From Minisyncoccia bacterium (GTDB lineage: Bacteria > Patescibacteriota > Minisyncoccia > Phycocordibacterales > UBA9973): a stretch of DNA of 64,000 bases. The notes beneath the pieces are model-generated. The model had not been told where the DNA came from. It saw only the letters and a program-made list of their open reading frames with translations, and ran no database searches. The position numbers and the translations under genes are program-made. The stretch spans positions 67,309-131,308 of the forward strand of contig JBAQFC010000001.1 in assembly GCA_049287045.1 (NCBI GenBank), in the 5' to 3' direction. Positions 1-64,000 of the stretch are shown piece by piece. Numbering within the stretch: position 1 is the stretch's first letter; every line of letters begins with the position of its first letter.

Positions 1-246
1 CGGGTTCGAGGACCCTTTATGGTAGAGGGTGCTATTTACGGTATTATTGCTACTATTGTCACACTTATTGTTTTATTACCTTTGACTATTTGGTTTGGAC
101 GCAACATGACCGATTTCCTGGGACTTAATATGTATGATTATTTCCTTTCAAATTTCTTTCAAATTTTCGCAATTCTTTTATTATCAGGAGTATTGCTAGG
201 AATGATTTCTTCTTCTCTTGCAACACGCAGGTATTTAAATAAGTAA
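1..246 (+). CDS. C-terminal fragment of an FtsX-like ABC permease. The ORF enters from upstream of the window.
   Basis: Frame is open from base 1. The hydrophobic TM-rich tail ending ...SSLATRRYLNK resembles FtsX C-termini. Weak call. Confidence 0.4.
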   Translation, partial: RVRGPFMVEGAIYGIIATIVTLIVLLPLTIWFGRNMTDFLGLNMYDYFLSNFFQIFAILLLSGVLLGMISSSLATRRYLNK

Positions 247-252
247 AAATAT

Positions 253-1899
253 ATGGTAAACAAGGAAAATACAAAATTTATTTTTGTAGTGGGTGGAGTT
301 ATTTCTGGGGTAGGAAAAGGTATTACTTCATCTTCCCTTGGACTCATTTTAAAAAATCGTGGTTTTTCTGTTACTTCAATTAAAATAGACCCTTATATCA
401 ATGTCGATGCTGGTACAATGAACCCCACAGAACACGGTGAGGTTTTTGTGCTTTCAGATGGTGATGAAACGGATCAAGACATGGGAAACTACGAAAGATT
501 TCTCGATGTTAATTTAACTCGTATAAACTATATGACGACTGGCCGAGTGTACCAGACAGTTATTGAAAAAGAACGCAATCTAGAATACAAAGGTAAATGT
601 GTGGAGGTGGTTCCGCATATCCCATATGAAGTCATCAGGCGTATCAAAGAAGCAGGCAAAAAAGCTGAAGCAGATATTGTGATTGTGGAAGTTGGAGGTA
701 CTATTGGTGAATATCAAAATATGCTTTTCTTGGAAGCGGCTAGAATGTTGAAAATAGAACACCCAAGAGATGTCATCTTTGTAATGGTTTCTTATCTTCC
801 AATTCCTTCCAAAGTAGGTGAGATGAAAACCAAACCTACTCAACATGCTTCGAGACTTCTAAACGGTTCTGGAATTCAAGCAGATATTTTAATAGCACGT
901 GCTGAAACCAAGCTTGATGAAAAGAGAAAAGAAAAAATAGCACTTTCCTGTAATATTTTACCTGAGAGAATTATTTCAGCTCCAGATGTGGATTCTATTT
1001 ACGACATACCTTTAAATTTTGAAAAAGAAAATCTTTCTGATCGTATTTGTGATTTACTGGGAGTTACTTGTAAAAAACCAGATCCAAAAAAATGGAACGC
1101 TTGGAAAAATTTTGTTAAAAAAACACACAACAGTAAAGGAGTAGTAAAGATTGCCATGATTGGAAAATATTTTGAGACAGGGGATTTCGTTTTATCTGAT
1201 TCATATCTTTCTGTTATTGAAGCAATAAAATATTCCGCATATGCACAAGGAAAGAAGCCAGTTTTTTCTTGGCTTAACTCTGTTGAATATGAGACTAACC
1301 CAGCTAAACTAAAAGAACTTAAAAAATATGATGGTATTGTCGTTCCTGGAGGATTCGGCTCACGCGGAGTAGAAGGAATATTATCTGCAGTAAAATATGC
1401 ACGTTTGAACAAGATTCCATATTTCGGACTTTGTTATGGTATGCAAATGGTTGTGATTGAATATGCCAGAAATGTTTTGGGTTTGAAAGATGCGAATACT
1501 AAGGAAGTAAATCCTGATTCAAAAAATATTGTTATTGATGTAATGGAATCTCAGAAAGAACATTTAAAAAACAATTCTTACGGTGGGTCCATGCGTTTAG
1601 GGGCTTATAAAGCAGTTCTAAAAGATGGCACAGTCGCTCGTAGTGCTTATGGTAAGAAAGAAGTCATAGAAAGACATAGACACCGATATGAGGTGAATCC
1701 AGCCTATATCGAGGCTCTAGAGGCCAAAGGATTGGTGTTCTCTGGACGTTCCCCAGAAGGAAGTTTGATGGAGATTGCAGAGCTTCCAAAGACCAAACAC
1801 CCGTTTTTCTTGGGTACTCAGTTTCACCCAGAATTTCTTGCGCACCCTCTGTCACCACATCCACTTTTCAATGCCTTTATCAAAGCTTGTATTAAATAA
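253..1899 (+). CDS. pyrG: CTP synthase
   Basis: 548 aa with an N-terminal synthetase domain (GGVISGVGKGITSSSLG) and a C-terminal class-I glutamine amidotransferase domain (GLCYGMQ, HPEF). Confidence 0.95.
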   Translation: MVNKENTKFIFVVGGVISGVGKGITSSSLGLILKNRGFSVTSIKIDPYINVDAGTMNPTEHGEVFVLSDGDETDQDMGNYERFLDVNLTRINYMTTGRVYQTVIEKERNLEYKGKCVEVVPHIPYEVIRRIKEAGKKAEADIVIVEVGGTIGEYQNMLFLEAARMLKIEHPRDVIFVMVSYLPIPSKVGEMKTKPTQHASRLLNGSGIQADILIARAETKLDEKRKEKIALSCNILPERIISAPDVDSIYDIPLNFEKENLSDRICDLLGVTCKKPDPKKWNAWKNFVKKTHNSKGVVKIAMIGKYFETGDFVLSDSYLSVIEAIKYSAYAQGKKPVFSWLNSVEYETNPAKLKELKKYDGIVVPGGFGSRGVEGILSAVKYARLNKIPYFGLCYGMQMVVIEYARNVLGLKDANTKEVNPDSKNIVIDVMESQKEHLKNNSYGGSMRLGAYKAVLKDGTVARSAYGKKEVIERHRHRYEVNPAYIEALEAKGLVFSGRSPEGSLMEIAELPKTKHPFFLGTQFHPEFLAHPLSPHPLFNAFIKACIK

Positions 1900-1916
1900 T
1901 AATAATAATAAAATTT

Positions 1917-2528
1917 ATGTTTAATAATTTTTTTAATAGATTTAGTAAAAAAACAGAAGAAGTTAAAGAAGAAGATAAAAGAATAAATGAAAATGATTTA
2001 AAAGGTCATTTAAGAAAATATGTTCCTGTTGAAGATATATCTTCAGGTGATGAATGGGAAAGATATGGTGAGGATTCAGACAATCCTGAGGATGAAGAAA
2101 AGGCTAAATATGAATCAGTATTAACTTCTGACTCTCCATTGGAAGATCACGAGGAAGCATTTTTACATTCTTTAAAAGAAGAAACTGAAAATTCAATAGA
2201 GGTCAACGAAAAATTGATTGAAGAAGAAAGACAAAAATTATTTTCGCAGTTCGTAAAAGATGAAGAAAATAAAAATGGTTTTACAAAAATTGAAAATCTT
2301 AAAAAAGATTTTATTCCTGAGGAGAGACAAGAAAAAATAAATATAAAGGAAGAAAGAAAAATACAAACAACAATGAGTCCTTTGAAAAGAGTTTCTTCAC
2401 AGCAAGATGTTAGAAAAGAATTATGGCCTCGTTCTAAAAAGGATAATCTAAAAACAATGAATGATAAAAAGAAAGAAAGAGTAACTAGAGCTAAAATAGC
2501 TAAAATATTAGATTCTCAGCAGGGTTAA
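1917..2528 (+). CDS. Hypothetical acidic, K/E-rich protein
   Basis: 203 aa ORF of highly charged low-complexity composition with no recognisable domain. It follows pyrG after a (TAA)n run. Confidence 0.45.
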   Translation: MFNNFFNRFSKKTEEVKEEDKRINENDLKGHLRKYVPVEDISSGDEWERYGEDSDNPEDEEKAKYESVLTSDSPLEDHEEAFLHSLKEETENSIEVNEKLIEEERQKLFSQFVKDEENKNGFTKIENLKKDFIPEERQEKINIKEERKIQTTMSPLKRVSSQQDVRKELWPRSKKDNLKTMNDKKKERVTRAKIAKILDSQQG

Positions 2529-2544
2529 ATTAATAACTTAATTG

Positions 2545-2615
2545 TTGCGAGACTTGGACTCGAACCAAGATAACCTCCTCCAGAGGGAGGTGTCCTACCA
2601 TTAGACGATCTCGCA
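2545..2615 (-). tRNA. tRNA-Gln (anticodon CUG)
   Basis: The plus strand carries ggactcgaacc, the reverse complement of a T-arm GGTTCGAGTCC. On the minus strand a cloverleaf folds with a 7-bp acceptor stem TGCGAGA/TCTCGCA, D-arm GTCT..GGAC, anticodon stem CCTCC/GGAGG and loop CUCUGGA, giving anticodon CUG. Confidence 0.65.
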
Positions 2616-2656
2616 ATACGTATAGACTACCGTAAAATTTATATTTTTTCAAGTTA

Positions 2657-3121
2657 ATGACAAGGTTGAACCTTGTCAAAAAATATATGATTCATCTACA
2701 AAAACCAGAAAAATTCAATAGTAAATTTGAAGTTGTAAGTTGTTTCTTTGAACAGGATGGCAAGATTTTGTTGTTGCACCGTCAGGATCATAAGCCTCAA
2801 GGAAATACTTGGGGAGTTCCAGCTGGAAAAGTTGAAGATGGAGAAAATCCATTACAGGCAATAGTTCGAGAACTTGAAGAAGAAACTGGATATGGTGCGG
2901 ATGAAGACCAGTTTAAATTACTTGGTACAGTTTTTGTTCAATATCCAGATTATGATTTTATTTATTATACATTCTATTTTCCATTAACAGGAAATTACGA
3001 GGTAAAAATAGAATCAAAAGCTCATAAGGCTTTTGAGTGGATGACACCCGAAGATGCTCTAAATAAAGACTTGATTCCTGATTTGGATAATTGTATTAAA
3101 CTTTATTATAATCTTTCCTAA
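2657..3121 (+). CDS. Nudix hydrolase. The true start may be the ATG at 2687.
   Basis: Nudix box GKVEDGENPLQAIVRELEEETG. The first 10 codons overlap the 19-bp palindrome at 2659-2677. Confidence 0.8.
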   Translation: MTRLNLVKKYMIHLQKPEKFNSKFEVVSCFFEQDGKILLLHRQDHKPQGNTWGVPAGKVEDGENPLQAIVRELEEETGYGADEDQFKLLGTVFVQYPDYDFIYYTFYFPLTGNYEVKIESKAHKAFEWMTPEDALNKDLIPDLDNCIKLYYNLS

Positions 3122-3124
3122 TAT

Positions 3125-3149
3125 ACATAGGAAACTCCTATGTAGTCTA
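3125..3149. repeat. 25-bp hairpin-containing direct repeat ACATAGGAAACTCCTATGTAGTCTA, copy 1
   Basis: Identical to 3379-3403. Contains the palindrome CATAGG-AAACT-CCTATG. Confidence 0.8.
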
Positions 3150-3168
3150 GATAGTAATATTAAAAATC

Positions 3169-3384
3169 ATGAATAATAAAATACAATTAGGTAAATACGA
3201 ACATTATAAAGGAAATCAGTATGAAGTTATTGGAGTTGCGAAACACAGTGAGACTTTAGAAGATCTGGTTGTATATCGTGCTTTATATGGTGAAAATGAA
3301 TTGTGGGTCAGGCCATTAAAGATGTTTTTAGAAACAGTAGAAGTTGAAGGTAAACAAATTCCAAGGTTTAAGCTAATTACATAG
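3169..3384 (+). CDS. DUF1653 family small protein
   Basis: 71 aa with the signature YEHYKGNQYEV...HSET...VVYRALYG...WVRP typical of DUF1653. Confidence 0.65.
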   Translation: MNNKIQLGKYEHYKGNQYEVIGVAKHSETLEDLVVYRALYGENELWVRPLKMFLETVEVEGKQIPRFKLIT

Positions 3385-3403
3385 GAAACTCCTATGTAGT
3401 CTA
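3379..3403. repeat. 25-bp hairpin-containing direct repeat, copy 2
   Basis: Identical to 3125-3149. Overlaps the stop codon of the DUF1653 gene. Confidence 0.8.
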
Positions 3404-3417
3404 TGTAGTAAACAAAT

Positions 3418-3633
3418 ATGAAACAATTTATTATAATCCTACTGGCTATTATTTGTATTGCAGGCATTGTCGGCGCATTTTGGGCTGTTTTAGGACCTAC
3501 GCCTTTTAAGGCAATTGATAAGGATATTAACTTGGTTACAAAATCAATTAATATTATTTCTGGTAAAAATTCTCAACAGATTAAAAAAACTTCTGGTAAT
3601 AATACCAATATTATCAGTCCTATAAAGCAATAA
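3418..3633 (+). CDS. Small membrane-anchored hypothetical protein
   Basis: 71 aa ORF with an N-terminal TM helix. Confidence 0.35.
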   Translation: MKQFIIILLAIICIAGIVGAFWAVLGPTPFKAIDKDINLVTKSINIISGKNSQQIKKTSGNNTNIISPIKQ

Positions 3634-3650
3634 AGTTGCTTGTCATTTAA

Positions 3651-3669
3651 GACAAGGTTGAACCTTGTC
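3651..3669. promoter_or_regulatory. 19-bp perfect palindrome GACAAGGTTGAACCTTGTC. It also occurs at 2659-2677 and is a candidate operator.
   Basis: Exact duplicate of the site at 2659-2677 within conserved flanks (A(T/A)GACAAGGTTGAACCTTGTCAAAAA). Both lie immediately upstream of plus-strand genes. Confidence 0.5.
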
Positions 3670-3737
3670 AAAAACTTAATACTGAAAAACTTTCATGTTA
3701 TAATATATATATTATTAATTAGTTAAAAATAATTTTT

Positions 3738-4238
3738 ATGAATTTATCAAAAAGTTTTTGGGTTGTTGTAGCAATTGCTATTATTATTTTAAGTGGTTGG
3801 TATTTTATGTCGATGAAGTCTATACAAACAGAAGTGTATATGCCTTCTAGTACAGTTTTGAATACTATACCAGCTAAAACAACTAATGAGCCAATAGTTG
3901 CCGTATCAATTGTTACAGTTTCTTCTAGTTCAAAATTGGGTAGTTATTTAGTAGCGTCAAATGGAATGACATTGTATACATACGCCAAAGATACTGCGAA
4001 TGTAAGTAATTGTTCAGGTTCATGTGCTGTCAATTGGCCACCTTATTCTCCTTCAGCCAGCCAATCTATTGATTCCAATAATTCTATGAACGGTCAGCTT
4101 TCCACTATTAATCGTGCGGATGGTACTAAGCAATTCGCATACAAAGGAGCTCCTATTTATTTCTGGAAGAATGATACAAAACCAGGAGATACAACAGGAC
4201 AAGGTGTCGGTGGTATCTGGTATATTGTTCAACCCTAA
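3738..4238 (+). CDS. Secreted or lipoprotein-like protein with two PF03640-type (Yx[FWY]xxD) secreted repeats
   Basis: N-terminal TM/signal, then LGSYLVASNGMTLYTYAKD...CSGSCAVNWPP and a second GTKQFAYKGAPIYFWKND repeat. An extended -10 (TGTTATAAT) lies at 3696-3704. Confidence 0.55.
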   Translation: MNLSKSFWVVVAIAIIILSGWYFMSMKSIQTEVYMPSSTVLNTIPAKTTNEPIVAVSIVTVSSSSKLGSYLVASNGMTLYTYAKDTANVSNCSGSCAVNWPPYSPSASQSIDSNNSMNGQLSTINRADGTKQFAYKGAPIYFWKNDTKPGDTTGQGVGGIWYIVQP

Positions 4239-4267
4239 TTATTATTAGAAATTAATTATTTTATTTT

Positions 4268-4453
4268 ATGATGAAACTTGCTTGTAAAGATTTAAACCCT
4301 TCCACTACTTGTGCTTTTGAATCTACTGGAGATACAAAAGAAGAAGTAGCTAGTAGAATGATGGTTCATGCTAAGGTGGTTCATGCGGATGATTTAAAAA
4401 ATATGTCTGATGAGGATATCATAAAAATGATGGAATCAAAAGTTCACGAATAG
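4268..4453 (+). CDS. DUF1059 family small protein
   Basis: 61 aa; MKLACKDL...C.FE.TGDT.EEV...HAK.VH matches the DUF1059 pattern. Confidence 0.6.
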   Translation: MMKLACKDLNPSTTCAFESTGDTKEEVASRMMVHAKVVHADDLKNMSDEDIIKMMESKVHE

Positions 4454-4475
4454 TTTTTAAAATCAAGAATAAAAA

Positions 4476-4511
4476 CAGCCAGCACTCGAAAGAACGCTGG
4501 CTATTTTTATT
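4476..4511. terminator. Rho-independent terminator between convergent genes
   Basis: Hairpin CAGCCAGC-N12-GCTGGCT followed by ATTTTTATTT. Confidence 0.7.
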
Positions 4512-5154
4512 TAATAAACAATTTATGCAAGAATTTTAATATAGAAATAATTATTATCAGAACAATTTGGAAGATTATATTGATCAAAATAAGAGATATG
4601 GCGAGTAATCCTAGGTGAGTAAAGAAAGGCCAGGGGATGAATATTAAAATGATTATTAAAAACCATACATTTTTTAAGTCCTGCCACGATGGTCCTATCA
4701 TCGCTCCTATGTTCAAAAATAAAAATATTGTCACTAAATTTTTCCAATTTAGAATATTGATTTGTTTCAAAAAATTTAGAGAATCGGTCAATAAAAGTTT
4801 CCAGTTAGAAAATTCAGGCATGTGATAGATATTTATAAAAAAATATTCTCGGACAAAAAATAGAACTATTAATCCTCCAAAAATTGGAGCAATTGCAATC
4901 AGTAAATTGCCTAATATTGGTAACTTGGAACTAGAGTAAGAGACGCGTGGTTGATCTACAATAACTTTGTATTCACTAATTCTAGCACCAGTCAAAAGAC
5001 ACATAAGAGCATGAGAACTTTCGTGAATAAAAGCTCCGAAATAATAGAGTAAATAATTTATTTTGTAATTCAAAAAACGCCAATTCAGCCAGTTACTAAT
5101 ATAACCCAGAGTGCTGATTATTATGATAATTATTCCGATAGTCATCTCTTTCAC
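4507..5154 (-). CDS. Polytopic membrane protein with an HExxH motif, a putative membrane-embedded zinc metallopeptidase (DUF3267-like)
   Basis: 215 aa with multiple TM segments and FIHESSHALM (HExxH). Confidence 0.45.
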   Translation of the reverse strand: MKEMTIGIIIIIISTLGYISNWLNWRFLNYKINYLLYYFGAFIHESSHALMCLLTGARISEYKVIVDQPRVSYSSSKLPILGNLLIAIAPIFGGLIVLFFVREYFFINIYHMPEFSNWKLLLTDSLNFLKQINILNWKNLVTIFLFLNIGAMIGPSWQDLKNVWFLIIILIFIPWPFFTHLGLLAISLILINIIFQIVLIIIISILKFLHKLFIK

Positions 5155-5194
5155 AATATAAGGTTATCTGATTCAGTGTGATATAGCAAGAATT

Positions 5195-5230
5195 AAAAAA
5201 CTCTTCTAGTAATAAGAAGAGTTTTTTAAT
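5195..5230 (-). terminator. Rho-independent terminator for the minus-strand gene 5243-5623
   Basis: Hairpin AAAAAACTCTTC-N9-GAAGAGTTTTTT with a U-run on the minus strand. Confidence 0.6.
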
Positions 5231-5242
5231 TTATATATAAGA

Positions 5243-5623
5243 TTATTTTTTAGCTATTTTCTTAACAGCTTTTTTAACTTGTTTTTGGGCACCTTTCCAT
5301 TCGCTCTTTAGTTGTTTAGCAAAAGCTTTTATTTCAGGAGCATGTTCTTTGTATTGTTTACCATAACTTGCTGTAATAGCGTCTACTGCTTTATGATAAA
5401 CTGGTTCGGTAGCATTTTTGATTGTTGTTATTTTCTTTGCGACTTCTTTTTTCATGCTGGCCATCCAAACAGCAGCTTTCTTTTGATTCTTTTTACCGTT
5501 TGGTCCAAGGAAATAATAAGCTCCTGCTCCTAATGCTGCAACTCCTGCTCCTATTGCTAGTACTTTACCAGTTGATATTCCACTTTTCTTTGCTACTTTC
5601 TTTGCTACTTTTTTTTGTGCCAT
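5243..5623 (-). CDS. Hypothetical Lys/Ala-rich protein with one TM segment
   Basis: 126 aa ORF with KK-rich termini and a central hydrophobic segment. Confidence 0.4.
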   Translation of the reverse strand: MAQKKVAKKVAKKSGISTGKVLAIGAGVAALGAGAYYFLGPNGKKNQKKAAVWMASMKKEVAKKITTIKNATEPVYHKAVDAITASYGKQYKEHAPEIKAFAKQLKSEWKGAQKQVKKAVKKIAKK

Positions 5624-5662
5624 GATTTTAATTTATATTAATTATATTAAATGATTGTAATA

Positions 5663-5929
5663 TTATGATTTTGTTTTGGTTGCTTTTCGACCTTTTCTCT
5701 TTTTACCAAAAAGAAATTGAAACACTGCACTCTCTTGTATATCTAGAAATATATCTTTTGCTGTACCACTGATTGTATCTGCGTCTTTTTCTACTTTCTT
5801 TAAGATTCGTGAAAAGATGTGCATTATATTTATAAGATATAATAAAAATATTATAGCTAAAATCCACAACATAAAAAACCCGGCTGAAGAAATTAGAAAA
5901 AAAATCTCTGACTGTGCGTTTGTATTCAT
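5663..5929 (-). CDS. Small membrane hypothetical protein
   Basis: 88 aa with one TM helix and a basic C-terminus. Confidence 0.3.
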   Translation of the reverse strand: MNTNAQSEIFFLISSAGFFMLWILAIIFLLYLINIMHIFSRILKKVEKDADTISGTAKDIFLDIQESAVFQFLFGKKRKGRKATKTKS

Positions 5930-5964
5930 AGTTTTATTATACTACTTGTTTAATAAAAGGGGAA

Positions 5965-6972
5965 TTAGTTTATTTCGATATCAACATATAAAATCTGGGG
6001 GAATTTTTCTCGGATTCTTTTTTCTATTTTATCTATATGGTTGCCGACTAGTCGAGGGACACGGTCAGTCATTTTAAACATTAGTTTTGTAAATTCACTA
6101 AAATCATCTTTGATTTCATCAAATTCTTCTTTTAAATCACCGGCTCTATAGATTTCTTCATAAAGAGGTGAGCCATTCCATTCAACTGTGGCGTATATTC
6201 TGTATTGATTAATATCGACAGCAACAGATTTGAAATCTGAAATGTTTTCAATACAAGGATCCTCTAGTAAAAGTTCTGTTATCTCTTCTACAACTTCTTC
6301 GCTCAATGATTTACCTATGATATATTGATGATTCTTTTTAATTAGAAGAACAGCTAAAAATCCAAGAATCAGACCGATTATTATTCCACCGATTGCGTCA
6401 AAAACATTATTTCCTGTAAGGTACATCAAAAATTGAGCAAGCAAAGCAACTAAAACACCAATGACGGCCGCTCCATCTTCATAAACAACTGCCAAAGTAA
6501 CAGGATCAGCATCCTCAAAAATTTTCTTTGTAAATTTATCTTTACCCTTTAGTTCTTTAAAAGCAATAATTAAAGTAATTCCCTCGATTACAAAAGAAAT
6601 ACATAAAACAGAAATTATAAAATAGTTCAAACCAGAGACTTCACTACTATTATAGTGAATTAAAGAGTCTATTGAATGATACACAGTGATACCTGCACCA
6701 ATAAAAAGAATTCCACAGGCAGATATTAAAGACCAAAAAAATCTCTCAATACCGTAACCATACCCTCTAGAACTGTCCGCTGGTTTTTTAGATCTTTTTA
6801 AACCAACCAATAAAAGAGATTGATTGAGAGTATCAGCGAAACTATGCACGCTTTCAGCAAACATACTGGCAGATCCAGAAAAAAGGGCAACTATTGTCTT
6901 CATAATGGTGACAAAAATGTTGCCCAAAAGAGCTGCGATGACTGATTTATTACCTTGAGTTTTGTGTGACAT
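5965..6972 (-). CDS. Cation diffusion facilitator (CDF) family metal efflux transporter
   Basis: 335 aa; the N-terminal TM domain carries the HSFADTLNQ signature, and there is a C-terminal cytoplasmic domain. Confidence 0.85.
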   Translation of the reverse strand: MSHKTQGNKSVIAALLGNIFVTIMKTIVALFSGSASMFAESVHSFADTLNQSLLLVGLKRSKKPADSSRGYGYGIERFFWSLISACGILFIGAGITVYHSIDSLIHYNSSEVSGLNYFIISVLCISFVIEGITLIIAFKELKGKDKFTKKIFEDADPVTLAVVYEDGAAVIGVLVALLAQFLMYLTGNNVFDAIGGIIIGLILGFLAVLLIKKNHQYIIGKSLSEEVVEEITELLLEDPCIENISDFKSVAVDINQYRIYATVEWNGSPLYEEIYRAGDLKEEFDEIKDDFSEFTKLMFKMTDRVPRLVGNHIDKIEKRIREKFPQILYVDIEIN

Positions 6973-7047
6973 GACTTGAATTGTAGCACATTTATTGTTT
7001 TTTACACTCGCTTTAACTGGTTTTTTCTAGTAAAATTAAGATTATAT

Positions 7048-7449
7048 ATGGAATCAAATTTAAAAGAACAAATTTCACCTATAGCATCAACACCAACTAT
7101 TAGTATCTGTCCGGTTTGTCACCAGCCGGTAATTTCTCAGTATTTTTTTTGCCCCAATTGTGGTACTGAATTAACCTCTGCTAAACTTTCTACAACTGTA
7201 GTAACTCAAGCATGGATATACATATTCAGTATTATTCTGCCTATGATTGGTTTTATTTTTGTAAAAAAGTGGCCAGGTACAAAATATTTTAAATCTGATG
7301 ACCCAAAAGCAAAAGTAATAGGCCAGGTTGCTTGGGTGATATTACTGCTTTCTACAATCATTACAGTTTGGCTCGCAATCACTTGGACACAAAAAACCAT
7401 CCAGTCTTCACTCGATAGTATCAATATTGATTTGGGTTCAGGTTTTTAA
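7048..7449 (+). CDS. Zinc-ribbon membrane protein. The ORF opens at 6976, but a start at M25 (7048) is more likely.
   Basis: CPVCHQ...CPNCG zinc-ribbon followed by two TM helices. Confidence 0.4.
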   Translation: MESNLKEQISPIASTPTISICPVCHQPVISQYFFCPNCGTELTSAKLSTTVVTQAWIYIFSIILPMIGFIFVKKWPGTKYFKSDDPKAKVIGQVAWVILLLSTIITVWLAITWTQKTIQSSLDSINIDLGSGF

Positions 7450-7477
7450 AAGTATCAAGAATCATTCATATAATATT

Positions 7478-8518
7478 ATGAGAAAAATATCCAAAAATTT
7501 TATCATCTTGCTGTTTTTCTTTACCTTTTTATTTTTTGGGGTTTTGTTTGTAAATGCACAAAATACTCAACAAACTACTGCATTACCAGTAGTCCTCCCA
7601 ACTATTCCACCGACAACACCTGTGCTTGTTCCAGATAGATTTATTGTTCCATTGAATATGACTTTTGATCAGATAGTTCAAAATCTTTTAGAACAAAATT
7701 ATATTAAAAATAAAGATGATTTTACTTTAGTATTTTCAAAAACAAAAGGTGGTATTGTACCAGGAGCATATAAAATAAATACCACCATGACAATTAATAA
7801 TATTTCTAAAATATTACATACCAAGCCATATATGAAATGGGTCGTTATTCCTCCTGGTTTACGCAAAGAGGAAATTGCTGAACTTTTAGCTACTAATTTA
7901 GGTTGGACAAAATTACAAAAAAATAATTGGATAAATATTTATACAAAAATGAAATACGATTATGTTGAGGGAGTTTATTTTCCTGACACATATTTGATTC
8001 CAGTGAGTGAGACACCTCAAGCTGTATCTAAAAGATTAATTTCTAAATTTAATGAAAAGTTTACACCATATTTACCTCAGTTTCAGACTCAAAATATACA
8101 ATGGACCAAAGGACTCACTATTGCTTCTATTGTTCAGAGAGAGGCTTCTAGTGATGCAGATATGCCTTTAATTGCTGGTATTTTATTGAATCGTTTGAAT
8201 CAAAAAATACCTCTTTCTGTCGATGCGACTTTGCAGTATGTTCGTGGAAATAAAGGAAAGGGTTGGTGGAGTTCGATTAGTATTGCTGATAAAAAAACTG
8301 ATTCACCTTACAACACATATAGACATGCAGGACTTCCTCCACACCCGATTTCTAACCCTGGAATACCTGCAATTGAAGCAGTCTTGAATCCAACTAAAAC
8401 AGATTGTCTTTATTATTTGCATGATAGGGAGCATATTACACATTGTGCGGTGACGTACGATGAACACAAGGCAAATGTTGAGAAGTATCTGAAAAAACCG
8501 TTAAATAACAATATATAA
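7478..8518 (+). CDS. mltG: Endolytic murein transglycosylase MltG (YceG family). The ORF opens at 7427.
   Basis: N-terminal TM, then the YceG signature ...SPYNTYRHAGLPPHPISNPGIPAIEAVLNP...LYYLHD. Confidence 0.75.
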   Translation: MRKISKNFIILLFFFTFLFFGVLFVNAQNTQQTTALPVVLPTIPPTTPVLVPDRFIVPLNMTFDQIVQNLLEQNYIKNKDDFTLVFSKTKGGIVPGAYKINTTMTINNISKILHTKPYMKWVVIPPGLRKEEIAELLATNLGWTKLQKNNWINIYTKMKYDYVEGVYFPDTYLIPVSETPQAVSKRLISKFNEKFTPYLPQFQTQNIQWTKGLTIASIVQREASSDADMPLIAGILLNRLNQKIPLSVDATLQYVRGNKGKGWWSSISIADKKTDSPYNTYRHAGLPPHPISNPGIPAIEAVLNPTKTDCLYYLHDREHITHCAVTYDEHKANVEKYLKKPLNNNI

Positions 8519-8534
8519 CTCGTTTTTTATTCTA

Positions 8535-8563
8535 TTGACAAATAGCCTTATTTGCGCTATAAT
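8535..8563 (+). promoter_or_regulatory. Consensus sigma70 promoter TTGACA-17-TATAAT
   Basis: TTGACA at 8535-8540, a 17-nt spacer and TATAAT at 8558-8563, upstream of the gene at 8620. Confidence 0.6.
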
Positions 8564-8619
8564 TAAGGGGTAATATAGACCTTTAACAATTCAAAAAATA
8601 ATCTAAATCTTTCCAGAAA

Positions 8620-9183
8620 ATGAAAACAAGAGAAATAATGAACTACCCGATAATAGTTGCGGTGGGACAAGGAATAGAAAACTTTAATAAAGAAACAGGT
8701 TCTTATGATATTGAATCTTGTGAAAATAAAGTTTTTAAATACATAGTAATTCATAACCCAGCTTTAGGGGAAAATGCTTTACAATTATTAATCTTTCAAG
8801 AAAGTAAACCATATTGTTTGCATGCTGCAGCTGTATGGGCTTATATGAGAGAAAATAATATAACCACTTTGACGATAAATGGTGGAGGTAAAGTTTCCTT
8901 TTTAAAGAAAAAGGATGGACCATTTGAAATAACATTTCACGGTGAGTCTGGTTCTTTTAAAAAATCATCAATAGAGGATTTTATTTCTATCGTTGAAAAA
9001 TTAGAAGAGATTTATACTGAAAAAGATAGAACTCCTGAAATTACTATTTCTAATATTTCTAACAGAAAATCATTCGAACTTGATGGTATATCTTTAAATC
9101 AAGATGATGTTCTGAAGGAAATAAAAAAATGTTCCATGTTGGAGTATACAGTCCTTACTTTGAACCCTCTTTCTGATTTATGA
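8620..9183 (+). CDS. Hypothetical protein
   Basis: 187 aa ORF preceded by a consensus promoter. No recognisable domain. Confidence 0.45.
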   Translation: MKTREIMNYPIIVAVGQGIENFNKETGSYDIESCENKVFKYIVIHNPALGENALQLLIFQESKPYCLHAAAVWAYMRENNITTLTINGGGKVSFLKKKDGPFEITFHGESGSFKKSSIEDFISIVEKLEEIYTEKDRTPEITISNISNRKSFELDGISLNQDDVLKEIKKCSMLEYTVLTLNPLSDL

Positions 9184-9225
9184 AGAAAGTATTAAATATA
9201 TATTTAAACTAATAAATTATAAATT

Positions 9226-9648
9226 ATGGGAAAAAAAGTTAAATCAGAACACTTTTTGTTATTCGTAGATTTTTCAAATTCATTTTCTTATTCTGCCGTT
9301 ATGTTAGAAAGAGGGCAGGAAATGTCAGAAAAATTAAGAAAATTAGAAGAATTTTATTCGTCACGTTTTGTGGATAACAAATTGTCATTTGTAGATTCCT
9401 TGGTTCGTCTTGAAGAAAAGATGAGGTTTAATAATCATCAACATCCAAAGGACTTCAATTCTAAGGTTTTTGAGAAAAAAGTTGAGGAGATTAATAATCT
9501 TATTGATAAATATAATAAGGTTGTAAAATCTTCTCTAACTCCAGAGAGATTAAAAAATCAAAAGAGTTTGTTGAATGATATCCGTATATTGTCTTGCGGT
9601 ACCGAAGTGATAAAAAAAGAAAATTATCCTTTTCCAATATTTGTTTAA
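9226..9648 (+). CDS. Hypothetical protein
   Basis: 140 aa ORF followed by a terminator hairpin. Confidence 0.45.
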   Translation: MGKKVKSEHFLLFVDFSNSFSYSAVMLERGQEMSEKLRKLEEFYSSRFVDNKLSFVDSLVRLEEKMRFNNHQHPKDFNSKVFEKKVEEINNLIDKYNKVVKSSLTPERLKNQKSLLNDIRILSCGTEVIKKENYPFPIFV

Positions 9649-9669
9649 AATGATTAAATAAAAAATAAA

Positions 9670-9706
9670 AAGACCTGAACTCTATGAGCTCAGGTCTTTT
9701 CTTTTT
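9670..9706. terminator. Bidirectional rho-independent terminator
   Basis: Hairpin AGACCTGA..TCAGGTCT followed by TTTTCTTTTT, between convergent genes. Confidence 0.65.
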
Positions 9707-9731
9707 GTCTTTAATGACAAAAAGCTTTTTG

Positions 9732-10322
9732 TTAAACCCCTAAATATGGAGCAAAAATTTCTTCTCTTTTCCAGATAACTTTCTTTTTTATGTTTCTATC
9801 TCTTCCAATCTCTTCGGTTATTGGATTCGGTCTGGGGTTTCTTAAAAGAATATTAAAATTACCGTTAGTAAATTCAAAAAGATAGTAGTAGGAAATATAG
9901 GTTTCTTTTCTAGGTTTCACCGTCTTGACCGGATAAAGTTTTTGATTAAATCTTCCTTCTTTGTTGTGACCTAATGTTCCAGTTTTGTATCCATTTGTTA
10001 AAAGATTATTTACTACTCTGGTCACAGATGGTTTGAAATCAAAGAAAGCCAATTCTATTAAACTAGGTTCAACTAGTCCCGTTTCTTCTAGAATTTCTTT
10101 CATTATTTCTATCTTTTCATCTTCCGGTTTATTACCTGTGAATCTGGCAACATGAAAATCAACTTGCTCGGTTTTTTTTGTTCGAAATTTTTCCTCATTT
10201 TCTTTTCGAATTTCTTCTCCTTCATCTTTTACGAATTGTACTGTTTTGCACATTTCATCAAATGTTCTGTAATCTAACTTTTGCGTAATTTTTCCGCTGA
10301 TACTAAAAATTCCTCTGTTCAT
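9732..10322 (-). CDS. Hypothetical protein
   Basis: 196 aa ORF with no recognisable domain. Confidence 0.45.
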   Translation of the reverse strand: MNRGIFSISGKITQKLDYRTFDEMCKTVQFVKDEGEEIRKENEEKFRTKKTEQVDFHVARFTGNKPEDEKIEIMKEILEETGLVEPSLIELAFFDFKPSVTRVVNNLLTNGYKTGTLGHNKEGRFNQKLYPVKTVKPRKETYISYYYLFEFTNGNFNILLRNPRPNPITEEIGRDRNIKKKVIWKREEIFAPYLGV

Positions 10323-10469
10323 TCTTTTAGTTTTTAAGGGTTAATATTATTTTGTAAATGTACTAATTTAGCTGAGTAGACAGGATATCAAGATTAAATT
10401 ATCTTGTCAATAAAAATTTAATTACAGCTTAGTTTCCTTTATAGAATGTTATAATAAGATTATAAAAAT

Positions 10470-10694
10470 ATGTATATCAAAATAATAGTCATTAGTGGAG
10501 CCAAAAAGGAAAAAATCATTGAAAAATCAAAAGATCATTTTGATGTTTCGGTAAAAGAAAAAGCGGAAAAGAACATGGCCAACAAAAGAGCTATTGAACT
10601 TTTATCCTTACATTTTAAGGTGCCGACAGCAAAGGTTCGCATTGTAAATGGGCATCATCACCCTCACAAGCTTTTGGTAATAGATGTAGAATAA
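10470..10694 (+). CDS. DUF167 (YggU-like) family protein
   Basis: 74 aa; ...GAKKEKI....V.V.EKAEKNMANKRAIELLS..FKVPTAKVRIV.G matches the DUF167 pattern. Confidence 0.6.
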   Translation: MYIKIIVISGAKKEKIIEKSKDHFDVSVKEKAEKNMANKRAIELLSLHFKVPTAKVRIVNGHHHPHKLLVIDVE

Positions 10695-10709
10695 TGATAT
10701 AATAGCGGT

Positions 10710-11720
10710 ATGAAAATCACTTTTTTTGAGGTTTCTAAAGAGGAGCAAGATGTTCTAACCGCGTCTTTTTCTGGTTTAGATTTTAATATTTCTTTTTTTG
10801 AAGAAAAAATTAACGAAGAAAATGCACATTTAGCCCAAGATGCCGAAGTAGTTTCTGTTTTCGTTAATTCTGAGGTTAATAAAGAGATTATTGATCAACT
10901 TTCTAATCTTAAATTTATAGCGACACGTTCGACTGGTTTTGATCATATTGATGTTGGTTATTGTAATTCTAAAGGAATCCAAGTTTCAAACGTTCCTTCT
11001 TATGGGTCACGCACTGTTGCGGAGTTTGCTTTTAGTTTATTACTTTCAATTTCAAGAAAAGCCAGTATTGCCGGAAGACAGGTTTGTGATAAGAATGATT
11101 TTTCGCAAAATGGTTTCGAAGGTTTTGATCTTTTTGGTAAAACAATCGGTATTATAGGAACTGGTAAAATAGGTAAGAATGCTGCACGAATCGCCAAGGG
11201 TTTCGGTATGAGAGTATTAGCAACAGATCTTTACCCTGATAGTGTTTTTGGAGAAGAGGAAGGTGTTGAATATATACCTCTTCCAGAGCTTCTTTCTGCG
11301 TCAGATATTGTGACCATTCATGCCCCATACAATGAGACTACATTTCATTTGATAAATAAAGAAAATATTAAACAGTTTAAAAAAGGTGCATATTTGATTA
11401 ACACTGCACGCGGTGAAATCATTGAGACAGAAGCTCTATTGATGGGACTAAAAGAAGGTGTTCTTGCAGGTGCAGGTCTTGATGTTCTAGAGTCAGAAAG
11501 GAAATTAAAAGATGAAGTTAAGTTTCTTGCAAGTGGAAAAGCAACCGAAGAAGATAAAAAAATCCTTAGTTTAAATCATGAACTAATAAAAATGTCGAAT
11601 GTTATCATCACCCCACACATCGCTTTTTATACCAAGGAAGCTGTAGCTGATATCTTAAAAACAGCAGCTCAAAATATAAAAGACTTTGTTGACGGTAATC
11701 CAAACAATTTAGTTAAATAA
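10710..11720 (+). CDS. D-isomer-specific 2-hydroxyacid dehydrogenase (glycerate/hydroxypyruvate reductase or D-lactate dehydrogenase type)
   Basis: NAD-binding GKTIGIIGTGKIGKNAARIAKGFGMRVLATD and a catalytic His region TPHIAFYT. Confidence 0.85.
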   Translation: MKITFFEVSKEEQDVLTASFSGLDFNISFFEEKINEENAHLAQDAEVVSVFVNSEVNKEIIDQLSNLKFIATRSTGFDHIDVGYCNSKGIQVSNVPSYGSRTVAEFAFSLLLSISRKASIAGRQVCDKNDFSQNGFEGFDLFGKTIGIIGTGKIGKNAARIAKGFGMRVLATDLYPDSVFGEEEGVEYIPLPELLSASDIVTIHAPYNETTFHLINKENIKQFKKGAYLINTARGEIIETEALLMGLKEGVLAGAGLDVLESERKLKDEVKFLASGKATEEDKKILSLNHELIKMSNVIITPHIAFYTKEAVADILKTAAQNIKDFVDGNPNNLVK

Positions 11721-11721
11721 T

Positions 11722-13020
11722 ATGATAAAAAAGTGGATAAAAAATTCAGATGAATTACTTACCTCAAAAGGTGCTGATGGGGCAATCATAGAAAATCGTA
11801 AATTAGCCTTAGAGATAGCAGAAGCTGGGCTTGAATCAATAAATACTGAAAAAGTAATAATTAATTCTATTAAGTTAGAGAATAATATTTTATCTATTTT
11901 AGATCAGGATTTTGATTTAACTAAATTTAAGAGGATCAAGGTTGTTGGTTTTGGTAAGGCATCTTGTGAGGCGGCCTCTGCCTTTGAAAAAATATTAGGC
12001 TCAAAAATTAATGAAGGTGCAGTTATTGGATTAAATAAAATAACTTGTGATTATATTCAAACTTTTGCCGGAACACACCCTCGTCCTTCCGAAGTAAACA
12101 TTGAGGCTGGAAAGAAAATATACGAAATAGCTGATGGGTCAAAAGAAGATGATCTCTTGATTGCTATTGTTTCTGGTGGTGGATCAGCACTTCTTTGTTA
12201 TCCTGAGAGTGAGTGTACTCAAGGAAGAGAACTGTATGATGTTTTTTTGAAATGTGGACAAACAATTACAGAAATAAATACAATTAGAAAACATCTGTCT
12301 TTTTTGAAAGGTGGCGGTCTTGCTAAAATGGCTTATCCAGCGACAGTTATCGGCCTTATTTTTTCTGATGTCCCCGGAGACCGTTTTGAAGATGTAGCAT
12401 CAGGTCCGACTTACAAAGATGAGAGTACTATTCACCAGGCAGAGATGATTATTCATGAGCATAATTTGGGAAAATTTATTTTGTTTGAAACACCCAAGGA
12501 TGATAAATATTTTACGAAGGTCCATAATTTTGTTCTTGTTTCAAATAAGACAGCAGTAGAAGCGATGGCAGAAAAAGCAAAAGAGCTTGGTTTCGAGGCC
12601 AATATAATTTCTACAGAAATGTATGAGGAGGTGGATGAGTCTCTTAAAAAACTTTTTGCTGCAGAGAAAAACAATACAGTTGTGTTGGCTGCAGGTGAAC
12701 CAAAACTTGAAGTAAAGACAAAGGGTGGTAGTGGAGGACGAAGTCTTTTTATGGGGCTTCGAGCAGTTAAAGAAAAAATGACCAACACGGGTTCTGTTTT
12801 GATTCCACTTGCGTCAGATGGTATGGATAATTGTGATGCAGCTGGTGCAGTAATAGATAAAAGCACAATAGAAAAAATAGAAAAATTGGGATTAGATCTT
12901 GATGATTATCAATCTCGTTTTGATGCTTATCCGATTTTCCAAAAATCCGGTGATATGATTATGACCGGTGCTACTGGAGCAAATGTTTCAGATTTAATGA
13001 TTCTTTTAACAAAAAAATAA
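11722..13020 (+). CDS. Glycerate 2-kinase (MOFRL family)
   Basis: 432 aa with DUF4147/MOFRL-like motifs (LAAGEPKLEVKTKGGSGGRSLFMGLRAV). It sits 2 nt after the dehydrogenase gene. Confidence 0.75.
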   Translation: MIKKWIKNSDELLTSKGADGAIIENRKLALEIAEAGLESINTEKVIINSIKLENNILSILDQDFDLTKFKRIKVVGFGKASCEAASAFEKILGSKINEGAVIGLNKITCDYIQTFAGTHPRPSEVNIEAGKKIYEIADGSKEDDLLIAIVSGGGSALLCYPESECTQGRELYDVFLKCGQTITEINTIRKHLSFLKGGGLAKMAYPATVIGLIFSDVPGDRFEDVASGPTYKDESTIHQAEMIIHEHNLGKFILFETPKDDKYFTKVHNFVLVSNKTAVEAMAEKAKELGFEANIISTEMYEEVDESLKKLFAAEKNNTVVLAAGEPKLEVKTKGGSGGRSLFMGLRAVKEKMTNTGSVLIPLASDGMDNCDAAGAVIDKSTIEKIEKLGLDLDDYQSRFDAYPIFQKSGDMIMTGATGANVSDLMILLTKK

Positions 13021-13021
13021 A

Positions 13022-15094
13022 ATGGATAAAAAAATTACAAAAATAGAGGCAGAAGAAATAAAAGACTCACGAGGAACACCGACAATTAAAGTCACAGTTT
13101 GGGTGGGAGATAATTTCGCCAGTTTTTCTGTTCCGTCTGGAGCAAGTACCGGTGTTCATGAAGCACATGAACTTCGTGATGAAGATGGCAAAGGGGTAAA
13201 AAATGCTATTGGGAAGATAAATACTATTATTTCCGAGGCTTTAATTGGTAAAGATGTTCAAAATCAAAATGAAATAGATAGAATAATGATTAAGTTGGAC
13301 GGAACACCTAATAAAGACAACCTAGGTAGTAACTCCATGATTGGTGTCAGTATTGCGTGTGCTAAAGCTGCAGCAAAAGTTTTAGACATGGAAGTTTTTG
13401 AATACCTTAGGGCTCTTCCACTGGGCGCAGGGGAAGCGGTTAAAGAAATAAAGCCATCTAGAGCTGTGCCTTACTTGTACATGAATTTAATCAACGGTGG
13501 TAAACATGCAAAAAATGACTTAGCTTTTCAAGAATATCATATTGTGCCTGATACAAAAGACATAACAGAATCAGTTGAAATTGGTATTAAAATACAAAAT
13601 ACACTAAAAGAAATCATCGGTGGCGAATTGGGTCTTGAGTCTCTTTCATTGGGAGATGAAGGAGGTCTTGCTCCTAAAGTAAGTGATATCAGAAAACCTC
13701 TCGAATATTTGACTGAAGCATTAAAGAGAAATAATCTTTCGAACAAAGTTAGATTCGCGTTAGATGTTGCAGCTTCTTCTTTTTATATCGATGGTATGTA
13801 TAAGATTGGTGATAAAAAAGTTTCCAAAGATGAGCTTATGGAAATTTATAAAAAATTCATTCTCGAGTTCAACCTACTTTCTATTGAAGATCCTTTTGAT
13901 GAAGAAGATTTTGAAAGTTTCAGAAAACTAAAAGAAGAAAATAATAATTTATTGGTTGTTGGTGATGATTTGACTGTGACCAATAAAGTTCTTCTAAAAG
14001 AAGCTTTAGAAAAGGGAAGTGTTAATACAATAATCATAAAGCCGAACCAAATAGGTACTTTATCTGAAACACTAGAAACAATGCAATTAGCACGCGAAAA
14101 TAATATTAATATTATTGTCAGTCACCGTAGTGGAGAAACAGGTGATGATTTTATTGCTGACTTAGCTTACGCGTATGGTTGTTTTGGTCTTAAATCTGGT
14201 TCCCCAGTAAACCCGGAAAGAATGGTGAAGTATCAGAGATTAATAAAGATAACTCAAAAATATTTTTTAATGAAAGGGTCAAAGGCTCAAATAGTCGCGA
14301 CGATAGGACCTGCTTCTGGTGATAAAGAAATGATAAGAGACATGGTTAAACACCAGGCTGATGTCTTTCGTTTAAATTTCTCATGGGGTACATACGAAGA
14401 ACATGCTGTATATATAAAAAATATCCGTGAAGTATCAGAAGATTTAGCAAAAAGAATTCCAATAATTCAAGATTTGTCTGGTCCGAGAGTTCAAGAAAAG
14501 TCTGGTCATGAATTCAATAAAGAATCTGTGACACTTCTTTCACAAAAAGATATAGCTGATTTAATTTTTGGTATTGGACAAGGAGTTGACTATGTTGCTA
14601 TGTCTTATGTTGGAAGTGCAAAAGATGTTTTGGAGTTACGAGAAAAAATAAAAGAACTTACCCCTGTCCGTCCAGGTGGAGTTGTAAAAGTTACTCCAAT
14701 TATTGCTAAAATTGAACGTAAAGTTGCATTAGATAATATTGATGAAATTATAGAAGTTGCGGATGCGATAATGATAGCTAGAGGGGATATGGGTAATGAG
14801 GTTCCTCTTGAAAAGATCCCTTTTATAGAAAAGGAAATTATCGAGAAAGCTAAAAAAGCCGGTAAACCAGTAATCGTTGCTACTCAAATGATGCTTTCTA
14901 TGACTGAAAATAAGCTTCCAACACGCGCCGAAGTGACCGATGTAGCATATGCAATAATTTCTGGTGCTGATGCCGTCATGCTCTCAGAGGAAAGTGCGTC
15001 TGGAAAGCATCCTTTAGAAGCTGTTGAAATGATGGAAAAAGGAGTTTTTGAGGCTGAAAAACATATCAAAAATTTAGTGATTAATGCATTATAG
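13022..15094 (+). CDS. eno: Fused enolase (about 410 aa) plus a minimal pyruvate kinase catalytic barrel (about 275 aa)
   Basis: Enolase is supported by SHRSGETGDDFIADLAYAYG. Pyruvate kinase is supported by IVATIGPAS...FRLNFSWG...IARGDMGNEVP...TQMMLSM...PTRAEVTDVAYA...MLSEESASGKHP. The result is a single uninterrupted 690 aa ORF. Confidence 0.85.
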   Translation: MDKKITKIEAEEIKDSRGTPTIKVTVWVGDNFASFSVPSGASTGVHEAHELRDEDGKGVKNAIGKINTIISEALIGKDVQNQNEIDRIMIKLDGTPNKDNLGSNSMIGVSIACAKAAAKVLDMEVFEYLRALPLGAGEAVKEIKPSRAVPYLYMNLINGGKHAKNDLAFQEYHIVPDTKDITESVEIGIKIQNTLKEIIGGELGLESLSLGDEGGLAPKVSDIRKPLEYLTEALKRNNLSNKVRFALDVAASSFYIDGMYKIGDKKVSKDELMEIYKKFILEFNLLSIEDPFDEEDFESFRKLKEENNNLLVVGDDLTVTNKVLLKEALEKGSVNTIIIKPNQIGTLSETLETMQLARENNINIIVSHRSGETGDDFIADLAYAYGCFGLKSGSPVNPERMVKYQRLIKITQKYFLMKGSKAQIVATIGPASGDKEMIRDMVKHQADVFRLNFSWGTYEEHAVYIKNIREVSEDLAKRIPIIQDLSGPRVQEKSGHEFNKESVTLLSQKDIADLIFGIGQGVDYVAMSYVGSAKDVLELREKIKELTPVRPGGVVKVTPIIAKIERKVALDNIDEIIEVADAIMIARGDMGNEVPLEKIPFIEKEIIEKAKKAGKPVIVATQMMLSMTENKLPTRAEVTDVAYAIISGADAVMLSEESASGKHPLEAVEMMEKGVFEAEKHIKNLVINAL

Positions 15095-15131
15095 AAGTTT
15101 TTTTATTAAAAAAATATGATACAATAAATAT

Positions 15132-15518
15132 ATGAAAATAAATCTTCAAGCAAAGAATATGGAGTTAACACCAGCAATACATGATTATGTATTGGAAAGA
15201 GTCACCAATTTAGGAAAATTACTTTCTAAAATGGAAGAAAAAGGTGGGGAAGTTTTAGTAGTTTTTGATGTTGCTAAAACAACCAATCATCACAAGGCAG
15301 GAGAAATCTTTCGTGCCGACTGTACTATCACTGTGGATGGAAATAAATTTTATTCAAGTTCTGATAAGTCAGATCTTTACGCTGCAGTAGATGATGTAAA
15401 GGAAAATATTTTCCATGAAATAACTCGTGCTAAAGCAAAGAAACAACATCTATTCCGTCGTGGTGCACAAAAGGTAAAGGACCTAATGAAAGGCTTTACT
15501 TCTTTTGGGAAGAAATAA
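15132..15518 (+). CDS. hpf: Ribosome hibernation promoting factor (short HPF/RaiA)
   Basis: 128 aa; MKINLQAKNMELTPAIHDYVLERV.. is typical of the sigma54-modulation/YfiA family. Confidence 0.8.
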   Translation: MKINLQAKNMELTPAIHDYVLERVTNLGKLLSKMEEKGGEVLVVFDVAKTTNHHKAGEIFRADCTITVDGNKFYSSSDKSDLYAAVDDVKENIFHEITRAKAKKQHLFRRGAQKVKDLMKGFTSFGKK

Positions 15519-16341
15519 AAACAGAATATTCCATTTCTTTTTTTCCTTCAGGCAACACTCTTTTTATTACAAAAAGGGTGTTTTCTATTGTGGCATCAGT
15601 GATGATAATTCTTTTACCTCCATTGATAAAAAAAGTTCTTGGCCAAACATAATAAGCTTTAAACTTATTAAAGTTTTTAATAGGGTCATCAGACAAGTTT
15701 ATCAATCCATCTTCTTTCTTTATTTTTTTAGTATAAGTTGCTTTTGTCTCATCCTGTGGAGTAGATTTTATTTTTTCATCTATAATATTTGGTAAAATTT
15801 TAACAAGAAGCTCTCCGCCTGTTTTTATTAAACGTTCTCGTAGTTCAAAAGCTTTTTCGAGGCTGTGTATTGGTACTTTTTCTTCGGTAATGATTGGTCC
15901 GGCATCCATTTTATATTCCATTTTTTGAATACTAATACCAGTCTGTTCATCTCCGTTTAGAATTGCTGATTCCACGGGTGAGGCTCCTCGATACTTTGGA
16001 AGTAGAGAATAATGAATATTTATGGAGCCTAATCTAGGTGCATTTATTATCTCTTCAGGCATTATTTTTCCATAAGCGACAACAATACTAATGTCAGATT
16101 TTTGTAGTAAAGGAAGATCACTTTTTAGTTCATCTAATTTTTCTGGTTGTAGATATGGAATGTTGTTTGCTATTGCCCATGTCTTTGTGGGTGGAGGAGT
16201 TATAATCATTTTACGTCCTTGTGGTTTGTCAGGGGAAGTAATAATGAGGGATGGCAAAAAACCATTTTGTTTTAAAATCTCTAAAGTATCTCTAGCCACA
16301 TCTGGTGTGCCCCAAAAAATAAAGTTTATTTTTTTACTCAT
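15496..16341 (-). CDS. fmt: Methionyl-tRNA formyltransferase. The start is set at the internal Met that overlaps the def stop; the ORF extends to 16476.
   Basis: MSKKINFIFWGTPDVA... formyltransferase N-domain. The gene overlaps the def stop by 8 nt. Confidence 0.85.
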   Translation of the reverse strand: MSKKINFIFWGTPDVARDTLEILKQNGFLPSLIITSPDKPQGRKMIITPPPTKTWAIANNIPYLQPEKLDELKSDLPLLQKSDISIVVAYGKIMPEEIINAPRLGSINIHYSLLPKYRGASPVESAILNGDEQTGISIQKMEYKMDAGPIITEEKVPIHSLEKAFELRERLIKTGGELLVKILPNIIDEKIKSTPQDETKATYTKKIKKEDGLINLSDDPIKNFNKFKAYYVWPRTFFINGGKRIIITDATIENTLFVIKRVLPEGKKEMEYSVFISSQKK

Positions 16342-16876
16342 AGGTTGGTTTTTCTTCCTTGATATCTTTAGCATGGTCGATAAAAAGAGTGCCATCGAGA
16401 TGGTCTGTTTCATGTTGAAAGATCTGGGCCAAAAGACCAGATGCCCCTCTGGTAAATTTTTTACCATTTTCATCATAAGCAGTTACTGTCGCTTTTTTTG
16501 ATCGAAAAGTTTTTCCATAAAGCCAACGTACAGAGAGACATCCTTCTGGTACCCAGTCTTTTTCTTGAGATAGTTTAGATATTTTTGGGTTTATAAAAAC
16601 AAGGTCTGGTGTCTTACCTGTTTTTTCTTTTTGAAACTCAGGTGAATCTTCACCTCCTATGAATTCCTGATCAAAAATCTTACCGGATACGACGAATATA
16701 CGCAAAGAATATCCAATCTGTGGAGCTGCTATTGCTACTCCATCACTCTGGCTTTTTAGAGAGTCAGACATTTCCTTTAATATCTTTTTTATTTTAGGAC
16801 TTCCTATTTGGTCAAGAGAGACTTCTTCTGCTTTTTGACGCAAAACTTTATCTTCTTTTTGTACTATATTCTTCAT
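16334..16876 (-). CDS. def: Peptide deformylase
   Basis: Motifs GCLS and QHETDHLDG. Confidence 0.9.
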   Translation of the reverse strand: MKNIVQKEDKVLRQKAEEVSLDQIGSPKIKKILKEMSDSLKSQSDGVAIAAPQIGYSLRIFVVSGKIFDQEFIGGEDSPEFQKEKTGKTPDLVFINPKISKLSQEKDWVPEGCLSVRWLYGKTFRSKKATVTAYDENGKKFTRGASGLLAQIFQHETDHLDGTLFIDHAKDIKEEKPTYE

Positions 16877-16888
16877 ATTGTTTAGTTT

Positions 16889-18214
16889 TTATTTGGTATC
16901 TTTCAAGTATTCTATAAGTTTGTCTAGTTTCACAGTGTCTTGAGATCTGTTTGACATATCACGCACAATAACCGAGTTCTCTAGAGCTTCTTTTTGTCCA
17001 AAGATAAGTGCATATGGAATCTGTAATTTTTCGGCAATAGCTAATTGAGCACCAATACTATCTTTTGATAAAGATTGTGCTATTGGAACATGTGCTTTGC
17101 GTAGTATTTCGATAATATTTAGACTCTTTAATTTTGCTTCAGATCCAAGTTGGATAAAGTAAAGCTTTGGTTTTTTTATAATACGAGGTGAAAGTTTTTT
17201 GTACCAAGTTGACCCAACAATTCTATCAACACCCATAGAAAATCCTACAGCAGGTACGTCTTTTTTACCTCCGATTTGGCGTGCCAAGTAATCGTATCTT
17301 CCTCCAGAAGCAATCGTAAGAGGTGAGCCATCTTCTGCTGCACCTTGTTCTATTACTTCAAAAACAGTACGAGTGTAGTATGAAAGTCCACGAACTAAAT
17401 TTTTGTTGATGTTATATTGAATACCCATTGCTTCTAAGTATTCCAAGACCTCTTTGAAGTGTTTCTTACAAGAAGGGCATAGGAAAGAAACTGCATCAGG
17501 AGCACTGATGTTTATTTCTTTTGTTTTTTCTTCTTTAGAATCCAAGATACGAAGTGGGTTTGTTTTTAGACGGTCACGGTCGATACTAGGAAGTTGGTTT
17601 AAATGTTTTCGGTAATAAGCTGTAAGTTCCTTTATGTATCCACCTCGACACTCTTTGTCCCCAATTGAGTTTATTTCAATAGTAAGATTTTCTGCACCTG
17701 CTTCTTCTAAAATACTCATTCCTGTTTTGATTACCAAAGCATCCATGATACTTTTATCACTTCCAAGAGAATCTAAATCAAACTGTGAAAACTGACGGTA
17801 ACGTCCACGCTGAGGTTTATCATGTCTAAATACTGGTCCGTATTTATAAAACATAACAGGTTGAGGCATTGTTTGCATTCCATGTTCAATATAAGCACGC
17901 ATCAATGCTGCTGTGTGTTCTGGGCGAAGAGCTAGGTGGTCTCCACCTTTTGTTTTTAGAGTGTACATTTCTTTGTCGATAATATCTGTACCTTCACCAA
18001 TACTAGAGGTGAACACTTCTTCGTGTTCTAGAATCGGAGTTTCAATTGGTTTGAAACCATAATAAACCGCGACTTCTTGTGCTTTCTCAAAAAAACCTTG
18101 GAAAGCATAATACTCATCATTCATAATATCTCTCATTCCTTTTGGAGAGGAGAGATCTTTTTTTGTTGATTTTTTTGCTGTATCTGCGGTTGTAGTTGTT
18201 TTAATTTTGTTCAT
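16889..18214 (-). CDS. hisS: Histidyl-tRNA synthetase
   Basis: 441 aa class II aaRS with the HisRS N-terminal motifs (KGMRD...) and an anticodon-binding domain. Confidence 0.9.
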   Translation of the reverse strand: MNKIKTTTTADTAKKSTKKDLSSPKGMRDIMNDEYYAFQGFFEKAQEVAVYYGFKPIETPILEHEEVFTSSIGEGTDIIDKEMYTLKTKGGDHLALRPEHTAALMRAYIEHGMQTMPQPVMFYKYGPVFRHDKPQRGRYRQFSQFDLDSLGSDKSIMDALVIKTGMSILEEAGAENLTIEINSIGDKECRGGYIKELTAYYRKHLNQLPSIDRDRLKTNPLRILDSKEEKTKEINISAPDAVSFLCPSCKKHFKEVLEYLEAMGIQYNINKNLVRGLSYYTRTVFEVIEQGAAEDGSPLTIASGGRYDYLARQIGGKKDVPAVGFSMGVDRIVGSTWYKKLSPRIIKKPKLYFIQLGSEAKLKSLNIIEILRKAHVPIAQSLSKDSIGAQLAIAEKLQIPYALIFGQKEALENSVIVRDMSNRSQDTVKLDKLIEYLKDTK

Positions 18215-18228
18215 ATCTTTTTAAAAAA

Positions 18229-18837
18229 TTATTCAGCTTGTTGATAATTACCTGGAAAAATATTTATTTTATTTACTGGTAGTAATCTTATTAATGCTCT
18301 ACCTACCATAAGATCTTTTGGTACTGCACCCCAATATCTGGAGTCAGAACTTTGGGATCTATTGTCTCCCATTACAAAATATTCATCATCTTTTAATTCA
18401 AAATGTAAAACATCACTGGACTCATTTTTAACAAAGGGTTGACCAAGGACGAATCCATCTGGGTGCTCTTTGTTTGTTATGGTAACTGCACTTCCTTTTA
18501 TATCGACTATTTCACCAGGAAGACCGATTATTCTCTTTATAAAAAATTTAGTGGTGTCTTTAGGATAATGGAAAACGACAACATCATCACGTTTTATATT
18601 ACCCAAACGATATGAGATCTCGTCTATTACAAGATACTGTCCGTCTTGGAAGGTAGGAACCATTGAAGATCCTGAAACGATAAATGGTTGAGCTATGAAA
18701 ACTCTGATAGGGATGACGATGATTACAGCTATAATTGCAAAGCGCACAAATTCCCAAATTGATTGCCATAAACTTTCTTTTTTTTCAGGAATAGGTGTTT
18801 TAACAATTTCTTCTTTTTGCTCTTTTTCATTTTCCAT
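18229..18837 (-). CDS. lepB: Signal peptidase I
   Basis: Box B GSSMVPTF and box E GDNRSQSSDSRYWG, with an N-terminal TM anchor. Confidence 0.85.
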   Translation of the reverse strand: MENEKEQKEEIVKTPIPEKKESLWQSIWEFVRFAIIAVIIVIPIRVFIAQPFIVSGSSMVPTFQDGQYLVIDEISYRLGNIKRDDVVVFHYPKDTTKFFIKRIIGLPGEIVDIKGSAVTITNKEHPDGFVLGQPFVKNESSDVLHFELKDDEYFVMGDNRSQSSDSRYWGAVPKDLMVGRALIRLLPVNKINIFPGNYQQAE

Positions 18838-18913
18838 GGTTCTATTCTATCATACAAATTACTTGACACAACTGTAAAATTTGTTTCTTAATATATTAAA
18901 TATATAAATTAAT

Positions 18914-19462
18914 ATGCTAAAATATTTAAATATGAAATTAGTAGTTGGTTTAGGAAACCCAGGAAAAGAATACGAAAAGACAAGACATAATGCTGGACGC
19001 ATTATGGTTTCTTTGATTTCTGAAAAAGTGGATCCAAAAAATAAAATTAAATTTATCACTCCAGATACTTTTATGAATAATTCCGGTAAGGCTATCATAC
19101 CTTTTATAAAATCAAAAAAAGATTTAGCTAGTTTGGTTGTTATTTATGATGATATTGATTTACCAATTGGTAGAATTAAAATTTCTTTTAACAGGTCTTC
19201 TGGGGGACACAATGGGGTAGAGTCCATTATTAAACACGTGAAGTCTCAAGAATTTTTAAGAATCAGAATTGGAGTCTCTCCAGAGACGCCAGGCGGAAAA
19301 CTCAGAAAACCATCAGGGGAGAAAGCAGTCTTAAATTTCTTGCTCGGTGAATTCAAAAAGAGCGAACTAGACGAACTCAAAAAACTTTCTAAAAAAGTAG
19401 CAGAAGCAGTAGATATGTTTTACTCGGAAGGTATGGGTAAGACAATGAGCTTATTTAATTAA
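18914..19462 (+). CDS. pth: Peptidyl-tRNA hydrolase
   Basis: MKLVVGLGNPGKEYEKTRHNAG. Confidence 0.9.
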   Translation: MLKYLNMKLVVGLGNPGKEYEKTRHNAGRIMVSLISEKVDPKNKIKFITPDTFMNNSGKAIIPFIKSKKDLASLVVIYDDIDLPIGRIKISFNRSSGGHNGVESIIKHVKSQEFLRIRIGVSPETPGGKLRKPSGEKAVLNFLLGEFKKSELDELKKLSKKVAEAVDMFYSEGMGKTMSLFN

Positions 19463-19464
19463 TT

Positions 19465-19485
19465 CCCACATGTCGGACATGTGGG
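19465..19485. repeat. Palindromic repeat CCCACATGTCGGACATGTGGG. The same family occurs at 43177-43221 and 44983-45023.
   Basis: 21-nt perfect palindrome immediately after the pth stop, followed by AATTTTGTT. It may double as a terminator. Confidence 0.75.
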
Positions 19486-19492
19486 AATTTTG

Positions 19493-19521
19493 TTGACAAA
19501 CAAGTTGTGATTCTTTATCAT
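19493..19521 (+). promoter_or_regulatory. Putative sigma70 promoter TTGACA-17-TATCAT
   Basis: Sequence match only. It lies about 125 nt upstream of the ORF at 19646. Confidence 0.35.
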
Positions 19522-19645
19522 GGTACTTCTGTATTGTTCTTTCAAAAAAATTTTTGTTTTTAATAAATTTGTTTGCTCTCTTGAGGGATTTTAGATCTTT
19601 TAGGAGAATAAATAAATTTAATATAAACAAACTAAAAACTAAAAA

Positions 19646-20173
19646 ATGAAACTAAGACCACAAGCACACGAAAAAATACTCAGAGGAATTTATGCCAATA
19701 ATGGTACAAAATTAGACCTAAAAATGTATTTTGATGAAAAAATGGCAAGAAGAGTTGGTAAAGAGATTGCTGAATTTTCAAAAAAAATTAGTCTTTCAAA
19801 TCCAATCTTCAGAGTGTATCCAGTTAATGATATCCAGGGTAATTTGGATAAATTTGATACACAGTGCCATCCTTCACTTAAAAAAGAAGGGGTTAAGTTC
19901 TCTTTGGAAAGTAAAAATATTCCCGCGTACATTGAATTAATTAAGTGTAAGCCCACAGAGGAATATCAGAGTATTCTAAAAGAAATTAAGGAAAGGTCAT
20001 TTTTCCCTGCACCGTCACCATATGTTTATGGTTTGGGAATACAACACAAAAATATTATTGAAGAATCTTTTGGGTGTATTTTTTCTCCTGATAAAAAAAT
20101 ATATTTAAAGACGAGCACGGTGATTCGTGTTTTATGGGTATTGATTCTTGCAACAACTACAAAGCCACTTTGA
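19646..20173 (+). CDS. Hypothetical protein
   Basis: 175 aa ORF with no recognisable domain. Confidence 0.4.
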   Translation: MKLRPQAHEKILRGIYANNGTKLDLKMYFDEKMARRVGKEIAEFSKKISLSNPIFRVYPVNDIQGNLDKFDTQCHPSLKKEGVKFSLESKNIPAYIELIKCKPTEEYQSILKEIKERSFFPAPSPYVYGLGIQHKNIIEESFGCIFSPDKKIYLKTSTVIRVLWVLILATTTKPL

Positions 20174-20253
20174 TTAAAAGTTCAGGTCACTTTTCTTATA
20201 ATTACTGGTACGCTGTTGTTCGATGATCTTAGTAACATTAATTTTTATTATTT

Positions 20254-20282
20254 AACACCCCAAATATTGGGGTGTTTTTTAT
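20254..20282 (+). terminator. Rho-independent terminator
   Basis: ACACCCC-AAATATT-GGGGTGT followed by TTTTTT. Confidence 0.7.
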
Positions 20283-20311
20283 TTGACAAAATAGCATAAA
20301 TATGCTAGTAT
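20283..20311 (+). promoter_or_regulatory. Sigma70-type promoter TTGACA-17-TAGTAT
   Basis: It lies directly after the terminator. Its extended sequence TTATTTGACAAAAT..CATAAA.AT..GCTA.TAT is nearly identical to the promoter at 61666. Confidence 0.5.
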
Positions 20312-20400
20312 CATAACGAATAAAGTTGTTTTAAAAAAAGTTTTGATTGGTTTCAAAAGTGCCTGTGGGGAATTTTTGAAACCAATTTAAACTAATAAAA

Positions 20401-22224
20401 ATGGAAACAATGGAAATAGTAAAAACAAAAGTTATCTCAATTAATGAGAACTCAGAAATTCTGATACCTTATGATTACCAAGAACCAGTAATTGAAAAAT
20501 TAATGGATTTTGTACAGGAAAATGAAAATAAACCATTCGCAACAGGATTCGTGGTTATGCCAGGAGGTTCTGGTAAAACTGTAATTTTTGCTCATTTGGT
20601 TAAAAGATTAAACCATCGTGTTATTATTGCTTCTCCGACTTTGACTATTTCAGATCAAAATCTTGAAACAATCAGACAAGTAAACCCTGGTCTTAAAATT
20701 AGTGTTTACTATGATGGTGAAAGGGATTTAACAGGTGATGTAATTTTTATTACATATCATTCTCTTATGAGAGTTTTGGCTAGCGAATCAATACCTCGTG
20801 ATTTTGCGAGATATGTTTTATTTGATGAGGCGCATAGAGCGCTTTCACCAGCTAGGTCTAAAATTATTGAAAAGCTGAATGCAGTATGTATTGGTTTTAC
20901 AGCGACTGATAAATTTTCTGAACAAAAAAATGTTGAGAAAAATTTCAAAAATGAAATCTACCGGATGTCTTTAAAAGAGGCTATTGAAATGGGAATTTTG
21001 CTGCCGCTTCGTGGGTATATTGTAGAAACTCAAATTAATTTGAGAGGAGTTCAGTTATCACACAGAAATCAACTTAATGAAAAAGCAGCAGAAAAATATT
21101 TAAACATTGCAGCTAGAAATCAGGTTGCTAGAGATTTTTATTTAAAAAATTTCAAAGGTATACCTGCTGTAGCTTTTTGTATAAGTATTAATCATGCGGT
21201 AGAGCTTGCAAAGTATTTTTCTTTATCTGGTATCAAAGCAGTGGCTGTTCATTCTAAAATCACTAAAGACAAAAGACGTGAAATCTTTTCTGAATATAGA
21301 AAAGGTAATATAGATGTTTTGTGTTCGTGTGATTTATTAATTGAAGGCTGGAATTCTAAGCGTGTTACAGTCGAACTCAATCTAAGACCTACTTATTCTT
21401 GGGTTTTGGCTGAACAAAGAGCTTGCAGAGTAATTAGACCTTTTATTGGGAAAGAAGCTGGAATCATCGTGGAGTTTCAAGATATCTATAGTAAAAAAGA
21501 TCAACATATTTTAGTTCATCATTTATTTGGAAATCGAGAGTATACCCAAGGTGGTTACATTGCTGCACCTAGTAAAATAATGCGAGCAGAAAGGCAAATG
21601 CTGGAAAATAATAATCCAGTTTATGTTTTTGATAACCTAAAAGTTTCTTCTATTGTCCGTGAGGTTGTAAATTTAAAACCAATTATCTCTGATAAAGCCT
21701 TCGGGAACAAAGAGTTGATTAAAGAAATTTTACTTTCTCGCGCAGATGTAAACTACAACGATTTGAAAGTTAGAGCTTTTATGGATCTCGAGTTCAATCA
21801 TTGGCTTTTCAAAGGTAAAGGGCAGTCTCTTATGAAAAAACATCTTGGAATGTTATGGCAAGGTTCTAAAGAAGATTATGAACTTTTTATGTATGACATT
21901 TTGGGTGTGCATCTCTTTAATGAAACTTTTTCTTTGCTTGGAGAAGATATAGAAAATGTGGCTGAAACTTTTGACCCATTAAAAACGAGTATGGACAAGG
22001 AAGTAATACGCAGGTTTGTTAATTTAATCTATAACGACAAAGAGAAACGTATAATTAAATTATACTTTGGTTTTGAATCTGTTAATGGTGAAGGAATGGA
22101 ATTAGAAGAAATAGGAGAAATACTTTCCTTAACAAGAGAAAGAGTGAGGCAAATTAAAGAAAGAGGTATAAGAAATCTTAGAAGATACTTTAAAGAACAT
22201 AAAGTTGGTATTGTTTCAATTTAA
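20401..22224 (+). CDS. SF2 DEAH-type helicase fused to a C-terminal sigma70 region-4-like HTH
   Basis: Helicase motifs I (GGSGKT), II (DEAH), III (TAT) and VI (QRACRVIR). The last 70 aa, ...GMELEEIGEILSLTRERVRQIKERGIRNLRRY, match sigma70 region 4.2. Confidence 0.7.
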   Translation: METMEIVKTKVISINENSEILIPYDYQEPVIEKLMDFVQENENKPFATGFVVMPGGSGKTVIFAHLVKRLNHRVIIASPTLTISDQNLETIRQVNPGLKISVYYDGERDLTGDVIFITYHSLMRVLASESIPRDFARYVLFDEAHRALSPARSKIIEKLNAVCIGFTATDKFSEQKNVEKNFKNEIYRMSLKEAIEMGILLPLRGYIVETQINLRGVQLSHRNQLNEKAAEKYLNIAARNQVARDFYLKNFKGIPAVAFCISINHAVELAKYFSLSGIKAVAVHSKITKDKRREIFSEYRKGNIDVLCSCDLLIEGWNSKRVTVELNLRPTYSWVLAEQRACRVIRPFIGKEAGIIVEFQDIYSKKDQHILVHHLFGNREYTQGGYIAAPSKIMRAERQMLENNNPVYVFDNLKVSSIVREVVNLKPIISDKAFGNKELIKEILLSRADVNYNDLKVRAFMDLEFNHWLFKGKGQSLMKKHLGMLWQGSKEDYELFMYDILGVHLFNETFSLLGEDIENVAETFDPLKTSMDKEVIRRFVNLIYNDKEKRIIKLYFGFESVNGEGMELEEIGEILSLTRERVRQIKERGIRNLRRYFKEHKVGIVSI

Positions 22225-22227
22225 TCA

Positions 22228-22262
22228 AACACCCGTTCTGTAATACAGAACGGGTGTTTTTA
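22228..22262 (+). terminator. Rho-independent terminator
   Basis: ACACCCGTTCTG-TAAT-ACAGAACGGGTGT followed by TTTTTAT. Confidence 0.75.
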
Positions 22263-22380
22263 TATTTCCTTTACTGCTTCTATCAGAACACTTTTTTCAC
22301 CATTATGCACAGAGACTTTGTCGGAGAAAGCTATGCATTTTTCTGGAACCAAAATATCTTTTGAGACTGCAAATATTTTT
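22260..22380 (-). pseudogene. Orphan duplicate of the dnaE 3' end (the last 39 codons and stop, about 90% identical to 24337-24456)
   Basis: A 120-bp segment aligns base-for-base with the real dnaE terminus 2076 bp downstream. It has no start codon and abuts the REP hairpin at 22381. Confidence 0.7.
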
Positions 22381-23155
22381 CTGCGTTAGGTCTTGCCTAA
22401 CGCAGAACTTTGTAATTTAGCCAATCAAAAATTTCTTTCATAAAATACTCCTTTTTTGGAAAATAATTTGGGAAAGATTTTATATCTATTATTTTATTCT
22501 GTGGTCTTTTCTTTTCAATAAAATCTAGATAACTTGAGTAACTATAATTACTTAAATATATTATAGATTCTATTTTATTTTTTATTTCTTTTTCTTTCCA
22601 GTCTTTATCTATCAATTTTATTGGATTTAAATGAATATATGAAAATAAGTATTTTAAATAATTATCATTGTCTGCATGCTCAGATTTAAACTTTCCTTCA
22701 AAAAGTCCACCAGTTCTTTTGTATTTATTATTGTAGTACATAGCATAAGCTGTGCTTAATTTTTGCATAAATTTACTTATTCCACCTTCAATTTTTTCTG
22801 TTATTAAAATATGAAAATGATTCGGCATTAGACAATATGCACCAATGGCAACTAAATTATTTATTCTTTCAATTTCATAAATATCAAAATCTTTATTTCT
22901 TTTAAGATCATATAAATTAAAATTTTGATCTGTATTTGATATGAAAAGTAAACTTATAAAATAATTATAATCTTGTTTGTCTTGGAATATTCTTTGTTTA
23001 CTATTACCACGATTATATATATGATAATATTCGCCTTCAACAAAATTTACTTTGCGTATAGACATACAATAAATTTATCATAATCACTCCGCATTAGGCA
23101 ATTTACGTTAGGCAAGACCTAACGCAGCATTACGAACAGAGACCTAACGCAGACT
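22381..23155 (-). mobile_element. IS200/IS605-type or RAYT-like element: a Y1 HUH transposase gene bounded by inverted REP-type hairpins
   Basis: The left end is CTGCGTTAGG-TCTTG-CCTAACGCAG (22381-22405). The right end is its reverse complement CGTTAGG-CAAGA-CCTAACGCAG (23106-23127), with partial extra copies at 23089-23101 and 23140-23155. Confidence 0.7.
22397..23065 (-). CDS. IS200-like/REP-associated tyrosine (Y1, HUH) transposase
   Basis: GEYYHIYNRGNSKQRIF...AYCLMPNHFHILI (HuH motif), with the catalytic Tyr region in the C-terminal half. Confidence 0.8.
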   Translation of the reverse strand: MSIRKVNFVEGEYYHIYNRGNSKQRIFQDKQDYNYFISLLFISNTDQNFNLYDLKRNKDFDIYEIERINNLVAIGAYCLMPNHFHILITEKIEGGISKFMQKLSTAYAMYYNNKYKRTGGLFEGKFKSEHADNDNYLKYLFSYIHLNPIKLIDKDWKEKEIKNKIESIIYLSNYSYSSYLDFIEKKRPQNKIIDIKSFPNYFPKKEYFMKEIFDWLNYKVLR

Positions 23156-23211
23156 TATTAAAATAAAAAGCCGTTGTAATTTTACAACGGCTTTCAAAAA
23201 AATAATTTTTA

Positions 23212-24240
23212 TTAACCCTTTTTGAATAAACCAATAATGTCTTCTTTAGAAAGCACCCCTCTTGAGGATGGATCAATAAGAATGATTTTACCGGCATTCA
23301 ATTTTTCCCAAGCAAATTCGGCAACCAATTCCGGATATATCTTTAATAAATCCGGAATCAATTTTTTAAACTTCGTTTCCAGTTCACTTGGAGAACTTGA
23401 TACCTGCTGTGTCTTAATAGTTTTATTTTTAGGTACGACAGCAGGTTTATTGGTTAAAATTTTATTTGTTTTATTAATTACATTACCCTGAGGATAAACA
23501 GAAAGAATTTTTATAGTTTTTACACCTTCTTCTTTCTGAGTTTCATAACCGGCATCTTTTAATCTTTTTAATGCTTTTTCACAATCAGTTTTTTTCTTGA
23601 GGGCTAAAGAAAAACTTTCAGGATTTTTTCTGAAAGTTTTTCTGTAGACTGTATTAATTATAGGCAAACCCTTCAGTACTTTTTTTCGTATGTTATCTAT
23701 TTCTTGCAACCTCTTTTGAAGTTCATCTTCTATAGAATCTTCGCTTAAAAATAAAAAAATACTTAAGCCTTTCTGAAAACAAAAAAAATTATTTTCGCGC
23801 AGCATGGAAACTACATTTTCAATATTTTCTGAAGTAGCAAATTCTGCTCGCGCCATCGACATTTGTTTTTGAGAAGAAAAAAGTGTTTTATATCCAAATT
23901 TCATCTCCCCGGTTGATTTAGGCATCTTAATATCATCAATAATGATACTGTTGGCTTTTTCAACCAAGATAGTGCCTTCCTTTCTTTCTTGTTCGCTTTC
24001 ATTAAGGTTTGGTAAAAGAATATGGAGATGTTTCTCGTTTTCTTTGCAAGAAAGTATTTCATTTCTCATAAGAATTTCCTCTGCTACTTCAGCAGAATCT
24101 TTTGAATCAAATTCCATAACTAAATAATTTGGAATGAATTCATTTGTTAGCACTTTTGCTATGATTTTTGAAAGCAGGTTTGCAATTTTTGAATAAAATT
24201 CTCTGTACCTCGTTGGTACAATTTTTATTGGGTTTTCCAT
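23212..24240 (-). CDS. Hypothetical protein lying inside the segment bounded by the duplicated dnaE ends
   Basis: 342 aa ORF with no recognisable domain. Confidence 0.45.
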   Translation of the reverse strand: MENPIKIVPTRYREFYSKIANLLSKIIAKVLTNEFIPNYLVMEFDSKDSAEVAEEILMRNEILSCKENEKHLHILLPNLNESEQERKEGTILVEKANSIIIDDIKMPKSTGEMKFGYKTLFSSQKQMSMARAEFATSENIENVVSMLRENNFFCFQKGLSIFLFLSEDSIEDELQKRLQEIDNIRKKVLKGLPIINTVYRKTFRKNPESFSLALKKKTDCEKALKRLKDAGYETQKEEGVKTIKILSVYPQGNVINKTNKILTNKPAVVPKNKTIKTQQVSSSPSELETKFKKLIPDLLKIYPELVAEFAWEKLNAGKIILIDPSSRGVLSKEDIIGLFKKG

Positions 24241-24335
24241 TAGCTTTGGGTTTTAAGGGTTTATAGATTTTTTAAAAAACTTTTTTATTAATCTATCATA
24301 CAATACAGACTATGTCAATAGTATGTATTGTAAAT

Positions 24336-27300
24336 TTATATTTCCTTTACCGCTTCAATCAGAACACTTTTTTCACCATTTCGTACAGATACTTTACCCG
24401 AGAATGCTATACATTTTTCTGGAACTAAAATATCTTTTGAGACTGCAAATATTTTTGGAAAAGCGACAGCTTCTATCGAACCGGTAAAATCTGAAATTTT
24501 AATGAAGGCCATCTGGTCATTTTTCTTGGTTGTGACAAGCCTAGAGATTTCGATGATTCCGGCAAGCGTAACAGTCATATCATTTCCAATTCTTTCTAAT
24601 ACTTTTTTAATATTCATATCACGACTTTCTATTTTTTCACGTAGTCTGTCGAGGGGGTGTCCGGAAACATATAACCCTAGAAGTTCTTTTTCCCAAAGTA
24701 ATTTTTCTGCTTGAGTTGCAGCAGGTGCTGGTTTTAGAGTGAGTGCTTGGAATTCTGTTACTGGTAATGTACCAAAAAGTGAAACCTGATTGGCTGCTTG
24801 TTTGGAGTTCTCACGGATATAAGCAAGCATATCTTCTAGGTTCGCTAGAAGTAAACCACGTTCTCCAAAGTCATCCATGCTACCTGTTTTTATTAAAGCT
24901 TCCATGGATTTTTTGTTTAAATTTTTACTTTTGACTCTATCTAGGAAATCAGTGATAGATTTGAATTTACCATTATTCTTTCTCTCTTCAATCAAAGCTT
25001 CTCCTATTTCGGCGCCAAAATTTTTTATTGTATAAAGTCCGAAGCGAATTGTTTTGTCGTCAATACGAGTAAAACCTTGGAAACTTTCATTTACATGTGG
25101 AGGCAAGACTTTGATTCCCATTTTTTCACATTCACGAGTAATCTCAGAAATTTTCTCTACATCTCCGGATTCAGCTGTGAGTACTGCACACATGTATTCG
25201 ACAGGGAAGTTGGCTTTCATATAAGCTGTTTGGTAAGCGACGCGTCCGTAACTCGCTGAGTGTGCTTTGTTGAAACCATACGCAGCAAAAGGTTCGATTT
25301 GTTTCCAAAGTTCTTGAGCTTTTTTGAGTGGCCATTTACTGTGTTCCACACAACCCGTGATGAAGTGGTCTTTTTGTTTTTCCATTTCCTCAGGAATTTT
25401 TTTACCGACAGCCTTTCTAAACTTGTCGGCTTCACCCCAACTATACCCGGCGATATGAATAGAAATAAGCAAGAGGTCATCTTGGTAAACAAGCACACCA
25501 TAAGTTTGTTTTAGGATTGGCTCGAGCATCGGGTCGAGATATTTTACGAGACTCGGATTATGTTTACGCTCGATATAGAGAGGAATGAATTGAATAGGTC
25601 CTGGACGATATAGAGCCACCATCGCATTGATATCGTGTATAGAAGTTGGTTTTAATTGTTTCAAATAAGCAGTCATACCACCACCGTTCAATTGGAAAAG
25701 TCCCATTGTCTCACCACGAGCTAGCATTTCAAAAGTTTTTTTATCAGCTACGTCTACATAATCAAGATCAACTTTTATGTTGTGAACTTTTTCTGTAATC
25801 TTCACCGCATCAGCAAGGATTGCTAGGTTTTTAATACCAAGAAAATCAAATTTTGGCAGACCGACATCTTCGATCTGATACATATCATACTGAGTAATTA
25901 TTTCTCCACCTTTAGGGTCGTATTGAATCGGTGTGAATTCATAAAGTGGTCGGGGAGCGATGACGATACCTGCAGCATGGACAGAGACGTGTCTAACACA
26001 GCCTTCCATTTTTTTTGCCAAATCAATAATTTCTTTTGTGATAGGTTCTTTTTTGTATGCTTCTTTCAGTTCCGGTACGAGCTTCATTGCGTTGTCTATT
26101 GTCATAGCAGTACCTTGAGAGCCGAGCGGAATTAAACTAGACAATCGATCACCAATAGCATACTCGTAGCCAAGTGCTCGAGCGACGTCACGCACGGAAC
26201 CTTTGGCCATCATTGTTCCAAATGTTCCTATCTGAGCAACACGGTCTTTACCATATTTTTCTTTTGTGTAGGCAATCATTTCTGCTCTACGATTGTCGGC
26301 GAAGTCCATATCAATATCGGGTAGAGAGGGACGCTCTGGGTTCAAGAATCTTTCGAAAGGGAGTTTGTATTCAAGTGGATCGACGTTGGTAATACCGAGC
26401 AAGTATGTCGTCAGAGATCCGGCGACAGATCCTCGAATATTTGTGAAGATATCATTCTCACGAGCGAAACGTAAAAGATCTCCCACAACTAAAAAGTAAG
26501 TAGGGTAACCTTTTTGTTTAATAATACCGAGCTCATATTCAAGTCTGTCCACATACTCTTTGTTCTGTGGTAATTTTCTAAATTCAAAACCTTTATATGC
26601 CAATTCTTTCAAGACTTCATTCGGATCTTTGTCGCCTTCGATTTTAAATTCAGGGAAGTATGCTTTACCCAATTCTATTTCATAATCTTCACACAAGTCA
26701 GATACGAGCATAGTGTTACCGACTGCATCAGGTACATCTTTAAAATATTCTTTTGCTGTTTTCTCATCAATAAAAGAAAAATCATCATCAGAGAATTCAA
26801 ATTTTCCTGTATCTTTTCCTTCAGCACCTGTATTTACCTGGAGCAGGGTATGGTGCGCTTTATGATCATCTTTACATGGGTAGTGTGAGTCTTGAGTAGC
26901 AACGATAGGTATATCGAATTTTTTTCCTAATTTTACTAGTTCATTACGAAGCTCTTGGTCTCTCTCTATGTGTGGGTGAGATTGTACTTCGATAAAATAA
27001 TTTTTACCAAAAATATCAACATGTTCTTTTATTATTGCTTCAGTTTTTTCAACATTTCCAGCAAGTATGGCACGAGAAAGTTTACCTCCCATACATCCTG
27101 AAAGACAAATGATTCCTTCACTGTATTTTTTTAATAGTTCTTCATCAACACGGGGCTTGTAATAATATCCTTCGAGGTTTGCAATCGTGACGATACGCAT
27201 CAAATTTTTATACCCCTGCAAATTTTTTGCGAGCAGTATTAGGTGATATCTTTTATTATCGATGCCTGCTTCCTTGTCAGTTAATTTTCTTTCTGCAACA

Positions 27301-27509
27301 TAGACTTCACACCCGATGATTGGTTTGATCTCATTTTTTTTACATTCTTTATAAAATTCAATTGCTCCGTACATATTGCCATGGTCAGTTATTGCTACAG
27401 CGGGCATATTGAACTTCTTGGCTAGTTTTACCATATCTTCCACCTTAGAAAGCCCATCCAATAGGGAATAGTGCGAATGGTTATGAAGGTGGACGAATTT
27501 GGATGCCAT
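24336..27509 (-). CDS. dnaE: DNA polymerase III alpha subunit
   Basis: 1057 aa with an N-terminal PHP domain ([13 protein letters not shown]), a polymerase core and a C-terminal OB fold. Confidence 0.95.
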
Positions 27510-27716
27510 ATTTGTATAATAGCATAAAAATAACCCCTCAAAGCCTCCCCTTTATAATGGAGGGTAAACAATACCCCGTTTAATACCTTATGGAATAACA
27601 CGAAAATCCAATCTGAAAAGACTTGACTTCTATACCAAAAGGTGTATAATAAGCAAGTAGTACAAATTGAACCTTTAAATAAACGAGTAATATACACCTA
27701 ACCCCAAAAACCAGCT

Positions 27717-28367
27717 ATGAAAAGATTTAGATTTATTATTGTAATCGGTTTAATACTGGTTGCTAATTTTGTTAGTGGACAGGATTCCACGGATACTTCA
27801 GTACCCACAAAAATCCCAATCGGTGAAAGGAAGTTAACATTCTATGCTGCAGGCATTTATAATGCCTATGAGTATGGTGGTTGGAACCTAGGATTAAACA
27901 TCCAAAATATTCCAACAGAAATGCGAATCTTCCAAAGAGTTTACTTGGGACTTGAAATTACCAGGAATGCTCAACTTGGTTTAGAAATGGGAGTGAGACC
28001 TTTGAAGAAAAGTTGGGGCAAAGTTAATTACGCCAACAAAATCGGAATAGTCTTTCACGACCGTAACAATGTTTTTACTCCTCATGACTCTTTGGTTTCA
28101 GGATCAATTGGTGCTCCCGGTAAAATGATTATTGCTTTTCAATTAGGCTGTAGTCTTGAAATAATAAACCGGTTTGGCTTCTTTGCAACTTTTAACCCAG
28201 GGATATCCTTTCGTCCTGACTCCAAATTCAATTGGGGCCATAATGGCTACTGGTACTGGGGGTATGAAGGTGGATTCTACTTTAATTTTGGCGGAATGAA
28301 GAAAATTAAAGATGTAACTATGAATAATAGTTACATCAATCAATTTCAATTTTATTCATGGTCATAA
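27717..28367 (+). CDS. Secreted hypothetical protein, aromatic- and Gly-rich, possibly a beta-barrel
   Basis: Signal peptide followed by alternating aromatic/Gly segments. A TTGACT-16-TATAAT promoter lies upstream. Confidence 0.4.
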   Translation: MKRFRFIIVIGLILVANFVSGQDSTDTSVPTKIPIGERKLTFYAAGIYNAYEYGGWNLGLNIQNIPTEMRIFQRVYLGLEITRNAQLGLEMGVRPLKKSWGKVNYANKIGIVFHDRNNVFTPHDSLVSGSIGAPGKMIIAFQLGCSLEIINRFGFFATFNPGISFRPDSKFNWGHNGYWYWGYEGGFYFNFGGMKKIKDVTMNNSYINQFQFYSWS

Positions 28368-28414
28368 ATTTACTACACAAATCTTAAAATGCACAATATT
28401 ATTGTGCATTTTTT

Positions 28415-29182
28415 TTATTTCAAATTTACACTGAGATAAGTCGCTACTATCGCGGCTGTTTCTCCTCGAAGAGTGAGTTGACCCAATGAAGCTATTTTAA
28501 ATCCAGCATCTTTTGCTTTCTGACTTTCTTCTGGTGTCCAGCCTCCTTCAGGTCCGATGAAGATGCAGGGTGAAGATTTCTCTTTTAAAACGCACCCATA
28601 AAATTCTGCTGAATTTTTGCTCGTGCTCGCGCCGTCGCGCTCCCAAGGCGTTTGAAAAGAGAAATCTTCACCGCCTGCATCGAAAAATATATTACATTCG
28701 TTATCCTTTACCATTTCTAAACTTTGTTCAAAAGAAATTGGTTCCATAATTTCAGGAATAAAACTTCGGCCAGATTGTTCAGAGGCTTCTTTAGCTATTT
28801 TTTGTAATCTTTCCATGTTGAGTCCGGTCTTCACTGTGCGTGTGGTTATGATTGGAATTATTTTATTTACTCCGCACTCGGTAGTTTTTTGGACAACAAG
28901 TTCAAAATTTTCTTTTTTCAAAACTGCACAAAATAGGGTAACACCCCTAGTGTCAAGGTTAAGCCTTGACACTTTTTCTATTTTTAATTTAACAGTATTT
29001 TTATTTATTTCTTCAATACGTGCTATAGCAGAAATTCCTTTACCATCGCAAAGTTCCACTTGTTCATTTATTTCAAGTTTTAATACTTTTGCCATCTGGT
29101 GCGCTATTTCGCCTGTGATTTCTATTTCTTTGTCTGCTTGTGAAAAGTTGAAATTATCTATGAATCTGTGGATTTTTGCCAT
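28415..29182 (-). CDS. rsmE: 16S rRNA (uracil1498-N3)-methyltransferase, RsmE family
   Basis: 255 aa with a PUA-like N-domain (HRF...) and a C-terminal SPOUT-like domain (GPEGGWT.EE). Confidence 0.6.
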   Translation of the reverse strand: MAKIHRFIDNFNFSQADKEIEITGEIAHQMAKVLKLEINEQVELCDGKGISAIARIEEINKNTVKLKIEKVSRLNLDTRGVTLFCAVLKKENFELVVQKTTECGVNKIIPIITTRTVKTGLNMERLQKIAKEASEQSGRSFIPEIMEPISFEQSLEMVKDNECNIFFDAGGEDFSFQTPWERDGASTSKNSAEFYGCVLKEKSSPCIFIGPEGGWTPEESQKAKDAGFKIASLGQLTLRGETAAIVATYLSVNLK

Positions 29183-29256
29183 AAATAAAGTCTAGCACAT
29201 TTTTGTTTTATTTTTGATACAATGAATGTATTAAAAATTTATTGAAATAAAATACA

Positions 29257-30285
29257 ATGGCAAAGACAATAAAAGTAGGAATAAACGGTTTTGGAAGAAT
29301 AGGACGAGCATTTTTAAAAATTGCTTGGGACAGACCCGAAATAGAAATAGTTGCAGTCAATGATCTGGGTGATGTTGCCAATATGGCGTACCTTTTGAAA
29401 TACGATACAGTTTATCGAACATGGAAGCATGACATAAAAGCTGAAGGTAACGAACTTGTTATTGATGGAAAAAGAATCAAAGTTCTTGCCGAGAGAGACC
29501 CAGCGGTATTGCCTTGGGGAGCTTTAGGTGTGGATGTTGTAGTTGAATCAACTGGACTTTTCACTACATATGACAAAGCCAATGCTCACATTACAGCGGG
29601 TGCGAAAAAAGTAGTCATTTCTGCTCCAGCCAAAGAGGGCGATGGTACGGTGAATGGTGCAACTATCTTGATGGCAATTAATGAAGAAAAATTCGGCACT
29701 TGTGATATTACTTCCAATGCTTCTTGTACAACTAATGCTGCAAGTCCTTTGATTGGGATTTTACACGAAGCTCTTGGTATTGAAAAAGCATTACTCAATA
29801 CTGTACATGGATACACTGCTTCTCAGAGTATTGTCGATGGACCAAATAAAAAAGATTTTCGTGAGGGACGAGCAGCAGCGCAAAATATCGTGCCATCTTC
29901 CACCGGTGCAGCTATCGCTGTGACCAAAGCATTTCCAGAATTAACAAATCTTTTTGATGGCATCTCAATGCGTGTGCCAGTACCTGCTGGAAGTATTGTT
30001 GATATCACTTTTATTTCTAAAAAACCTACAACTGCAGAAGAAGTAAATGCAATTCTTAAAAAGGCGAGCCAGGACCCAAAGTGGAGTACTGTTTTTTCGG
30101 TGACCGAAGAAGATTTAGTTTCATCCGACATTTTAGGAGAATCCCATGGTTCAATTGCTGATTTAAAAATGACTCGTGTTGTCGGTGGTAATCTTGTAAA
30201 AGTAATGGGCTGGTACGACAACGAAATGGGGTACACTCATACTCTTGTTGATCATGTTATTAAAACAGGAAATACTATAAAATAA
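29257..30285 (+). CDS. gap: Glyceraldehyde-3-phosphate dehydrogenase
   Basis: GINGFGRIGR and the catalytic SNASCTTN motif. Confidence 0.95.
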   Translation: MAKTIKVGINGFGRIGRAFLKIAWDRPEIEIVAVNDLGDVANMAYLLKYDTVYRTWKHDIKAEGNELVIDGKRIKVLAERDPAVLPWGALGVDVVVESTGLFTTYDKANAHITAGAKKVVISAPAKEGDGTVNGATILMAINEEKFGTCDITSNASCTTNAASPLIGILHEALGIEKALLNTVHGYTASQSIVDGPNKKDFREGRAAAQNIVPSSTGAAIAVTKAFPELTNLFDGISMRVPVPAGSIVDITFISKKPTTAEEVNAILKKASQDPKWSTVFSVTEEDLVSSDILGESHGSIADLKMTRVVGGNLVKVMGWYDNEMGYTHTLVDHVIKTGNTIK

Positions 30286-30286
30286 T

Positions 30287-30781
30287 ATGAAAATATTTAT
30301 CGCATCAGATCATGCTGGTTATGATTTAAAAGAAAAACTTCGAGATTTTTTAGTTGATCTTGGACATGAAGCTGAGGACAAGGGTCCTTTGATTTTTGAT
30401 GCGAATGATGATTATCCTGATTATATAAAACTAGTTGCTGAGGCTGTCGCTAGAAATCCAGAAGGAAGTTTTGGTATTGTTATTGGTGGTAGTGGGCAAG
30501 GGGAAGCGATAGTTGCCAATCGGGTACCGGGTGTTCGTGCAATGACTTTTTATGGACCAAGACTTCCATTAGGAGATATCAATATTGAAGGACATCACAG
30601 TGATGATCCATATGAAATAGTCAGACTTGCACGACAGCACAACGATGCAAATATTTTATCCATTGGTGCACGTTTTGTTTCTGAAGAAGAAGCGAGACAA
30701 GCGATTTTGATTTTTATGGATACAGAATTTTCAAACGAAGAAAGACATTTTAGAAGAATTAAAAAAATAGATAACAAATAA
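30287..30781 (+). CDS. rpiB: Ribose-5-phosphate isomerase B
   Basis: MKIFIASDHAGYDLKE..., RpiB/LacA family. Confidence 0.9.
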   Translation: MKIFIASDHAGYDLKEKLRDFLVDLGHEAEDKGPLIFDANDDYPDYIKLVAEAVARNPEGSFGIVIGGSGQGEAIVANRVPGVRAMTFYGPRLPLGDINIEGHHSDDPYEIVRLARQHNDANILSIGARFVSEEEARQAILIFMDTEFSNEERHFRRIKKIDNK

Positions 30782-30784
30782 TAT

Positions 30785-31501
30785 ATGCCTGAAATAATAC
30801 CCGCAGTCCTTACAAAAAATTACGATGATTTAAAAAATAAAATAGCACTTGTACGTGGAGTTACTCCAATAGTGCAGGTGGATATTTGTGATGGAGTTTA
30901 CACTCAAAATTATACTTGGCCTTTTCGTTCGACAGGATCAGATAGAGAAGTAGCTGAGTTGGATTTTCATGCACAAGACATTTTAGGTGAGCGCGAAGGT
31001 CTTCCTTTTTGGGAAGATATTGAATTCGAGTTGGACTTGATGGTGATGGATGCTGTAGATAATTTTGATTTTTATATGAAGTTTGGACCCAAGAGAGTTG
31101 TTTTCCATCTTGAGGCACAAAGAGATTTAGATTCTTTTAGAGATTTTCTAGAAGGTATGGATATGTATATTAGAGAGACGATACAGGTGGGTGTGGCAAT
31201 AAAACCAGGTACACCATTGGAAAATATTTTACCAATCGTTCCTTTCATTGATTTCGTACAATGCATGGGTATTGAAAAAGTTGGTTTTCAAGGACAAGAT
31301 TTTGATGAACGTGTTTTAGACCAAATAAAAAATTTGAAAGAAAAATTTCCAGAGCTTACTGTTAGTGTTGATGGGGGAGTCAATGTAGATACAGCTCAAG
31401 AACTTGTGAGTGCTGGTGCAGATAGATTAGTCATCGGTAGTGCTATTTTTAATACCAGTGACATCATCGGTACTGTTGAGATGTTTGAGAATTTGGTATA
31501 A
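30785..31501 (+). CDS. rpe: Ribulose-phosphate 3-epimerase-like TIM-barrel protein
   Basis: N-terminal I.PAVL...VDICDG and C-terminal VDGGVNVDTAQELVSAGADRLVIGSAIF motifs. It sits within the pentose-phosphate operon. Confidence 0.65.
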   Translation: MPEIIPAVLTKNYDDLKNKIALVRGVTPIVQVDICDGVYTQNYTWPFRSTGSDREVAELDFHAQDILGEREGLPFWEDIEFELDLMVMDAVDNFDFYMKFGPKRVVFHLEAQRDLDSFRDFLEGMDMYIRETIQVGVAIKPGTPLENILPIVPFIDFVQCMGIEKVGFQGQDFDERVLDQIKNLKEKFPELTVSVDGGVNVDTAQELVSAGADRLVIGSAIFNTSDIIGTVEMFENLV

Positions 31502-31510
31502 TAATACTAA

Positions 31511-32404
31511 ATGATTTTAACTCAAGAAAAAATTTGGAAGCTACAAGAAACTGCGAATAATATTCGTGTCTCTATTATTGAATCTTTAATTGAAGCAAAG
31601 TCTGGTCACACTGCTGGACCTCTCGGTATGGCAGATATTTTTACTCTTTTTTATTTTCATATTTTGCGTCATGATCCGAAAAATCCTGCATGGCCCGAGC
31701 GTGATAGATTTGTACTTTCCAATGGTCACATTTGCCCGGTACTTTATGCCACGATGGCACACTCAGGATATTTCCCTGTAGAAGAATTGAAAACTTTAAG
31801 AAAATTCGGTTCACGTTTACAAGGTCACCCTCATCGAGAATATTTACCATATGTAGAGACTTCTTCCGGACCTCTTGGTCTTGGGCTTTCTCAAGCTGTC
31901 GGTATGGCTTTGGCAGACAGGATAGATAATGGTGCTGGCACTGATAGATTTATTTATTGCTTTATGTCTGATGGTGAACATAACGAAGGAAATACTTGGG
32001 AAGCGATGATGCTTGCCGGAAAAAATAAACTAAGAAATCTTATTGCAGTTGTGGACAGAAATAATATTCAGATTGATGGCTTCACTGAAAATATCATGCC
32101 TCTAGAGCCCCTGGCTGACAAATGGCGATCTTTCGGTTGGCATGTGATAGAAGTCTCTGGTCACGATTTTCAGGCTTTAAATGAAGCTGTAGAAGAAGCA
32201 CAGGCTGTCTATGAAAAGCCTTCCGTTATCATTGCTCATACAATACCCGGTAAAGGTGTGAAAGAATTTGAGAGGGATTATCGTTGGCACGGAACACCTC
32301 CTGGTACAGGCCCAGAGGACAAAATTAAAAAAGACAAACAAGGTGAAGTCGCATTAGCAGAACTTCGTACTTTAGGTGGACAAATTAGAAGTGAACATCA
32401 ATAG
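31511..32404 (+). CDS. Transketolase, N-terminal (ThDP-binding) subunit
   Basis: GHTAGPLGMADI...SNGH...GPLGLGLSQAVGMA; split-gene architecture. Confidence 0.9.
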   Translation: MILTQEKIWKLQETANNIRVSIIESLIEAKSGHTAGPLGMADIFTLFYFHILRHDPKNPAWPERDRFVLSNGHICPVLYATMAHSGYFPVEELKTLRKFGSRLQGHPHREYLPYVETSSGPLGLGLSQAVGMALADRIDNGAGTDRFIYCFMSDGEHNEGNTWEAMMLAGKNKLRNLIAVVDRNNIQIDGFTENIMPLEPLADKWRSFGWHVIEVSGHDFQALNEAVEEAQAVYEKPSVIIAHTIPGKGVKEFERDYRWHGTPPGTGPEDKIKKDKQGEVALAELRTLGGQIRSEHQ

Positions 32405-32431
32405 TTCGGCAAGCTCACTATAAATAAATTT

Positions 32432-33430
32432 ATGTTAAACCCAGAATTAAAATTAAACTCAAAACTTTTTGCTCTAGACGTTGAGCAAGTTCCAATTCGT
32501 AAAGGATTCGGTCAGGGACTTTTGGCTGCAGGTGAGTTGGATAAAAATATTGTCGGTCTTTGTGCAGATTTGACCGAGAGTACTCAGATGAATTTATTCG
32601 CAGAAAAATTTCCAGAAAGATTTATAGAGATAGGAGTTGCCGAACAAAATCTAGCAGCTGTCGCTTCGGGTATGGCAGCGATGGGCAAGATCCCTTTTAT
32701 TTCTTCGTACGCTATGTTTTCTCCAGGTAGAAACTGGGAGCAGATCCGTACTACTATTTGTTATAACAATCGACCGGTCAAAATTGCGGGATCTCATGCT
32801 GGAGTTTCTGTTGGTCCTGACGGTGGCACGCATCAAGCTATCGAGGATATTGCCATCACTCGTGTTATTCCCAATATGCATGTTATATCTCCTTGTGATG
32901 CAATAGAAGCAAAGAAAGCTACATTGGCATTGGCCAAGACAACCTTTCCTACTTATTTACGATTGGTTCGTGAAAAGACTCCAATCATCACTACCGAAGA
33001 AACTCCATATGAGGCAGGTAAAGCACAAATTTATTGGATGCCTGATATTGGTTTGGCTCAGGTTGGAATAGTTGCCACAGGCGCACTTCTTTATAAAGCA
33101 CTATTGGCAGCGAAAGAATTGGAAGCTGAAGGGATAAAAGTAAAAGTTATGAATTTGTCTTCGATTAAGCCGATTGATGCTGAGGCTCTGACAATTTTAG
33201 CTAAAGAAACAAAAGCAATCGTGACAGTTGAAGAACACCAGATAGCTGGGGGAATGGGTTCTGCTGTAGCAGAAGTTCTAGCCCAAAATTATCCTGTGCC
33301 GATAGAATTCGTTGGTGTACATGATAGATTTGGTCAGTCGGGTACTCCAGAAGAACTCATAGAGCACTATGGTATGGGTAAAGATTCTATTAAAGAGGCG
33401 GTGAAGAAAGTTTTAAAGAGAAAAATTTAG
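32432..33430 (+). CDS. Transketolase, C-terminal (pyrimidine-binding) subunit
   Basis: GVAEQNLAAVASGMA...SSYAMF and a C-terminal TKC domain. Confidence 0.9.
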   Translation: MLNPELKLNSKLFALDVEQVPIRKGFGQGLLAAGELDKNIVGLCADLTESTQMNLFAEKFPERFIEIGVAEQNLAAVASGMAAMGKIPFISSYAMFSPGRNWEQIRTTICYNNRPVKIAGSHAGVSVGPDGGTHQAIEDIAITRVIPNMHVISPCDAIEAKKATLALAKTTFPTYLRLVREKTPIITTEETPYEAGKAQIYWMPDIGLAQVGIVATGALLYKALLAAKELEAEGIKVKVMNLSSIKPIDAEALTILAKETKAIVTVEEHQIAGGMGSAVAEVLAQNYPVPIEFVGVHDRFGQSGTPEELIEHYGMGKDSIKEAVKKVLKRKI

Positions 33431-33777
33431 TTCAATCTTATTACATTTTCTATTTCAGACAAAGTTTCTTTGATTTTTGTTTTTGTTTCCTCTGATTGTT
33501 CCATTTCTTTCAATTTTATTAAATCTTTATTTAAATTATTTAATCTTTGAACAGAATTTTCAGTATCACCTGTCTTTGATAAAGATTCTTTCTCTATAAT
33601 TTCATTCTGCATTTCGTTTGCTATTCCTTCCAATATTTGATTGTTATCTTTTTTAGCTACAAAAAATAAACCGTCTTTAAATCCTTCTTTTAAAGGCTGA
33701 TTTTTCGTATATTCTTCAATCTTAGATCTTTCTTCTATTGGGATACTCTTGTTCCATATTGATTCTCCTTTTTCCAT
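33427..33777 (-). CDS. Small coiled-coil hypothetical protein (third gene of a three-gene set)
   Basis: 116 aa, E/K-rich with a heptad pattern. Confidence 0.35.
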   Translation of the reverse strand: MEKGESIWNKSIPIEERSKIEEYTKNQPLKEGFKDGLFFVAKKDNNQILEGIANEMQNEIIEKESLSKTGDTENSVQRLNNLNKDLIKLKEMEQSEETKTKIKETLSEIENVIRLN

Positions 33778-33798
33778 ATATTTATTTTCGTTTAATTA

Positions 33799-34161
33799 TT
33801 AATTTTCTTGGTTAGTTTTGATTAAATCGTTTCTTCTTTCTCTGTTTGTTTCTATGATTACTATTTCTTTGTTAAGTCTGATAATATCTTCTTTTAGTTT
33901 TCTGTGATCTTCTTGCATTTCTCTATAAGCAATCCCATCAAGCTTATTTAAAAATTCAAGATCTTTGTCGTCCTTTTCTATCTCTAAAGTAGGGAATTTT
34001 GTTTTAAATTCTTTTTCATTCTTATCCTTCCAATTTTCGCAATCCGCAAGTGTTTTATAGCACAAGTCTCTAATAAATTTTTCACTTTCTAGTTTCTGAG
34101 TTTTCATTTTCTCATTGTCCTCAAAAGCACTCTTTAGTTTTATTGCCGGAATTTTTTCCAT
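33799..34161 (-). CDS. Small coiled-coil hypothetical protein (second gene of the set)
   Basis: 120 aa, E/K-rich. Confidence 0.35.
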   Translation of the reverse strand: MEKIPAIKLKSAFEDNEKMKTQKLESEKFIRDLCYKTLADCENWKDKNEKEFKTKFPTLEIEKDDKDLEFLNKLDGIAYREMQEDHRKLKEDIIRLNKEIVIIETNRERRNDLIKTNQEN

Positions 34162-34173
34162 ATTTTTTAGGGT

Positions 34174-34686
34174 TTAATTTTTACTAATATCTCCTCCTGG
34201 AGTTCGTGGCTTTATATATTCTTTATTGCTAATGCTTTCCATTTGAGCTAATGCTAGACTAGCATCACTTCTTACTATTGTCTGTATTTTTTCCAATCCA
34301 ACAAGTTGTTTTTTGAGTTCTTCTTTTTTAACAGGCAGGATACCACCAGCATTTATTTTTTCTTGTAGTTCAGTGATTGATGTTTCAAGTTTATTTACAA
34401 CGTTTTGTAATCTTTTTACTTCAGCAGTTTTTTCTTCTAAATCAGTTTCTTTTTTGTTTCTATTTTCTATAAATTTTTCGTTAAGATTTAGGTCAGCCCA
34501 AAATGTCATCTTTTGGATTTCTGGATCAGCTTCTCCTATTTGTTTGATTCCTCTACCATAGATGCCTTCTTGATACTCGAAATGTTTACTAGCATTTTCA
34601 GCACGTAATTTTTCGTCCGAAGTCATTTGCATTATATTTTCTATTTGCTTACTTGCTTGTGGTATTTTTATGTTTTTTCCTTCCAT
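34174..34686 (-). CDS. Small coiled-coil hypothetical protein (first gene of the set)
   Basis: 170 aa, E/K/Q-rich. Confidence 0.35.
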   Translation of the reverse strand: MEGKNIKIPQASKQIENIMQMTSDEKLRAENASKHFEYQEGIYGRGIKQIGEADPEIQKMTFWADLNLNEKFIENRNKKETDLEEKTAEVKRLQNVVNKLETSITELQEKINAGGILPVKKEELKKQLVGLEKIQTIVRSDASLALAQMESISNKEYIKPRTPGGDISKN

Positions 34687-34704
34687 ATAATATATATATT
34701 TTTA

Positions 34705-35736
34705 TTATTTTAATATCTTTATTTTATAACTCTCAGGGGATTTTGTCAAATATTCTTCAAGTTTTTCTTTGGACAATAATCCAGCTTGTGCACCGACATA
34801 TTCCACGACAGACATTGAATTTATTGGTCCCCAGGCCAAAGCTTCAGGAATACTTTTACCCAATGCTATTGCTGTGGTAAAGGTTGATGAATAAGCATCA
34901 CCTGCACCTGTACGGTCTATTGGCGTTCCGACATCTGGATACATCGGTATAGACCAGATGTTTGTACCGTCAGATGCAATCGCGCCATTTGGTCCATCAC
35001 TGATAGATACGATTTTAGGTCCAAGAGCATGGATGCCTTTGGCTAATATTGAAACATCTTTAGTCTTAATATTCAATATTTTTTCCGCTTCTTCAGTATT
35101 ACAAAAGAAAATTTCTGTGTGGGCATAGATATCTTTTAATAATTCTGTACCGAGTTTTATTTGGAATGTTCCGGGCTGGAAAGCGAGTTTTGTCTCTGGG
35201 TGATTCTTTAAAAATTCAGCGATTTCTAGTTGGTATGGTAGGGAATTGTCAGCAAGTGAACTCAAATAAATCCAACCGATTTCTGGTAATTCTGTCGCTG
35301 GAAATTTATAATTAAATTCAGTATGTTTGATTAGGATAGTACGTTCAACACCATACCAAAGTACATAGTGATAGTTGGTTAGTTTGCCATTTTCTGTCTG
35401 TACGAAATCTGTAATGATTTTTTCTTTTTTAAGAGCAGCCAAGCAATCTGCTCCATTCAGATCATCACCGATATTGGTCAAAACAGCCGAAGAAAGTCCG
35501 AGTCTCGCAGCTGCGACAGCAGCATTGGGACTGTTGCCAACAGCACAAATTACATCGACTGATTCGTAAGGTACCTTATCTCCGAAACGCAGGCAGAGTT
35601 CTGAACTTTCAGAATCATCTAGGCCCTTGTGCACATGAGCGTCTTTAAGTTTAATAAAAGCGTCTGTGACAATATCCCCAATTGCTAAAAAATCTATTTT
35701 GCTCTTTATTTCAGTCATGATACGATTATATAACAT
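34705..35736 (-). CDS. PfkB-family carbohydrate kinase (ribokinase-like)
   Basis: N-terminal LAIGDIVTD and C-terminal GAGDAYSS anion-hole motif. Confidence 0.8.
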   Translation of the reverse strand: MLYNRIMTEIKSKIDFLAIGDIVTDAFIKLKDAHVHKGLDDSESSELCLRFGDKVPYESVDVICAVGNSPNAAVAAARLGLSSAVLTNIGDDLNGADCLAALKKEKIITDFVQTENGKLTNYHYVLWYGVERTILIKHTEFNYKFPATELPEIGWIYLSSLADNSLPYQLEIAEFLKNHPETKLAFQPGTFQIKLGTELLKDIYAHTEIFFCNTEEAEKILNIKTKDVSILAKGIHALGPKIVSISDGPNGAIASDGTNIWSIPMYPDVGTPIDRTGAGDAYSSTFTTAIALGKSIPEALAWGPINSMSVVEYVGAQAGLLSKEKLEEYLTKSPESYKIKILK

Positions 35737-35761
35737 TCGGTAAAATTTTAAAAATATTTTT

Positions 35762-37303
35762 ATGTCTAAAAAGATAATCTTTCTTTTGGTAGTTTTATTT
35801 TTATTTTCTAGATCTCATCTAGTTTTTGGTAGTCCCGTGATAAATGAATTGATGTATGATCTAGATGGTGCTGATATTGATTGGGTGGAAATTTACAATC
35901 CGAATAGTGAAGATGTTGATTTAACAAGCTTGAAACTTTTAGTTAGTAATTCGACTTCCAATCATGGAATAGTCAAACATTCTGGTTCAGAAATTCTTCA
36001 TCAAGGTGAGTACGGTATCATCGTGCCAAGTTCAGATATTGAAGCTTTTACAAACAAGTGGGGGAACTCGGGTAATATTTTTACCGCGAGTTTTTCTTTG
36101 CCCAATGAGACCGAAAAAGTTGAAATAAATAATGGAGACAAAACTTCTTCTTTGTCTTCGGTCACTTATAATTCCACGCAAGGAGCTTCGGGTGATGGTA
36201 ATTCCTTACAGCTGATAAATGGTACATGGAAAGCTGCTTTACCGACGCTCGGGTCTACAAATAATATTTCAGTTTCTACTATATCGTCCACTTCAACAAC
36301 TTCTTCCAATAGTTCAGTATCGAATAGTTCAAACAACGAGAGTTCTTATGTTCAAAATACTTCGACAATAACAAAAACTAAAATATCTGAAGAGCCTAAA
36401 ATCAAGACAAAAATTCTTTCTAAGAATTTAGTCTTTGCAGGTGTACCAGTTGAGTTTCAAGTAAAGACGACAGGGTATTCAGGTGAGACACTTTCCTCTG
36501 GAAAATATTTTTGGAATTTTGGTGACGGAGATTCTAGAGAAGCCAGTGGAACAGATAGATTTACCCATGTATATGCTTATTCAGGTGAATATGTCGTGTC
36601 TCTGGAATATTATATGAATGTTTATATTTCAGAACCAATTGCAGTTGATAAGATTACGATCAAGGTAGTACCAATACAGGTATCAATATCAAAAGTTGGA
36701 AATGAAAAAGATTTTTTTATAGAGCTTTCCAATAGTTCTGAATATGAGATAGATATTTCTAAATGGATTCTTTCTTCAGGGGAAAAGAAATTTATTTTTC
36801 CTAAAAACAGTATTATTATGCCGAAAAGATCAATAATACTTTCAGACAAGATTACGCAATTTGTTTCAAGTGATGCGAGAAATTTGAAATTAGTTCTCTC
36901 GACAGGTGAAGTTGCTTATGACTACGGTGTTTCATTGGCACCAATCGAAGTTGTAGTAAAAAATGAGATTTCCGTACAAGCCCCAGCCCCAGTTTTAGAA
37001 AAAACTACAATAAATATAAAAACAATAGAACCTGTCCAAAGTATTTCACAAAGTAATACAAGTGAGGATAAAAATATAAAAATAGAAAAAAATGTTTCTG
37101 TACCAGCTGTACAAAAAGCTAGCAAAAATTTATCAGCCTCCGCCGTAGAGAGTGGTGTGTTGCCGGGTAGTTCAAAGAATTTATATCTTTCTTTTATTGG
37201 ACTAGTTGTTTTTCTTGGGTTTAGTGCGGGTAGTGTTTATTTTATTCGTCGGAATAGAGTTGCCTTAGAAGACGGTGAAGATTTTGAAATAATCGATGAA
37301 TAA
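35762..37303 (+). CDS. Lamin-tail-domain (LTD) surface protein with a C-terminal TM anchor
   Basis: Signal peptide; LTD signature SPVINELMYDLDGADIDWVEIYNPNSEDVDLTSLKL; Ser-rich linker; C-terminal hydrophobic segment plus RRNR. Confidence 0.65.
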   Translation: MSKKIIFLLVVLFLFSRSHLVFGSPVINELMYDLDGADIDWVEIYNPNSEDVDLTSLKLLVSNSTSNHGIVKHSGSEILHQGEYGIIVPSSDIEAFTNKWGNSGNIFTASFSLPNETEKVEINNGDKTSSLSSVTYNSTQGASGDGNSLQLINGTWKAALPTLGSTNNISVSTISSTSTTSSNSSVSNSSNNESSYVQNTSTITKTKISEEPKIKTKILSKNLVFAGVPVEFQVKTTGYSGETLSSGKYFWNFGDGDSREASGTDRFTHVYAYSGEYVVSLEYYMNVYISEPIAVDKITIKVVPIQVSISKVGNEKDFFIELSNSSEYEIDISKWILSSGEKKFIFPKNSIIMPKRSIILSDKITQFVSSDARNLKLVLSTGEVAYDYGVSLAPIEVVVKNEISVQAPAPVLEKTTINIKTIEPVQSISQSNTSEDKNIKIEKNVSVPAVQKASKNLSASAVESGVLPGSSKNLYLSFIGLVVFLGFSAGSVYFIRRNRVALEDGEDFEIIDE

Positions 37304-37364
37304 ATTTGCATCTTGGCTTTAGATTTATTATGCTGTACTTGTCTTATTAATAATAATCCGAATT

Positions 37365-37415
37365 GCGTCGCGCTTCAATGGACGATTGCGCGACATGATT
37401 TCGCTAAATCAAAAA
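37365..37415 (+). promoter_or_regulatory. Conserved hairpin-containing leader motif GTCGCGC-N13-GCGCGAC-ATGATTT(C/T)GC(T/A)AAATCAAA, copy 1
   Basis: About 85% identical to 48954-49001, which lies upstream of the giant gene. Both copies contain the 7-bp stem GTCGCGC/GCGCGAC. Confidence 0.5.
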
Positions 37416-37446
37416 TCAAATGTTTAAAAACTTTTTACTTAAAAAA

Positions 37447-37635
37447 ATGCTTCGTCTCCAAGGTGTACCAGAAGCGCAGATCGATATGGTTATCAATATG
37501 ATGGAGAAAGATCCAGAGCTCTTCAAGAAAATTGCGGCTGAAGTCCAAGAAAAAATAAAAAAGGGGATGGATCAGAATGCCGCTTCAATGGAAGTAATGC
37601 AAAAGTACCAGGAAGAATTAAAAAAGCTAGCTTAG
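37447..37635 (+). CDS. Small helical hypothetical protein. The ORF opens at 37420.
   Basis: About 62 aa, K/E-rich. Confidence 0.3.
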   Translation: MLRLQGVPEAQIDMVINMMEKDPELFKKIAAEVQEKIKKGMDQNAASMEVMQKYQEELKKLA

Positions 37636-37657
37636 ACTATCTTTAATCTTCAGAAAA

Positions 37658-37688
37658 AGAGCCCTATAAATAGGGCTCTTTTTGTTCT
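37658..37688 (+). terminator. Rho-independent terminator
   Basis: AGAGCCCTA-TAAA-TAGGGCTCT followed by TTTTTGTT. Confidence 0.75.
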
Positions 37689-37775
37689 TGACATATATAC
37701 TGTAGTATGCTATACTTTGTGCATAGTTTAATTATTTTGTTCATCTAAAAATAAGTCTCAAGGAGGGGCTTCAAA

Positions 37776-38279
37776 ATGAGAAAAAAAATTATTATCGCAA
37801 TCACCGCATGTGTTGCAGTTGCAGGCTTAGCACTACTTAATGTTTTTAATGCTAATGCTAATGCTGGTTCTGGCTCAGCTAAAACATCACATGTCAAAAA
37901 ACCTGTGCAAACAGGAACAGGAACAGGAATGATTTACCGAACCAATTCAGTAACTTACCCATTGGAAAATGGAAAGTTGTTAACTGTAAAGACAACCACA
38001 CCATATATAGATGTGGTGCTGCCGGCAAAGGACACATTCTTTGTTCAAAGAAAAGAAACCTTTAAAAAGGTTATGGCAAATTACACCGACTGCAAAGGCA
38101 CTCCACAGGAATATGAAAAAACTGTCGTGGGACCTGCGCAAATAAAGTTGGTTAAGCTTCGTTTAGCTGGGAGAACAATCACTGTTCCGTTACATAAACT
38201 TGAGAAAAAAGAATATGTGACATCGGACAAACCTGCACAGCTCTGTGAAGCGACCATAGTTACGCTGAAGTATAAATAA
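37776..38279 (+). CDS. Secreted hypothetical protein
   Basis: A strong SD sequence AAGGAGGGG lies 6 nt upstream. There is a signal peptide, and two Cys residues could form a disulfide. Confidence 0.5.
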   Translation: MRKKIIIAITACVAVAGLALLNVFNANANAGSGSAKTSHVKKPVQTGTGTGMIYRTNSVTYPLENGKLLTVKTTTPYIDVVLPAKDTFFVQRKETFKKVMANYTDCKGTPQEYEKTVVGPAQIKLVKLRLAGRTITVPLHKLEKKEYVTSDKPAQLCEATIVTLKYK

Positions 38280-38300
38280 TTTTTTTCAAAATTCATCTTG

Positions 38301-38337
38301 ATAGCACCTGAATAATTTTGGGTGCTATTTTTTTTGT
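38301..38337 (+). terminator. Rho-independent terminator
   Basis: ATAGCACC-N12-GGTGCTAT followed by TTTTTTTT. Confidence 0.7.
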
Positions 38338-38358
38338 TCCAAATTAGAAATTTATTAT

Positions 38359-38634
38359 TTATTGCACAGTGTCCGGTATTTTTATATCTGAGGAGTTTAC
38401 TGGTAGGTTTAATTTTTTTTCTACTAGCAGATATCTGGTAATATCGAGACCTTGGACATCTTCGCCTTTACTTTCGGTAAAAATTTTATTTACATTTTTT
38501 ACAATAAAACCCGTTGAATAAAAAAACAAGACTACTGTTATAACAAGAAACAAAAAAATAACACCTAAATAAATTAGATCGATACGTTCTATTTTTCTTG
38601 AAATTTTTGTAATGTTTGTGTCTTTCGGGTCCAT
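38359..38634 (-). CDS. Small single-TM protein, the last gene of the minus-strand pilus-assembly operon
   Basis: 91 aa with a central TM helix. Confidence 0.3.
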   Translation of the reverse strand: MDPKDTNITKISRKIERIDLIYLGVIFLFLVITVVLFFYSTGFIVKNVNKIFTESKGEDVQGLDITRYLLVEKKLNLPVNSSDIKIPDTVQ

Positions 38635-38638
38635 AATA

Positions 38639-39199
38639 TTATTGAGATTTTTCTGTTATTAATGTTGCTTTGTATGATATAGAACATGTTCCTGTCCATC
38701 CGGATTTTTCTTGTGATGAAATATTTAAACTTTCTATTTTAGTAAAATACGGCATGCTCTCGAATTTTTGTAAATAATTTGAAAAATTATGGACATTTGT
38801 CGTTAGACTATTTGAATATGCAATTGTTGAAAGAGGGAATGCTTCTGAAGCTGCCAGTGATACTGGTGTTTCAAAACGATAGGATTGCGACACTCCATTA
38901 CTAGATGCAAGGTTGTCTAGTGCATTTATAAATGTAGAAATATTATCTGAAGGTAGGAAAGCATTACTTATCAGAACATCATTATTTCCTACTATTTGTG
39001 CATCGTGTTTGATTACAGAAAGAAGCTCAGTTCTTTTTTTAAGTTCTGTCTCGAGTTTGTTATTGAAAACAATATTGTCAGTGACAGATTCTATCTCTCT
39101 TTTTATGAAAAAAATTATTAAAATAGTAACAAGAATGACACCCAGTGAAATAAGTGCGTTACGTCCGATATACATTAATAAATTTTTTGATGTAAACAT
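38639..39199 (-). CDS. PilO-like type IV pilus assembly protein
   Basis: 186 aa with an N-terminal TM followed by a coiled coil, positioned downstream of the pilM/N-like gene. Confidence 0.4.
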   Translation of the reverse strand: MFTSKNLLMYIGRNALISLGVILVTILIIFFIKREIESVTDNIVFNNKLETELKKRTELLSVIKHDAQIVGNNDVLISNAFLPSDNISTFINALDNLASSNGVSQSYRFETPVSLAASEAFPLSTIAYSNSLTTNVHNFSNYLQKFESMPYFTKIESLNISSQEKSGWTGTCSISYKATLITEKSQ

Positions 39200-39200
39200 A

Positions 39201-40658
39201 TTATTTATAGTACAACATACTTGGGTCTTTAAGATGAAATGAAATTGAAAATGGAATATCTGCTTTTTGTTCCAGGTTTGTAATAGGTAAATCTACCTCA
39301 GTAAAATATGTAGATGCTTGAAATGATTTTTTGAATTGATTAAGAGTATCACGATTTTTGGCAGTACCGGTTACAAACATCATATCACTTAATGATGGTG
39401 CTCCAAAACTCGATATTGTGATTCCTGGAATAACGCGAGAATTGATTTCGTCAATCAAGATACTCCAGTTGGGTGTGTTGGACAAAATAGATTGAGAGAC
39501 AAGGGTCAGAGAATTTACTTTTTTTATCAAGGATTCTTTTTGGATTATATCTGACGTAACAGGGAATGTAGAAAGAATAGAACTTTCATTTTGAATTATT
39601 TGTGATACTGAAAAAATATAAAGATAAGCTGCAATAAAAGTAAACAAAAAGAATAAAGATACTACTATCAACAAGTTGCGAGTAAGTTTTGTGAATGTTT
39701 TTATATTGTGGTATTTGTAAGTTTCGGCAATCCCAACAGGTAGTAAACTTATTTGATCGTCTTGTCCTTGTGAGATTTCTCCACGCACTACCGCACCGAC
39801 AGGGATGAGCCATTTGGATTGTGGTTCCAAGTTGGAAATATTTTCCAAATATTTTAAGAATTTGTCTCTGATTGTTGTTTCTGTAAAAGAAACTTCATGA
39901 ATTGTTTCTTTGAGTTCAGATTCGAGTGAATTCTTTATTTTGTTTGTCTCATCTTTCAAGAAATTTTCTTCTTTAATAAAGAGAGCTGGAAGCGTTCTGG
40001 AAAATTGAAGAATATTATCTTTCACTGTAAAGATGGTCACGCTGTCCTGATTCTTTTTTGTTAACAAACTCAATTCTCCTGGTTGTAGTTTTGCTGATCG
40101 AGCAATACTTGCGATATGAGATTCAAGAGCAAAAGTATTCACCCCGGCTTCTTCCAGAGTTTTGATATAGTCGTCTGCGATATTTTTAGGAATCGTAGAA
40201 ACGAGAACTTTGTTGGTATCACCAGAACCATCTGTATCCTCCCATCCTATATACACAGTGTCTCTCTTAAAAGGGAGTTGGAAATCAATCGCGAGGTCTA
40301 TTGCTTCTTCTAGATGTAAATTAGTGATAGTTTTAGGGAAAGGAAAAATATGAGAATAAATTTTGTCTTCTGGTATGGAAATAACAGCATAACTTCCGTA
40401 AAGTTTTTCTCTTTTCCAGATGTCCTTTATAGTTTTTTTGAAAAGTTCTTTATCTACTATCGCCCCATTTGATATTATATTTTCAGGTATTGATTCTTCT
40501 ATTAGAATAAGTTCGTTTTCTAAATTATCGGTAATACTTTTTAATATTTGTTTTGTTGCTTTTTTCTTTGGACGGAAATAAGCAATGCGTATATTTAAGT
40601 CGCTGATTTCAACTCCAGTAAAATACTTTTTCTTTGTTAGAAGATTTAAAATGTTCAC
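39201..40658 (-). CDS. PilM-like actin-fold domain fused to a TM plus PilN-like periplasmic region
   Basis: 485 aa. The N-terminal 320 aa are cytoplasmic (..FTGVEISDLNIRIAYF..), followed by a single TM (LLIVVSLFFLFTFIAAYLYIF) and a periplasmic tail. Confidence 0.45.
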   Translation of the reverse strand: MNILNLLTKKKYFTGVEISDLNIRIAYFRPKKKATKQILKSITDNLENELILIEESIPENIISNGAIVDKELFKKTIKDIWKREKLYGSYAVISIPEDKIYSHIFPFPKTITNLHLEEAIDLAIDFQLPFKRDTVYIGWEDTDGSGDTNKVLVSTIPKNIADDYIKTLEEAGVNTFALESHIASIARSAKLQPGELSLLTKKNQDSVTIFTVKDNILQFSRTLPALFIKEENFLKDETNKIKNSLESELKETIHEVSFTETTIRDKFLKYLENISNLEPQSKWLIPVGAVVRGEISQGQDDQISLLPVGIAETYKYHNIKTFTKLTRNLLIVVSLFFLFTFIAAYLYIFSVSQIIQNESSILSTFPVTSDIIQKESLIKKVNSLTLVSQSILSNTPNWSILIDEINSRVIPGITISSFGAPSLSDMMFVTGTAKNRDTLNQFKKSFQASTYFTEVDLPITNLEQKADIPFSISFHLKDPSMLYYK

Positions 40659-40896
40659 GATGTTTTTATTATATCAAGTTTTATATTTTGATGCTATATA
40701 ATTTTTTTTGATTCTGCATTTTCCCCTGTCCCCGGTTTAGGGGATTTCCCCTAAACCGGGTATCGGGGAAAGTGTCAGAGATACTACAAGTTATCCACTA
40801 TTAGGTTTACTTATTTGTTTTTTAAAAAAACTTCTGATATAATTTAGGCATAAAGGTTTTAATAGATTATTAATTTTATTTAAAAGTATAAATTTT

Positions 40897-41622
40897 ATGA
40901 ATATGAATTTTGTGAAGAAAAATAAAAATCGTGGTTTCACTTTGCTTGAGCTCTTGATCGTTATCGCGATCATCGCTATTTTGTCTGTTGCACTTGTTCT
41001 AGTTTTGAACCCAGCAGAAACTTTAAAGAAGGCTCGAGATGCTCAGCGTATCTCTGACCTTGCTACACTTAAAACTGCGATAGGACTTTATTTGACGAGT
41101 GTCTCCCCAGCATACTTGGGTGGAGTGGCTGATAACAATTTCTGTAAACCTACTCCAGCAACTGCATGGGGCGACGGTTCGTTCACATACAAGATTTCTT
41201 ACTCGACTCCTATTGCCGTCCCAATCACTGATGCAGTCGAAGATGGTAGTACTGGTGTTATCAAAAGACAAGCAGCTGTGAATCCAAGTCTTACAGATGG
41301 TACTGGTTGGATTCCTGTTAAGTTTGATAACATTACAGGAGGATCTCCAATTTCAAACATTCCTCTTGATCCAACAAACAATATCGTAAGCACTTTGAGT
41401 ACTGCTGCTTCTGTAAGAAGTGATGCTCTAGTCTATCGTTATGCATGTGCAATAACTCCACTTACTTTTGAAATCGATGCTCAACTAGAAAGTGATGCTT
41501 ATACTGTTACTGACGACAAAAGAGCAAGTGATGGTGGAAATAGTACACTTTATTATGAAGTTGGTACAAGTCTATCAATCATGACTGCTGCTTCTCCTTC
41601 TGCAGTTGGAACAGATATCTAA
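40897..41622 (+). CDS. Type IV pilin, paralogue 1
   Basis: Prepilin leader KNRG|FTLLELLIVIAIIAILS, with Glu at +5. Confidence 0.8.
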   Translation: MNMNFVKKNKNRGFTLLELLIVIAIIAILSVALVLVLNPAETLKKARDAQRISDLATLKTAIGLYLTSVSPAYLGGVADNNFCKPTPATAWGDGSFTYKISYSTPIAVPITDAVEDGSTGVIKRQAAVNPSLTDGTGWIPVKFDNITGGSPISNIPLDPTNNIVSTLSTAASVRSDALVYRYACAITPLTFEIDAQLESDAYTVTDDKRASDGGNSTLYYEVGTSLSIMTAASPSAVGTDI

Positions 41623-41643
41623 TCATTTAGCTAATAAAATAAA

Positions 41644-41676
41644 AACACCTCGGTTTTACACTGAGGTGTTTTTATT
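41644..41676 (+). terminator. Rho-independent terminator
   Basis: ACACCTCGG..CTGAGGTGT followed by TTTTTATTTT. Confidence 0.7.
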
Positions 41677-41768
41677 TTATTAGATTTGTCTCAAAAATAC
41701 TTGCTTGTTTTTTTTATATTTAGTAAAATTATATAAGCTATTATTATTTTATAAAAAACTATATATTT

Positions 41769-42449
41769 ATGAATATGAATTTTGTGAAGAAAAATAAAAA
41801 TCGTGGTTTCACTTTGCTTGAGCTTTTGATCGTTATCGCGATCATCGCTATTTTGTCTGTCGCACTCGTTCTAGTTTTGAACCCTGCAGAAACTTTGAAG
41901 AAGGCCCGAGATGCTCAGCGTATTTCTGACCTTAATACAATCAAAACTGCAATCGGACTTTATATGACGACAGTAGCACCGGTGTATTTAGGAGGAACAT
42001 CCTCCAACGCCGAATGTCAGGCTGTGACAGGTACTTGGGCAGGTACAAACAAGATTTTTTATTCTCTTCCTGTTGCTAGTGTTATTACTGACGTGGTATT
42101 GGATGGTGTTGGTGGTGCTCTAAAATTGCAGGTTGCAACTCCAAGTCTTACAGACAGTACTGGTTGGATTCCTGTTGATTTCGGTAATATTGCCGGAGGT
42201 TCTCCTATCTCAAAAATTCCTGTTGATCCAATCAACACTATTACTGCTCTAGGTGCAGTTGCAAGTACAGATCTAGTATATCGTTATGGATGTGCTCAAT
42301 CCCCATTAGCTTTCGAGATTGATGCTCAATTAGAAAGTATCGCTTACACTGTTACTACTGATATGAGAGCGACTGATGGTGGTAATAATGCAGGTGTATA
42401 TGAAGATGGTACTGACTTGTTGATATTTGGAACAGGCGCAGACTTCTAA
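41769..42449 (+). CDS. Type IV pilin, paralogue 2
   Basis: The first 60 aa are nearly identical to paralogue 1, and the C-terminal globular part diverges. Confidence 0.8.
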   Translation: MNMNFVKKNKNRGFTLLELLIVIAIIAILSVALVLVLNPAETLKKARDAQRISDLNTIKTAIGLYMTTVAPVYLGGTSSNAECQAVTGTWAGTNKIFYSLPVASVITDVVLDGVGGALKLQVATPSLTDSTGWIPVDFGNIAGGSPISKIPVDPINTITALGAVASTDLVYRYGCAQSPLAFEIDAQLESIAYTVTTDMRATDGGNNAGVYEDGTDLLIFGTGADF

Positions 42450-42471
42450 TTTTACTCAACTTTTTATTAAA

Positions 42472-42507
42472 AAATACCTCGGCTTTACGCTGAGGTATTT
42501 TTTTTAT
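42472..42507 (+). terminator. Rho-independent terminator, a homologue of the one at 41644
   Basis: AATACCTCGG..CTGAGGTATT followed by TTTTTTTT. Confidence 0.7.
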
Positions 42508-42520
42508 ATAATAGTTTACT

Positions 42521-43159
42521 ATGATACTAAATTTTATATTTTCACATTTAAATACGATTGCTTTAGGGGTATGGGTGGCATTTTTGGTGGTTATTGCTAT
42601 TCGTTTTTTCCGACCAGCTTGGTTGAGAAATATTTCTTATTCAAAACTTATTTTAGTTGCTATAGGATTAAATATTTTTTATGGTTTGTTTGTGAGTTGG
42701 GGACAATATCATGTATGGGCATCAGCCAATGATTTTACCAGATCACTTGTAAATTTACCTTTACCAAAAGAGGTGCCAATGTCTTATCTTTTTGAATGGA
42801 CAAGACCATTATTTCAGAATCATTTAGGATATTTCCTGTATTATATTATAGGACGTGTTTGGTTAAATATTTTCGTCTCATTTTTAATTTCAGGAGCAGT
42901 TTATCTTCTATTTAGAATTTGGAATTCTTACCGTGGTGGTTTTATAGAAAAAGGTCCTGAATTATTATTAATTTTGATGTTGATTTCTGGTTTTCCAGAT
43001 ATTATGATTTTAATTCCTCTTGGTTTTATTTTTGCAATTTTTTTGTTTACTTTTTACTATTTTAAAAAGGGTCACAAGAATGTAGAAATTGAACCAGCTT
43101 TTATTTTTGCAACTCTTTTCGCTTTATTATTTACAAATATTATTTTGAGTTTGATTTAG
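42521..43159 (+). CDS. Polytopic membrane protein of unknown function in the pilus locus
   Basis: 212 aa with about 6 TM helices. Confidence 0.4.
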   Translation: MILNFIFSHLNTIALGVWVAFLVVIAIRFFRPAWLRNISYSKLILVAIGLNIFYGLFVSWGQYHVWASANDFTRSLVNLPLPKEVPMSYLFEWTRPLFQNHLGYFLYYIIGRVWLNIFVSFLISGAVYLLFRIWNSYRGGFIEKGPELLLILMLISGFPDIMILIPLGFIFAIFLFTFYYFKKGHKNVEIEPAFIFATLFALLFTNIILSLI

Positions 43160-43176
43160 TAAAAGATGCCACTTGA

Positions 43177-43221
43177 CCCACATGTCCGACATGTGGGATC
43201 CCCACATGTCGGACATGTGGG
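43177..43221. repeat. Two tandem copies of the 21-nt palindromic repeat CCCACATGTC(C/G)GACATGTGGG immediately upstream of the pilB promoter
   Basis: Copies at 43177-43197 and 43201-43221, separated by 3 nt. Same family as 19465-19485. Confidence 0.75.
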
Positions 43222-43272
43222 TTTATGAAGGTTTGTCTTTTATATTTTGCTGTAAATTGGTATAATCTCTTC

Positions 43273-44982
43273 ATGCACATAAGCGAAGAAAAATTAAAGT
43301 CGATTTTACTTGAATCGGGTCTCGTCACTGATGACGATTTTAATTTAGCTCGCGAAGAATCTAAAAGAAGTGGTCAGACCATTTCTGATGTTTTGATCGG
43401 TAATGAAAAAATTACCGAAGATTACCTTGTAGAACTTTTAGCTCCATATTATGGTGTTCCGATTATCAATCTTAAAAAAGAACAGATTGATCCTGCTGCT
43501 TTGGAGTTGATTCCGGAAGTTTATGCAAAATCAAAGAACGTAATAATGTTTGGTTATGATAAAGAAAAGGGGATAATAAAGCTGGCAATGCTTGATCCTC
43601 TTGATTACGATACTATTGAATACATCCGAATAAAATTCAACGCTTGGGTGGAAGCATACCTGACGACTTACTCAAGTTTGCGTTATGGTTTTAGACAATA
43701 TAAACAAAAAATAAATGTAGGCTTCGAACAACTTATTTCAGAAAACATAGAACAGTCTCTTTCTCTTGCCAATGAAAAAGATTTATCAAAGACAGCGACT
43801 GCTGTCCCTATCGTCACTATTCTAGATAATATTATCGAGCAAGCAATAGCCTTGAATTCTTCTGATATTCACTTTGAGCCACTTGAAAATGCTCTTCTTG
43901 TTCGTTTTCGTATTGATGGTGTTATGTCAGAAATTTTAAGTTTGCCCCAAGCGATAGCTTCGATCCTCGTCGCTCGTGTAAAGATTCTCGGCAATCTGCA
44001 GATTGATGAACACCGCGCTCCTCAAGACGGACGTTTTAGTTTCAAAATGCAAGATGGCACAAACATCGATGTTCGCGTGAATATCATGCCTATTTTTCAT
44101 GGTGAAAAAGTTGAAATGAGATTACTAAAAAGTTCTATTCGCCCGCTCTCTTTAAAAGATCTTGGTTTTTCAGATATTGCGAGTAGAGTTCTCGGTGAAG
44201 AAATCAAAAAACCTCACGGAATGATTCTTGTGACTGGACCGACTGGTCACGGTAAGACTACGACTCTTTACGCAATATTACATATTTTAAATACACCTTT
44301 GGTGAACATTACGACGATTGAAGACCCTATCGAGTACGAGTTTCCAAGAGTAAATCAAACACAAGTAAATACAAAAACAGGAATCACTTTTGCAAACGGT
44401 CTGAGGTCTCTTCTTCGTCAAAATCCAGACATAATCATGATCGGAGAGATACGTGACAATGAAACAGTTGAGATTGCGGTTCAGGCTGCCTTGACGGGTC
44501 ACCTTGTTTTATCTTCACTCCATACCAATGATGCTCCGTCTGCTATTCCTCGTCTGCTCGACATGAAGGCTCCAGCCTTTTTACTTTCTTCCACTATCAA
44601 TGCGATCATCGCCCAGCGTCTTGTCAGAAAAATCTGCACACAATGTATCGGATCATATGAGATAACACCTGAAATAAATATTACCATAAGAGAACAGGTC
44701 AAAATTTCTGGAGGTGATGAAAAAAATATACCCAAGACTCTTTATAAAGGACGCGGTTGTAATGTTTGTGGAAATTCAGGATATTTTGGACAAATAGGAA
44801 TCTTTGAAGTTATGGTTATAACCGAAGGTATTCGTGAGATGATTATCGCTGGCGCAGAAGTATCAACATTGAGAAAGACAGCCATTGCCAATGGTATGAT
44901 TTCTATGTTTATGGATGGTTTGGATAAAGTTGAAAAGGGGATTACAACAATAGAAGAAATTACTCGTGTGGTTAATGAATAA
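43273..44982 (+). CDS. pilB: Type IV pilus assembly ATPase PilB (GspE family). The ORF opens at 43225.
   Basis: T2SSE N-domain, then Walker A GPTGHGKTT, a Walker B region and the C-terminal tetracysteine motif CTQC...CNVC. An extended -10 TGGTATAAT lies at 43258-43266. Confidence 0.9.
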   Translation: MHISEEKLKSILLESGLVTDDDFNLAREESKRSGQTISDVLIGNEKITEDYLVELLAPYYGVPIINLKKEQIDPAALELIPEVYAKSKNVIMFGYDKEKGIIKLAMLDPLDYDTIEYIRIKFNAWVEAYLTTYSSLRYGFRQYKQKINVGFEQLISENIEQSLSLANEKDLSKTATAVPIVTILDNIIEQAIALNSSDIHFEPLENALLVRFRIDGVMSEILSLPQAIASILVARVKILGNLQIDEHRAPQDGRFSFKMQDGTNIDVRVNIMPIFHGEKVEMRLLKSSIRPLSLKDLGFSDIASRVLGEEIKKPHGMILVTGPTGHGKTTTLYAILHILNTPLVNITTIEDPIEYEFPRVNQTQVNTKTGITFANGLRSLLRQNPDIIMIGEIRDNETVEIAVQAALTGHLVLSSLHTNDAPSAIPRLLDMKAPAFLLSSTINAIIAQRLVRKICTQCIGSYEITPEINITIREQVKISGGDEKNIPKTLYKGRGCNVCGNSGYFGQIGIFEVMVITEGIREMIIAGAEVSTLRKTAIANGMISMFMDGLDKVEKGITTIEEITRVVNE

Positions 44983-45023
44983 CCACATATCGGACATGAG
45001 GGAATCTCATGTCCGATATGTGG
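44983..45023. repeat. 41-nt perfect palindrome CCACATATCGGACATGAG-GGAAT-CTCATGTCCGATATGTGG, a variant of the CCCACATGTCSGACATGTGGG family
   Basis: It starts 1 nt after the pilB stop codon. Its half-sites resemble the 21-nt repeat. Confidence 0.7.
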
Positions 45024-45053
45024 ACGACGTGTTATTAATGAATAATAATTTTT

Positions 45054-46262
45054 ATGATATATACATACAAAGCATACAATAAAGATAATAAAATAATAGA
45101 TGGAGAATATGAAGCATCTTCCAACCAAGAAGTCGTAGAATATTTGGCTAAAATTTCTCTAACACCGGTCTCTGTTCATGCGATAAGTACAAGCAAAAAA
45201 ATTCTATCAATCGAACTATTTGACAGCATCACATCTATTGATATTGTTTTTCTAATACGTAACCTGGCGACCACAATCAAAGCGGGATTATCTATTGTTG
45301 AATCCATTGATATCTTGATCAAAGATACCAAAAAAAATTCAATGAGAAAAATCCTTCAAGGGGTCAAAGCCAAGATTGAAAACGGACAGACTCTTTCTTC
45401 TGGTTTTGAAGCTTACAAAGAATCTTTTCCACCGATTTTTATCGGTATGGTAAAAGCTGGTGAGGTCTCCGGTCAGCTTGGTAAATCTTTGTCAGAACTC
45501 GCTCGTTATCTTTCAAAAGAATATACACTTCGAAGTAAAATAAAATCAGCTCTTACTTATCCGATTATTCTTCTTATTGCTTCAGCTTTGGTTGTGACAT
45601 TGATGTTGGTTTTCGTTCTTCCAAAGCTTACTCAATCATTTGCTCAAAGTGGAGTGACACTACCTTGGATTACCAAAGCTTTTCTTTTTGTTTCTCAGAT
45701 GCTTACCTATAGTTTTATTTTGGACTTGGTTGTTCTCGGAGCGATAGTATTTTTCTTTACTTATTTCCGTAAGACAGCGACAGGAAAAAAGTTTTTCTTT
45801 TTTGTTACTTCACATACACCAGTCGCAAAGGATTTGATAAAGAAGATAGCTGTTGTTCGTTTTGCTCATACCTTTGGTAATCTGATAGGTAGTGGTCTGT
45901 CTGTTGTTGAATCTCTTTCAATCTCTTCACAGTCGATAAACAACCAGAGTTATACTGATGCGATTGATAAATCAATCGAGGATATCAAAAATGGTATCTC
46001 TGTTTCAGAAGCGCTTAGTAAATATCCGAAACTTTTCCCCAGTCTTTTGATAAGTCTTATTATGGTTGGTGAGCGTACTGGATCCCTCCAGGAAATTCTT
46101 ATGACTTTTGCAGATTTTTATGAAGAAGAAGTTGATAATACATTAAAAGAATTGACTGCAGTCTTGGAACCTGTTTTGCTTATCATTATGGGTCTGATGA
46201 TTGGTGCTATTGCTGTATCGATAATCCTTCCTATTTATCAATTAGTCGGACACTTTATTTAA
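45054..46262 (+). CDS. pilC: Type IV pilus inner-membrane platform protein PilC (GspF family)
   Basis: 402 aa with two T2SSF repeats and three TM segments. Confidence 0.85.
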   Translation: MIYTYKAYNKDNKIIDGEYEASSNQEVVEYLAKISLTPVSVHAISTSKKILSIELFDSITSIDIVFLIRNLATTIKAGLSIVESIDILIKDTKKNSMRKILQGVKAKIENGQTLSSGFEAYKESFPPIFIGMVKAGEVSGQLGKSLSELARYLSKEYTLRSKIKSALTYPIILLIASALVVTLMLVFVLPKLTQSFAQSGVTLPWITKAFLFVSQMLTYSFILDLVVLGAIVFFFTYFRKTATGKKFFFFVTSHTPVAKDLIKKIAVVRFAHTFGNLIGSGLSVVESLSISSQSINNQSYTDAIDKSIEDIKNGISVSEALSKYPKLFPSLLISLIMVGERTGSLQEILMTFADFYEEEVDNTLKELTAVLEPVLLIIMGLMIGAIAVSIILPIYQLVGHFI

Positions 46263-46263
46263 T

Positions 46264-47574
46264 ATGAAGTACTTCCGTGGCCGTCATGTCCTGAGCTTGT
46301 CGAAGGGTTTCACGATGCTTGAATTGTTGATCACTACCGCAATAGTGGTGACAGTAGCTTCAGCAGGTATTGGTTTTTATATAAATTATGGCAAGAGTGT
46401 CGACCTAAATTCTGTTGTTCAAATTTTAGCTTCTGATTTAAAACAAGCACAATCGAGATCTATGATAGGTGAGGGAGGTTTCAAATGGGGAGTGCATCTA
46501 GTGAATGGAACAAAAGATTATTATGAAATATTTTCTACCCCGGATGTTTATAGTAATGGTGCAAAAGTTATCCTCTCAACAACCTATCTATCCAGTGGTG
46601 TTACTTTTTCCAGTCCATCATCCGGTACGTCTTCGGATATTATTTTTAATAAAATATCAGGAGGAACAACTCCGTCTTTTGTTGGATTAACTTCAGGTAG
46701 TATTACTGAAAGAATCGGTCTTTCAAGTATTGGAAGTATTGAAATTGCTGAGGTTGCAATTAAAACGTTGATTGTCGCAGGCGGCGGTGGTGGCGGTGGT
46801 AATTGTAATTCTTGTGGTGGTGCAGGCGGCGGTGGTGCCGGTGGTTTGGTTTATGTACCATCGCTTGTTGTCACAAGTGGTTCAATGTCAGTCCTTGTTG
46901 GTGCAGGAGGTGCGGGTGGTGCCAATAATACCAATGGCTCATCGGCCAATGGAGTTGCTGGAACAAATTCATCATTTGGTGGTTATATTGCAACGGGTGG
47001 CGGAGGTGGCCGACCACAGAGTGGTGTCGCGGGTGGCAATGGAGGTTCTGGTGGTGGAGGCTCAGGTGGTGGTAGTCCTGTTGCTGGTGCTGGTGGTCTT
47101 GGTATATTTGGACAAGGAAATAATGGTGGTGCAGGTATTAGTTCACCTCATGGCGGAGGCGGCGGCGGAGGTGCTGGTGGCCCAGGCAGTACAGGTAGTA
47201 CGAAAGCTGGTGGTATTGGTCTTTCTTATTCTCTTAGTGGTTCAAGTATTTATTATGCTGGCGGCGGTGGTGGTGGTACATACACTTCAGGTACTGGAGG
47301 TACAGGGGGATTGGGTGGTGGTGGTAATGGTGTAAATAGTACTACTAACAATGGTTATGGTTTTTCTGGAACAGTGAATACTGGCGGTGGTGGCGGGGGA
47401 GCCAATGGAGCGCCCGTTGGTGGAGGTGGAGGAACTGGTGGTTCAGGAATAGTCATAATTAGTTACTCGACAGCTTCTGGTATAACAGCTACCGGTGGTA
47501 CAATAACTACAGTCGGTGCAAACACAGTTCACACATTTACTTCAAGCGGGACTTTTATTGTCACAGTACCGTAG
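46264..47574 (+). CDS. Pilin-like protein with a prepilin N-terminus and a 250-aa glycine-rich low-complexity domain
   Basis: KGFTMLELLITTAIVV prepilin signal, then a GGGGGGGNCNSCGGAGGGGAGG...-type region encoded by (GGT/GGC)n, and a short C-terminal beta-rich tail. Confidence 0.55.
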   Translation: MKYFRGRHVLSLSKGFTMLELLITTAIVVTVASAGIGFYINYGKSVDLNSVVQILASDLKQAQSRSMIGEGGFKWGVHLVNGTKDYYEIFSTPDVYSNGAKVILSTTYLSSGVTFSSPSSGTSSDIIFNKISGGTTPSFVGLTSGSITERIGLSSIGSIEIAEVAIKTLIVAGGGGGGGNCNSCGGAGGGGAGGLVYVPSLVVTSGSMSVLVGAGGAGGANNTNGSSANGVAGTNSSFGGYIATGGGGGRPQSGVAGGNGGSGGGGSGGGSPVAGAGGLGIFGQGNNGGAGISSPHGGGGGGGAGGPGSTGSTKAGGIGLSYSLSGSSIYYAGGGGGGTYTSGTGGTGGLGGGGNGVNSTTNNGYGFSGTVNTGGGGGGANGAPVGGGGGTGGSGIVIISYSTASGITATGGTITTVGANTVHTFTSSGTFIVTVP

Positions 47575-47580
47575 AATTTT

Positions 47581-47621
47581 GACCAGTGCTTTAGGCGCTC
47601 GGAGCGCCTAAAGCACTGGTC
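47581..47621. repeat. 41-nt perfect palindrome GACCAGTGCTTTAGGCGCTC-G-GAGCGCCTAAAGCACTGGTC (REP-like, with no U-run)
   Basis: Perfect 20-bp arms. It shares the 12-mer CCAGTGCTTTAG with the hairpin cluster at 63766-63786. Confidence 0.7.
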
Positions 47622-47640
47622 TAGTCCATACTAAATTTTC

Positions 47641-48315
47641 ATGAAAAATTTTTTCAAAAATAAAAAAATATCTTTAAACAAAGGAGCACTCTTGCTCGAA
47701 CTTTTGATTGTTATTTCATTGCTCGCGGTGATTCTTTCTTTCGGAATCAATGCGATGTTTTTGAGTTTAAAAAGTAACAGAGTCTCTGGTGAACGCGACA
47801 TTGCGAATGCATTGGCGACAGAATCCTTGGAAGCAGTGAGAGCGACAGTCGAAGAAAATTGGCAAAATATTTATGCTCCCTCTGGAATAGTAAAAGGAAC
47901 CACACATTATTACCCAAAACAATCTCTAGGAAAGTGGGTCCTTACTACCGTATCAGGAGACGGAGTTATCACCATCGGTGGTGTTGTTTTTACCAGATAT
48001 GTCATCATCGATGATGTGTGTCGAGACAACTCAACTCGTGAAGTGACAGGTGTCACACCTTGTACTATTCCGAGTACTCAATCAGATGATCCGAGTACAC
48101 AGAGAGTCTCATCAATAGTGTCTTGGCCAGGTGCAGATCCAGTCACAATGTACGAATATTTTTTTCGTTGGAAAAATAAAGTATGTACTCAAGGCGGATG
48201 GGTTGCAGGAGTACCAGGAAATTCTACGCAAGATTGCACCGGTGCTGGCACCAATTATGATTCAAAAGAAGACACAGTTTTTATCGATCCAAATGGTTCA
48301 TTTAAGCTTCAGTAA
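47641..48315 (+). CDS. Minor pilin or pseudopilin
   Basis: Prepilin motif KG|ALLLELLIVISLL with Glu at +5. Confidence 0.6.
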   Translation: MKNFFKNKKISLNKGALLLELLIVISLLAVILSFGINAMFLSLKSNRVSGERDIANALATESLEAVRATVEENWQNIYAPSGIVKGTTHYYPKQSLGKWVLTTVSGDGVITIGGVVFTRYVIIDDVCRDNSTREVTGVTPCTIPSTQSDDPSTQRVSSIVSWPGADPVTMYEYFFRWKNKVCTQGGWVAGVPGNSTQDCTGAGTNYDSKEDTVFIDPNGSFKLQ

Positions 48316-48347
48316 ATTATTTTAGCTAAGTTGGTTAAGTTGATTAT

Positions 48348-48587
48348 ATGTGGTATGATAAAGTTATGAAAAATATTCTTCAATTTTCAATTTCAAAAGG
48401 GGAAAATAATTACATAGCGCAAGCTGTTGGTTTTCCTATTTTTACTCAAGCAGAAAGTTTAGATCAGCTTATTGAAAATATAAAAGAAGCTACGGGTTTA
48501 CATTTCAAAGATGAGGATTTATCTGAATACGGATTTGTTCCTAAGCCATCTTTATTGATAAATTTCGAGGTTCCTCAGTATGCCTAA
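48348..48587 (+). CDS. hicB: HicB-family antitoxin (UPF0150-like)
   Basis: 79 aa; ...YIAQAVGFPIFTQAESLDQLIENIKEATGLHF... RNase-H-like fold pattern. It overlaps hicA by 8 nt. Confidence 0.55.
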   Translation: MWYDKVMKNILQFSISKGENNYIAQAVGFPIFTQAESLDQLIENIKEATGLHFKDEDLSEYGFVPKPSLLINFEVPQYA

Positions 48588-48822
48588 GTTGAAAGTTTTA
48601 TCTGGAAAAGATTTAATTGATATTTTTGCTTCTTTTGGTTTTCATATTATTGGTCAAACTGGCAGTCATGTAAAAATGCGCTGCCATAAAGATAACAATA
48701 AACAAACACTCACCATACCTCTACATAAAGAAATCGATAAAGGTCTTTTGAAAGCAATTTTTAATCAAGGTTCTATGTATATTTCAGAACAAGAGTTAAA
48801 GAAATATTTCTTTACAGAATAA
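48580..48822 (+). CDS. hicA: HicA-family mRNA interferase toxin
   Basis: 80 aa; KVLSGKDLIDIFASFGF...GSHVKM....TIPLHKEIDKGLLKAI. Confidence 0.65.
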   Translation: MPKLKVLSGKDLIDIFASFGFHIIGQTGSHVKMRCHKDNNKQTLTIPLHKEIDKGLLKAIFNQGSMYISEQELKKYFFTE

Positions 48823-48827
48823 AAAAA

Positions 48828-48855
48828 GCGCCCTCCTAGTAAGGAGGGCGCTTTC
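48828..48855 (+). terminator. Terminator hairpin with a weak U-run
   Basis: GCGCCCTCCT-AGTA-AGGAGGGCGC followed by TTTC. Confidence 0.5.
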
Positions 48856-48953
48856 AATCTTATCCACTGTTTTACTTGTTGCAGTTAATTATTAAAAGAA
48901 GTAAAATATAGGGGAGTATTCTACCGATTTTTCTGCAGACTTTTTTCAGACAT

Positions 48954-49001
48954 GAGTCGCGCTTCAACGGACACTGCGCGACATGATTTTGCAAAATCAA
49001 A
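48954..49001 (+). promoter_or_regulatory. Conserved hairpin-containing leader motif, copy 2, lying 40 nt upstream of the giant gene
   Basis: GAGTCGCGCTTCAACGGACACTGCGCGACATGATTTTGCAAAATCAAA; see 37365-37415. Confidence 0.5.
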
Positions 49002-49041
49002 TTATTTATTTTTAATGTTCTCAAGTAGCTAGTAAAGTCGA

Positions 49042-52000
49042 ATGAAAAAAATTATAAAAAAAATAAATTTAAGTCGGTTTAATTTATTCTTGGTAGTTCT
49101 ACTTCTTGGAGTAGTTTCTTTTTCATTCGTGAAACTTGTTTTTGCATCCACTCCGGATACCACTAAACCGAATCCTGGACAAGCATGGAATGAGATCGGC
49201 AACGGAAGTTTTCAGATCAGCGGACCTACTGGTGGACCCACAGTTCCCAAAACTTTTATTTTTCCTGATGTTGATAATACTTATGTCATCACTGCACCGA
49301 CTCCGGTTGGAACAACAGGACAAGTTCTTACTTCCACAGGAGCTCTCGGTCAACAATCCTGGGCGACACCAACTTTCGGTAATGTCAATGGTACTGGTAC
49401 GACAAATTTTATAACCAAGTGGAACGATGCTGTCGGTACTTTAGTAAATTCTTTAATTTTTGATAATGGAACAAATGTCGGTATCGGAACAACAGCACCA
49501 GCTACACCTTTTCAAGTTGGACAAAGTGGTACAAATAAAAATTCAAGATTTTGGGGGAACATAGATGTAAATGGAGGAGGTTCATTAACTTTTGGATCTG
49601 GAGATTCTTCTATCGGATATCCTTCTGGTTATAATTTGGCTTTCAATACTTACAACGGAAGTCTGACCGAAAAAATGAGAATCACGTCCGTTGGTAATGT
49701 TGGTATTGGAACCACGAATCCATCAATGTCACTAGATGTAAAAGGTTCAGGTGCTGGACACGTTATAATGGGTAGTTGGGCTTCAAATGGAGCTTACGGA
49801 GTACTTAGTCTGAATGGTTTAAATGATACAGGTTCCAATTTTTATAGTGCAGCAGGAGGTCCTCTTTATATTAATCGTCCAACAGGACAAGGTCTATATT
49901 TTAGAGAAAATAATGCTGATCAAATGACCATTCTAAATGGTGGCAATGTTGGTATTGGAACAGTAACTCCAGGAGCAAAATTGGACGTAGAAAATCTTTC
50001 TGCTGGAATCAACGAAGGGATTCGATTATCTCATGCAAATGCTTATGATGCAGGATCCAAGATTTCTTGGTGGATGGATAATGCTTCAGAAAGTGCAAAT
50101 ATCAAAAGTGCATGGTATCCGACTCCTACATCGAAATCGTATATTGCACTCTCTACCTATGGCCCGTCATTACTTGAGAGAATGAGAATAAATGGTGATG
50201 GTAATGTCGGTATTGGATCAACAGCACCAAACGAAAAGCTGGATGTTAAATCCGGTAATATTTCTATTTCTGATTCTGCTGGAAACGAACGCGGAAGATT
50301 TTGGAGTACAGATACAGGTGGTTCACCTTATGAAACAGGATTACAAACAAGTAATTATCACCTTGTGTTAGATGCTTCCGGTTCTGGACAAAATAATATT
50401 ATTATGCGAACAGGTTCAAGTACTGTTGGTACTGGTACTGAAAAATTAAGAATTACAGGTGCAGGTCTTGTCGGTATTGGAACATCAGCTCCTGCACAGC
50501 TTCTTCAAGTTGGTAGTGCGACTTCAACAGCCAATCAGTATTCAAGAATTGATTCCGCGGCAGCATATGATGCAGGATTAGAACTCGCATCTGCTGGTGC
50601 ATCAAAATGGACTATTTACAGACCAGGAGGTACAAATGATTTGAGGTTTTATGATGCTACTGCTACTGCAGGAGATAGGCTAACTATAAAAGCAAGCACT
50701 GGTAACGTCGGCATAGGCACCACAGCACCCACTGCAAAATTAGAACTCGGAGGTACGTCAGGTGTAGACGGTTTGAAATTCCCTGACGGAACTCTTCAGG
50801 TTACCGGAGCTTCTAGTGGAGTCAAATTACTTTCGAGTGGTACTGGCCTGACAATCAACGGAAATTCTGTAACGAGAACTGCAGTTAATGCTTGGGATGC
50901 TGAAGTATATAGTCAAGACGGTTATTCTGGTGGAGCCTATGCGTCTTATGTAGTTCGCAATCTGACTGGTGTTTATTATATGGTTGGTTTGAATACAGAC
51001 CCGACTTTAAATCCTAGTTACACTAGTATAGATTATGCTTGGTATGTGCTCAATAGTACAAGTGCTTCGATTTATGAAAGTGGTACCAACATTGCTCCTG
51101 CAATCACTACTATCGCTGTAGGTGATGTGCTTGCTGTGACTTATGATGGATCAAATATCAGATATCTCCAAAACGGAGTCGTAAAAAGAACAGTGCCGGT
51201 CATTATAACTCTTCCTCTTTATTTAGATTCTTCTTTCCACAGTGGAGCTGCGACACCGGATATTAGCAATATTCAATTCGGACCTATGAGTACTGGTTCT
51301 CAATGGGCTGCAAACGGAACAAGTATTTATTACAACGGTGGTAATGTTGGAATTGGAGTTACTGCACCAAGCAATAAATTAGAAATCAGTGGAGGAGATC
51401 TTATGGTTAACGGAGCTGGAGCTTCAAAAAGCCTATACTTAAATTATGATAAGACTAGCTTTCCAAATTATGCGAGTTCATTAACTCAAACAGGTGCTGC
51501 TGATGTTTCAGGTACGCGTGGACTTGTAATAAATGCTAACAGTGGTCAAGCAGTAACAAATTATGGTATTGGTTTTGCGATTGATGGGGCTAATAAAATG
51601 TTCCTCCAAGGAAGTAGCGGCAATGTCGGTATTGGTACTACAGCACCAACATCTAAATTAGAGGTATCAGCTGGAAATATTCAAATGAGTGATGGGTATC
51701 CAGTAACTTGGGGTGATACAGTCACACCTAGAGGTCAAATAGTTACTTTTTCAGCTTCTCCTGATAGAGGCTTAAGATACACTGCACAACCAGGAGGTGT
51801 TGGATGGTTTGGAGTTCACGATTTTTATGCGGCTGACGGAGTTGCTGGAACTACACCTACATTGGCAATGAGAATAAAAGATGGCAAAGTCGGCATTGGA
51901 ACGTCGGCACCGGTTGGCAAACTTAATGTAGTCGCTGCTTCTTCTAATGTATCACAGTCTGGGCAAGCTATCGGTTTTGGAAGTACGGCAGTTCCATCTG

Positions 52001-55000
52001 GTGTAACAATGGGTTGGAATGATAATAATTACGGATGGCTCCAGTCATGGAGCAGTACGCCACTCTATGTTAATGCGTTAGGAAATGATGTCATATTCAA
52101 TAGAGATAGTGGCAAAGTCGGTATTGGAAACACTGCACCATCCGAAAAGCTCGATGTCACAGGCAATGTTGAATTCTCAGGTGCTTTGATGCCAAACAAT
52201 CTTCCAGGATCTTCTGGTCAATTTTTGACCTCTGGTGGTGCTGGAGTTGCTCCAACATGGATTGCTGGTGTGACAGGAAGTGGCACGACCAATTATGTTA
52301 CAAAATGGACACCAAACGGTACCACTCTTGGTAATTCTTTGATTTTTGATAATGGTACAAATGTCGGTATCGGTACAACAACACCAGGAGCACAACTAGA
52401 AGTAAAGGGAAACGGAACCGCCAAAATATTAATTGGAGATATGAGCTATTCTAATTATGCTGGAATTTCATTAACTGGATTAACAACTGCTGGGAATTAC
52501 ACGTTATTAACGAGAGCTGCGGACCCTGATTTGTATATCAACAGACCATCTGGTTATGCAATGCAGTTTTCAGAAGCAAACGGTGTTCCTCAGATGTTTA
52601 TTAAAACCGGTGGTAACGTCGGTATTGGAACAACAGTACCAACTCAAAAATTAACCGTGAATGGTGCGATTACTCAAGGAACCAACGGAGCTTCTTGGAC
52701 TTTAGATACTTCCGTCGTTGCAAACGATTGGACAATGATTGGTTCCTCTGACTCTGTTACTCAGAGATATTTACACTTTGGTTATAGAGCAGCTGATGCA
52801 ATAGGAGGTGCATACACTGATAGTGCAAAAATAAACTTCTACACAGGAGGAGCTATTCTTGGAATCAACGGTGGTAAAGTTGGTGTTGGTGTAGCATTAC
52901 CTACAGCCAAGTTCCAAGTCGGAACATCTTCTTCTTCTGCGGGTGTAGATGTGTCAGTTATAGGTTCATTTGGAGGTAGTGTTGTAGGATCAGCTTATCC
53001 TCTAACTGTTTCAAATACTGCTGCTATAACCGTAGGAAATAAAGCATTGATGACGTATGTCATGGGACCTGCTTGGTCTTCTACTGCTTATGCTGGTGCA
53101 TATCTTGAAAACGTAGATGCGTCTACCTCATATGTTATTGGAACTTATCGTCCTTCTGATTCTCTAGCAGAAAGAATGAGAGTCACATCCAATGGAAATG
53201 TCGGAATTGGAAATACAGCACCACTTAATAAACTTACCGTAACAGCTTCCACTATGCCTACTGGACAAGGTGCATTTTCTGCATCAAACACTTCAACTTC
53301 TGGAACTCAATATGGTCTTGCTGGTACAGCAACTGGTGCTAGTACGACAAATGTTGCTGGTTACTTTAGTGCCTCAGGTGCGACAAACAATTATGGTTTA
53401 ATTGTTAATAGTGGTCTTGTTGGTATTGGTACACAAACACCATCTTTTCCTTTGGAAATTGTCAAAGCTGCACCTCTTGGTACACAATTGGCTTTAACTC
53501 AATCTGCTGGAAATACAACAGGATTGTTGGCATGGACTGGTGGATCTTTTTATATACAAACAGGTTCGAAATATGATTCGTCTGCTGCTTGGGTTAGTAC
53601 CAACGGCACAACAGTCGGTAACCAAGGGTATTCTTATTTCGGTCAAGACGGGTCTGTTTCACTCGGTATGGTTTCTAGTGCTCTTACTGGTACTACTATT
53701 TCTTCATGGAGAACTTCTCCATTTCAGTTGACTGCTGCAGGCAATCTAGGTCTTGGTGGTATTACTCCAACAGTTGCACTTGAAGTTTTAGGTAGTACCA
53801 CAAACAGTTCTGTAAAAGTTCGTGGAATAGAAATACAAGGTTATGCAGTGAACAATGAATGGATAGGTGAAAATATTTATTATAGTGGAGGATGGAAATA
53901 TCGAGCTAACGGTTTTGGAAATCAGATATATTTCGGTGGTAGTGCTACCGGCGATATTTCATTTTACACTGCGCCAAATAATGTCGGTGGTGCAGGTGCA
54001 GCTGCTACTCTTACAAATCGTTTTACAATTACTCCTGGTGGCAGTATCGGTATAGGTACAACAAACCCAGGTGCAGCCCTAGAAGTAAATGGTCAAGTGA
54101 AAATCACCGGAGGTACTCCAGGTGCTGGCGAAGTTCTTACTTCAGATGCAGTTGGTTTAGCTACATGGGTTCTTCCCGTAGCATCAGTCACAGGTACAGG
54201 TACACAAAATTATGTAACTAAATGGAATAATGCAGGAGGTACTGCTATTGGTAACTCTTTGGTTTTTGATAATGGAACAAATGTTGGTATAGGTACAACA
54301 GCACCAGGATATAAATTAGATGTTTCAACAACTGGACCTGGTGGAATGCATGTTGCTACAAACACTTCTACTGCTGCTAATCCATCATTTTATTTGACAG
54401 ATGCAGCTGCGAGTTATTCTGATTTTGAAATTTATTCTGATGCTACTAATGTTAAATTAGGACCTTATCTTGATAAGGGTATTCAGTTTGTTGGTAATGC
54501 CGGAACTGAAACAAAAATGACAATTGATAGCTCAGGCAACGTAGGTATAGGCACAACAGCAGCAACACTACTAGATGTAAAAGGTGCTTCACCTATAATC
54601 CAGGTACAAGATAATGCCGCAGGTTATGCTATCACTCGTTACCGAGCTGGTGGTTCTGGAGTAAGTGATGCTTATTTTGGAGTTGATGCTGGAGTCGTGG
54701 GTTTGATTACTGGTGGCGGAGGAATTCCTTATGCTGCTGTTATCTCTCGTCAGGGCGCATACCCAGTGCAATTTGGAACAAACAACCTTGCTCGAATGAC
54801 GATAAGTAGTGCTGGACTTGTTGGTATTGGATTAACAAACCCAACAGCTCCTCTAGAAATAAACGATAGTACATGGACCACTGCTTCTGTCCGACCAACT
54901 GTTTTGAAACTAGGTTCTTATACTGATGCTGCAAACGAAGGTCCATTTATAGACTTCACTTCACGATGGACTGGTCTTTATCAGGATTGGGTTGTAGGAC

Positions 55001-58000
55001 GTATCGGTGGCGTCTATGATAATTCTGTTGCAAACGGTGGAGCATTAGTTTTCTATACAAACTACGGTGTTGGAGCAGCCAGTGCGACAGTGAAAGAACA
55101 AATGAGAATTAATCCACTCGGCAATGTTGGTATTGGTACATCATTACCTGATGTACTTGGTTTAGCAGCAGGTCATACTTCTCTTACCCTTGCAGGAGCT
55201 ACTGGTGATTTTTATGCAAATTTTGAGCTTCAAGGACACAGAGGTGTAGGAGGTAACCAGGTTGGTACAATATCTTTCTTTCAAGACACAACTAGAACCG
55301 CATTGATTAGTGTTAATAATGGAGTCTCTGCTTTAGATGAAAGTTCTATGACATTTTTTACTAAAACAACTGGTGTTGCAATGGGAGAAAGAATGAGAAT
55401 TGATAAAGCAGGCAACGTCGGTATTAGAAATACAGCACCATTAGAACTCTTATCTCTCGGAACAGCTGGAACAACAGCTGGTATATTGTCTTTTGCAGGA
55501 GCGACTTCCGGTAAAGCAATCCTTCAAGCAACAGCAGCAGCTGGCACTCCCACTCTCAATCTTCCAACCACATCTGGAACACTTGCTCTTACATCCGATG
55601 TACCAGGAACAATCTACGATTCTACATGGCAGAGAATAGTAAATCCTGGTGGAGCATATTATTCTTCAACCGGATCTTTGGGAACTGGTGCAATAGCCAT
55701 CAATCTTCCTGTCGGAATGGGAAACCAAATGATCAGTATGACCATAAAGGTTTATGAATACGCGACCAACGAGTCATTTGAAATTCATGCTGGAGGATAT
55801 ATGTACACCTCAGGTAATACCTGGGCAAATAATCCATTTGCTTATATCGTAGGAAATCCAGGAGTTGATAGAAGATTTACAGTAAGATTTGGTTATACAG
55901 CTGGAGGTAAAGCTGTTGTTTATATTGGTGAGACTGGATCCACATGGGCATATCCTCAGGTGGCAGTCACCGATGTCTTTGTTGGTTTCCAGGGTCAATC
56001 AGTTGCTCTTACTACTGGTTGGTCAGTTGGTTTTGCAACTGCTTTTGAAAACGTTACAGCTACTGTTACTAACACTCAGGTTGGTTATGCTCTTAGTACC
56101 AACACAGCCAATACCACTGTATTGCGAGATGCTTCAGGCAATTTCGCTGCTGGAGTTATAACTGCTAATTTAAGCGGTTATAAAAACATAGATAATGGTA
56201 ATGAGATAACCATTGCTAATGGTTTCGCTGGTGGTGCTTTATATTTGAACTATCGTGGTGCTTCTAGTGCAATTACTTCATTAAATATTATGAATGGTAT
56301 GTCAGGTGGCGTTTATGCAAATGTTCAGGCATTAGCTTTCGTAAAATCAGGAGGTACAGCTGCTCAGTTTTTAAAAGCAGACGGAAGTGTTGATTCAAAT
56401 GTGTACATGACTTCTGGTAGTCAATGGACAACTTCAGGAACAAATCTTTACGATTCTTTGGCAGGCAATGTTGGTATTGGATCAACAAACCCAGTTAATA
56501 AACTTGAGGTAGCATCTTCCACTATGCCTACTGGGCAAGGTATAATTACTGCGTCAAATACTTCAACAGCAGGAACTCAATATGGTATTGCTGGTACAGC
56601 AACTGGTGCTAGTACGACAAACGTTGCAGGCTACTTTAGCGCCTCGGGTGCTACAAATAATTATGGTTTGATTGTTAACGGTGGTCTTGTGGGTATAGGA
56701 ACACAAACACCAACTTATCCACTTTCAATCGTATCAAGCACAGCTGGTAAAGCTTATGGTGATTTAGAGATTCAAGATACGGGCACGGACGGTCCATATT
56801 TAACTTTCCATGACCCAGGTTCTATGGCATGGTCTATGGGAGTCACAAACAGTACACAAAATTTATCTATAAGACAAAATAATATAACTGGAACTGCAGC
56901 AATGACTATTCTAAATACGAGTGGCAACGTCGGTGTTGGTGTATCTCCATCAGAAAAGTTAGATGTTTATGGAAATGCTATATTTGGAAGTAACGCTGCA
57001 AACTCATATATTGGAATAAGAAGACCCGACGGTTCGGTTACCGCAACATTTAAAATAGCTACTGATACTGCAGGACTTTTAATTAAGCAAGGTGGTGGTG
57101 GTTCTTATATCGATTTTAGTACAAATGCCACAACAAACGCAGTTAGAATTATAGATAATGGCTACGTCGGTATCGGAACGACGGCGCCAACCAATAACCT
57201 GCATGTTCTAGGTGTCGGTCCTGGACACCTCATCCGTTCTGAAACTACCGCAGCGACTGGAGATGGTTACAGTGGTATTCAATTGACTGCAGGAAGCCGC
57301 TCAGGGTATTTGTTTGTTGCAAATCAAACTGGTACGAGTTATGGAGGTGACGGTGGCTTAAATATGTACAGTTCCAATGGTCCATTATTGTTCTGGCCAG
57401 GTGCTGTTGAGAAGATGAGGATTTTAGCAAACGGTAATGTCGGTATTGGAGTCACAGCTCCACCAGTTAAATTATCCGTCGGTGCGGTTACTTCAGGATA
57501 CGGAATGATTGGAGTAAAACAAACAAGTCCATTGAACTACAATGGTATCTGGGTTGAATCTTCAACAAATTCTAAATCTGTAACTATTGGTCATACTGGT
57601 GTTTATGGTTCAATTGGCACGAACTATGCTACTGGTGGTGATGCCCCTTATTCAAACTTAGTTCTTAATGAAGGTGGCGGCAACGTCGGTATTAGAAATA
57701 CAGCACCATTGGAACTCTTGTCTATTGGAACCTCTGGAACAACGGCTGGTGTATTATCCCTTGCCGGAGCAACATCCGGTAAAGCAATCATTAATGTTCT
57801 AGCAGCAGCTGGCACTCCCACCCTCACTCTTCCCACAACAACCGGAACTTTGGCTCTTTTGACTGATATGCCAGCTAATATATCTTTGGTTACTACAGGA
57901 GGTGCGACAGTAAATGGTAACGATGTAACAAATGGTGGAGCTGGATCTTGGACTAGTGATGTATATAGTAAAGATGGTTTTGTCGGTGGAGCATATGTAT

Positions 58001-61000
58001 CAGCTGTAGTTGATTCTATTGCTACTTCATATATGATTGCTCTTAATACTGATCCAACTCTAAACAATTCTTATACTTCTTTGGATTATGCTTGGTATGT
58101 GACAAGTAGTTCCAATGGTTATATTTATGAAAGTGGAGTAAATCCTCAAACAGGTATTACTCTAGCTGTCGGAGATGTTTTGGCTATTGTCTATGATGGT
58201 ACCAATGTTAAGTATCTACGAAATGGAGTTGTCCAAAGAACTGTTGCTGCAGTCATAACAGCTCCACTTTATTTTGATTCCTCTTTCGGTACTGTAAGTC
58301 CTACTTCTACATTTAGTCATATTCAAATTGGATCAATGAGTGTTGGCTCTCAATGGGCTGCAAACGGAACAAGTATTTATTACAACGGTGGCTACGTAGG
58401 TATTGGAACTTCAACACCAGATGCACCACTACACGCAAAAGGTGGTACAGCAATGTCGTCTGGTTGGAATAGAACAGCGACATTAGAAGCCACATTTCCT
58501 GGCCTTATATTTAACAGTAATAATACAAAATGGGGTGGTATTGTGTATGATTACAGTTCAAACATGATTATTAGAGTTGGAGCAACAAGTAATGATATTA
58601 TGGGAACTGGAGTAAGTGCTTTGAGCTTTAATGCAACAACAGGCGCAGCATCTTTTGGGTCAACTATTACATCTGGTTTAATCAACGGACAAACAATCTC
58701 AAGTGCTGCGAATTTTACGGGTACATTGGCTGCAGCGACATCCGTTAATACTAATAATTTTATCGTGAATACAGGAACCGGGTATGGTCTTTGTTTCTGG
58801 TCTAGTTGTGCTAATTGGAACATTAGTATGGGAAATACAGCAGAGTATCATTATGGACCAGTAACAGATTACGCTATAAAAACGAGCATGGATAGTGTAG
58901 CAGGAAGAGGTTGGACATGGGGAACAGTCGGTGTGATTCCTGTAGCTGCCTTGAGTAATACTGGAGTAATGCAAATAGCTGGAACAATGACTGCATCGTC
59001 TTTGATTAAATCAGGAGGTACAGCTGCTCAGTTCTTGAAAGCTGATGGATCTGTTGATTCTTCAACTTATATAACCGCTTCTGCTCTTTCCGGTTATGTC
59101 ACTTCCGCAGCTCCGTCATTCTCCGGATCTTTGAAACGTACAGCACCTGGAACAGGTTATCTAGACGGAAACGGTGTTGAAGTACCGAGCGTAAACACTG
59201 GTGTTATTTATTCTGCTAATCCTTCTCCAGTTGGTGGTAATGCACCTACAGCAACATCTTTAAATACAATGATTGGTATGGGCTTTACAACCGGAAATAT
59301 CGCTGGTATTAGTGCAACTTACGCTGGAACTGCAGCTCATTGGGGTCAATATGTCGTTGCTAATCAAACTGGTATAGTTTTCTTGGATGCAACAGATGGA
59401 AATATTTATAATACTGGTGGTATGGTCAACGGACAAACTATCACAAGTGCTGCGAACTTTACAGGTTCTTTGACTGTTGCTGGTAATACTACATTGGGAG
59501 GTACTTCTAACTTTACAGTAAATAGTGCTAGATCTTCAGGTATGTTCTTGAAAGCTGATACTATTGATTCTCAAGCTTCAGGTGATCCATTAGAACTTCA
59601 ATACGGAATTCCAGGAGACGTTGTTGTGTTTGGTACCGATAGTAACTTACAAGTTCAAGGTACAGGTACTTCTGCTTTTGCTGGAGTTGTTACTGTTAGT
59701 GGTCTTACTTTAAATACTAATCGTGTGAATATGACAAGTGGAACCAATCTTCATCTTGACCCATTTTCTACTGGAGCTGTTTACCTAGCTTATTATACTG
59801 GAACAGGAGGAACAGTGTTTGGAAATGGTGCAAATGGTGCAAGTGGTGCAAATGTTTCTTCTACTGGTGTAGTCACTGGAACAAACTTTTCCGGTCCTGG
59901 AACAGGTCTTACAGGTACAGCAGCGAGTTTGACTACTGGATATATATCATCTCCTGATGGAGATCGTGTTGCTGGTAATAAATTACCTACAACTACTCCA
60001 CAGGCAGTTAGATTTGACTTTTCTACTGCTGCTTCTGCTGGTATGCCAGGTGGAAACTATGCAGGTGTTATGACATATGCTGTTTGGACTGGAACAACTG
60101 CTTCGACAGGGGATGCATCATACCAATTAGCTTTCGGTAGTACGGCTGCGAATGGTGGTGGAACTCCAGTATTAAATATTCGAAAGGGTATAGATAGTAC
60201 ATGGAACTCTTGGTATAACATTATTACTTCTGCGAACATTGCCTCTCAAGCAGTAGGTACTGCAACCAATGCAACTAACGCAAGCACTATATTGTCAACT
60301 ACAGATTCAACAACTAACTCACTTATCCCTGTACTTTTTGGGGGAAGTTGGATGACTACTGGTCAAGTAAACGTAAAAAATAATCCATACCTTTACTATA
60401 ATCCAAGTACCAGTACATTTTATACTCCTAATGAAGAAATTGGAACCAGTTCTATGACATCTCTTAATGTTACAAGTGATTATCTTGGTAATAATAAAAG
60501 AATGTTTGCAACTGCTGACTCTTGGCTTCGTTTTAACGGTAGTAATGATTTCACTTCCGGTATTTATGCTGGTACAGGAATTTTTAGAACTGACGGAAAT
60601 CTACAAGTAGGATCAGGCGGTGCTTCATTTAATGTTACTGCTGCTGGTGCAGTCACTGTTCTTGGTGGTATTGCTCTTAATACCAACGGAGCATCTGGTG
60701 TTGGTTTAAAGTTGGGTGCCACAGGTTCTGAAGCAAGTATTATTTCCAATTCATCTACAGGTCATTTGGATATTACTCCACGTTCTGGCTATAATGCAAT
60801 TTTTACTGCTGGTAAGGTTACTATGGGATCTACATCATCACCAGCAAGTAATAGTACGCTAAATGTCTTTACTCCTGCTGCTACTGGTGGTGGTGTTAGA
60901 ATTGATAAAATATCAGGTTATCAAACAGTATTTTTGGGTGATGGTGGAAGTGCCACTTCTCATGGTGTTCTTCAATTGTATACATCAGGAACAATGTCTA

Positions 61001-61602
61001 CTCAAATTTATGCAGGAGGAAATTCATTCTTTAATTCGTCAGGTAACCTTGGTGTTGGTATTACTGCTCCAACTGATAAATTGAGTGTTGTTGGTAATAT
61101 TAGAACAACAGGTTGTTTATATTATGCGTCTTCATCATTAGGTACTTGTGCATCTGATAAACAAATTAAAAAAGATATTCATCCATACAATCTTGGTCTT
61201 AATGCTTTACTCGGTATTAATCCTGTGCAGTTTAAATACAATGGTCTAGGTGGTTTCCAAGATGATGGTAGTACACAACTCGGAGTTGTTGCCCAAGATA
61301 TTGAAAAAACAACACCTGATTTGGTTAAAAGCTTAATGGTCCAACTTCATAAGGATGATAAAAATCAAACAGAGATAAAGTCGGTTGATTACGGTGCTTT
61401 CACTTATGTTATTATTAATTCTATTAAAGAATTTTATGTTAAGTTTACAAATGAAGTAGCAAGTATCTCTGATAAACTTGTTGCGATAGTTAATCGTATC
61501 AATGGTCACGATATAAAAATTAAAGAACTTGAGAAACAAAACAATGATCTTAAATCTCTAGTTTGTATAGATCATCCAACAGCAGCAATCTGTAAAAAAT
61601 AA
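49042..61602 (+). CDS. Giant (4186 aa) secreted fibrous repeat protein with a C-terminal peptidase-S74-type intramolecular chaperone/auto-processing domain (phage tail-fibre or endosialidase type)
   Basis: N-terminal signal/TM. More than 40 copies of a module ending ...GNVGIGTT(A/N)P...KL(D/E)V. Two copies of a 140-aa jelly-roll-like domain (DYAWYV...GDVLA..YDG.N..YL.NGV). The C-terminus, ASDKQIKKDI.PYNLGLNALLGINPVQFKY...LGVVAQDIEKTTPDLV...VDYGAFTYVIINSIKEF....E...L, matches the S74 intramolecular chaperone autocleavage domain. Confidence 0.85.
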   Translation: MKKIIKKINLSRFNLFLVVLLLGVVSFSFVKLVFASTPDTTKPNPGQAWNEIGNGSFQISGPTGGPTVPKTFIFPDVDNTYVITAPTPVGTTGQVLTSTGALGQQSWATPTFGNVNGTGTTNFITKWNDAVGTLVNSLIFDNGTNVGIGTTAPATPFQVGQSGTNKNSRFWGNIDVNGGGSLTFGSGDSSIGYPSGYNLAFNTYNGSLTEKMRITSVGNVGIGTTNPSMSLDVKGSGAGHVIMGSWASNGAYGVLSLNGLNDTGSNFYSAAGGPLYINRPTGQGLYFRENNADQMTILNGGNVGIGTVTPGAKLDVENLSAGINEGIRLSHANAYDAGSKISWWMDNASESANIKSAWYPTPTSKSYIALSTYGPSLLERMRINGDGNVGIGSTAPNEKLDVKSGNISISDSAGNERGRFWSTDTGGSPYETGLQTSNYHLVLDASGSGQNNIIMRTGSSTVGTGTEKLRITGAGLVGIGTSAPAQLLQVGSATSTANQYSRIDSAAAYDAGLELASAGASKWTIYRPGGTNDLRFYDATATAGDRLTIKASTGNVGIGTTAPTAKLELGGTSGVDGLKFPDGTLQVTGASSGVKLLSSGTGLTINGNSVTRTAVNAWDAEVYSQDGYSGGAYASYVVRNLTGVYYMVGLNTDPTLNPSYTSIDYAWYVLNSTSASIYESGTNIAPAITTIAVGDVLAVTYDGSNIRYLQNGVVKRTVPVIITLPLYLDSSFHSGAATPDISNIQFGPMSTGSQWAANGTSIYYNGGNVGIGVTAPSNKLEISGGDLMVNGAGASKSLYLNYDKTSFPNYASSLTQTGAADVSGTRGLVINANSGQAVTNYGIGFAIDGANKMFLQGSSGNVGIGTTAPTSKLEVSAGNIQMSDGYPVTWGDTVTPRGQIVTFSASPDRGLRYTAQPGGVGWFGVHDFYAADGVAGTTPTLAMRIKDGKVGIGTSAPVGKLNVVAASSNVSQSGQAIGFGSTAVPSGVTMGWNDNNYGWLQSWSSTPLYVNALGNDVIFNRDSGKVGIGNTAPSEKLDVTGNVEFSGALMPNNLPGSSGQFLTSGGAGVAPTWIAGVTGSGTTNYVTKWTPNGTTLGNSLIFDNGTNVGIGTTTPGAQLEVKGNGTAKILIGDMSYSNYAGISLTGLTTAGNYTLLTRAADPDLYINRPSGYAMQFSEANGVPQMFIKTGGNVGIGTTVPTQKLTVNGAITQGTNGASWTLDTSVVANDWTMIGSSDSVTQRYLHFGYRAADAIGGAYTDSAKINFYTGGAILGINGGKVGVGVALPTAKFQVGTSSSSAGVDVSVIGSFGGSVVGSAYPLTVSNTAAITVGNKALMTYVMGPAWSSTAYAGAYLENVDASTSYVIGTYRPSDSLAERMRVTSNGNVGIGNTAPLNKLTVTASTMPTGQGAFSASNTSTSGTQYGLAGTATGASTTNVAGYFSASGATNNYGLIVNSGLVGIGTQTPSFPLEIVKAAPLGTQLALTQSAGNTTGLLAWTGGSFYIQTGSKYDSSAAWVSTNGTTVGNQGYSYFGQDGSVSLGMVSSALTGTTISSWRTSPFQLTAAGNLGLGGITPTVALEVLGSTTNSSVKVRGIEIQGYAVNNEWIGENIYYSGGWKYRANGFGNQIYFGGSATGDISFYTAPNNVGGAGAAATLTNRFTITPGGSIGIGTTNPGAALEVNGQVKITGGTPGAGEVLTSDAVGLATWVLPVASVTGTGTQNYVTKWNNAGGTAIGNSLVFDNGTNVGIGTTAPGYKLDVSTTGPGGMHVATNTSTAANPSFYLTDAAASYSDFEIYSDATNVKLGPYLDKGIQFVGNAGTETKMTIDSSGNVGIGTTAATLLDVKGASPIIQVQDNAAGYAITRYRAGGSGVSDAYFGVDAGVVGLITGGGGIPYAAVISRQGAYPVQFGTNNLARMTISSAGLVGIGLTNPTAPLEINDSTWTTASVRPTVLKLGSYTDAANEGPFIDFTSRWTGLYQDWVVGRIGGVYDNSVANGGALVFYTNYGVGAASATVKEQMRINPLGNVGIGTSLPDVLGLAAGHTSLTLAGATGDFYANFELQGHRGVGGNQVGTISFFQDTTRTALISVNNGVSALDESSMTFFTKTTGVAMGERMRIDKAGNVGIRNTAPLELLSLGTAGTTAGILSFAGATSGKAILQATAAAGTPTLNLPTTSGTLALTSDVPGTIYDSTWQRIVNPGGAYYSSTGSLGTGAIAINLPVGMGNQMISMTIKVYEYATNESFEIHAGGYMYTSGNTWANNPFAYIVGNPGVDRRFTVRFGYTAGGKAVVYIGETGSTWAYPQVAVTDVFVGFQGQSVALTTGWSVGFATAFENVTATVTNTQVGYALSTNTANTTVLRDASGNFAAGVITANLSGYKNIDNGNEITIANGFAGGALYLNYRGASSAITSLNIMNGMSGGVYANVQALAFVKSGGTAAQFLKADGSVDSNVYMTSGSQWTTSGTNLYDSLAGNVGIGSTNPVNKLEVASSTMPTGQGIITASNTSTAGTQYGIAGTATGASTTNVAGYFSASGATNNYGLIVNGGLVGIGTQTPTYPLSIVSSTAGKAYGDLEIQDTGTDGPYLTFHDPGSMAWSMGVTNSTQNLSIRQNNITGTAAMTILNTSGNVGVGVSPSEKLDVYGNAIFGSNAANSYIGIRRPDGSVTATFKIATDTAGLLIKQGGGGSYIDFSTNATTNAVRIIDNGYVGIGTTAPTNNLHVLGVGPGHLIRSETTAATGDGYSGIQLTAGSRSGYLFVANQTGTSYGGDGGLNMYSSNGPLLFWPGAVEKMRILANGNVGIGVTAPPVKLSVGAVTSGYGMIGVKQTSPLNYNGIWVESSTNSKSVTIGHTGVYGSIGTNYATGGDAPYSNLVLNEGGGNVGIRNTAPLELLSIGTSGTTAGVLSLAGATSGKAIINVLAAAGTPTLTLPTTTGTLALLTDMPANISLVTTGGATVNGNDVTNGGAGSWTSDVYSKDGFVGGAYVSAVVDSIATSYMIALNTDPTLNNSYTSLDYAWYVTSSSNGYIYESGVNPQTGITLAVGDVLAIVYDGTNVKYLRNGVVQRTVAAVITAPLYFDSSFGTVSPTSTFSHIQIGSMSVGSQWAANGTSIYYNGGYVGIGTSTPDAPLHAKGGTAMSSGWNRTATLEATFPGLIFNSNNTKWGGIVYDYSSNMIIRVGATSNDIMGTGVSALSFNATTGAASFGSTITSGLINGQTISSAANFTGTLAAATSVNTNNFIVNTGTGYGLCFWSSCANWNISMGNTAEYHYGPVTDYAIKTSMDSVAGRGWTWGTVGVIPVAALSNTGVMQIAGTMTASSLIKSGGTAAQFLKADGSVDSSTYITASALSGYVTSAAPSFSGSLKRTAPGTGYLDGNGVEVPSVNTGVIYSANPSPVGGNAPTATSLNTMIGMGFTTGNIAGISATYAGTAAHWGQYVVANQTGIVFLDATDGNIYNTGGMVNGQTITSAANFTGSLTVAGNTTLGGTSNFTVNSARSSGMFLKADTIDSQASGDPLELQYGIPGDVVVFGTDSNLQVQGTGTSAFAGVVTVSGLTLNTNRVNMTSGTNLHLDPFSTGAVYLAYYTGTGGTVFGNGANGASGANVSSTGVVTGTNFSGPGTGLTGTAASLTTGYISSPDGDRVAGNKLPTTTPQAVRFDFSTAASAGMPGGNYAGVMTYAVWTGTTASTGDASYQLAFGSTAANGGGTPVLNIRKGIDSTWNSWYNIITSANIASQAVGTATNATNASTILSTTDSTTNSLIPVLFGGSWMTTGQVNVKNNPYLYYNPSTSTFYTPNEEIGTSSMTSLNVTSDYLGNNKRMFATADSWLRFNGSNDFTSGIYAGTGIFRTDGNLQVGSGGASFNVTAAGAVTVLGGIALNTNGASGVGLKLGATGSEASIISNSSTGHLDITPRSGYNAIFTAGKVTMGSTSSPASNSTLNVFTPAATGGGVRIDKISGYQTVFLGDGGSATSHGVLQLYTSGTMSTQIYAGGNSFFNSSGNLGVGITAPTDKLSVVGNIRTTGCLYYASSSLGTCASDKQIKKDIHPYNLGLNALLGINPVQFKYNGLGGFQDDGSTQLGVVAQDIEKTTPDLVKSLMVQLHKDDKNQTEIKSVDYGAFTYVIINSIKEFYVKFTNEVASISDKLVAIVNRINGHDIKIKELEKQNNDLKSLVCIDHPTAAICKK

Positions 61603-61630
61603 TCTAAAATTAAAAAATACTATTAAAAAT

Positions 61631-61665
61631 AGGCTAGATTCTGAAAAGAATCTAGCCTATTTTAT
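61631..61665 (+). terminator. Rho-independent terminator of the giant gene
   Basis: AGGCTAGATTC-TGAAAA-GAATCTAGCCT followed by ATTTTATTT. Confidence 0.75.
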
Positions 61666-61694
61666 TTGACAAAATCATAAAATATTGCTATTAT
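61666..61694 (+). promoter_or_regulatory. Sigma70 promoter TTGACA-17-TATTAT
   Basis: TTGACA at 61666-61671 and TATTAT at 61689-61694. The extended sequence is nearly identical to the promoter at 20283. Confidence 0.55.
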
Positions 61695-61752
61695 TTAGGT
61701 AATTAAATTTTCTTTTACAAAAAAATAACTAACCCTAAAAAACTCAGAAACG

Positions 61753-63675
61753 ATGAAAACTAAAAGAATGTTACTCGTAGTTGCTTTCGCAACTCTAAAT
61801 TTTCAATTTTTAAACACATTAAAAGCTCAAGTTAGTTTTTCTTCTCCTGCAACTTTTGCAGTAGGAGGTCAACCTTTTTCACCCGTTAGCGCAGATTTTA
61901 ATGGAGACGGTAATCTTGATTTAGCTGCAACTAATAATAATAGCAATGATGTTCAAATATTACTAGGTAATGGTACAGGTGGATTCGGTGCTGCTTCTAG
62001 TTTTATTATTTCTTCTTATTCTGTTTCAATCACAAGTGCAGATTTCAATGGAGACGGCAAGGCTGATTTAGCGACTGCTAATCAAGGTTCAAATAGTGTT
62101 TCTGTTTTATTCGGTAATGGTTTAGGTGGTTTTGATACTGCTACTAATTTTACTGTTGGTAGCGGACCTATTTGGATTATTAATACAGATCTCAATGGAG
62201 ACGGTAAAGTTGACTTAGTAATAGTTAACCAAAATTCAAACAATGTTTCCGTGTTAATGAATGATAGTACAGGTGGATTTGGTATTGCTACTAATTTTTT
62301 GGTAGGTTCCAATCCATATTCAGTCACAAGTGCAGATTTCAATGGAGACGGCAAAGCTGATTTAGCGACTGTTAATCAAGGAGCAAACAATGTATCAATT
62401 TTGTTAGGTGATAGTACAGGTGGATTTGGTATTGCTACTAATTTTTCAGTAGGCACTTCTCCTATGGGGATTACTAGTGCGGACTTTAACGGAGATGGAA
62501 AAATTGATTTAGTAACAGCTAATTCAAATAATAATAATGTTTCTATCTTATTAGGTACTGGGTCAGGTAGTTTTAGTTCTGCTATTAATTTTTTAGTTGG
62601 TACTACTCCTTTTTCAATTTCAAATGCGGACTTTAACGGAGATGGAAAAATTGATTTAGTTACTGCCAACCAAGGTTCGAATGATGTCTCAATATTACTA
62701 GGTAATGGTACAGGTAGTTTTGGTACTACTAATAACTTTTCAGCATGTAGTAGTCCTCGTTCAGTTATTTGTGCAGATTTCAATGGAGATGGAAATATAG
62801 ATTTGTCTGTAGGAACTCAGTATTCTAATAATATTTCTATATTGTTTAATACCTCTCTTCCAACTAGTGCTCCAATCTGTTTAATTACCGTAGACCCAAC
62901 AAACACTCACAATGTAATTGTTTGGGAAAAAAGTAGTTTGAATTTAGCACCGATTGATAGCTTCATTGTTTACCGTGAAATTTCTACTAACGATTATCAG
63001 CAAATAGGAGCTGTATCAAAGGATTCTTTAAGTGTTTTTAATGATATTGTAAATCCGTCAACGACGGGTTATCGATACAAATTAAAAGTAAAGAACACCT
63101 CGGGTATCAGTTCCAATTTCAGCAGTTATCATAATACTATTTATCTCACCAATATCGGCCCCAACTTCAGTTGGACACCGTATCAGGTAGAGAACAATAC
63201 GACACCGGTAGCCAATTACAATGTCTACCGAGATGATAGCTTATCTGGAGTTTTCAATCTGATAGGGAACACGACCGGTAACCAGTTTGGTTATACTGAT
63301 GTAAATTTTTCTTCTTTCCCGTATGCGCAGTATTATGTAGAAGCTGTGATGGTATCTGGATCTTGTTTTCCGACCAGATCAGGTTTCGGTACTGCCCGTA
63401 GTAATATCAAAGGTTTTGGAATTACTGGATTGCAGGAATTACCTTTTGCGAAAGTAAAAGTGTACCCGAATCCCACCAGAGATATTTTAAATATCGAAGG
63501 TATTACCGACAAAACTATACTGCATTTATATGATGTAGTAGGGAAGTTAGTAATGGAGAAAGAAGTAGAAAACAACACTACGATAAACACAAGTGAACTC
63601 GTAGATGGGATCTATACACTTTCAACAGAAACTAAAGGGGGTAGAATATTTAATAAAATAGTGGTAAACCACTAA
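61753..63675 (+). CDS. Secreted FG-GAP/VCBS-repeat protein with an Ig/FN3-like region and a T9SS-type C-terminal sorting domain (Por_Secre_tail-like)
   Basis: Signal peptide; at least 9 repeats of ADFNGDGK.DL..AN.GSN.VS.LLG (FG-GAP). The C-terminal 80 aa, KVYPNPTRDILNIEG....LHLYDVVGKLVMEKEV......NTSELVDGIYTLS.ETKGGRIFNKIVV, matches the CTD pattern. Confidence 0.75.
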   Translation: MKTKRMLLVVAFATLNFQFLNTLKAQVSFSSPATFAVGGQPFSPVSADFNGDGNLDLAATNNNSNDVQILLGNGTGGFGAASSFIISSYSVSITSADFNGDGKADLATANQGSNSVSVLFGNGLGGFDTATNFTVGSGPIWIINTDLNGDGKVDLVIVNQNSNNVSVLMNDSTGGFGIATNFLVGSNPYSVTSADFNGDGKADLATVNQGANNVSILLGDSTGGFGIATNFSVGTSPMGITSADFNGDGKIDLVTANSNNNNVSILLGTGSGSFSSAINFLVGTTPFSISNADFNGDGKIDLVTANQGSNDVSILLGNGTGSFGTTNNFSACSSPRSVICADFNGDGNIDLSVGTQYSNNISILFNTSLPTSAPICLITVDPTNTHNVIVWEKSSLNLAPIDSFIVYREISTNDYQQIGAVSKDSLSVFNDIVNPSTTGYRYKLKVKNTSGISSNFSSYHNTIYLTNIGPNFSWTPYQVENNTTPVANYNVYRDDSLSGVFNLIGNTTGNQFGYTDVNFSSFPYAQYYVEAVMVSGSCFPTRSGFGTARSNIKGFGITGLQELPFAKVKVYPNPTRDILNIEGITDKTILHLYDVVGKLVMEKEVENNTTINTSELVDGIYTLSTETKGGRIFNKIVVNH

Positions 63676-63679
63676 ATCT

Positions 63680-63801
63680 CCCAGCCAGCGCCTAAGGCGC
63701 TGGCTAAACAATACTAATCCCTTAAACTTAAAAAAGTTTAAGGGATTTTTTATTTCATCTTTACAGCCAGTGCTTTAGACTCTGGCCGGCGCTGGCTGGG
63801 G
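63680..63801. repeat. Cluster of REP-like hairpins between the FG-GAP gene and the second transposase, including one canonical terminator
   Basis: Hairpin AGCCAGCGCC-TAA-GGCGCTGGCT (63683-63705); terminator TCCCTTAAACTT-AAAA-AAGTTTAAGGGA followed by TTTTTT (63716-63752); GCCAG-N11-CTGGC (63766-63786); and GGCGCTGGCTGGG (63788-63800), which is complementary to 63680-63692. Confidence 0.65.
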
Positions 63802-63829
63802 ATATTTAGCATTATGATATAATTATTTT

Positions 63830-64000
63830 GTGAGAAAACAACCTCTTATAACAGGAGAATATTATCACATATATAATCGCGGCGTGGATAAACGTGATAT
63901 TTTTAACGATAAAAATGATGTTTATCGTTTTATTGAAAGTATGTCTGAGTTTAATCAAATTGATACGATAGGAAGTATAAGAGATAAAAGAAAGAATAAT
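63830..64000 (+). CDS. N-terminal part of a second IS200-like/RAYT-type Y1 transposase (GTG start). It runs off the window.
   Basis: The translation ...GEYYHIYNRGVDKRDIFNDKNDVYRFIE... parallels the N-terminus of the 22397-23065 transposase (GEYYHIYNRGNSKQRIFQDKQDYNYFIS). Confidence 0.6.
   Translation, partial: MRKQPLITGEYYHIYNRGVDKRDIFNDKNDVYRFIESMSEFNQIDTIGSIRDKRKNN

Follow-up and report, generated by a model that had tools for sequence, protein, structure and literature searches.

An enolase fused to a putative lidless pyruvate kinase in a glycerate kinase gene cluster of a CPR bacterium

Here, we show that a 690-aa open reading frame in the window, the whole stretch of 64,000 nucleotides that was analysed, joins a complete enolase in frame to a minimal pyruvate kinase (PK), the latter belonging to a large, apparently undescribed family of lidless PKs. 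With a probability of about 0.72, we favor an overall reading in which a genuine stop-loss fusion would take 2-phosphoglycerate (2-PG) to pyruvate, with a glycerate kinase (GK) upstream and an LdhA-type dehydrogenase (DH) leading on to D-lactate.

Results

The cluster consists of three genes, which like all features described below lie on the forward strand, and whose Pfam, NCBIfam and alignment matches are all far beyond chance. ORF1 (10710..11720) encodes an NAD-dependent D-2-hydroxyacid dehydrogenase of 336 aa, LdhA-type by Pfam, PDB matches and signature alignment; ORF2 (11722..13020) encodes a class II (MOFRL) GK of 432 aa; and ORF3 (13022..15094) encodes the fusion, as identified by Pfam and NCBIfam. 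Each gene is separated from the next by 1 nt (TAA-T-ATG and TAA-A-ATG), not by the 2 nt given in the preliminary description. The compact cluster described there is borne out and is also conserved among relatives, where DH, GK and eno/PK stay together down to about 50% identity in variable gene order (L004, L008, L014). Directly upstream of ORF1 lies a 74-aa gene of the DUF167/YggU family (10470..10694; Pfam PF02594, E 5e-15), and downstream of ORF3 a ribosome hibernation factor gene (S30AE/HPF, 15132..15518), both keeping these positions in the relatives L001, L005 and L010. The HPF gene, with a terminator-like hairpin behind it at 15554-15582, is probably co-transcribed with the three genes but does not belong to the metabolic module. 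A promoter-like site (TTGGTA-18-TATAAT with extended TG, 10674..10703) is located 7 nt 5' of the DH start codon, and is weak evidence because shuffled sequence contains at least as many sites of this kind as the region does. GAPDH, RpiB, Rpe and transketolase are also encoded within the window, the GAPDH gene 14 kb downstream of the cluster. The host is a CPR/Paceibacteria bacterium with a tiny genome.

The enolase domain of ORF3 (aa 1-410, 13022..14251) is complete, as proposed earlier. Enolase_N and Enolase_C cover aa 5-412 (E 8e-46 and 2e-74), the NCBIfam equivalog TIGR01060 matches at 415 bits, well above its cut-off of 300, all E. coli Eno catalytic residues are present in the alignment (S39, H162, E171, E213, D248, E289, D316, K340, H368, K391), and Foldseek returns enolase 2pa6 at a TM of 0.90. 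The PK domain (aa 417-690, 14270..15094) comprises the A-domain TIM barrel only. Pfam matches the barrel in two stretches (E 1.6e-73) with profile positions of roughly 77-170, the B domain, missing between them, and the C domain is absent since there is no sequence beyond the barrel. The PK equivalog TIGR01064 scores 306.3 bits, marginally below its cut-off of 306.4, as expected with two of the three PK domains missing. The AF2 model of the minimal PK (pLDDT 90.5, pTM 0.89) resembles PK A domains at a TMq of 0.82-0.88 and ~42% identity (Foldseek). Both the in-frame 690-aa fusion, together with its in-frame relatives, and the reduction of the PK part to an A domain, seen also in the alignment to PykF and PDB PKs, are thereby confirmed.

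Is the minimal PK a peculiarity of the fusion? It is not: standalone mini-PKs of about 265 aa form a widespread family, abundant in Paceibacterota, and the homologues are 258-278 aa long in 120/120 matches listed. Alignment to PK structures, proposed earlier as a check, reveals that the catalytic Lys, Glu and Asp and the metal ligands are all retained in the fusion (R450, N452, S454, D484, K563, E565, D589, T621, S655, E657). Across 127 mini-PKs aligned at 45-75% identity, R32, N34, S36, D66, K220, E222, G245, D246, T278, S312 and E314 (PykF numbering) do not vary in any sequence. Judged from these residues, the lidless PK is likely to be an active kinase.

In the same comparison with E. coli PykF and PDB PKs, PykF residues 74-166 are replaced by ~13 residues. 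Alignment and models describe this segment as a short beta-hairpin (D484-L485-S486-G-P-R489-V-Q491...G-H496-E-F-N..., 14471..14542), with the strands modelled at low confidence (pLDDT 54-68). Its D, L, G, P, R and H, the last being H496 of the loop, are invariant across mini-PKs. In the monovalent-cation site, L485 corresponds to position 113 of rabbit PK and R489 to position 117, and both Leu113 and Arg117 (rabbit numbering) are found in 127/127 mini-PKs; K+-independent PKs carry an L113/K117 signature (PMC8835810, PMC4284704). As Arg at 117 provides the charge, the mini-PK would probably work without K+.

ORF2 matches DUF4147 (E 9e-61) and MOFRL (E 7e-22) and has PDB homologues 1x3l and 2b8n. 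Every characterised class II GK makes 2-PG (PMC2063504), and the window GK is predicted to do the same. The proposal that a MOFRL glycerate 2-kinase feeds enolase is supported by these domains and by GK-eno fusions in other lineages. The combinations found are PK-eno (P0243), GK-eno-PK (P0244, with an LdhA-type DH overlapping its upstream end), GK-eno (P0314, on 6 contigs), eno-GK (P0117), GK-PK (P0375) and His_Phos_1-PK, a PGM-like-PK fusion (P0384), of which P0243, P0244, P0375 and P0384 each come from one contig only; in L097, a PGM-like gene overlaps a PK-eno fusion. That the same parts are fused in such varied combinations across lineages argues strongly for a module leading from 2-PG via PEP to pyruvate.

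The fusion junction (ACT CAA AAA TAT TTT TTA ATG, T Q K Y F L M, 14252..14272) has at its end the ancestral PK start codon (ATG 14270-14272), as comparison with the unfused L001 indicates, and linker aa 416-418 have low pLDDT. The syntenic L001 locus reads DH, GK, a 143-aa ORF, eno, TAA-TT-ATG, a 271-aa pyk, then HPF, fmt, def and hisS, so that eno and pyk are separate and 2 nt apart at the junction site (...AAA CCA TAA TT ATG...). Loss of the stop codon between two such adjacent genes would have created the fusion ORF. The PK domain of each fusion clade matches unfused mini-PKs at 76-83%, versus 63-69% for other fusion clades. The minimal PK predates the fusion and is not a product of it, and the fusion is a secondary event that has arisen repeatedly.

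Discussion

Could the fused ORF be an assembly or sequencing artefact? The window junction rests on a T6 homopolymer (14263-14268), and a true T5 run would bring back a TAA stop overlapping the PK ATG, leaving two genes as in the nearest unfused relative. We regard this as highly improbable. The Logan assembly of SRR28062869, made with a different assembler, matches the window base for base across 7,103 bp, junction included; a further MAG protein, 97% identical, shares the 690-aa ORF without gaps; and L005, which comes from a different sample and is 85% identical, stays in frame with TAT TTT TTG ATG, TTG replacing TTA. A search of related genomes, as suggested beforehand, found fusions at 97%, 85/83%, 66/63% and 51% identity with differing linkers. 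In five further fusion lineages, two of them recovered from two samples each, the linker contains no homopolymer. Unrelated linkers are seen in L003, L004, L006/L007 (two samples) and L008/L009 (two samples). The fusion is genuine and not an assembly error. It is also unlikely, if less strikingly so, that the lidless domain is no productive PK and serves instead as, perhaps, a PEP phosphatase, an oxaloacetate decarboxylase, an enzyme for another phosphoryl acceptor, or a scaffold or regulatory partner of enolase. In canonical PKs, the nucleotide phosphates are held by residues of the hinge and the B domain (rabbit Arg119 and Lys206). Here Gln stands at position 119 and the remainder of the B domain is missing, so the efficiency of the mini-PK could be low or its chemistry altered; the slightly low TIGR01064 score and a literature search that found no biochemical report on the minimal PK point the same way. 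However, the A-domain residues for PEP, Mg2+ and proton transfer are all invariant in the 127 sequences, the lid-replacement loop is itself strongly constrained, with GPR and His invariant, and the genes around it (eno, GK, PGM-like, DH) always point to lower glycolysis. In addition, a fermenter with few ATP-yielding steps seems unlikely to retain a pure PEP phosphatase so widely.

The role of the DH is more disputable. Pfam (2-Hacid_dh and 2-Hacid_dh_C, E 3e-53) upholds the D-2-hydroxyacid dehydrogenase assignment of the preliminary description, whereas several observations speak against the hydroxypyruvate/glycerate role given there. The best PDB matches are all D-LDHs (3kb6, 221 bits; E. 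coli LdhA, 5z1z, 208 bits), the only ones to align over the full length, and in an alignment with E. coli LdhA, GhrA, GhrB and SerA as references the DH shows the LdhA-type hallmarks VPxY, PHIAF and, ahead of the catalytic His, a long insertion, all of which GhrB-type and SerA-type enzymes lack. In L012, L013, L015 and L016, moreover, a DH adjoins the mini-PK without a GK within 6 kb. On these grounds a step from pyruvate to D-lactate is no less likely than one from hydroxypyruvate to glycerate, and we predict a D-lactate dehydrogenase that would act in the direction of pyruvate reduction. A hydroxypyruvate reductase/D-glycerate dehydrogenase feeding GK, for instance in serine or glyoxylate catabolism, is a possibility that we hold tentatively: reduction of hydroxypyruvate is common among enzymes of the D-LDH clade, only 1 nt separates the DH gene from the GK gene, and in NCBIfam glyoxylate reductase (215 bits) comes near VanH/D-LDH (239 bits), all under cut-off. 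The DH of the P0031-lineage cluster is GhrB-type, of the glyoxylate/hydroxypyruvate reductase clade, and the neighboring DH is GhrB-type and not LdhA-type in L008, L013, L015 and L016, so that the role is not uniform across lineages. Beyond the LdhA-clade markers and the adjacency to PK, this alternative is countered by the finding of no aminotransferase or other hydroxypyruvate source in the window, and by the window GAPDH, which creates a need for an NADH sink.

In the D-lactate reading that we prefer, the MOFRL kinase would provide 2-PG from D-glycerate, and the fusion would most likely turn 2-PG into PEP and use this with ADP to form pyruvate and ATP, the PK probably operating without K+ and without allosteric control. 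At the pathway end, the LdhA-type DH would reduce the resulting pyruvate to D-lactate and re-oxidise NADH from the GAPDH encoded downstream. The fusion may also permit substrate channelling.

How does this system relate to known ones? Compared with canonical PKs (E. coli PykF, human PKM2, M. tuberculosis PYK), the A-domain barrel is ~42% identical and keeps the catalytic and metal-binding residues, whereas a ~13-aa hairpin stands in for the B lid, Trp mostly takes the place of the His at PykF position 37 in mini-PKs, and the window PK domain is joined to enolase. Canonical PKs close the active site with the B domain. Without a C domain, the mini-PK has neither the known allosteric site nor the C-C tetramer interface. 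With K+-independent PKs (Lys117/Leu113 cluster; PMC8835810, PMC4284704, PMC5501398), mini-PKs share Leu113 and a basic residue at 117, although this residue is Arg and not Lys, position 114 is Ser and not Gln, and the known enzymes retain their B and C domains.

The route from class II GK over enolase to PK is found in non-phosphorylative Entner-Doudoroff (ED) and glycerate pathways, and Pseudomonas fluorescens has a GK-II/PK gene cluster (PMC2063504). The order from glycerate over 2-PG and PEP to pyruvate and the clustering of GK-II with PK are the same here; in contrast, the spacing is 1 nt, eno and PK are fused, GK is also fused in other lineages, and no upstream ED or glyoxylate-carboligase genes lie near the window cluster. 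Consecutive glycolytic steps are likewise joined in one polypeptide in the PGK-TPI fusion of Thermotoga, with a different enzyme pair. The same holds for the TPI-GAPDH fusion of stramenopiles (PMC3527533), while our literature search found no report of an enolase-PK fusion. Finally, the Arabidopsis PGAM-enolase-PK complex (PMC7481185, PMC9553893) is non-covalent and eukaryotic and contains a full-length PK, yet it physically associates the same three lower-glycolysis steps, and has its CPR counterpart in the His_Phos_1-PK fusions, the PK-eno fusions and the PGM-like gene adjoining a PK-eno fusion.

An in-frame enolase–pyruvate kinase fusion

Three plus-strand ORFs within positions 10710–15094 of the window encode proteins of 336, 432 and 690 aa, which Pfam and NCBIfam class as a D-isomer 2-hydroxyacid dehydrogenase (DH, 10710–11720), a DUF4147 + MOFRL protein (the glycerate kinase GK, 11722–13020) and an enolase–pyruvate kinase (PK) protein (13022–15094). 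The genes had been described as lying 2 nt apart; read from the sequence, both spacers are single nucleotides instead (TAA-T-ATG before GK, TAA-A-ATG before the fusion). A DUF167/YggU-family gene (10470–10694, +) lies directly upstream of DH and keeps this position in the loci L001, L005 and L010 of other genomes. GC content in the window is 30–37%, and a promoter and terminator scan of the region gave results no better than shuffled sequence. The NCBI entry for the exact fusion protein is MFZ2205051.1, "MAG: pyruvate kinase [Minisyncoccia bacterium]", which places its source among the CPR/Paceibacteria.

The fusion contains a complete enolase (aa 5–412; NCBIfam TIGR01060, 415.3 bits, cut-off 300) with both the N-terminal capping domain and the C-terminal barrel (Pfam Enolase_N and Enolase_C). 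Residues S39, H162, E171, E213, D248, E289, D316, K340, H368 and K391 match the catalytic residues of E. coli Eno, the functions looked for being the Lys/Glu acid–base pair, the three Mg2+ carboxylates, the Ser loop and the phosphate/carboxylate-binding His/Arg/Lys, and all ten are kept in every fused form examined (9/9). From its equivalog score and catalytic residues, the domain is predicted to be a phosphopyruvate hydratase (EC 4.2.1.11). The fusion matches the PDB enolase 2pa6 with a Foldseek TM of 0.90; enolases were the only matches in the whole-fusion Foldseek search, and the PK domain was therefore modelled by itself.

Is the fused reading frame genuine? Enolase passes into PK through ACT CAA AAA TAT TTT TTA ATG AAA (aa 411–418), in which the ATG at 14270–14272 evidently once served as the PK start. 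An assembly error in a homopolymer is a legitimate suspicion here, as positions 14263–14268 form a run of six T and one T fewer would create a TAA stop overlapping that ATG. The counter-evidence is strong, however: a separate Logan assembly of SRR28062869 is identical to the window across 7,103 bp, the 690-aa protein of a second MAG aligns without gaps at 97% identity, and a relative of 85% identity from another sample (L005) reads TAT TTT TTG ATG, in frame. Moreover, fusions with dissimilar, non-homopolymer linkers, one of 30 residues, are present in L003, L004, L006/L007 (two samples) and L008/L009 (two samples). The single fused ORF of the preliminary description thus holds, and the fusion recurs in several related loci, including L003–L009. 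Programmed frameshifting at the T6 run was discarded, as the assembled ORF is in frame and the junction homopolymer is absent in other lineages.

The locus L001 (GCA_023267435.1) has the same synteny as the window (DH, GK, eno, pyk, HPF, fmt, def, hisS), with a 411-aa enolase that ends in TAA and a 271-aa PK that begins 2 nt later; this unfused arrangement is likely the ancestral state. In the window's fusion clade, the PK domain is 76–79% identical to its nearest unfused counterpart, and the clades of the fused proteins P0004 and P0005 give 83% and 79%, respectively, compared with 63–69% among the three fusion clades. That the fusions are nearer to unfused PKs than to one another and have unrelated linkers indicates at least three independent enolase–PK fusions, and probably five.

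A pyruvate kinase reduced to its barrel

PF00224 recognizes the (beta/alpha)8 barrel of the PK half (248 bits, cut-off 30) as two stretches, with the B-domain section of the profile missing between them, and the match ends where the barrel ends. The B (lid) domain, normally placed between beta3 and alpha3, is absent; residues 74–166 of E. coli PykF are without counterpart and a hairpin of about 13 residues stands in their place. Also absent is the C-terminal alpha/beta domain, with its allosteric site and tetramer interface, as the protein ends about 20 residues past the last barrel helix. Because both domains are missing, the NCBIfam equivalog TIGR01064 falls 0.1 bit short (306.3 bits against 306.4). 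In an AlphaFold (AF2) model, the isolated domain has a pLDDT of about 90 and a pTM of 0.89, the lid replacement being a short hairpin of lower confidence than the barrel. Foldseek aligns the model solely with canonical PKs (top 50 all PKs; TMq 0.82–0.88, about 42% identity), and the PDB sequence matches of this half are all full-length PKs. Profile, PykF alignment and model therefore agree with the original observation of a PK lacking lid and C-terminal domain.

All A-domain catalytic residues are in place: R450, N452, S454, D484, K563, E565, D589, T621, S655 and E657, that is R72, N74, S76, D112, K269, E271, D295, T327, S361 and E363 in rabbit numbering. In an alignment of the family, 127 of 127 members are invariant at the PykF positions R32, N34, S36, D66, K220, E222, G245/D246, T278, S312 and E314, which correspond in that order to the same rabbit residues, G245/D246 being G294/D295. 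The segment that replaces the lid carries a motif, DL(S/P)GPR...H, that is invariant at Gly, Pro, Arg and His (H496 of the fusion), and the position following RxNxS is mostly occupied by Trp where PykF has His. From residue conservation and context we infer that this minimal PK converts PEP + ADP to pyruvate + ATP (EC 2.7.1.40).

In the alignment with PykF, position 113 of the minimal PKs is always Leu and position 117 always Arg, while position 119 is Gln as opposed to Arg in canonical PKs. Leu113 together with a basic residue (Lys) at 117 has been tied to K+-independent PKs (PMC8835810, PMC4284704), the signature comprising Lys117 with Leu113, Gln114 and Leu/Ile/Val120 (PMC8835810). Measured against it, the minimal PKs have Leu113 and a basic residue at 117, but this is Arg; position 114 is Ser, and 120 lies inside the replaced segment.

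The matches listed for the PK half alone, at least 120, are all 258–278 aa long with PK as the sole Pfam domain, and their source names, where given, are Paceibacterota, Patescibacteria group or plain "bacterium". A scan of genome contigs for motifs common to all PKs returned at least five minimal PK loci among the matches listed, and canonical B-domain PKs in Buchananbacteria, one Saccharibacteria MAG and a Parcubacteria CG11 MAG. As these other sampled CPR lineages keep the B domain, its loss appears to be lineage-specific. The minimal PK predates the fusion and has the wider distribution.

L017 (Nanoarchaeia), initially a candidate for a reduced B domain, encodes a canonical three-domain PK instead. 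An ORF of about 245 aa in an uncultured archaeon (L042, CAZILS010000004.1, 5971–6750) is PK-like and reduced further than the CPR form: the D112-x-x-G-P strand is missing and S76 is replaced by Lys, with K269, E271, D295, T327, S361 and E363 kept. This may represent an independent reduction of PK in DPANN-like archaea. The window fusion also contains two insertions of 8 residues each, PLGAGEAV in the enolase (13418–13441) and TPVRPGGV in the PK (14660–14683), common only to the 97%-identical P0391 and absent from all other aligned homologues; P0121 has an insertion at the PK site too, but a different one.

Glycerate kinase and the fusion network

The assignment of the second gene as a MOFRL glycerate 2-kinase is borne out by its class II layout of DUF4147 and MOFRL (PF13660, 206 bits; PF05161, 78 bits) and by the PDB homologues 1x3l (E 1e-54) and 2b8n (E 5e-51). 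GK scores 196 and 194 bits against NCBIfam equivalog thresholds of 550 and 670, which belong to archaeal, lineage-specific models. Characterised MOFRL glycerate kinases all make 2-phosphoglycerate (2-PG; PMC2063504), and from the family and its fusions to enolase we infer the same product here.

The module of DH, GK and enolase/PK recurs at about 50% identity in varied gene order: DH-GK-eno-PK, unfused, in L014; GK, eno-PK fusion and DH in L008; and DH, GK, one further gene and the eno-PK fusion in L004. An all-against-all search of representative proteins recovered, from other CPR lineages, PK-eno in reverse order (P0243). Further architectures are a GK-eno-PK triple fusion of 1,092 aa (P0244), GK-eno (P0314, on 6 contigs of Candidatus Kaiserbacteria), eno-GK (P0117), GK-PK (P0375) and a His_Phos_1 (PGM-like)-PK protein (P0384). 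Most of these alternative architectures are known from one contig each, and the representative library, which clusters fusions under unfused enolases, shows architectures and gives no fusion counts. A PGK-enolase fusion of 845 aa was also found (P0366 is listed with this group). In L096, an LdhA-type DH overlaps the triple fusion (2279–5557) by 4 nt, and in L097 there is an overlap between a PGM-like gene and the PK-eno fusion (4001–6040). Together, the fusions form a strong and classic Rosetta-stone pattern that joins a supplier of 2-PG (GK or PGM-like), enolase and the minimal PK.

The genes seen in the window include none for PGK, PGM or a canonical PK. A second sugar-metabolism cluster (29257–33430, +) encodes GAPDH, RpiB, ribulose-phosphate 3-epimerase and a transketolase split into separate genes for its N and C halves, with a PfkB-family kinase encoded on the other strand (34705–35736, −). 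The window also holds type IV pilus genes, an IS200-like Y1 transposase domain protein of 222 aa (22397–23065, −) and a 607-aa protein of unusual architecture, with a ResIII/DEAD helicase core and a C-terminal sigma-70 region 4 (20401–22224, +). A 4,186-aa ORF (49042–61602, +), with no Pfam domain detected in its first 1,500 residues, occupies a stretch of GC 0.40–0.42 compared with about 0.33 elsewhere and is followed by an FG-GAP/Por_Secre_tail protein (61753–63675).

Substrate of the dehydrogenase

What does the dehydrogenase reduce? LdhA-type, NAD-dependent D-lactate dehydrogenases (D-LDHs) are marked by the Tyr of VPxY (Tyr101 in L. bulgaricus) and, around the catalytic His, by a long insertion ahead of it and a Phe three residues past it (Phe299). 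DH has the catalytic Arg/Glu/His together with NVPSY, a 44-residue Glu-to-His spacing and PHIAFYT; VPxY, the long insertion and PHIAF are common to DH and E. coli LdhA and are not found in GhrA, GhrB or SerA. Its best PDB relatives are D-LDHs (Aquifex 3kb6, 221 bits; E. coli LdhA, 208 bits), the only ones to align end to end; glyoxylate reductases and PGDHs cover just residues 44–268 or so. The NCBIfam models place VanH first (239 bits), followed by glyoxylate reductase (215), PGDH (204) and the D-LDH subfamily (189), all below cut-off. In L012, L013, L015 and L016, DH adjoins PK with no GK within 6 kb, and the window encodes GAPDH, which needs a sink for NADH and therefore also counts toward lactate formation. 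On these grounds we favour pyruvate to D-lactate over hydroxypyruvate reduction, at roughly 60:35. GhrB-type dehydrogenases (PHIASA, no insertion) lie near eno/PK in L008 (4548–5519), L013 (6796–7779), L015 (4382–5359) and L016 (4374–5354), and the gene has thus been replaced non-orthologously between lineages. Of the proposed hydroxypyruvate-to-pyruvate route, the fusion and the minimal PK remain, as does the dehydrogenase family; the LdhA-type signatures speak against the glycerate/hydroxypyruvate substrate, and DH probably acts at the opposite end.

Discussion

In the working that we propose, the MOFRL kinase would convert D-glycerate + ATP to 2-PG, the enolase half would dehydrate 2-PG to PEP, and the PK half would phosphorylate ADP from PEP on a barrel that has neither lid nor allosteric control and probably works independently of K+. 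The charge would come from R489, and the conserved hairpin with H496 may clamp the phosphate or form a minimal lid. Pyruvate would then be reduced to D-lactate by the LdhA-type enzyme. The enolase–PK unit would handle 2-PG from upper glycolysis too. The covalent link guarantees 1:1 stoichiometry and proximity; true substrate channelling by the fusion is speculative.

The canonical PK tetramer cannot form, as the C domain is missing; enolase dimerisation and the PK A–A interface could allow another assembly. It is conceivable, if unlikely, that the minimal PK is not self-sufficient and that its open site is completed or shielded by a partner such as the conserved C-terminal tail, an oligomer of its own or enolase, whether fused or bound. 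Lower glycolysis in Paceibacteria would then be an obligate enolase–PK metabolon (with or without GK or PGM) in which PEP is passed directly from site to site, and this dependence would have left its trace in the genomes as repeated, independent fusions. That fusions recur in every order suggests that ultra-small CPR cells keep the ATP-yielding steps at the end of glycolysis physically together.

PK is a textbook enzyme whose plan of A barrel, B lid and C regulatory domain is regarded as essentially universal, and the catalytic cycle as generally accepted includes closure of the B domain. A natural lidless PK, its activity so far predicted from conservation and context, would surprise enzymologists and, at about 265 aa, would define a minimal PK. 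A large natural family without B and C domains, with every catalytic residue of the barrel strictly constrained, is a ready-made test of lid and allosteric function. The window protein is annotated simply as "pyruvate kinase", and threshold-based annotation can miss a PK scoring just below an equivalog cut-off; such omissions may contribute to the patchy PK reported in Parcubacteria (e.g. PMC4508563).

A full-text literature search, limited and thus not proof of novelty, found no description of an enolase–PK fusion or of a PK without a B domain. The PK family lacking B and C domains, the fusion, and the network of GK, enolase, PK and PGM-like proteins are absent from the literature searched; the component families are known. 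The closest comparators for the PK half are canonical and K+-independent PKs. For the pathway, a near comparator is the lower shunt from class II glycerate kinase through enolase to PK in non-phosphorylative Entner–Doudoroff/glycerate pathways, and the classical coupled glycerate kinase assay uses exactly GK, enolase, PK and LDH (PMC2063504). TPI-GAPDH is another glycolytic fusion (PMC3527533), whereas the PGAM–enolase–PK complex of Arabidopsis is, unlike the fusion described here, non-covalent (PMC7481185).

Follow-up and report, generated by a model that had tools for sequence, protein, structure and literature searches.

The palindromes that stand on both sides of pilB, a gene for a pilus ATPase, and behind pth raise the question of whether they serve the control of one gene or belong to a dispersed repeat family. 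The window in which they lie, i.e. the whole stretch of 64,000 nucleotides analysed here, contains the exact 21-mer CCCACATGTC[C/G]GACATGTGGG at 19465, 43177 and 43201, where the initial annotation had placed it (CCCACATGTCGGACATGTGGG at 19465-19485 and 43201-43221, CCCACATGTCCGACATGTGGG at 43177-43197). Dinucleotide-preserving shuffles give an expected number of 0.00 for this 21-mer, even with 3 mismatches permitted. Together with one variant doublet, a perfect 41-nt palindrome, the three exact copies make up the whole of this family (family A) in the 64 kb (Table 1). The variant, too, proved to be as first described: its 18-nt arms are 100% complementary around a 5-nt loop, and its first base directly follows the pilB stop codon (TAA, 44980-44982). 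What had escaped notice is that the tandem copies at 43177 and 43201 are mutual reverse complements, with 22-nt arms of 100% complementarity and a 3-nt loop, and therefore share the long-hairpin architecture of the variant. Both 43177-43221 and 44983-45023 are REPIN-like hairpins, with a spacer of just 3-5 nt. The consensus of the family is TT-CCCACATGTC-S-GACATGTGGG-AA, the base at -1 being T and that at +1 being A in 52/68 copies each; no GTAG or CGTC tag is present in the flanks of these 68 copies, which counts against an assignment as REP (repetitive extragenic palindrome). Each arm of the variant is 3 positions off the consensus 21-mer, yet the two arms still pair perfectly over 18 bp. 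Indeed, in all three diverged doublets of the window (44983, 40717 and 47581) the palindromy of the single unit is lost and the complementarity from arm to arm is kept, as would follow from evolution of the doublet as a unit.

Table 1. Repeats and neighbouring genes in the window (a dot marks features without strand)
Feature	Position	Strand	Remarks
pth	18914-19462		gene call holds
REP family A singlet, core CCCACATGTC-G-GACATGTGGG	19465..19485	.	palindrome runs out to 19461-19489; 2 nt past the pth stop, 7 nt ahead of a near-consensus -35 (TTGACA, 19493); RNA fold -19.4 kcal/mol, z -5.5
RAYT paralogue, 222 aa	22397..23065	-	PNHFH (HUH) and YIHLNP (Tyr) motifs intact; flanked by family C palindromes CTGCGTTAGG-N5-CCTAACGCAG at 22381-22405 and 23103-23127
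Doublet hairpin, second REP family (B-like; consensus CCCCTATCCCSGGGATAGGGG)	40717..40774	.	upstream of first pilin gene; RNA fold -49.4 kcal/mol
REP family A doublet (REPIN-like)	43176..43222	.	inverted 21-mers 3 nt apart, 43177-43197 with centre C and 43201-43221 with centre G; past the stop of ORF 42521-43159 and ahead of the pilB promoter; RNA fold -48.6 kcal/mol, z -8.9
pilB (T4P/T2S ATPase; T2SSE + MshEN), 569 aa	43273..44982	+	bracketed by repeats
Diverged family A doublet (REPIN)	44983..45023	.	between pilB and pilC; RNA fold -32.6 kcal/mol
Diverged direct duplicate ACGACGTGTTATTAATGAATAA of the pilB 3' end (44962-44982, ACTCGTGTGGTTAATGAATAA)	45024..45045	+	resembles a target-site duplication flanking the REPIN
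pilC (T2SSF)	45054-46262		gene call holds
Doublet hairpin, fourth REP family (D; CCAGYGCYTWAGRCGCTGG)	47581..47621	.	after Gly_rich gene; RNA fold -38.7 kcal/mol
Second RAYT-like gene, N-terminal part, GTG start	63830..64000	+	runs off the window end; family D palindromes upstream at 63685-63703 and 63767-63785

The reading frame of pilB starts at ATG 43273: 78 of 80 related loci align from residue 1 of this reading, and an NCBI protein of 569 aa is 100% identical to it. A start at 43225 was rejected. The TGnTATAAT box proposed as the pilB promoter element (43258-43266) is real, and a TG-extended -10-like box is found at the same spacing from the ATG in 8 of the 9 close relatives inspected. 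The minus-strand ORF 43140-43328 (62 aa, GTG start) had been regarded as spurious, and it is a product of the repeats, which appear in its translation as PHVRHVGIPHVGHVG.

The initial annotation saw in the bracketing elements either an operator pair for a dimeric regulator of pilB expression or an attenuator. The perfect 10-1-10 dyad symmetry would suit such sites, as would their placement, one doublet ending ~17 nt upstream of the pilB -35 position and another element following the stop codon directly. Specificity for pilB is nevertheless refuted by the comparison with 80 related pilB loci (57-82% aa identity, 482 kb), none of which contains the 21-mer even with up to 4 substitutions; moreover, the pilB promoter box is kept in relatives without any REP. 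In a sister population whose pilB is 92.8% identical in DNA, pilB and pilC are separated by only 6 nt, and the palindrome upstream of pilB is of another family. The same 21-mer adjoins pth, RAYT genes and dozens of unrelated genes in ~20 other genomes, an outcome that the initial annotation itself had named as speaking against pilB-specific regulation, and it is also found in frame within 7 non-RAYT ORFs. Neither conservation at orthologous promoters nor restriction to a regulon was found for the family-A motif across the 80 pilB loci and the sister lineage, and it is very improbable that the palindromes are regulator sites controlling pilB expression. The other possibility initially raised, a REP/MITE-like element with a preference for intergenic hairpin sites, finds support and can be sharpened to a REP/REPIN family that goes with a Y1 HUH transposase of the RAYT type.

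Outside the window, the exact 21-mer was recovered at 70 further sites in 51 stretches from MAGs of ~20 Patescibacteria species, with about 6-13 exact copies in each of the related MAGs; it was present in no viral contig searched. According to a tally based on a crude ORF caller, 63/73 exact copies (86%) are intergenic, at a median distance of 28 nt to the adjacent 3' end vs 75 nt to the adjacent 5' end; by gene arrangement, 12 are convergent, 4 divergent and 32 tandem (n=73). Exact copies outnumber those with 1-4 mismatches by 73 to 12, in loci that were gathered by exact match and are biased to perfect copies. Family A shows two marks of a REP, being a short GC-rich repeat far above chance and mostly extragenic near 3' ends. 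Copies in frame within the 7 non-RAYT protein genes use all three frames and add 7 residues (PHMSDMW, PTCPTCG or PHVGHVG); no such coding insertion occurs within the window. Furthermore, 21% of family-A copies form the apex of longer, locus-specific stems, vs 0.2% in controls. Several of these apex copies carry A/T tracts like those of bidirectional terminators.

The nearness to 3' ends, and the stability of GC-rich hairpins in an AT-rich genome, would also be found if the palindromes were ordinary intrinsic terminators sharing their stem sequence by chance. Exact identity over 21 nt is unexpected in that case among ~20 species, some of which are only ~65-70% identical to the window in coding DNA, and copies occur inside ORFs and on both sides of RAYT genes. 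In addition, the typical terminators of this genome are of a different make (A-tract, short stem, T-tract; e.g. 41631-41683 and 20254-20276), whereas a sufficient T-run on the sense strand is missing at all three sites: terminator scans called none of them on the + strand and only the minus-strand reading of 44983-45023. This makes chance-sharing terminators very improbable.

The link to a transposase comes from the relatives. In at least 8 species (loci L003, L015, L029, L032, L036, L041, L043 and L047) a family-A REP is situated on both sides of one and the same ~231-aa gene, 20-45 nt upstream of it and at or just past its stop. The protein contains the motifs PNHFH (HUH) and YIHLNP (Tyr), both invariant or nearly so. 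It matches the NCBIfam model REP_Tyr_transpos with E ~1e-11 at 42-46 bits, under the curated 80-bit cut-off, and Pfam Y1_Tnp at a borderline level; several members of the family are labelled 'REP element-mobilizing transposase RayT' by JGI. In a Foldseek search of the PDB, its AlphaFold model (pLDDT 88.7) came closest to 4ER8 (E 2.8e-7), in which E. coli TnpA-REP is in complex with a REP hairpin; the TnpA proteins of ISDra2 and IS608 ranked next. Despite the sub-cut-off profile score, the protein belongs to the Y1 HUH endonucleases of TnpA-REP type. As for other REP subfamilies, 7 of the 8 fetched have a RAYT flanked by its own REP, with a flank on just one side in L136 and L137; the immediate flanks of the L134 RAYT hold other palindromes. 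No family-A RAYT was found in the 64-kb window, both RAYT paralogues there being flanked by other REP families, and the single RAYT observed close to copies of family A in the sister MAG JAVHNX01 is of the family-B type; the family-A copies of the window may therefore be orphans. In L041 the gene order is pth - REP-A - RAYT-A - REP - next gene where the window has pth - REP-A, so that the orthologue of the 19465 copy flanks a family-A RAYT gene on its upstream side. The pth copy is probably a flank left over from an ancestral locus of a family-A RAYT.

This association also bears on a possible role as DNA uptake sequence (DUS) for the adjacent type IV pilus/competence machinery, which the proximity to pilin, pilB and pilC genes could suggest. 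A parallel exists in Neisseria, where inverted DUS pairs form terminator-like hairpins. The density of DUS/USS is roughly 1 per kb, and that of family A is far too low in comparison: the 64 kb hold 4 copies, and no MAG has more than 13 exact ones. The motif is absent in close relatives with the same pilus genes and co-varies with the transposase, not with the pilins, which leaves an uptake function extremely improbable.

Comparing the window with its sister lineages, it becomes apparent that the occupied sites vary. In the sister population mentioned above (L140-L143), the pilB-pilC junction reads ...GTTAATGAATAA|aattttATG; the window holds the 41-nt hairpin and the duplicated pilB end at this point, and L140-L143 and other relatives are empty, the relatives having one copy of the pilB end, then 5-10 nt, then the pilC ATG. 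Upstream of pilB, L140 carries a different REP family in place of the family A doublet, and after the Gly_rich gene a family-E REP has taken over part of the family D doublet (47581). In L010, the orthologue of the 19465 copy has its central base flipped to C. REP sites are polymorphic, filled or empty, between sister lineages; the same REP flanks a RAYT gene in relatives and its copies lie at gene 3' ends and in intergenic regions. The family A copies are non-autonomous mobile DNA.

Very probably, then, the palindromes of the window are a family A REP and two inverted REPIN-like doublets, i.e. RAYT-linked mobile repeats whose effect on pilB, if any, is incidental. Based on homology, the RAYT would recognise the REP hairpin in single-stranded DNA, cut and rejoin it, and thereby insert the repeat at new sites or swap it for the repeat at an already occupied hairpin site. 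The copy between pilB and pilC would be a lineage-specific insertion accompanied by a target duplication of ~21 nt. Any effect on pilB would come from the hairpin structure, not from a pilB-specific regulator, and might consist in blocking read-through from upstream or in protecting the 3' end of the pilB mRNA.

Compatible with RAYT-linked mobile repeats is an exaptation, in which the elements are REPs by origin and a strong hairpin, of whichever family, is kept by selection at these intergenic sites. Upstream of pilB such a hairpin could insulate or terminate transcription; in the gap between pilB and pilC it could stabilise the 3' end or decouple the two genes. Two sites, upstream of pilB and after Gly_rich, indeed hold hairpins of different families in the window and in L140, the folding energies in the window range from -19 to -49 kcal/mol, and the enrichment of copies capping longer stems, several with terminator-like A/T tracts, points the same way. 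E. coli REPs are known to stabilise upstream mRNA (cf. PMC3733652), which provides a precedent. On the other hand, GC-rich palindromes are missing from the 300 nt upstream and the 200 nt downstream of pilB in most of the 34 closest loci inspected, the closest sister is without the pilB-pilC hairpin, and no sense-strand U-tract passing the terminator scan exists at any of the three sites. Repeated occupancy is equally consistent with targeting of REPs into REPs. We regard such an exaptation as unlikely, although it deserves some weight.

Besides family A, the window contains three further REP families and two RAYT paralogues (Table 1), and the RAYT genes themselves contain repeats. In L018, family B has copies on the flanks of the RAYT gene and also embedded within it. 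Altogether, in 10 REP subfamilies an in-frame copy of the own REP is found inside the RAYT ORF, just after the HUH motif, and co-varies with the REPs flanking the same RAYT; the embedded REP is absent from the 222-aa paralogue of the window. It is quite possible, if somewhat short of probable, that this RAYT clade (>4000 protein clusters), with its own REP embedded in a disordered loop after the HUH strand and tracking the flanking and genome-wide REPs in at least 10 subfamilies, reflects active replacement or homogenisation, i.e. RAYT-driven concerted evolution, and/or a functional embedded hairpin. The embedded hairpin would serve in the self-regulation of RAYT expression or as a protected master copy. 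Replacement by the active family would explain why sister genomes differ in the REP family at a given intergenic site, why the central base is flipped at an orthologous site and why nearly all copies are exact.

For annotation, the palindromes of the window should be entered as repeat elements; they tell nothing specific about pilus regulation, and a false lead is removed. The repeats account for spurious ORFs, such as 43140-43328 and the 'MSDMW...' start extensions in relatives, and for contig breaks in related assemblies. The family A REP is tied to a hairpin-cutting transposase in many ultra-small Patescibacteria. To our knowledge, work on REP-RAYT systems has dealt almost exclusively with Proteobacteria and has never directly demonstrated the way in which RAYTs move or maintain REPs. 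Compact REP-RAYT systems in tiny genomes offer handles on the RAYT mechanism through filled and empty sites, an apparent target duplication and REP-by-REP replacement, and the in-frame RAYT-embedded REP leaves a protein-level covariation signature as a further one. The literature searched contains no account of REP/RAYT in Patescibacteria or of a REP embedded in a RAYT, an absence that is not proof of novelty.

Family A was compared with the E. coli REP/BIME and TnpA-REP (RAYT) system and the GTAG/CGTC REPtrons (PDB 4ER8; PMC3479197; PMC3733652). Like these, it is short, GC-rich, mostly extragenic, near 3' ends and enriched between tandem or convergent genes; as in REPtrons, it stands on both sides of a Y1 HUH/Tyr transposase gene, for which 4ER8 is the best structural match. 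REP dimers with 1-5 bp spacing, intragenic copies, multi-species families and several families per genome have been described (PMC3733652). Whereas most described REPs carry a GTAG or CGTC tag (PMC3733652), family A has TT/AA flanks without such a tag and is a perfect 10-1-10 palindrome. Unlike E. coli TnpA-REP, the RAYT is ~231 aa long with a C-terminal extension, falls below the NCBIfam cut-off, resides in Patescibacteria, and contains in its ORF an in-frame copy of its own REP.

With the Pseudomonas REPIN-RAYT system (Bertels & Rainey; PMC3116915, PMC5581495) family A shares inverted doublets that form a long hairpin evolving as a unit, one dominant 'master' sequence with few mutants (as far as the sampling by exact match can be compared), a RAYT in a conserved neighbourhood, here the pth locus, and one REP family per RAYT paralogue. 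It differs by a spacer of 3-5 nt instead of tens of nt, by copies that are mostly singlets in the relatives, by about ten copies per genome vs hundreds, and by one 21-mer common to RAYTs that are just ~60-80% identical, across named candidate phyla. To judge from the structural model, the fold, the HUH/Tyr chemistry and the recognition of a subterminal DNA hairpin are probably shared with IS200/IS605 elements (IS608, ISDra2 TnpA); unlike in these, the REPs spread without the gene, and the RAYT genes examined are single among housekeeping genes, without tnpB. IS200/IS605-type transposition makes no target duplication, and the duplication of ~21 nt at one insertion here counts against the reading as RAYT-linked mobile repeats. 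Finally, Rickettsia palindromic elements (RPE) resemble family A in having copies in frame inside protein genes and in their reduced-genome hosts with little intergenic space. RPE are 100-150 bp long and have, as far as we know, no cognate transposase, whereas family A is 21-25 nt in length and tied to a RAYT.

Direct reading of the window confirmed the palindromes described in the initial annotation, both in sequence and in coordinates, and its gene calls around them were found to be right (see the table). The exact 21-mer, CCCACATGTC[C/G]GACATGTGGG (family A), is accompanied by a single further match when up to 3 mismatches are allowed, namely 44982-45002, the left arm of the 41-nt palindrome behind pilB; the expectation from the shuffled window with 3 mismatches allowed is 0.00. 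The tandem copies upstream of pilB differ only in their central base, and are therefore mutual reverse complements; folded together, they give a hairpin with a 22-bp stem and a 3-nt loop, an architecture shared with the element at 44983, whose 18-nt arms are 100% complementary around a 5-nt loop. In the three diverged doublets of the window (44983, 40717, 47581) this arm-to-arm complementarity is kept though single units are no longer palindromic. The hairpins at 19465, 43176 and 44983 have computed stabilities of -19.4, -48.6 and -32.6 kcal/mol (z-scores from -5.5 to -8.9), in a window of ~31-42% G+C. Scanned at Rfam gathering thresholds, the whole window yielded tRNA-Gln only and no known RNA family over the hairpins.

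The palindromes had been proposed to act as an operator pair or attenuator of pilB or, alternatively, to be a REP/MITE-like element (REP, repetitive extragenic palindrome). The operator reading is refuted by the absence of the family-A motif, with up to 4 substitutions, from all 80 related metagenome pilB loci compared (57-82% amino-acid identity, 482 kb), and by the spread of the 21-mer over about 20 metagenome-assembled genomes (MAGs). The start of pilB at ATG 43273 is matched from residue 1 in all but 2 of these 80 loci, and the 569-aa NCBI PilB protein MFZ2205083.1, annotated as from a 'Minisyncoccia bacterium' MAG (Patescibacteria), is 100% identical to the reading from this codon. Of nine close relatives inspected (among L052-L065), eight share with the window (43258-43275) a TG-extended -10-like box ~6-10 nt before the ATG, and have this box without any REP; its nearness to the start suggests that the pilB mRNA is leaderless or nearly so. 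In close relatives, 5-10 nt separate the pilB stop from the pilC ATG. None of the three family-A sites passes a sense-strand scan for a hairpin followed by a T-tract. Any effect on pilB would stem from hairpin structure, for example a block to read-through or 3'-end protection, and pilB expression in the relatives does without it. The operator, DNA-uptake-sequence and plain-terminator readings are rejected, and the REP-like one is supported and sharpened: family A is a REP/REPIN family (REPIN, an inverted REP doublet) of a RAYT clade, i.e. of REP-associated tyrosine transposases, widespread in Patescibacteria. Downstream of the pilus gene cluster, a single ORF of 4186 aa occupies 49042-61602.

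In a scan of prokaryotic genomes, one for each species, exact matches to the 21-mer came from 51 DNA stretches of ~20 Patescibacteria MAGs, with labels including Paceibacterota, Nomurabacteria, Zambryskibacteria, Azambacteria, Magasanikiibacteriota and 'Saccharibacteria', and with up to 11-13 exact copies in a single MAG; one contig lies in a 'Bacteroidetes' bin (L019) and may be misbinned. The viral contigs scanned contain no exact copy, and a phage vector is not supported. Placement was counted on the fetched stretches pooled with the window, with genes from a crude ORF caller: 63 of 73 exact copies are intergenic, with neighbours in convergent (12), divergent (4) or tandem (32) orientation, and adjacent 3' ends are nearer (median 28 nt) than adjacent 5' ends (median 75 nt). 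The consensus with flanks is TT-21mer-AA, and 21% of copies, vs. 0.2% of control positions, form the apex of a longer locus-specific stem (at least 5 extra bp). Both orientations are about equally common: 39 copies have a central G and 29 a central C. Only 12 copies with 1-4 mismatches accompany the 73 exact ones, a spectrum biased by the retrieval of loci through exact matches. In several MAGs (L011 580, L019 1024, L040 3810; L004 37, 1804, 1957; L045 316-416) the REP lies within a larger repeated unit, a possible composite mobile element that also contains a terminator-like hairpin (aaaatagcccgacaagc...gcttgtcgggctattt) and another palindrome, ttaacaaacggccgtttgttaa.

Eight species (L003, L015, L029, L032, L036, L041, L043, L047) have the 21-mer on both sides of one gene, 20-45 nt before its start and again at its stop codon or just behind; this gene encodes a protein of ~231 aa with invariant or nearly invariant PNHFH (HUH) and YIHLNP (Tyr) motifs. 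Several members are named 'REP element-mobilizing transposase RayT' by JGI; the match to the NCBIfam 'REP-associated tyrosine transposase' (E ~1e-11) is below the curated cut-off, and that to Pfam Y1_Tnp is borderline. Against the PDB, a single-sequence phmmer search returned only a spurious TRPV4 ankyrin, and a profile search reached 4ER8 weakly (E 0.26). The relation was resolved through structure prediction: the AlphaFold model (pLDDT 88.7) has a predicted HUH/Tyr fold, with 4ER8, the complex of E. coli TnpA-REP with a REP hairpin, as best Foldseek match in the PDB (E 2.8e-7), followed by ISDra2 and IS608 TnpA. The 64-kb window contains no family-A RAYT; its two paralogues are associated with palindromes of families C and D, and family B flanks a RAYT in L018. 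In L041 (Nomurabacteria), which is syntenic, the order is pth, REP-A, RAYT-A, REP, next gene; from this synteny, the pth copy of the window is best read as a flank left over from an ancestral family-A RAYT locus. A ~4-kb segment of the window (20281-24334), located where L041 carries its RAYT, is missing from the orthologous region of JAVHNX01 (L010), which aligns to 19209-20280 and resumes at 24335; it holds a helicase fusion, an ORF and the minus-strand RAYT paralogue, and was either inserted here or lost by the sister.

Feature positions in the window and in fetched DNA stretches from other genomes or metagenomes (L-numbers)
Feature	Sequence	Position	Strand	Remark
pth	window	18914-19462
Family-A 21-mer	window	19465-19485
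ResIII/DEAD helicase	window	20401-22224		fused to sigma-70 region 4
RAYT paralogue	window	22397-23065	minus	48-51% identical to family-A RAYTs; family-C palindromes at 22381, 23103
ORF in ~4-kb segment	window	23212-24240
Family-B-like doublet	window	40717-40774
Pilin-like genes (two)	window	40897-41622, 41769-42449
Family-A 21-mers (tandem)	window	43177-43197, 43201-43221
pilB	window	ATG 43273, end 44982
41-nt palindrome	window	44983-45023
pilC	window	45054-46262
Gly_rich gene	window	46264-47574
Second RAYT paralogue	window	from 63830		cut by window end; family-D palindromes upstream
REP embedded in RAYT gene	L029	1684-1704
REP embedded in RAYT gene	L036	2751-2771
REP embedded in RAYT gene	L032	5194-5214
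REP embedded in RAYT gene	L018	~949-970
REP embedded in RAYT gene	L132-L139
In-frame family-A copy	L022	3907
In-frame family-A copy	L025	2236
In-frame family-A copy	L028	6063
In-frame family-A copy	L031	680
In-frame family-A copy	L039	1994
In-frame family-A copy	L044	3280
In-frame family-A copy	L048	2401

The RAYT ORF itself contains an in-frame REP copy directly after the HUH strand (...HFHIYLT-IN-PHMSDMW-...), as an insert of 10-16 residues that is missing in the window paralogue and in those of L034 and L050 and that forms, in the AlphaFold model, the low-confidence loop joining strand 83-90 to helix 105-125. Among the closest 120 of 4084 homologue clusters (E <= 1e-10), 108 of the 118 PNHFH-bearing homologues have an x-x-S-D-x-x motif within 30 residues after PNHFH, in variants such as PHMSDMW, SHQSDWW, SHKSDLW and PRKSDFR. 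Its residues co-vary as a palindrome centred on GTC-G-GAC demands (M..M/I, Q..W, K..L/F, R..L, T..V, and further H..W/C, R..R, P..G). Fully palindrome-compatible motifs are present in 91 of these 108 homologues and make up 14 of 27 distinct motifs, vs. 3.3 on average and at most 9 in 5000 shuffles. At the DNA level, eight further RAYT subfamilies were fetched (L132-L139), and in seven (L132, L133, L135-L139) the embedded palindrome, or at least one arm, matches the REPs flanking that gene, on one side only in L136 and L137, with an imperfect embedded copy in L136 and with an unrelated REP of 31-37 nt in L139. The immediate flanks in L134 contain other palindromes, and an embedded-type copy lies 843 nt downstream. 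Including families A and B, ten subfamilies are covered, in most of which the embedded copy matches or nearly matches the flanking REPs. In the literature searched, neither a REP embedded in a RAYT gene nor a REP/RAYT system of Patescibacteria was found described. Seven ORFs other than RAYT genes also contain an exact family-A 21-mer in frame; all three reading frames are represented, and the added residues are PTCPTCG, (A/S)HMSDMWE or PHVGHVG. The orthologues L025 and L044 share the position of the insert.

Comparison with a sister population (L140-L143), 92.8% identical to the window in pilB DNA, reveals both filled and empty sites. The pilB-pilC junction reads ...ACTCGTGTGGTTAATGAATAA directly followed by aattttATG in the sister and ...ACTCGTGTGGTTAATGAATAA, the 41-nt hairpin, ACGACGTGTTATTAATGAATAA and taatttttATG in the window, which makes the hairpin a lineage-specific insertion. 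A diverged direct duplication of ~21 nt of target borders it (45024-45045 vs. the pilB 3' end, 44962-44982; 18 of 22 aligned positions identical); by eye, no such duplication was seen at the other two family-A sites of the window. IS200-type elements make no target duplications, and their chemistry does not account for this one, which may have arisen by replication slippage at a stalled palindrome. At the 5' end of pilB, L140 and the window become homologous exactly at the ATG; upstream of it, L140 (1-45) has a family-E doublet, CCCTAAGTCAGACATAGGGG-aaat-CCCCTATGTCTGACTTAGGGG, vs. family A at 43176-43222; four assemblies break inside this family-E doublet, and the window has no copy of family E (CCCCTATGTCTGACTTAGGGG). 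Behind the Gly_rich gene lie a family-D doublet in the window (47581-47621) and, in L140 (~4290-4330), a family-E singlet joined to the right-hand remnant of a D element. Different families thus occupy the same intergenic sites in sister lineages, and the E/D fusion suggests that one REP can replace another in place. At the pth site, the JAVHNX01 orthologue (L010 257-277) is identical to the window copy except for its central unpaired base (G vs. C), within flanks ~96% identical, a pattern compatible with the hairpin having been inverted or replaced in place.

By analogy with TnpA-REP and the IS200/IS605 enzymes (PMC3479197, PMC6006769), the RAYT would recognise the REP hairpin in single-stranded DNA and would cut and rejoin at it, so that repeats spread or are replaced. 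As a finding on this window, family A is fairly ordinary; worth following are the embedded, co-varying REP and the same-site replacement of families. The REP-RAYT-REP layout of family A matches the REPtron, the arrangement of a RAYT flanked by REPs in REP/RAYT systems (PMC3733652). Family A differs from textbook REPs in being without a GTAG or CGTC tag, in a doublet spacer of only 3-5 nt, in the conservation of one 21-mer across many species and in the cognate REP embedded in the RAYT gene. Its in-frame copies within protein genes recall intragenic REPs (PMC3733652) and resemble the Rickettsia palindromic elements (RPEs).

Follow-up and report, generated by a model that had tools for sequence, protein, structure and literature searches.

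Sigma factors are normally the only proteins in which sigma region 4 is encountered; it serves them in recognizing the -35 element and in holding on to the polymerase flap. The locus studied here raises the question of why such a domain should form the end of a helicase, and what the combined protein would do. The gene lies in a window of 64,000 nt, the whole stretch of DNA analyzed, from a Minisyncoccia bacterium (contig JBAQFC010000001.1, positions 67,309 to 131,308 of the forward strand). Positions 20401-22224 (+) constitute a single unbroken ORF, and the 607-aa product has an identical entry among NCBI proteins, derived from a Minisyncoccia MAG. Existing labels for this protein are "DEAD/DEAH box helicase" or "RNA polymerase sigma factor (sigma-70 family)". 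A preliminary description, made by reading the DNA, had proposed that an SF2 DEAH helicase and a true sigma70 region 4 (sigma4) are present in one protein. Pfam matches and motif positions confirmed this, and helicase motifs I, II, III and VI were all located in the N-terminal part, as described. The organization of the gene is as follows.

20401..22224, + strand: complete CDS, encoding an SF2 helicase, a middle domain, a linker and sigma70 region 4
20467..21030, + strand: RecA-like domain 1 (aa 23-210), from Pfam, alignment, predicted structure and motif search
20566-20580, + strand: motif I, GSGKT (aa 56-60), from motif search
20824-20835, + strand: motif II, DEAH (aa 142-145), from motif search
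20899-20907, + strand: motif III, TAT (aa 167-169), from motif search
21043..21495, + strand: RecA-like domain 2 (aa 215-365), with Helicase_C, from Pfam, alignment and predicted structure
21415-21441, + strand: motif VI, QRACRVIRP (aa 339-347), from motif search
21496..21936, + strand: family-specific middle domain (aa 366-512), mixed alpha/beta, modelled with high confidence
21937..21993, + strand: acidic disordered linker (aa 513-531, LGEDIENVAETFDPLKTSM), with 5 acidic residues and 1 basic residue
21994..22200, + strand: sigma70 region 4 (aa 532-600), four helices
22039-22074, + strand: region 4.1, KEKRIIKLYFGF
22132-22185, + strand: region 4.2 recognition helix, TRERVRQIKERGIRNLRR (aa 578-595)

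Four Pfam families were matched above their gathering scores: ResIII (aa 23-169, E 2.7e-24), Helicase_C (aa 251-346, E 1e-12), DEAD (E 5e-11) and Sigma70_r4 (aa 545-594, E 2.1e-13, 50 bits vs a gathering score of 24.1). SWI2_SNF2 (PF18766) also exceeded its threshold (31.9 vs 26.7), on the generic core. Residues G58, K59, T60, D142, E143, H145 and T167-A168-T169 are invariant in an alignment of 23 sequences, and this invariance of the catalytic motifs indicates that the motor is under selection. The TAT sequence of motif III is as in ResIII-type DNA translocases. Comparison with solved structures gave RadD (7r7j, E 1.3e-18), SauUSI and XPB (E about 1e-13 to 1e-15) as the best matches of the whole core, and a match to phrog_16, "DNA helicase", was obtained with an E value of 4e-53. 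The protein shares with RadD (YejH) and XPB two RecA-like domains carrying motifs I, II (DExH), III (TAT) and VI, and with RadD it also shares its status as a stand-alone chromosomal gene. Identity in the structural alignments to RadD/XPB is only 17-20%, however. The best curated NCBIfam family is RadD (NF053632), with a score far under the cut-off (56.8 bits vs 720, E 1.3e-15) and a profile covering only the core, aa 25-360; the XPB family (NF045503) scored 30.7 bits vs a cut-off of 610, a likeness at the fold level only.

Neither RadD nor XPB contains a counterpart of the middle domain or of the sigma4 C-terminus. In addition, the window protein, unlike RadD, shows no cluster of cysteines for zinc binding following RecA2: aa 366-425, which correspond to the position of the zinc-binding element in RadD, are free of cysteine. 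The middle domain gave no Pfam match and no PDB sequence match. It is partly present in a few relatives that lack sigma4 (profile matches reach positions about 450-535), and F376, Q383, G384, A389, E397, I443, F460 and L477 are family-invariant. Every family-invariant residue of the alignment in fact belongs to the motor or the middle domain, and not one column of the sigma4 part is invariant.

This distribution bears on one reading of the protein, which we consider unlikely, namely that it is a general RadD-like helicase for repair, recombination or replication restart. The HTH would then be a non-specific handle for duplex DNA or a protein-interaction module, playing the accessory part of a winged-helix or HRDC-type domain, with no link to promoters or transcription. 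The structural neighbors of the motor, RadD and XPB, are repair proteins, and the confinement of invariant residues to the motor and middle domain while sigma4 drifts agrees with such a role. So does the existence of a much larger sister family that lacks sigma4, consists likewise of stand-alone chromosomal genes and ends in different C-terminal domains, some of them HTHs of other types (PF13518, PF13551). Membership of RadD itself fails, by the score and by the missing cysteines given above.

The C-terminal approximately 70 residues were identified as sigma70 region 4 in the window protein, and Sigma70_r4 was likewise found in 17/17 homologues. When a profile was compared with PDB sequences, SigA/RpoD was matched with an E value of 4e-24, in an alignment that spans regions 4.1 and 4.2 together with the region 3.2 linker and, in relatives, also includes the LRHPSRSKxL tail. 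The recognition helix (TRERVRQI) is identical to that of SigA/RpoD at the -35-contacting positions. Judged by its sequence, region 4 derives from a primary (group 1, SigA/RpoD-type) sigma factor. The preceding linker aligns weakly with the primary-sigma linker between regions 3.2 and 4.1, the SigA profile alignments starting at LGDFIED. In the predicted structure, aa 514-531 have pLDDT values below 50 and lie between two confidently folded parts, a geometry that suggests a tether.

In spite of one of its labels, the protein is not a sigma factor, as the preliminary description had stated. Neither Sigma70_r2 (at E values up to 1) nor Sigma70_r3 was matched by Pfam in the window protein, nor were they in 17 homologous C-terminal halves. 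TIGR02937 remained below its cut-off (40.4 vs 42.9) and covered only profile positions 90-164. A hidden region 2 or 3 in aa 366-530 was considered and rejected: 17 members gave no Pfam match, there was no PDB match before the linker, and aa 366-512 are predicted to adopt a mixed alpha/beta fold, unlike the helical bundle of sigma2. Because regions 2 and 3 are missing, the protein cannot serve as a sigma factor. It differs from SigA/RpoD in that region 4 is attached to an ATPase, and since regions 1.1, 2 and 3 are all absent it can neither engage the beta-prime coiled coil, nor recognize a -10 element, nor bring about promoter opening. The possibility that the C-terminus is instead a LuxR/GerE-type HTH (PF00196) was likewise rejected: GerE was found in only 1/17 members (E 0.25), vs Sigma70_r4 in 17/17, with E values down to 2e-16.

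Sigma4-like HTHs do occur outside sigma factors, and WhiA (3hyi) and UPF0122/YlxM (1xsv) were among the fold matches. WhiA is a DNA binder, and by analogy it may offer a precedent for a protein outside the sigma factors in which a sigma4-like HTH does nothing more than bind DNA. The HTHs of WhiA, YlxM and LuxR/GerE are only similar in fold, however, whereas here we deal with a derivative of a primary sigma factor at the sequence level (E 4e-24), and the partner domain is an ATP-driven motor.

The residues expected to read the -35 element were then compared across the 19 members of the bacterial clade, using position numbers of an E. coli sigma70 sequence that was cross-checked only against a segment of B. 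subtilis SigA. The window protein is intact in this respect, in agreement with the preliminary description, all six predicted reading residues (TRERxRQ) being kept. In the clade as a whole, R586 was present in 16/19 members, Q589 in 15/19, T583 and R588 each in 13/19, E585 in 12/19 and R584 in 9/19, while conservation at the presumed neutral surface positions 578, 579, 581, 591 and 592 was 0-4/19. The putative -35-reading residues of the bacterial clade are, by this comparison, conserved far above neutral surface positions. This is unexpected if the domain were a non-specific handle, as the general-helicase reading has it. On the other hand, base-reading residues have been lost in about one third of the bacterial members and in the archaeal clade described below, including all archaeal members, an observation that favors that same reading. 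Because these residues are lost in many members, the family as a whole cannot have -35-type specificity as its function.

The explanation that we tentatively favor, and to which we assign a little short of an even chance, is that of a RadD/XPB-like DNA translocase tethered by its sigma-derived HTH to -35-like duplex DNA. The starting point would be a stand-alone chromosomal SF2 DNA-dependent ATPase, whose motor would be a ResIII-type, RadD/XPB-like translocase or helicase; we infer that DNA is its substrate. The gene of this motor would have picked up the C-terminal part of a primary sigma factor, consisting of the post-region-3.2 linker, region 4.1 and region 4.2, and the HTH, on a flexible acidic linker of about 18 residues, would act as a tether to duplex DNA. 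For the window protein, since all -35-reading residues (T-R-E-R-x-R-Q) are intact, the preferred sites are expected to be TTGACA-like hexamers, that is, promoter regions. That this protein has lost the C-terminal tail, which makes no contact with DNA, but no reading residue agrees with selection on DNA reading. Once tethered, the ATP-driven motor would work on the adjacent DNA by translocation or unwinding; its tasks may include removing bound proteins or stalled RNA polymerase, or resolving structures at points where repair, replication and transcription come together. Two features of the alignment would count against a tether: sigma4 has no invariant column, and three members have an insertion of about 50 aa between regions 4.1 and 4.2. 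Isolated sigma4 binds -35 DNA only weakly, so the tether might need a second contact.

How old and how general is the fusion? About 25 homologues from independent assemblies, with identities of 37-57%, are collinear with the window protein. A frameshift or an assembly artefact joining two genes is thereby ruled out, and the fusion stands. The architecture had been called uncommon, and it is indeed rare: about 12-15 clusters at 50% identity were found among 1.84 billion representative proteins. A full-text literature search for a helicase plus sigma4 architecture, or for sigma4 in archaea/DPANN, gave nothing relevant. The tree contains two deep sister clades, one bacterial (Patescibacteria) and one from Micrarchaeota, and the fusion is kept in both; the members of the archaeal clade sit in genuinely archaeal Micrarchaeota chromosomes. 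On the evidence of the alignment and tree, the fusion is old and maintained. As the two clades are sisters and not nested, the direction of transfer between domains follows only from the bacterial origin of sigma4.

The archaeal clade is central to weighing what we see as the main rival, which we judge rather unlikely. In this rival the protein is an RNA-polymerase-docked motor, with the SF2 motor placed at the upstream face of the enzyme and competing with SigA for core; its task would be to bring polymerase that is stalled or past termination back into use, or to link repair with transcription, in a RapA/Mfd-like manner. The beta-flap docking and the anti-sigma-like activity mentioned in the preliminary description were both drawn from the parent domain only. 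Docking would agree with the start of the captured piece in the post-region-3.2 linker, and with the retention, in this primary-type region 4, of the hydrophobic positions as well as region 4.1; most relatives also keep the HPSRSxxLxxF tail, which has no DNA contacts (L607 in 16/19, an aromatic residue at 610 in 17/19). One homologue is encoded directly upstream of nusA. There is also a precedent in RapA (HepA), an SF2 ATPase (Swi2/Snf2) that binds core and not holoenzyme, at a site of core RNA polymerase overlapping that of sigma, and that touches the beta flap-tip helix (PMC8501970). The flap-tip surface concerned is the one that a sigma4 module would use, and RapA would be a functional analogue if docking is right. 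Homology to RapA was not detected beyond the generic SF2 core, however, no SNF2_N or RapA-specific family being present among the Pfam/NCBIfam matches of the window protein, and the flap contacts of RapA are made by its ATPase lobes and N-terminal domain and not by a sigma-like domain.

Several observations argue against docking. Sigma owes its affinity for core mainly to region 2, a region that this protein lacks. The hydrophobic and tail residues are needed for folding of the domain as well; for this reason, and because one archaeal member keeps a perfect KLRHPSRSKRL tail, conservation of the tail does not discriminate between a tether and docking. The window protein itself differs from SigA/RpoD in having lost the tail, as the archaeal clade does in having lost the base-reading residues. 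Archaea have no sigma factors, and the Micrarchaeota have no sigma cycle. The flap-tip helix is moreover reported to be commonly absent in archaea (PMC8321222). The presence of a deep sister clade in Micrarchaeota chromosomes therefore weakens obligatory docking on the flap of a bacterial RNA polymerase as the function of the family. A DNA-tethered motor, having no need for bacterial RNA polymerase, fits the archaeal clade.

The gene borders contain the following signals.

20254..20276, + strand: terminator-like hairpin, 10-bp stem and T-run, which closes the upstream unit and separates the helicase gene from the upstream genes
20283..20311, + strand: promoter-like site TTGACA-17-TAGTAT with a TG before the -10, 90 nt before the ATG
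20339..20393, + strand: long near-perfect hairpin/palindrome, presumably part of the 5' UTR, its last base 8 nt ahead of the ATG
22227..22259, + strand: strong intrinsic-terminator-like hairpin, 15-bp stem with 7 GC pairs and a T-rich tail, 3 nt past the stop codon

The gene had been credited with a strong promoter and a terminator of its own. The terminator, with its 15-bp stem, was borne out, and the gene is self-contained between two terminators; the downstream one was once probably bidirectional and shared with the convergent dnaE. The promoter match (10/12 positions plus TG) is not above chance in this AT-rich DNA, since 12 promoter-like sites were found in the region vs 11.7 expected from shuffled sequence; the candidate promoter is supported by its position and not by statistics. 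TTGAC(A/T) is present upstream at homologous loci too. The 99-nt stretch 20312-20410 has an MFE of -26.8 kcal/mol (z -4.65; 0/200 shuffles as stable) and holds also a small separate 5' hairpin, the centroid with the long hairpin alone being -24.9. A known RNA element was sought in the 5' UTR hairpin and rejected, as no Rfam family matched and the sequence is not conserved upstream of homologues.

The gene had further been placed next to a transposon-bounded insert. An insert of 2,076 bp with an IS200-like Y1 transposase gene does adjoin it, but its borders are formed by a 122-nt direct repeat, in which the 3' end of dnaE is duplicated, and not by transposons. The adjacency appears incidental: prior to arrival of the insert, the gene and dnaE were immediate neighbors, with their 3' ends facing each other. 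The neighbors in the window are pth, a hypothetical gene, the Y1 transposase gene and dnaE. A conserved operon partner was not found, no neighbor being shared across the ten loci read, all of which have a housekeeping context. DNA polymerase and repair genes occur nearby at several loci (dnaE, polA plus fpg, PolD-DP1, Pif1, RNase HII), as does NusA, and a proteasome-aCPSF1 adjacency is limited to two related archaeal contigs. The polymerase and repair neighbors would favor the general helicase, but as neighborhoods are not conserved they carry little weight. The neighborhood gives no consistent functional hint, which also counts against the DNA-tethered motor.

These results likewise bear on a set of other roles that we regard as very improbable: a motor-independent sigma competitor or anti-sigma-like repressor that covers -35 elements or else the flap, a protein serving phage defense or a mobile element, or an artefactual fusion of two genes. 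The transposase-bearing insert next to the gene could hint at mobility, and two matches at defense. MzaA (NF041931), a member of the sigma-70 family linked to the MZA anti-phage system, is, like the window protein, a long protein ending in sigma70 region 4, and its C-terminal 65-70 residues match (NCBIfam E 3.5e-10, 39.4 bits vs a cut-off of 800, aa 529-595 only; PADLOC E 8.7e-8); the helicase core matches models of type IV restriction enzymes and PbeA. These defense-model matches concern the generic core or sigma4 alone, however, far under curated cut-offs. Only the sigma4 end resembles MzaA, and no Mza partner genes are nearby. With respect to type I/III/IV restriction enzymes, there was no Pfam nuclease domain and no adjacent restriction-modification genes, and PADLOC matched the motor only. 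Conserved partner genes are lacking, and the invariant catalytic motifs argue against a role independent of the motor, as the collinear independent assemblies do against an artefact. A phage or mobile origin was rejected, since 50,697 phage records contained no full-length match, the core alone being matched at 23-28% identity, and since the relatives that lack sigma4 are chromosomal as well.

A bolder proposal, which we consider unlikely, is that sigma4 takes an ATP-driven motor of XPB/RapA-like type to promoters, or to RNA polymerase as such; the ultra-small Patescibacteria, and through transfer the Micrarchaeota as well, would then possess an ATP-dependent remodeller. Such a device may clear or recycle polymerase at -35 elements, or may pump DNA to open promoters as XPB does for eukaryotic Pol II, and it would be an ATP-dependent promoter/polymerase remodeller without a described counterpart. 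What we have at hand is the region 4 of a housekeeping sigma factor joined to a DNA motor and kept through deep divergence in two genome-reduced, largely uncultured lineages, and the present annotation, which is misleading, could be corrected. If the module serves as a DNA handle only, the family would be a clean case of re-use of a transcription-factor domain and of gene flow between Patescibacteria and DPANN. If it reads -35-like DNA or grips polymerase, it would be a compact ATP-driven promoter device, which might replace RapA, Mfd or HelD-type factors in minimal genomes.

The helicase-sigma4 gene (20401-22224, + strand) is a single unbroken ORF encoding a protein of 607 aa, and the helicase motifs were found where the preliminary description had placed them. 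An NCBI 'DEAD/DEAH box helicase family protein' (Minisyncoccia, Patescibacteria MAG) has 100% the same sequence; in their source annotations, members of the fusion family are called either DEAD/DEAH helicase or sigma-70 family sigma factor. The parts of the protein, including those of an AlphaFold2 model built from the family alignment (mean pLDDT 80), are as follows.

Features of the window protein (aa positions)
23-169, ResIII (Pfam, E 2.7e-24)
23-365, two RecA-like domains (AlphaFold2 model)
56-60, helicase motif GSGKT
142-145, helicase motif DEAH
167-169, helicase motif TAT
251-346, Helicase_C (Pfam, E 1e-12)
339-347, helicase motif QRACRVIRP
366-512, confidently modeled middle domain, mixed alpha/beta (AlphaFold2 model, pLDDT mostly 85-92)
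514-531, disordered acidic linker (pLDDT <50; five acidic residues and one basic)
526-600, four-helix domain (AlphaFold2 model)
545-594, Sigma70_r4 (Pfam, E 2.1e-13; 50 bits against a gathering score of 24.1)
578-595, region 4.2 helix TRERVRQIKERGIRNLRR

When 5.8 billion protein clusters were searched, ∼25 full-length relatives (37-57% identity) came up, all from independent assemblies; they have the ResIII, Helicase_C and Sigma70_r4 composition in common and are collinear across all parts of the family alignment. This excludes a sequencing or assembly artefact, including the hidden frameshift joining two genes that the preliminary description had raised. Taken jointly, readings of the protein as an artefact, a defence factor or solely an anti-sigma factor are very unlikely, and an equally small share of probability is reserved for explanations beyond those named here. 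The architecture is indeed uncommon: when 1.84 billion representatives (about 15 billion proteins clustered at 50% identity) were searched exhaustively with HMMER, no more than about 12-15 clusters covered the profile from end to end, each with at least 535 bits. Scores then fall sharply to 373 bits, and under this gap lies a large family of sigma4-less helicases (3,605 with E of 1e-30 or lower), most of which match only profile positions 5-360. A few of these share the middle domain, but their C-termini differ; the two that were checked are stand-alone chromosomal genes amid housekeeping genes. Phage records contained no carrier of the full architecture, and a full-text literature search found no published description of it. 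The invariant residues of the family all reside in the motor (Walker A, DExH, TAT and motif VI) and the middle domain, and the family alignment has no invariant column in the sigma4 part.

The window gene is surrounded by bacterial housekeeping genes (fmt, def, hisS, lepB, pth, dnaE and rsmE). No conserved partner gene was found across the ten loci read, where neighbors include dnaE (window), polA with fpg, Pif1, nusA, ftsZ and PolD-DP1; the helicase-sigma4 gene is a stand-alone gene.

Features flanking the window gene
20254-20276, terminator-like hairpin, upstream flank
20283-20311, promoter-like TTGACA-17-TAGTAT with TG, upstream
22227-22259, terminator-like hairpin, downstream flank
22379-22407, hairpin with 13-bp stem, overlapping the transposase stop codon
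22397-23065, - strand, IS200-like Y1 transposase/RAYT-type gene, in the insert
23212-24240, - strand, 342-aa gene without Pfam match, in the insert

The gene had been credited with its own promoter and terminator. Terminator-like hairpins are present, but the promoter-like match, although sensibly positioned, is statistically not above background. The presumed 5′ UTR contains a long, almost perfect hairpin (20339-20393) ending 8 nt before the ATG, with an MFE of -26.8 kcal/mol over the 99-nt stretch 20312-20410 (z -4.65). Lacking a T-run, this hairpin is no terminator, and it matched no Rfam family. At homologous locus L002 a strong palindrome, unrelated in sequence, lies just 3′ of a TTGACT hexamer. 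Downstream, a 122-nt direct repeat (22259-22380 and 24335-24456, 90% identical) flanks a 2,076-bp insert (22381-24334). The genuine 3′ end of dnaE is the right copy; the left one is its duplicate, a pseudo-3′ end that can still be read up to its stop on the - strand. Prior to the insertion, dnaE and the helicase gene would have been convergent with a common terminator at 22227-22259. Elsewhere in the window, neighboring genes 40897-41622 and 41769-42449 (region 40894-42241) are 83-89% identical over segments of 231 nt and 102 nt, indicating a recent tandem duplication. A giant ORF of 4,186 aa with several internal repeat families (49042-61602) and the following 640-aa ORF (61753-63675), where a 147-nt unit occurs six times in tandem (61945-62826), likely encode large repetitive surface proteins of a type common in Patescibacteria.

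A profile of 17 C-terminal halves matched primary sigma region 4 in the PDB (SigA/RpoD of B. subtilis, S. aureus and E. coli; E 4e-24 to 1e-21), and RpoS more weakly (E about 1e-15). The alignment with primary sigma runs from the linker after region 3.2 to the extreme C-terminus, and many relatives retain the hallmark tail LRHPSRSKxLxxF. Sigma70_r4 was detected in 17/17 members, against a GerE-type HTH in one (E 0.25); ECF-type r4_2 matched seven weakly. Neither region 2 nor region 3 was detectable with Pfam in the window protein or the 17 halves, and the window protein scored below the cut-off of the general sigma-70 model TIGR02937. Together these results bear out the earlier view of a genuine sigma70 region 4 within a protein other than a sigma factor; by its sequence, the domain derives from a primary sigma factor.

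The protein is clearly an SF2 ResIII-type superfamily member, with its motor core in phrog_16 'DNA helicase', a broad phage and cellular group (E 4e-53). RadD was the best solved-structure match to the whole model (7r7j, E 1.3e-18), with SauUSI and XPB next. It was also the top curated family, at 56.8 bits far short of its cut-off of 720. Membership tests placed the protein outside RadD, XPB, sigma factors, MzaA, RapA and restriction enzymes. That it is a RadD-like repair or recombination helicase, with the HTH a mere non-specific handle, is unlikely.

Region 4 of the family was aligned to the B. subtilis SigA segment, with numbering after the E. coli sigma70 C-terminus, and conservation was counted among 19 bacterial-clade members. 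Positions that contact -35 bases in sigma4/-35 structures were kept in 16 (R586), 15 (Q589), 13 (T583), 13 (R588), 12 (E585) and 9 (R584) members, versus 0-4 for each of the presumed neutral surface positions 578, 579, 581, 591 and 592. All six are intact in the window protein; they are replaced in the archaeal clade and about a third of bacterial members. Three bacterial members (P0002, P0005 and P0007) carry an ∼50-residue insertion, predicted from sequence to be helical and charged, between regions 4.1 and 4.2 (family alignment columns about 665-715), a turn that points away from DNA in sigma factors. We put forward, at slightly less than an even chance, the reading that agrees with most of the evidence: an HTH of sigma origin would bind duplex DNA and hold a DNA motor there on a flexible linker. 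In the window protein and most bacterial relatives this HTH would prefer -35-like TTGACA sites, and in other members its specificity may be altered or relaxed.

A pattern scan of one genome per species (185,579 species) found bacterial carriers among Saccharibacteria, Minisyncoccia and Parcubacteria/Patescibacteria MAGs, and archaeal carriers in two 'Candidatus Micrarchaeota archaeon' MAGs, one with two copies. Several archaeal proteins exceeded the Pfam threshold for Sigma70_r4 (31-35 bits). Archaeal fusion genes adjoin proteasome subunit and aCPSF1 genes, or lie near those for the PolD small subunit, aIF5B and an Lrp/AsnC regulator, which rules out a binning error. At L015 (6032-12847) and L016 (6487-12275) the helicase-sigma4 gene is immediately 3′ of the proteasome subunit and aCPSF1 (KH plus beta-CASP) genes, the latter encoding what is described as an archaeal termination factor. 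This arrangement is absent from the other Micrarchaeota loci, L010-L012, and kinship of the two genomes alone may account for it. MAG MFD03804.bin.2.25 has two paralogues on separate contigs (L011 5884-8253 and L012 5833-8217): in one, Sigma70_r4 exceeds the threshold; in the other, sigma4 was not detected and ResIII matches only in part. In a neighbor-joining tree of the motor and middle domain the bacterial and archaeal clades are deep sisters. The tree does not give the direction of transfer; given that region 4 comes from a primary sigma factor of bacteria, we infer that the fusion was born in bacteria and passed early to Micrarchaeota.

Alternatively, the motor might dock on RNA polymerase through sigma4, which we consider doubtful. 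Region 2, the main core-binding determinant of sigma, is missing, and this weakens docking. Hydrophobic positions and the tail are also conserved in the bacterial clade (L607 16/19), the tail being lost in the window protein; they are required for the fold, not just for gripping the flap-tip helix. Because the tail is perfect (KLRHPSRSKRL) in one archaeal member, tail conservation does not separate docking from DNA tethering. A precedent for docking is RapA, an SF2 ATPase acting at a polymerase site that overlaps sigma's and activated via the flap-tip helix (PMC8501970). The long-lived archaeal clade further weakens the docking reading, because archaea reportedly often lack the flap-tip helix (PMC8321222).

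The unusual points of the family are the primary-sigma origin of its accessory domain, the retention of -35-reading residues and the distribution over Patescibacteria and DPANN. In its overall build the fusion belongs to a known type, that of SF2 motors equipped with accessory nucleic-acid-binding domains.
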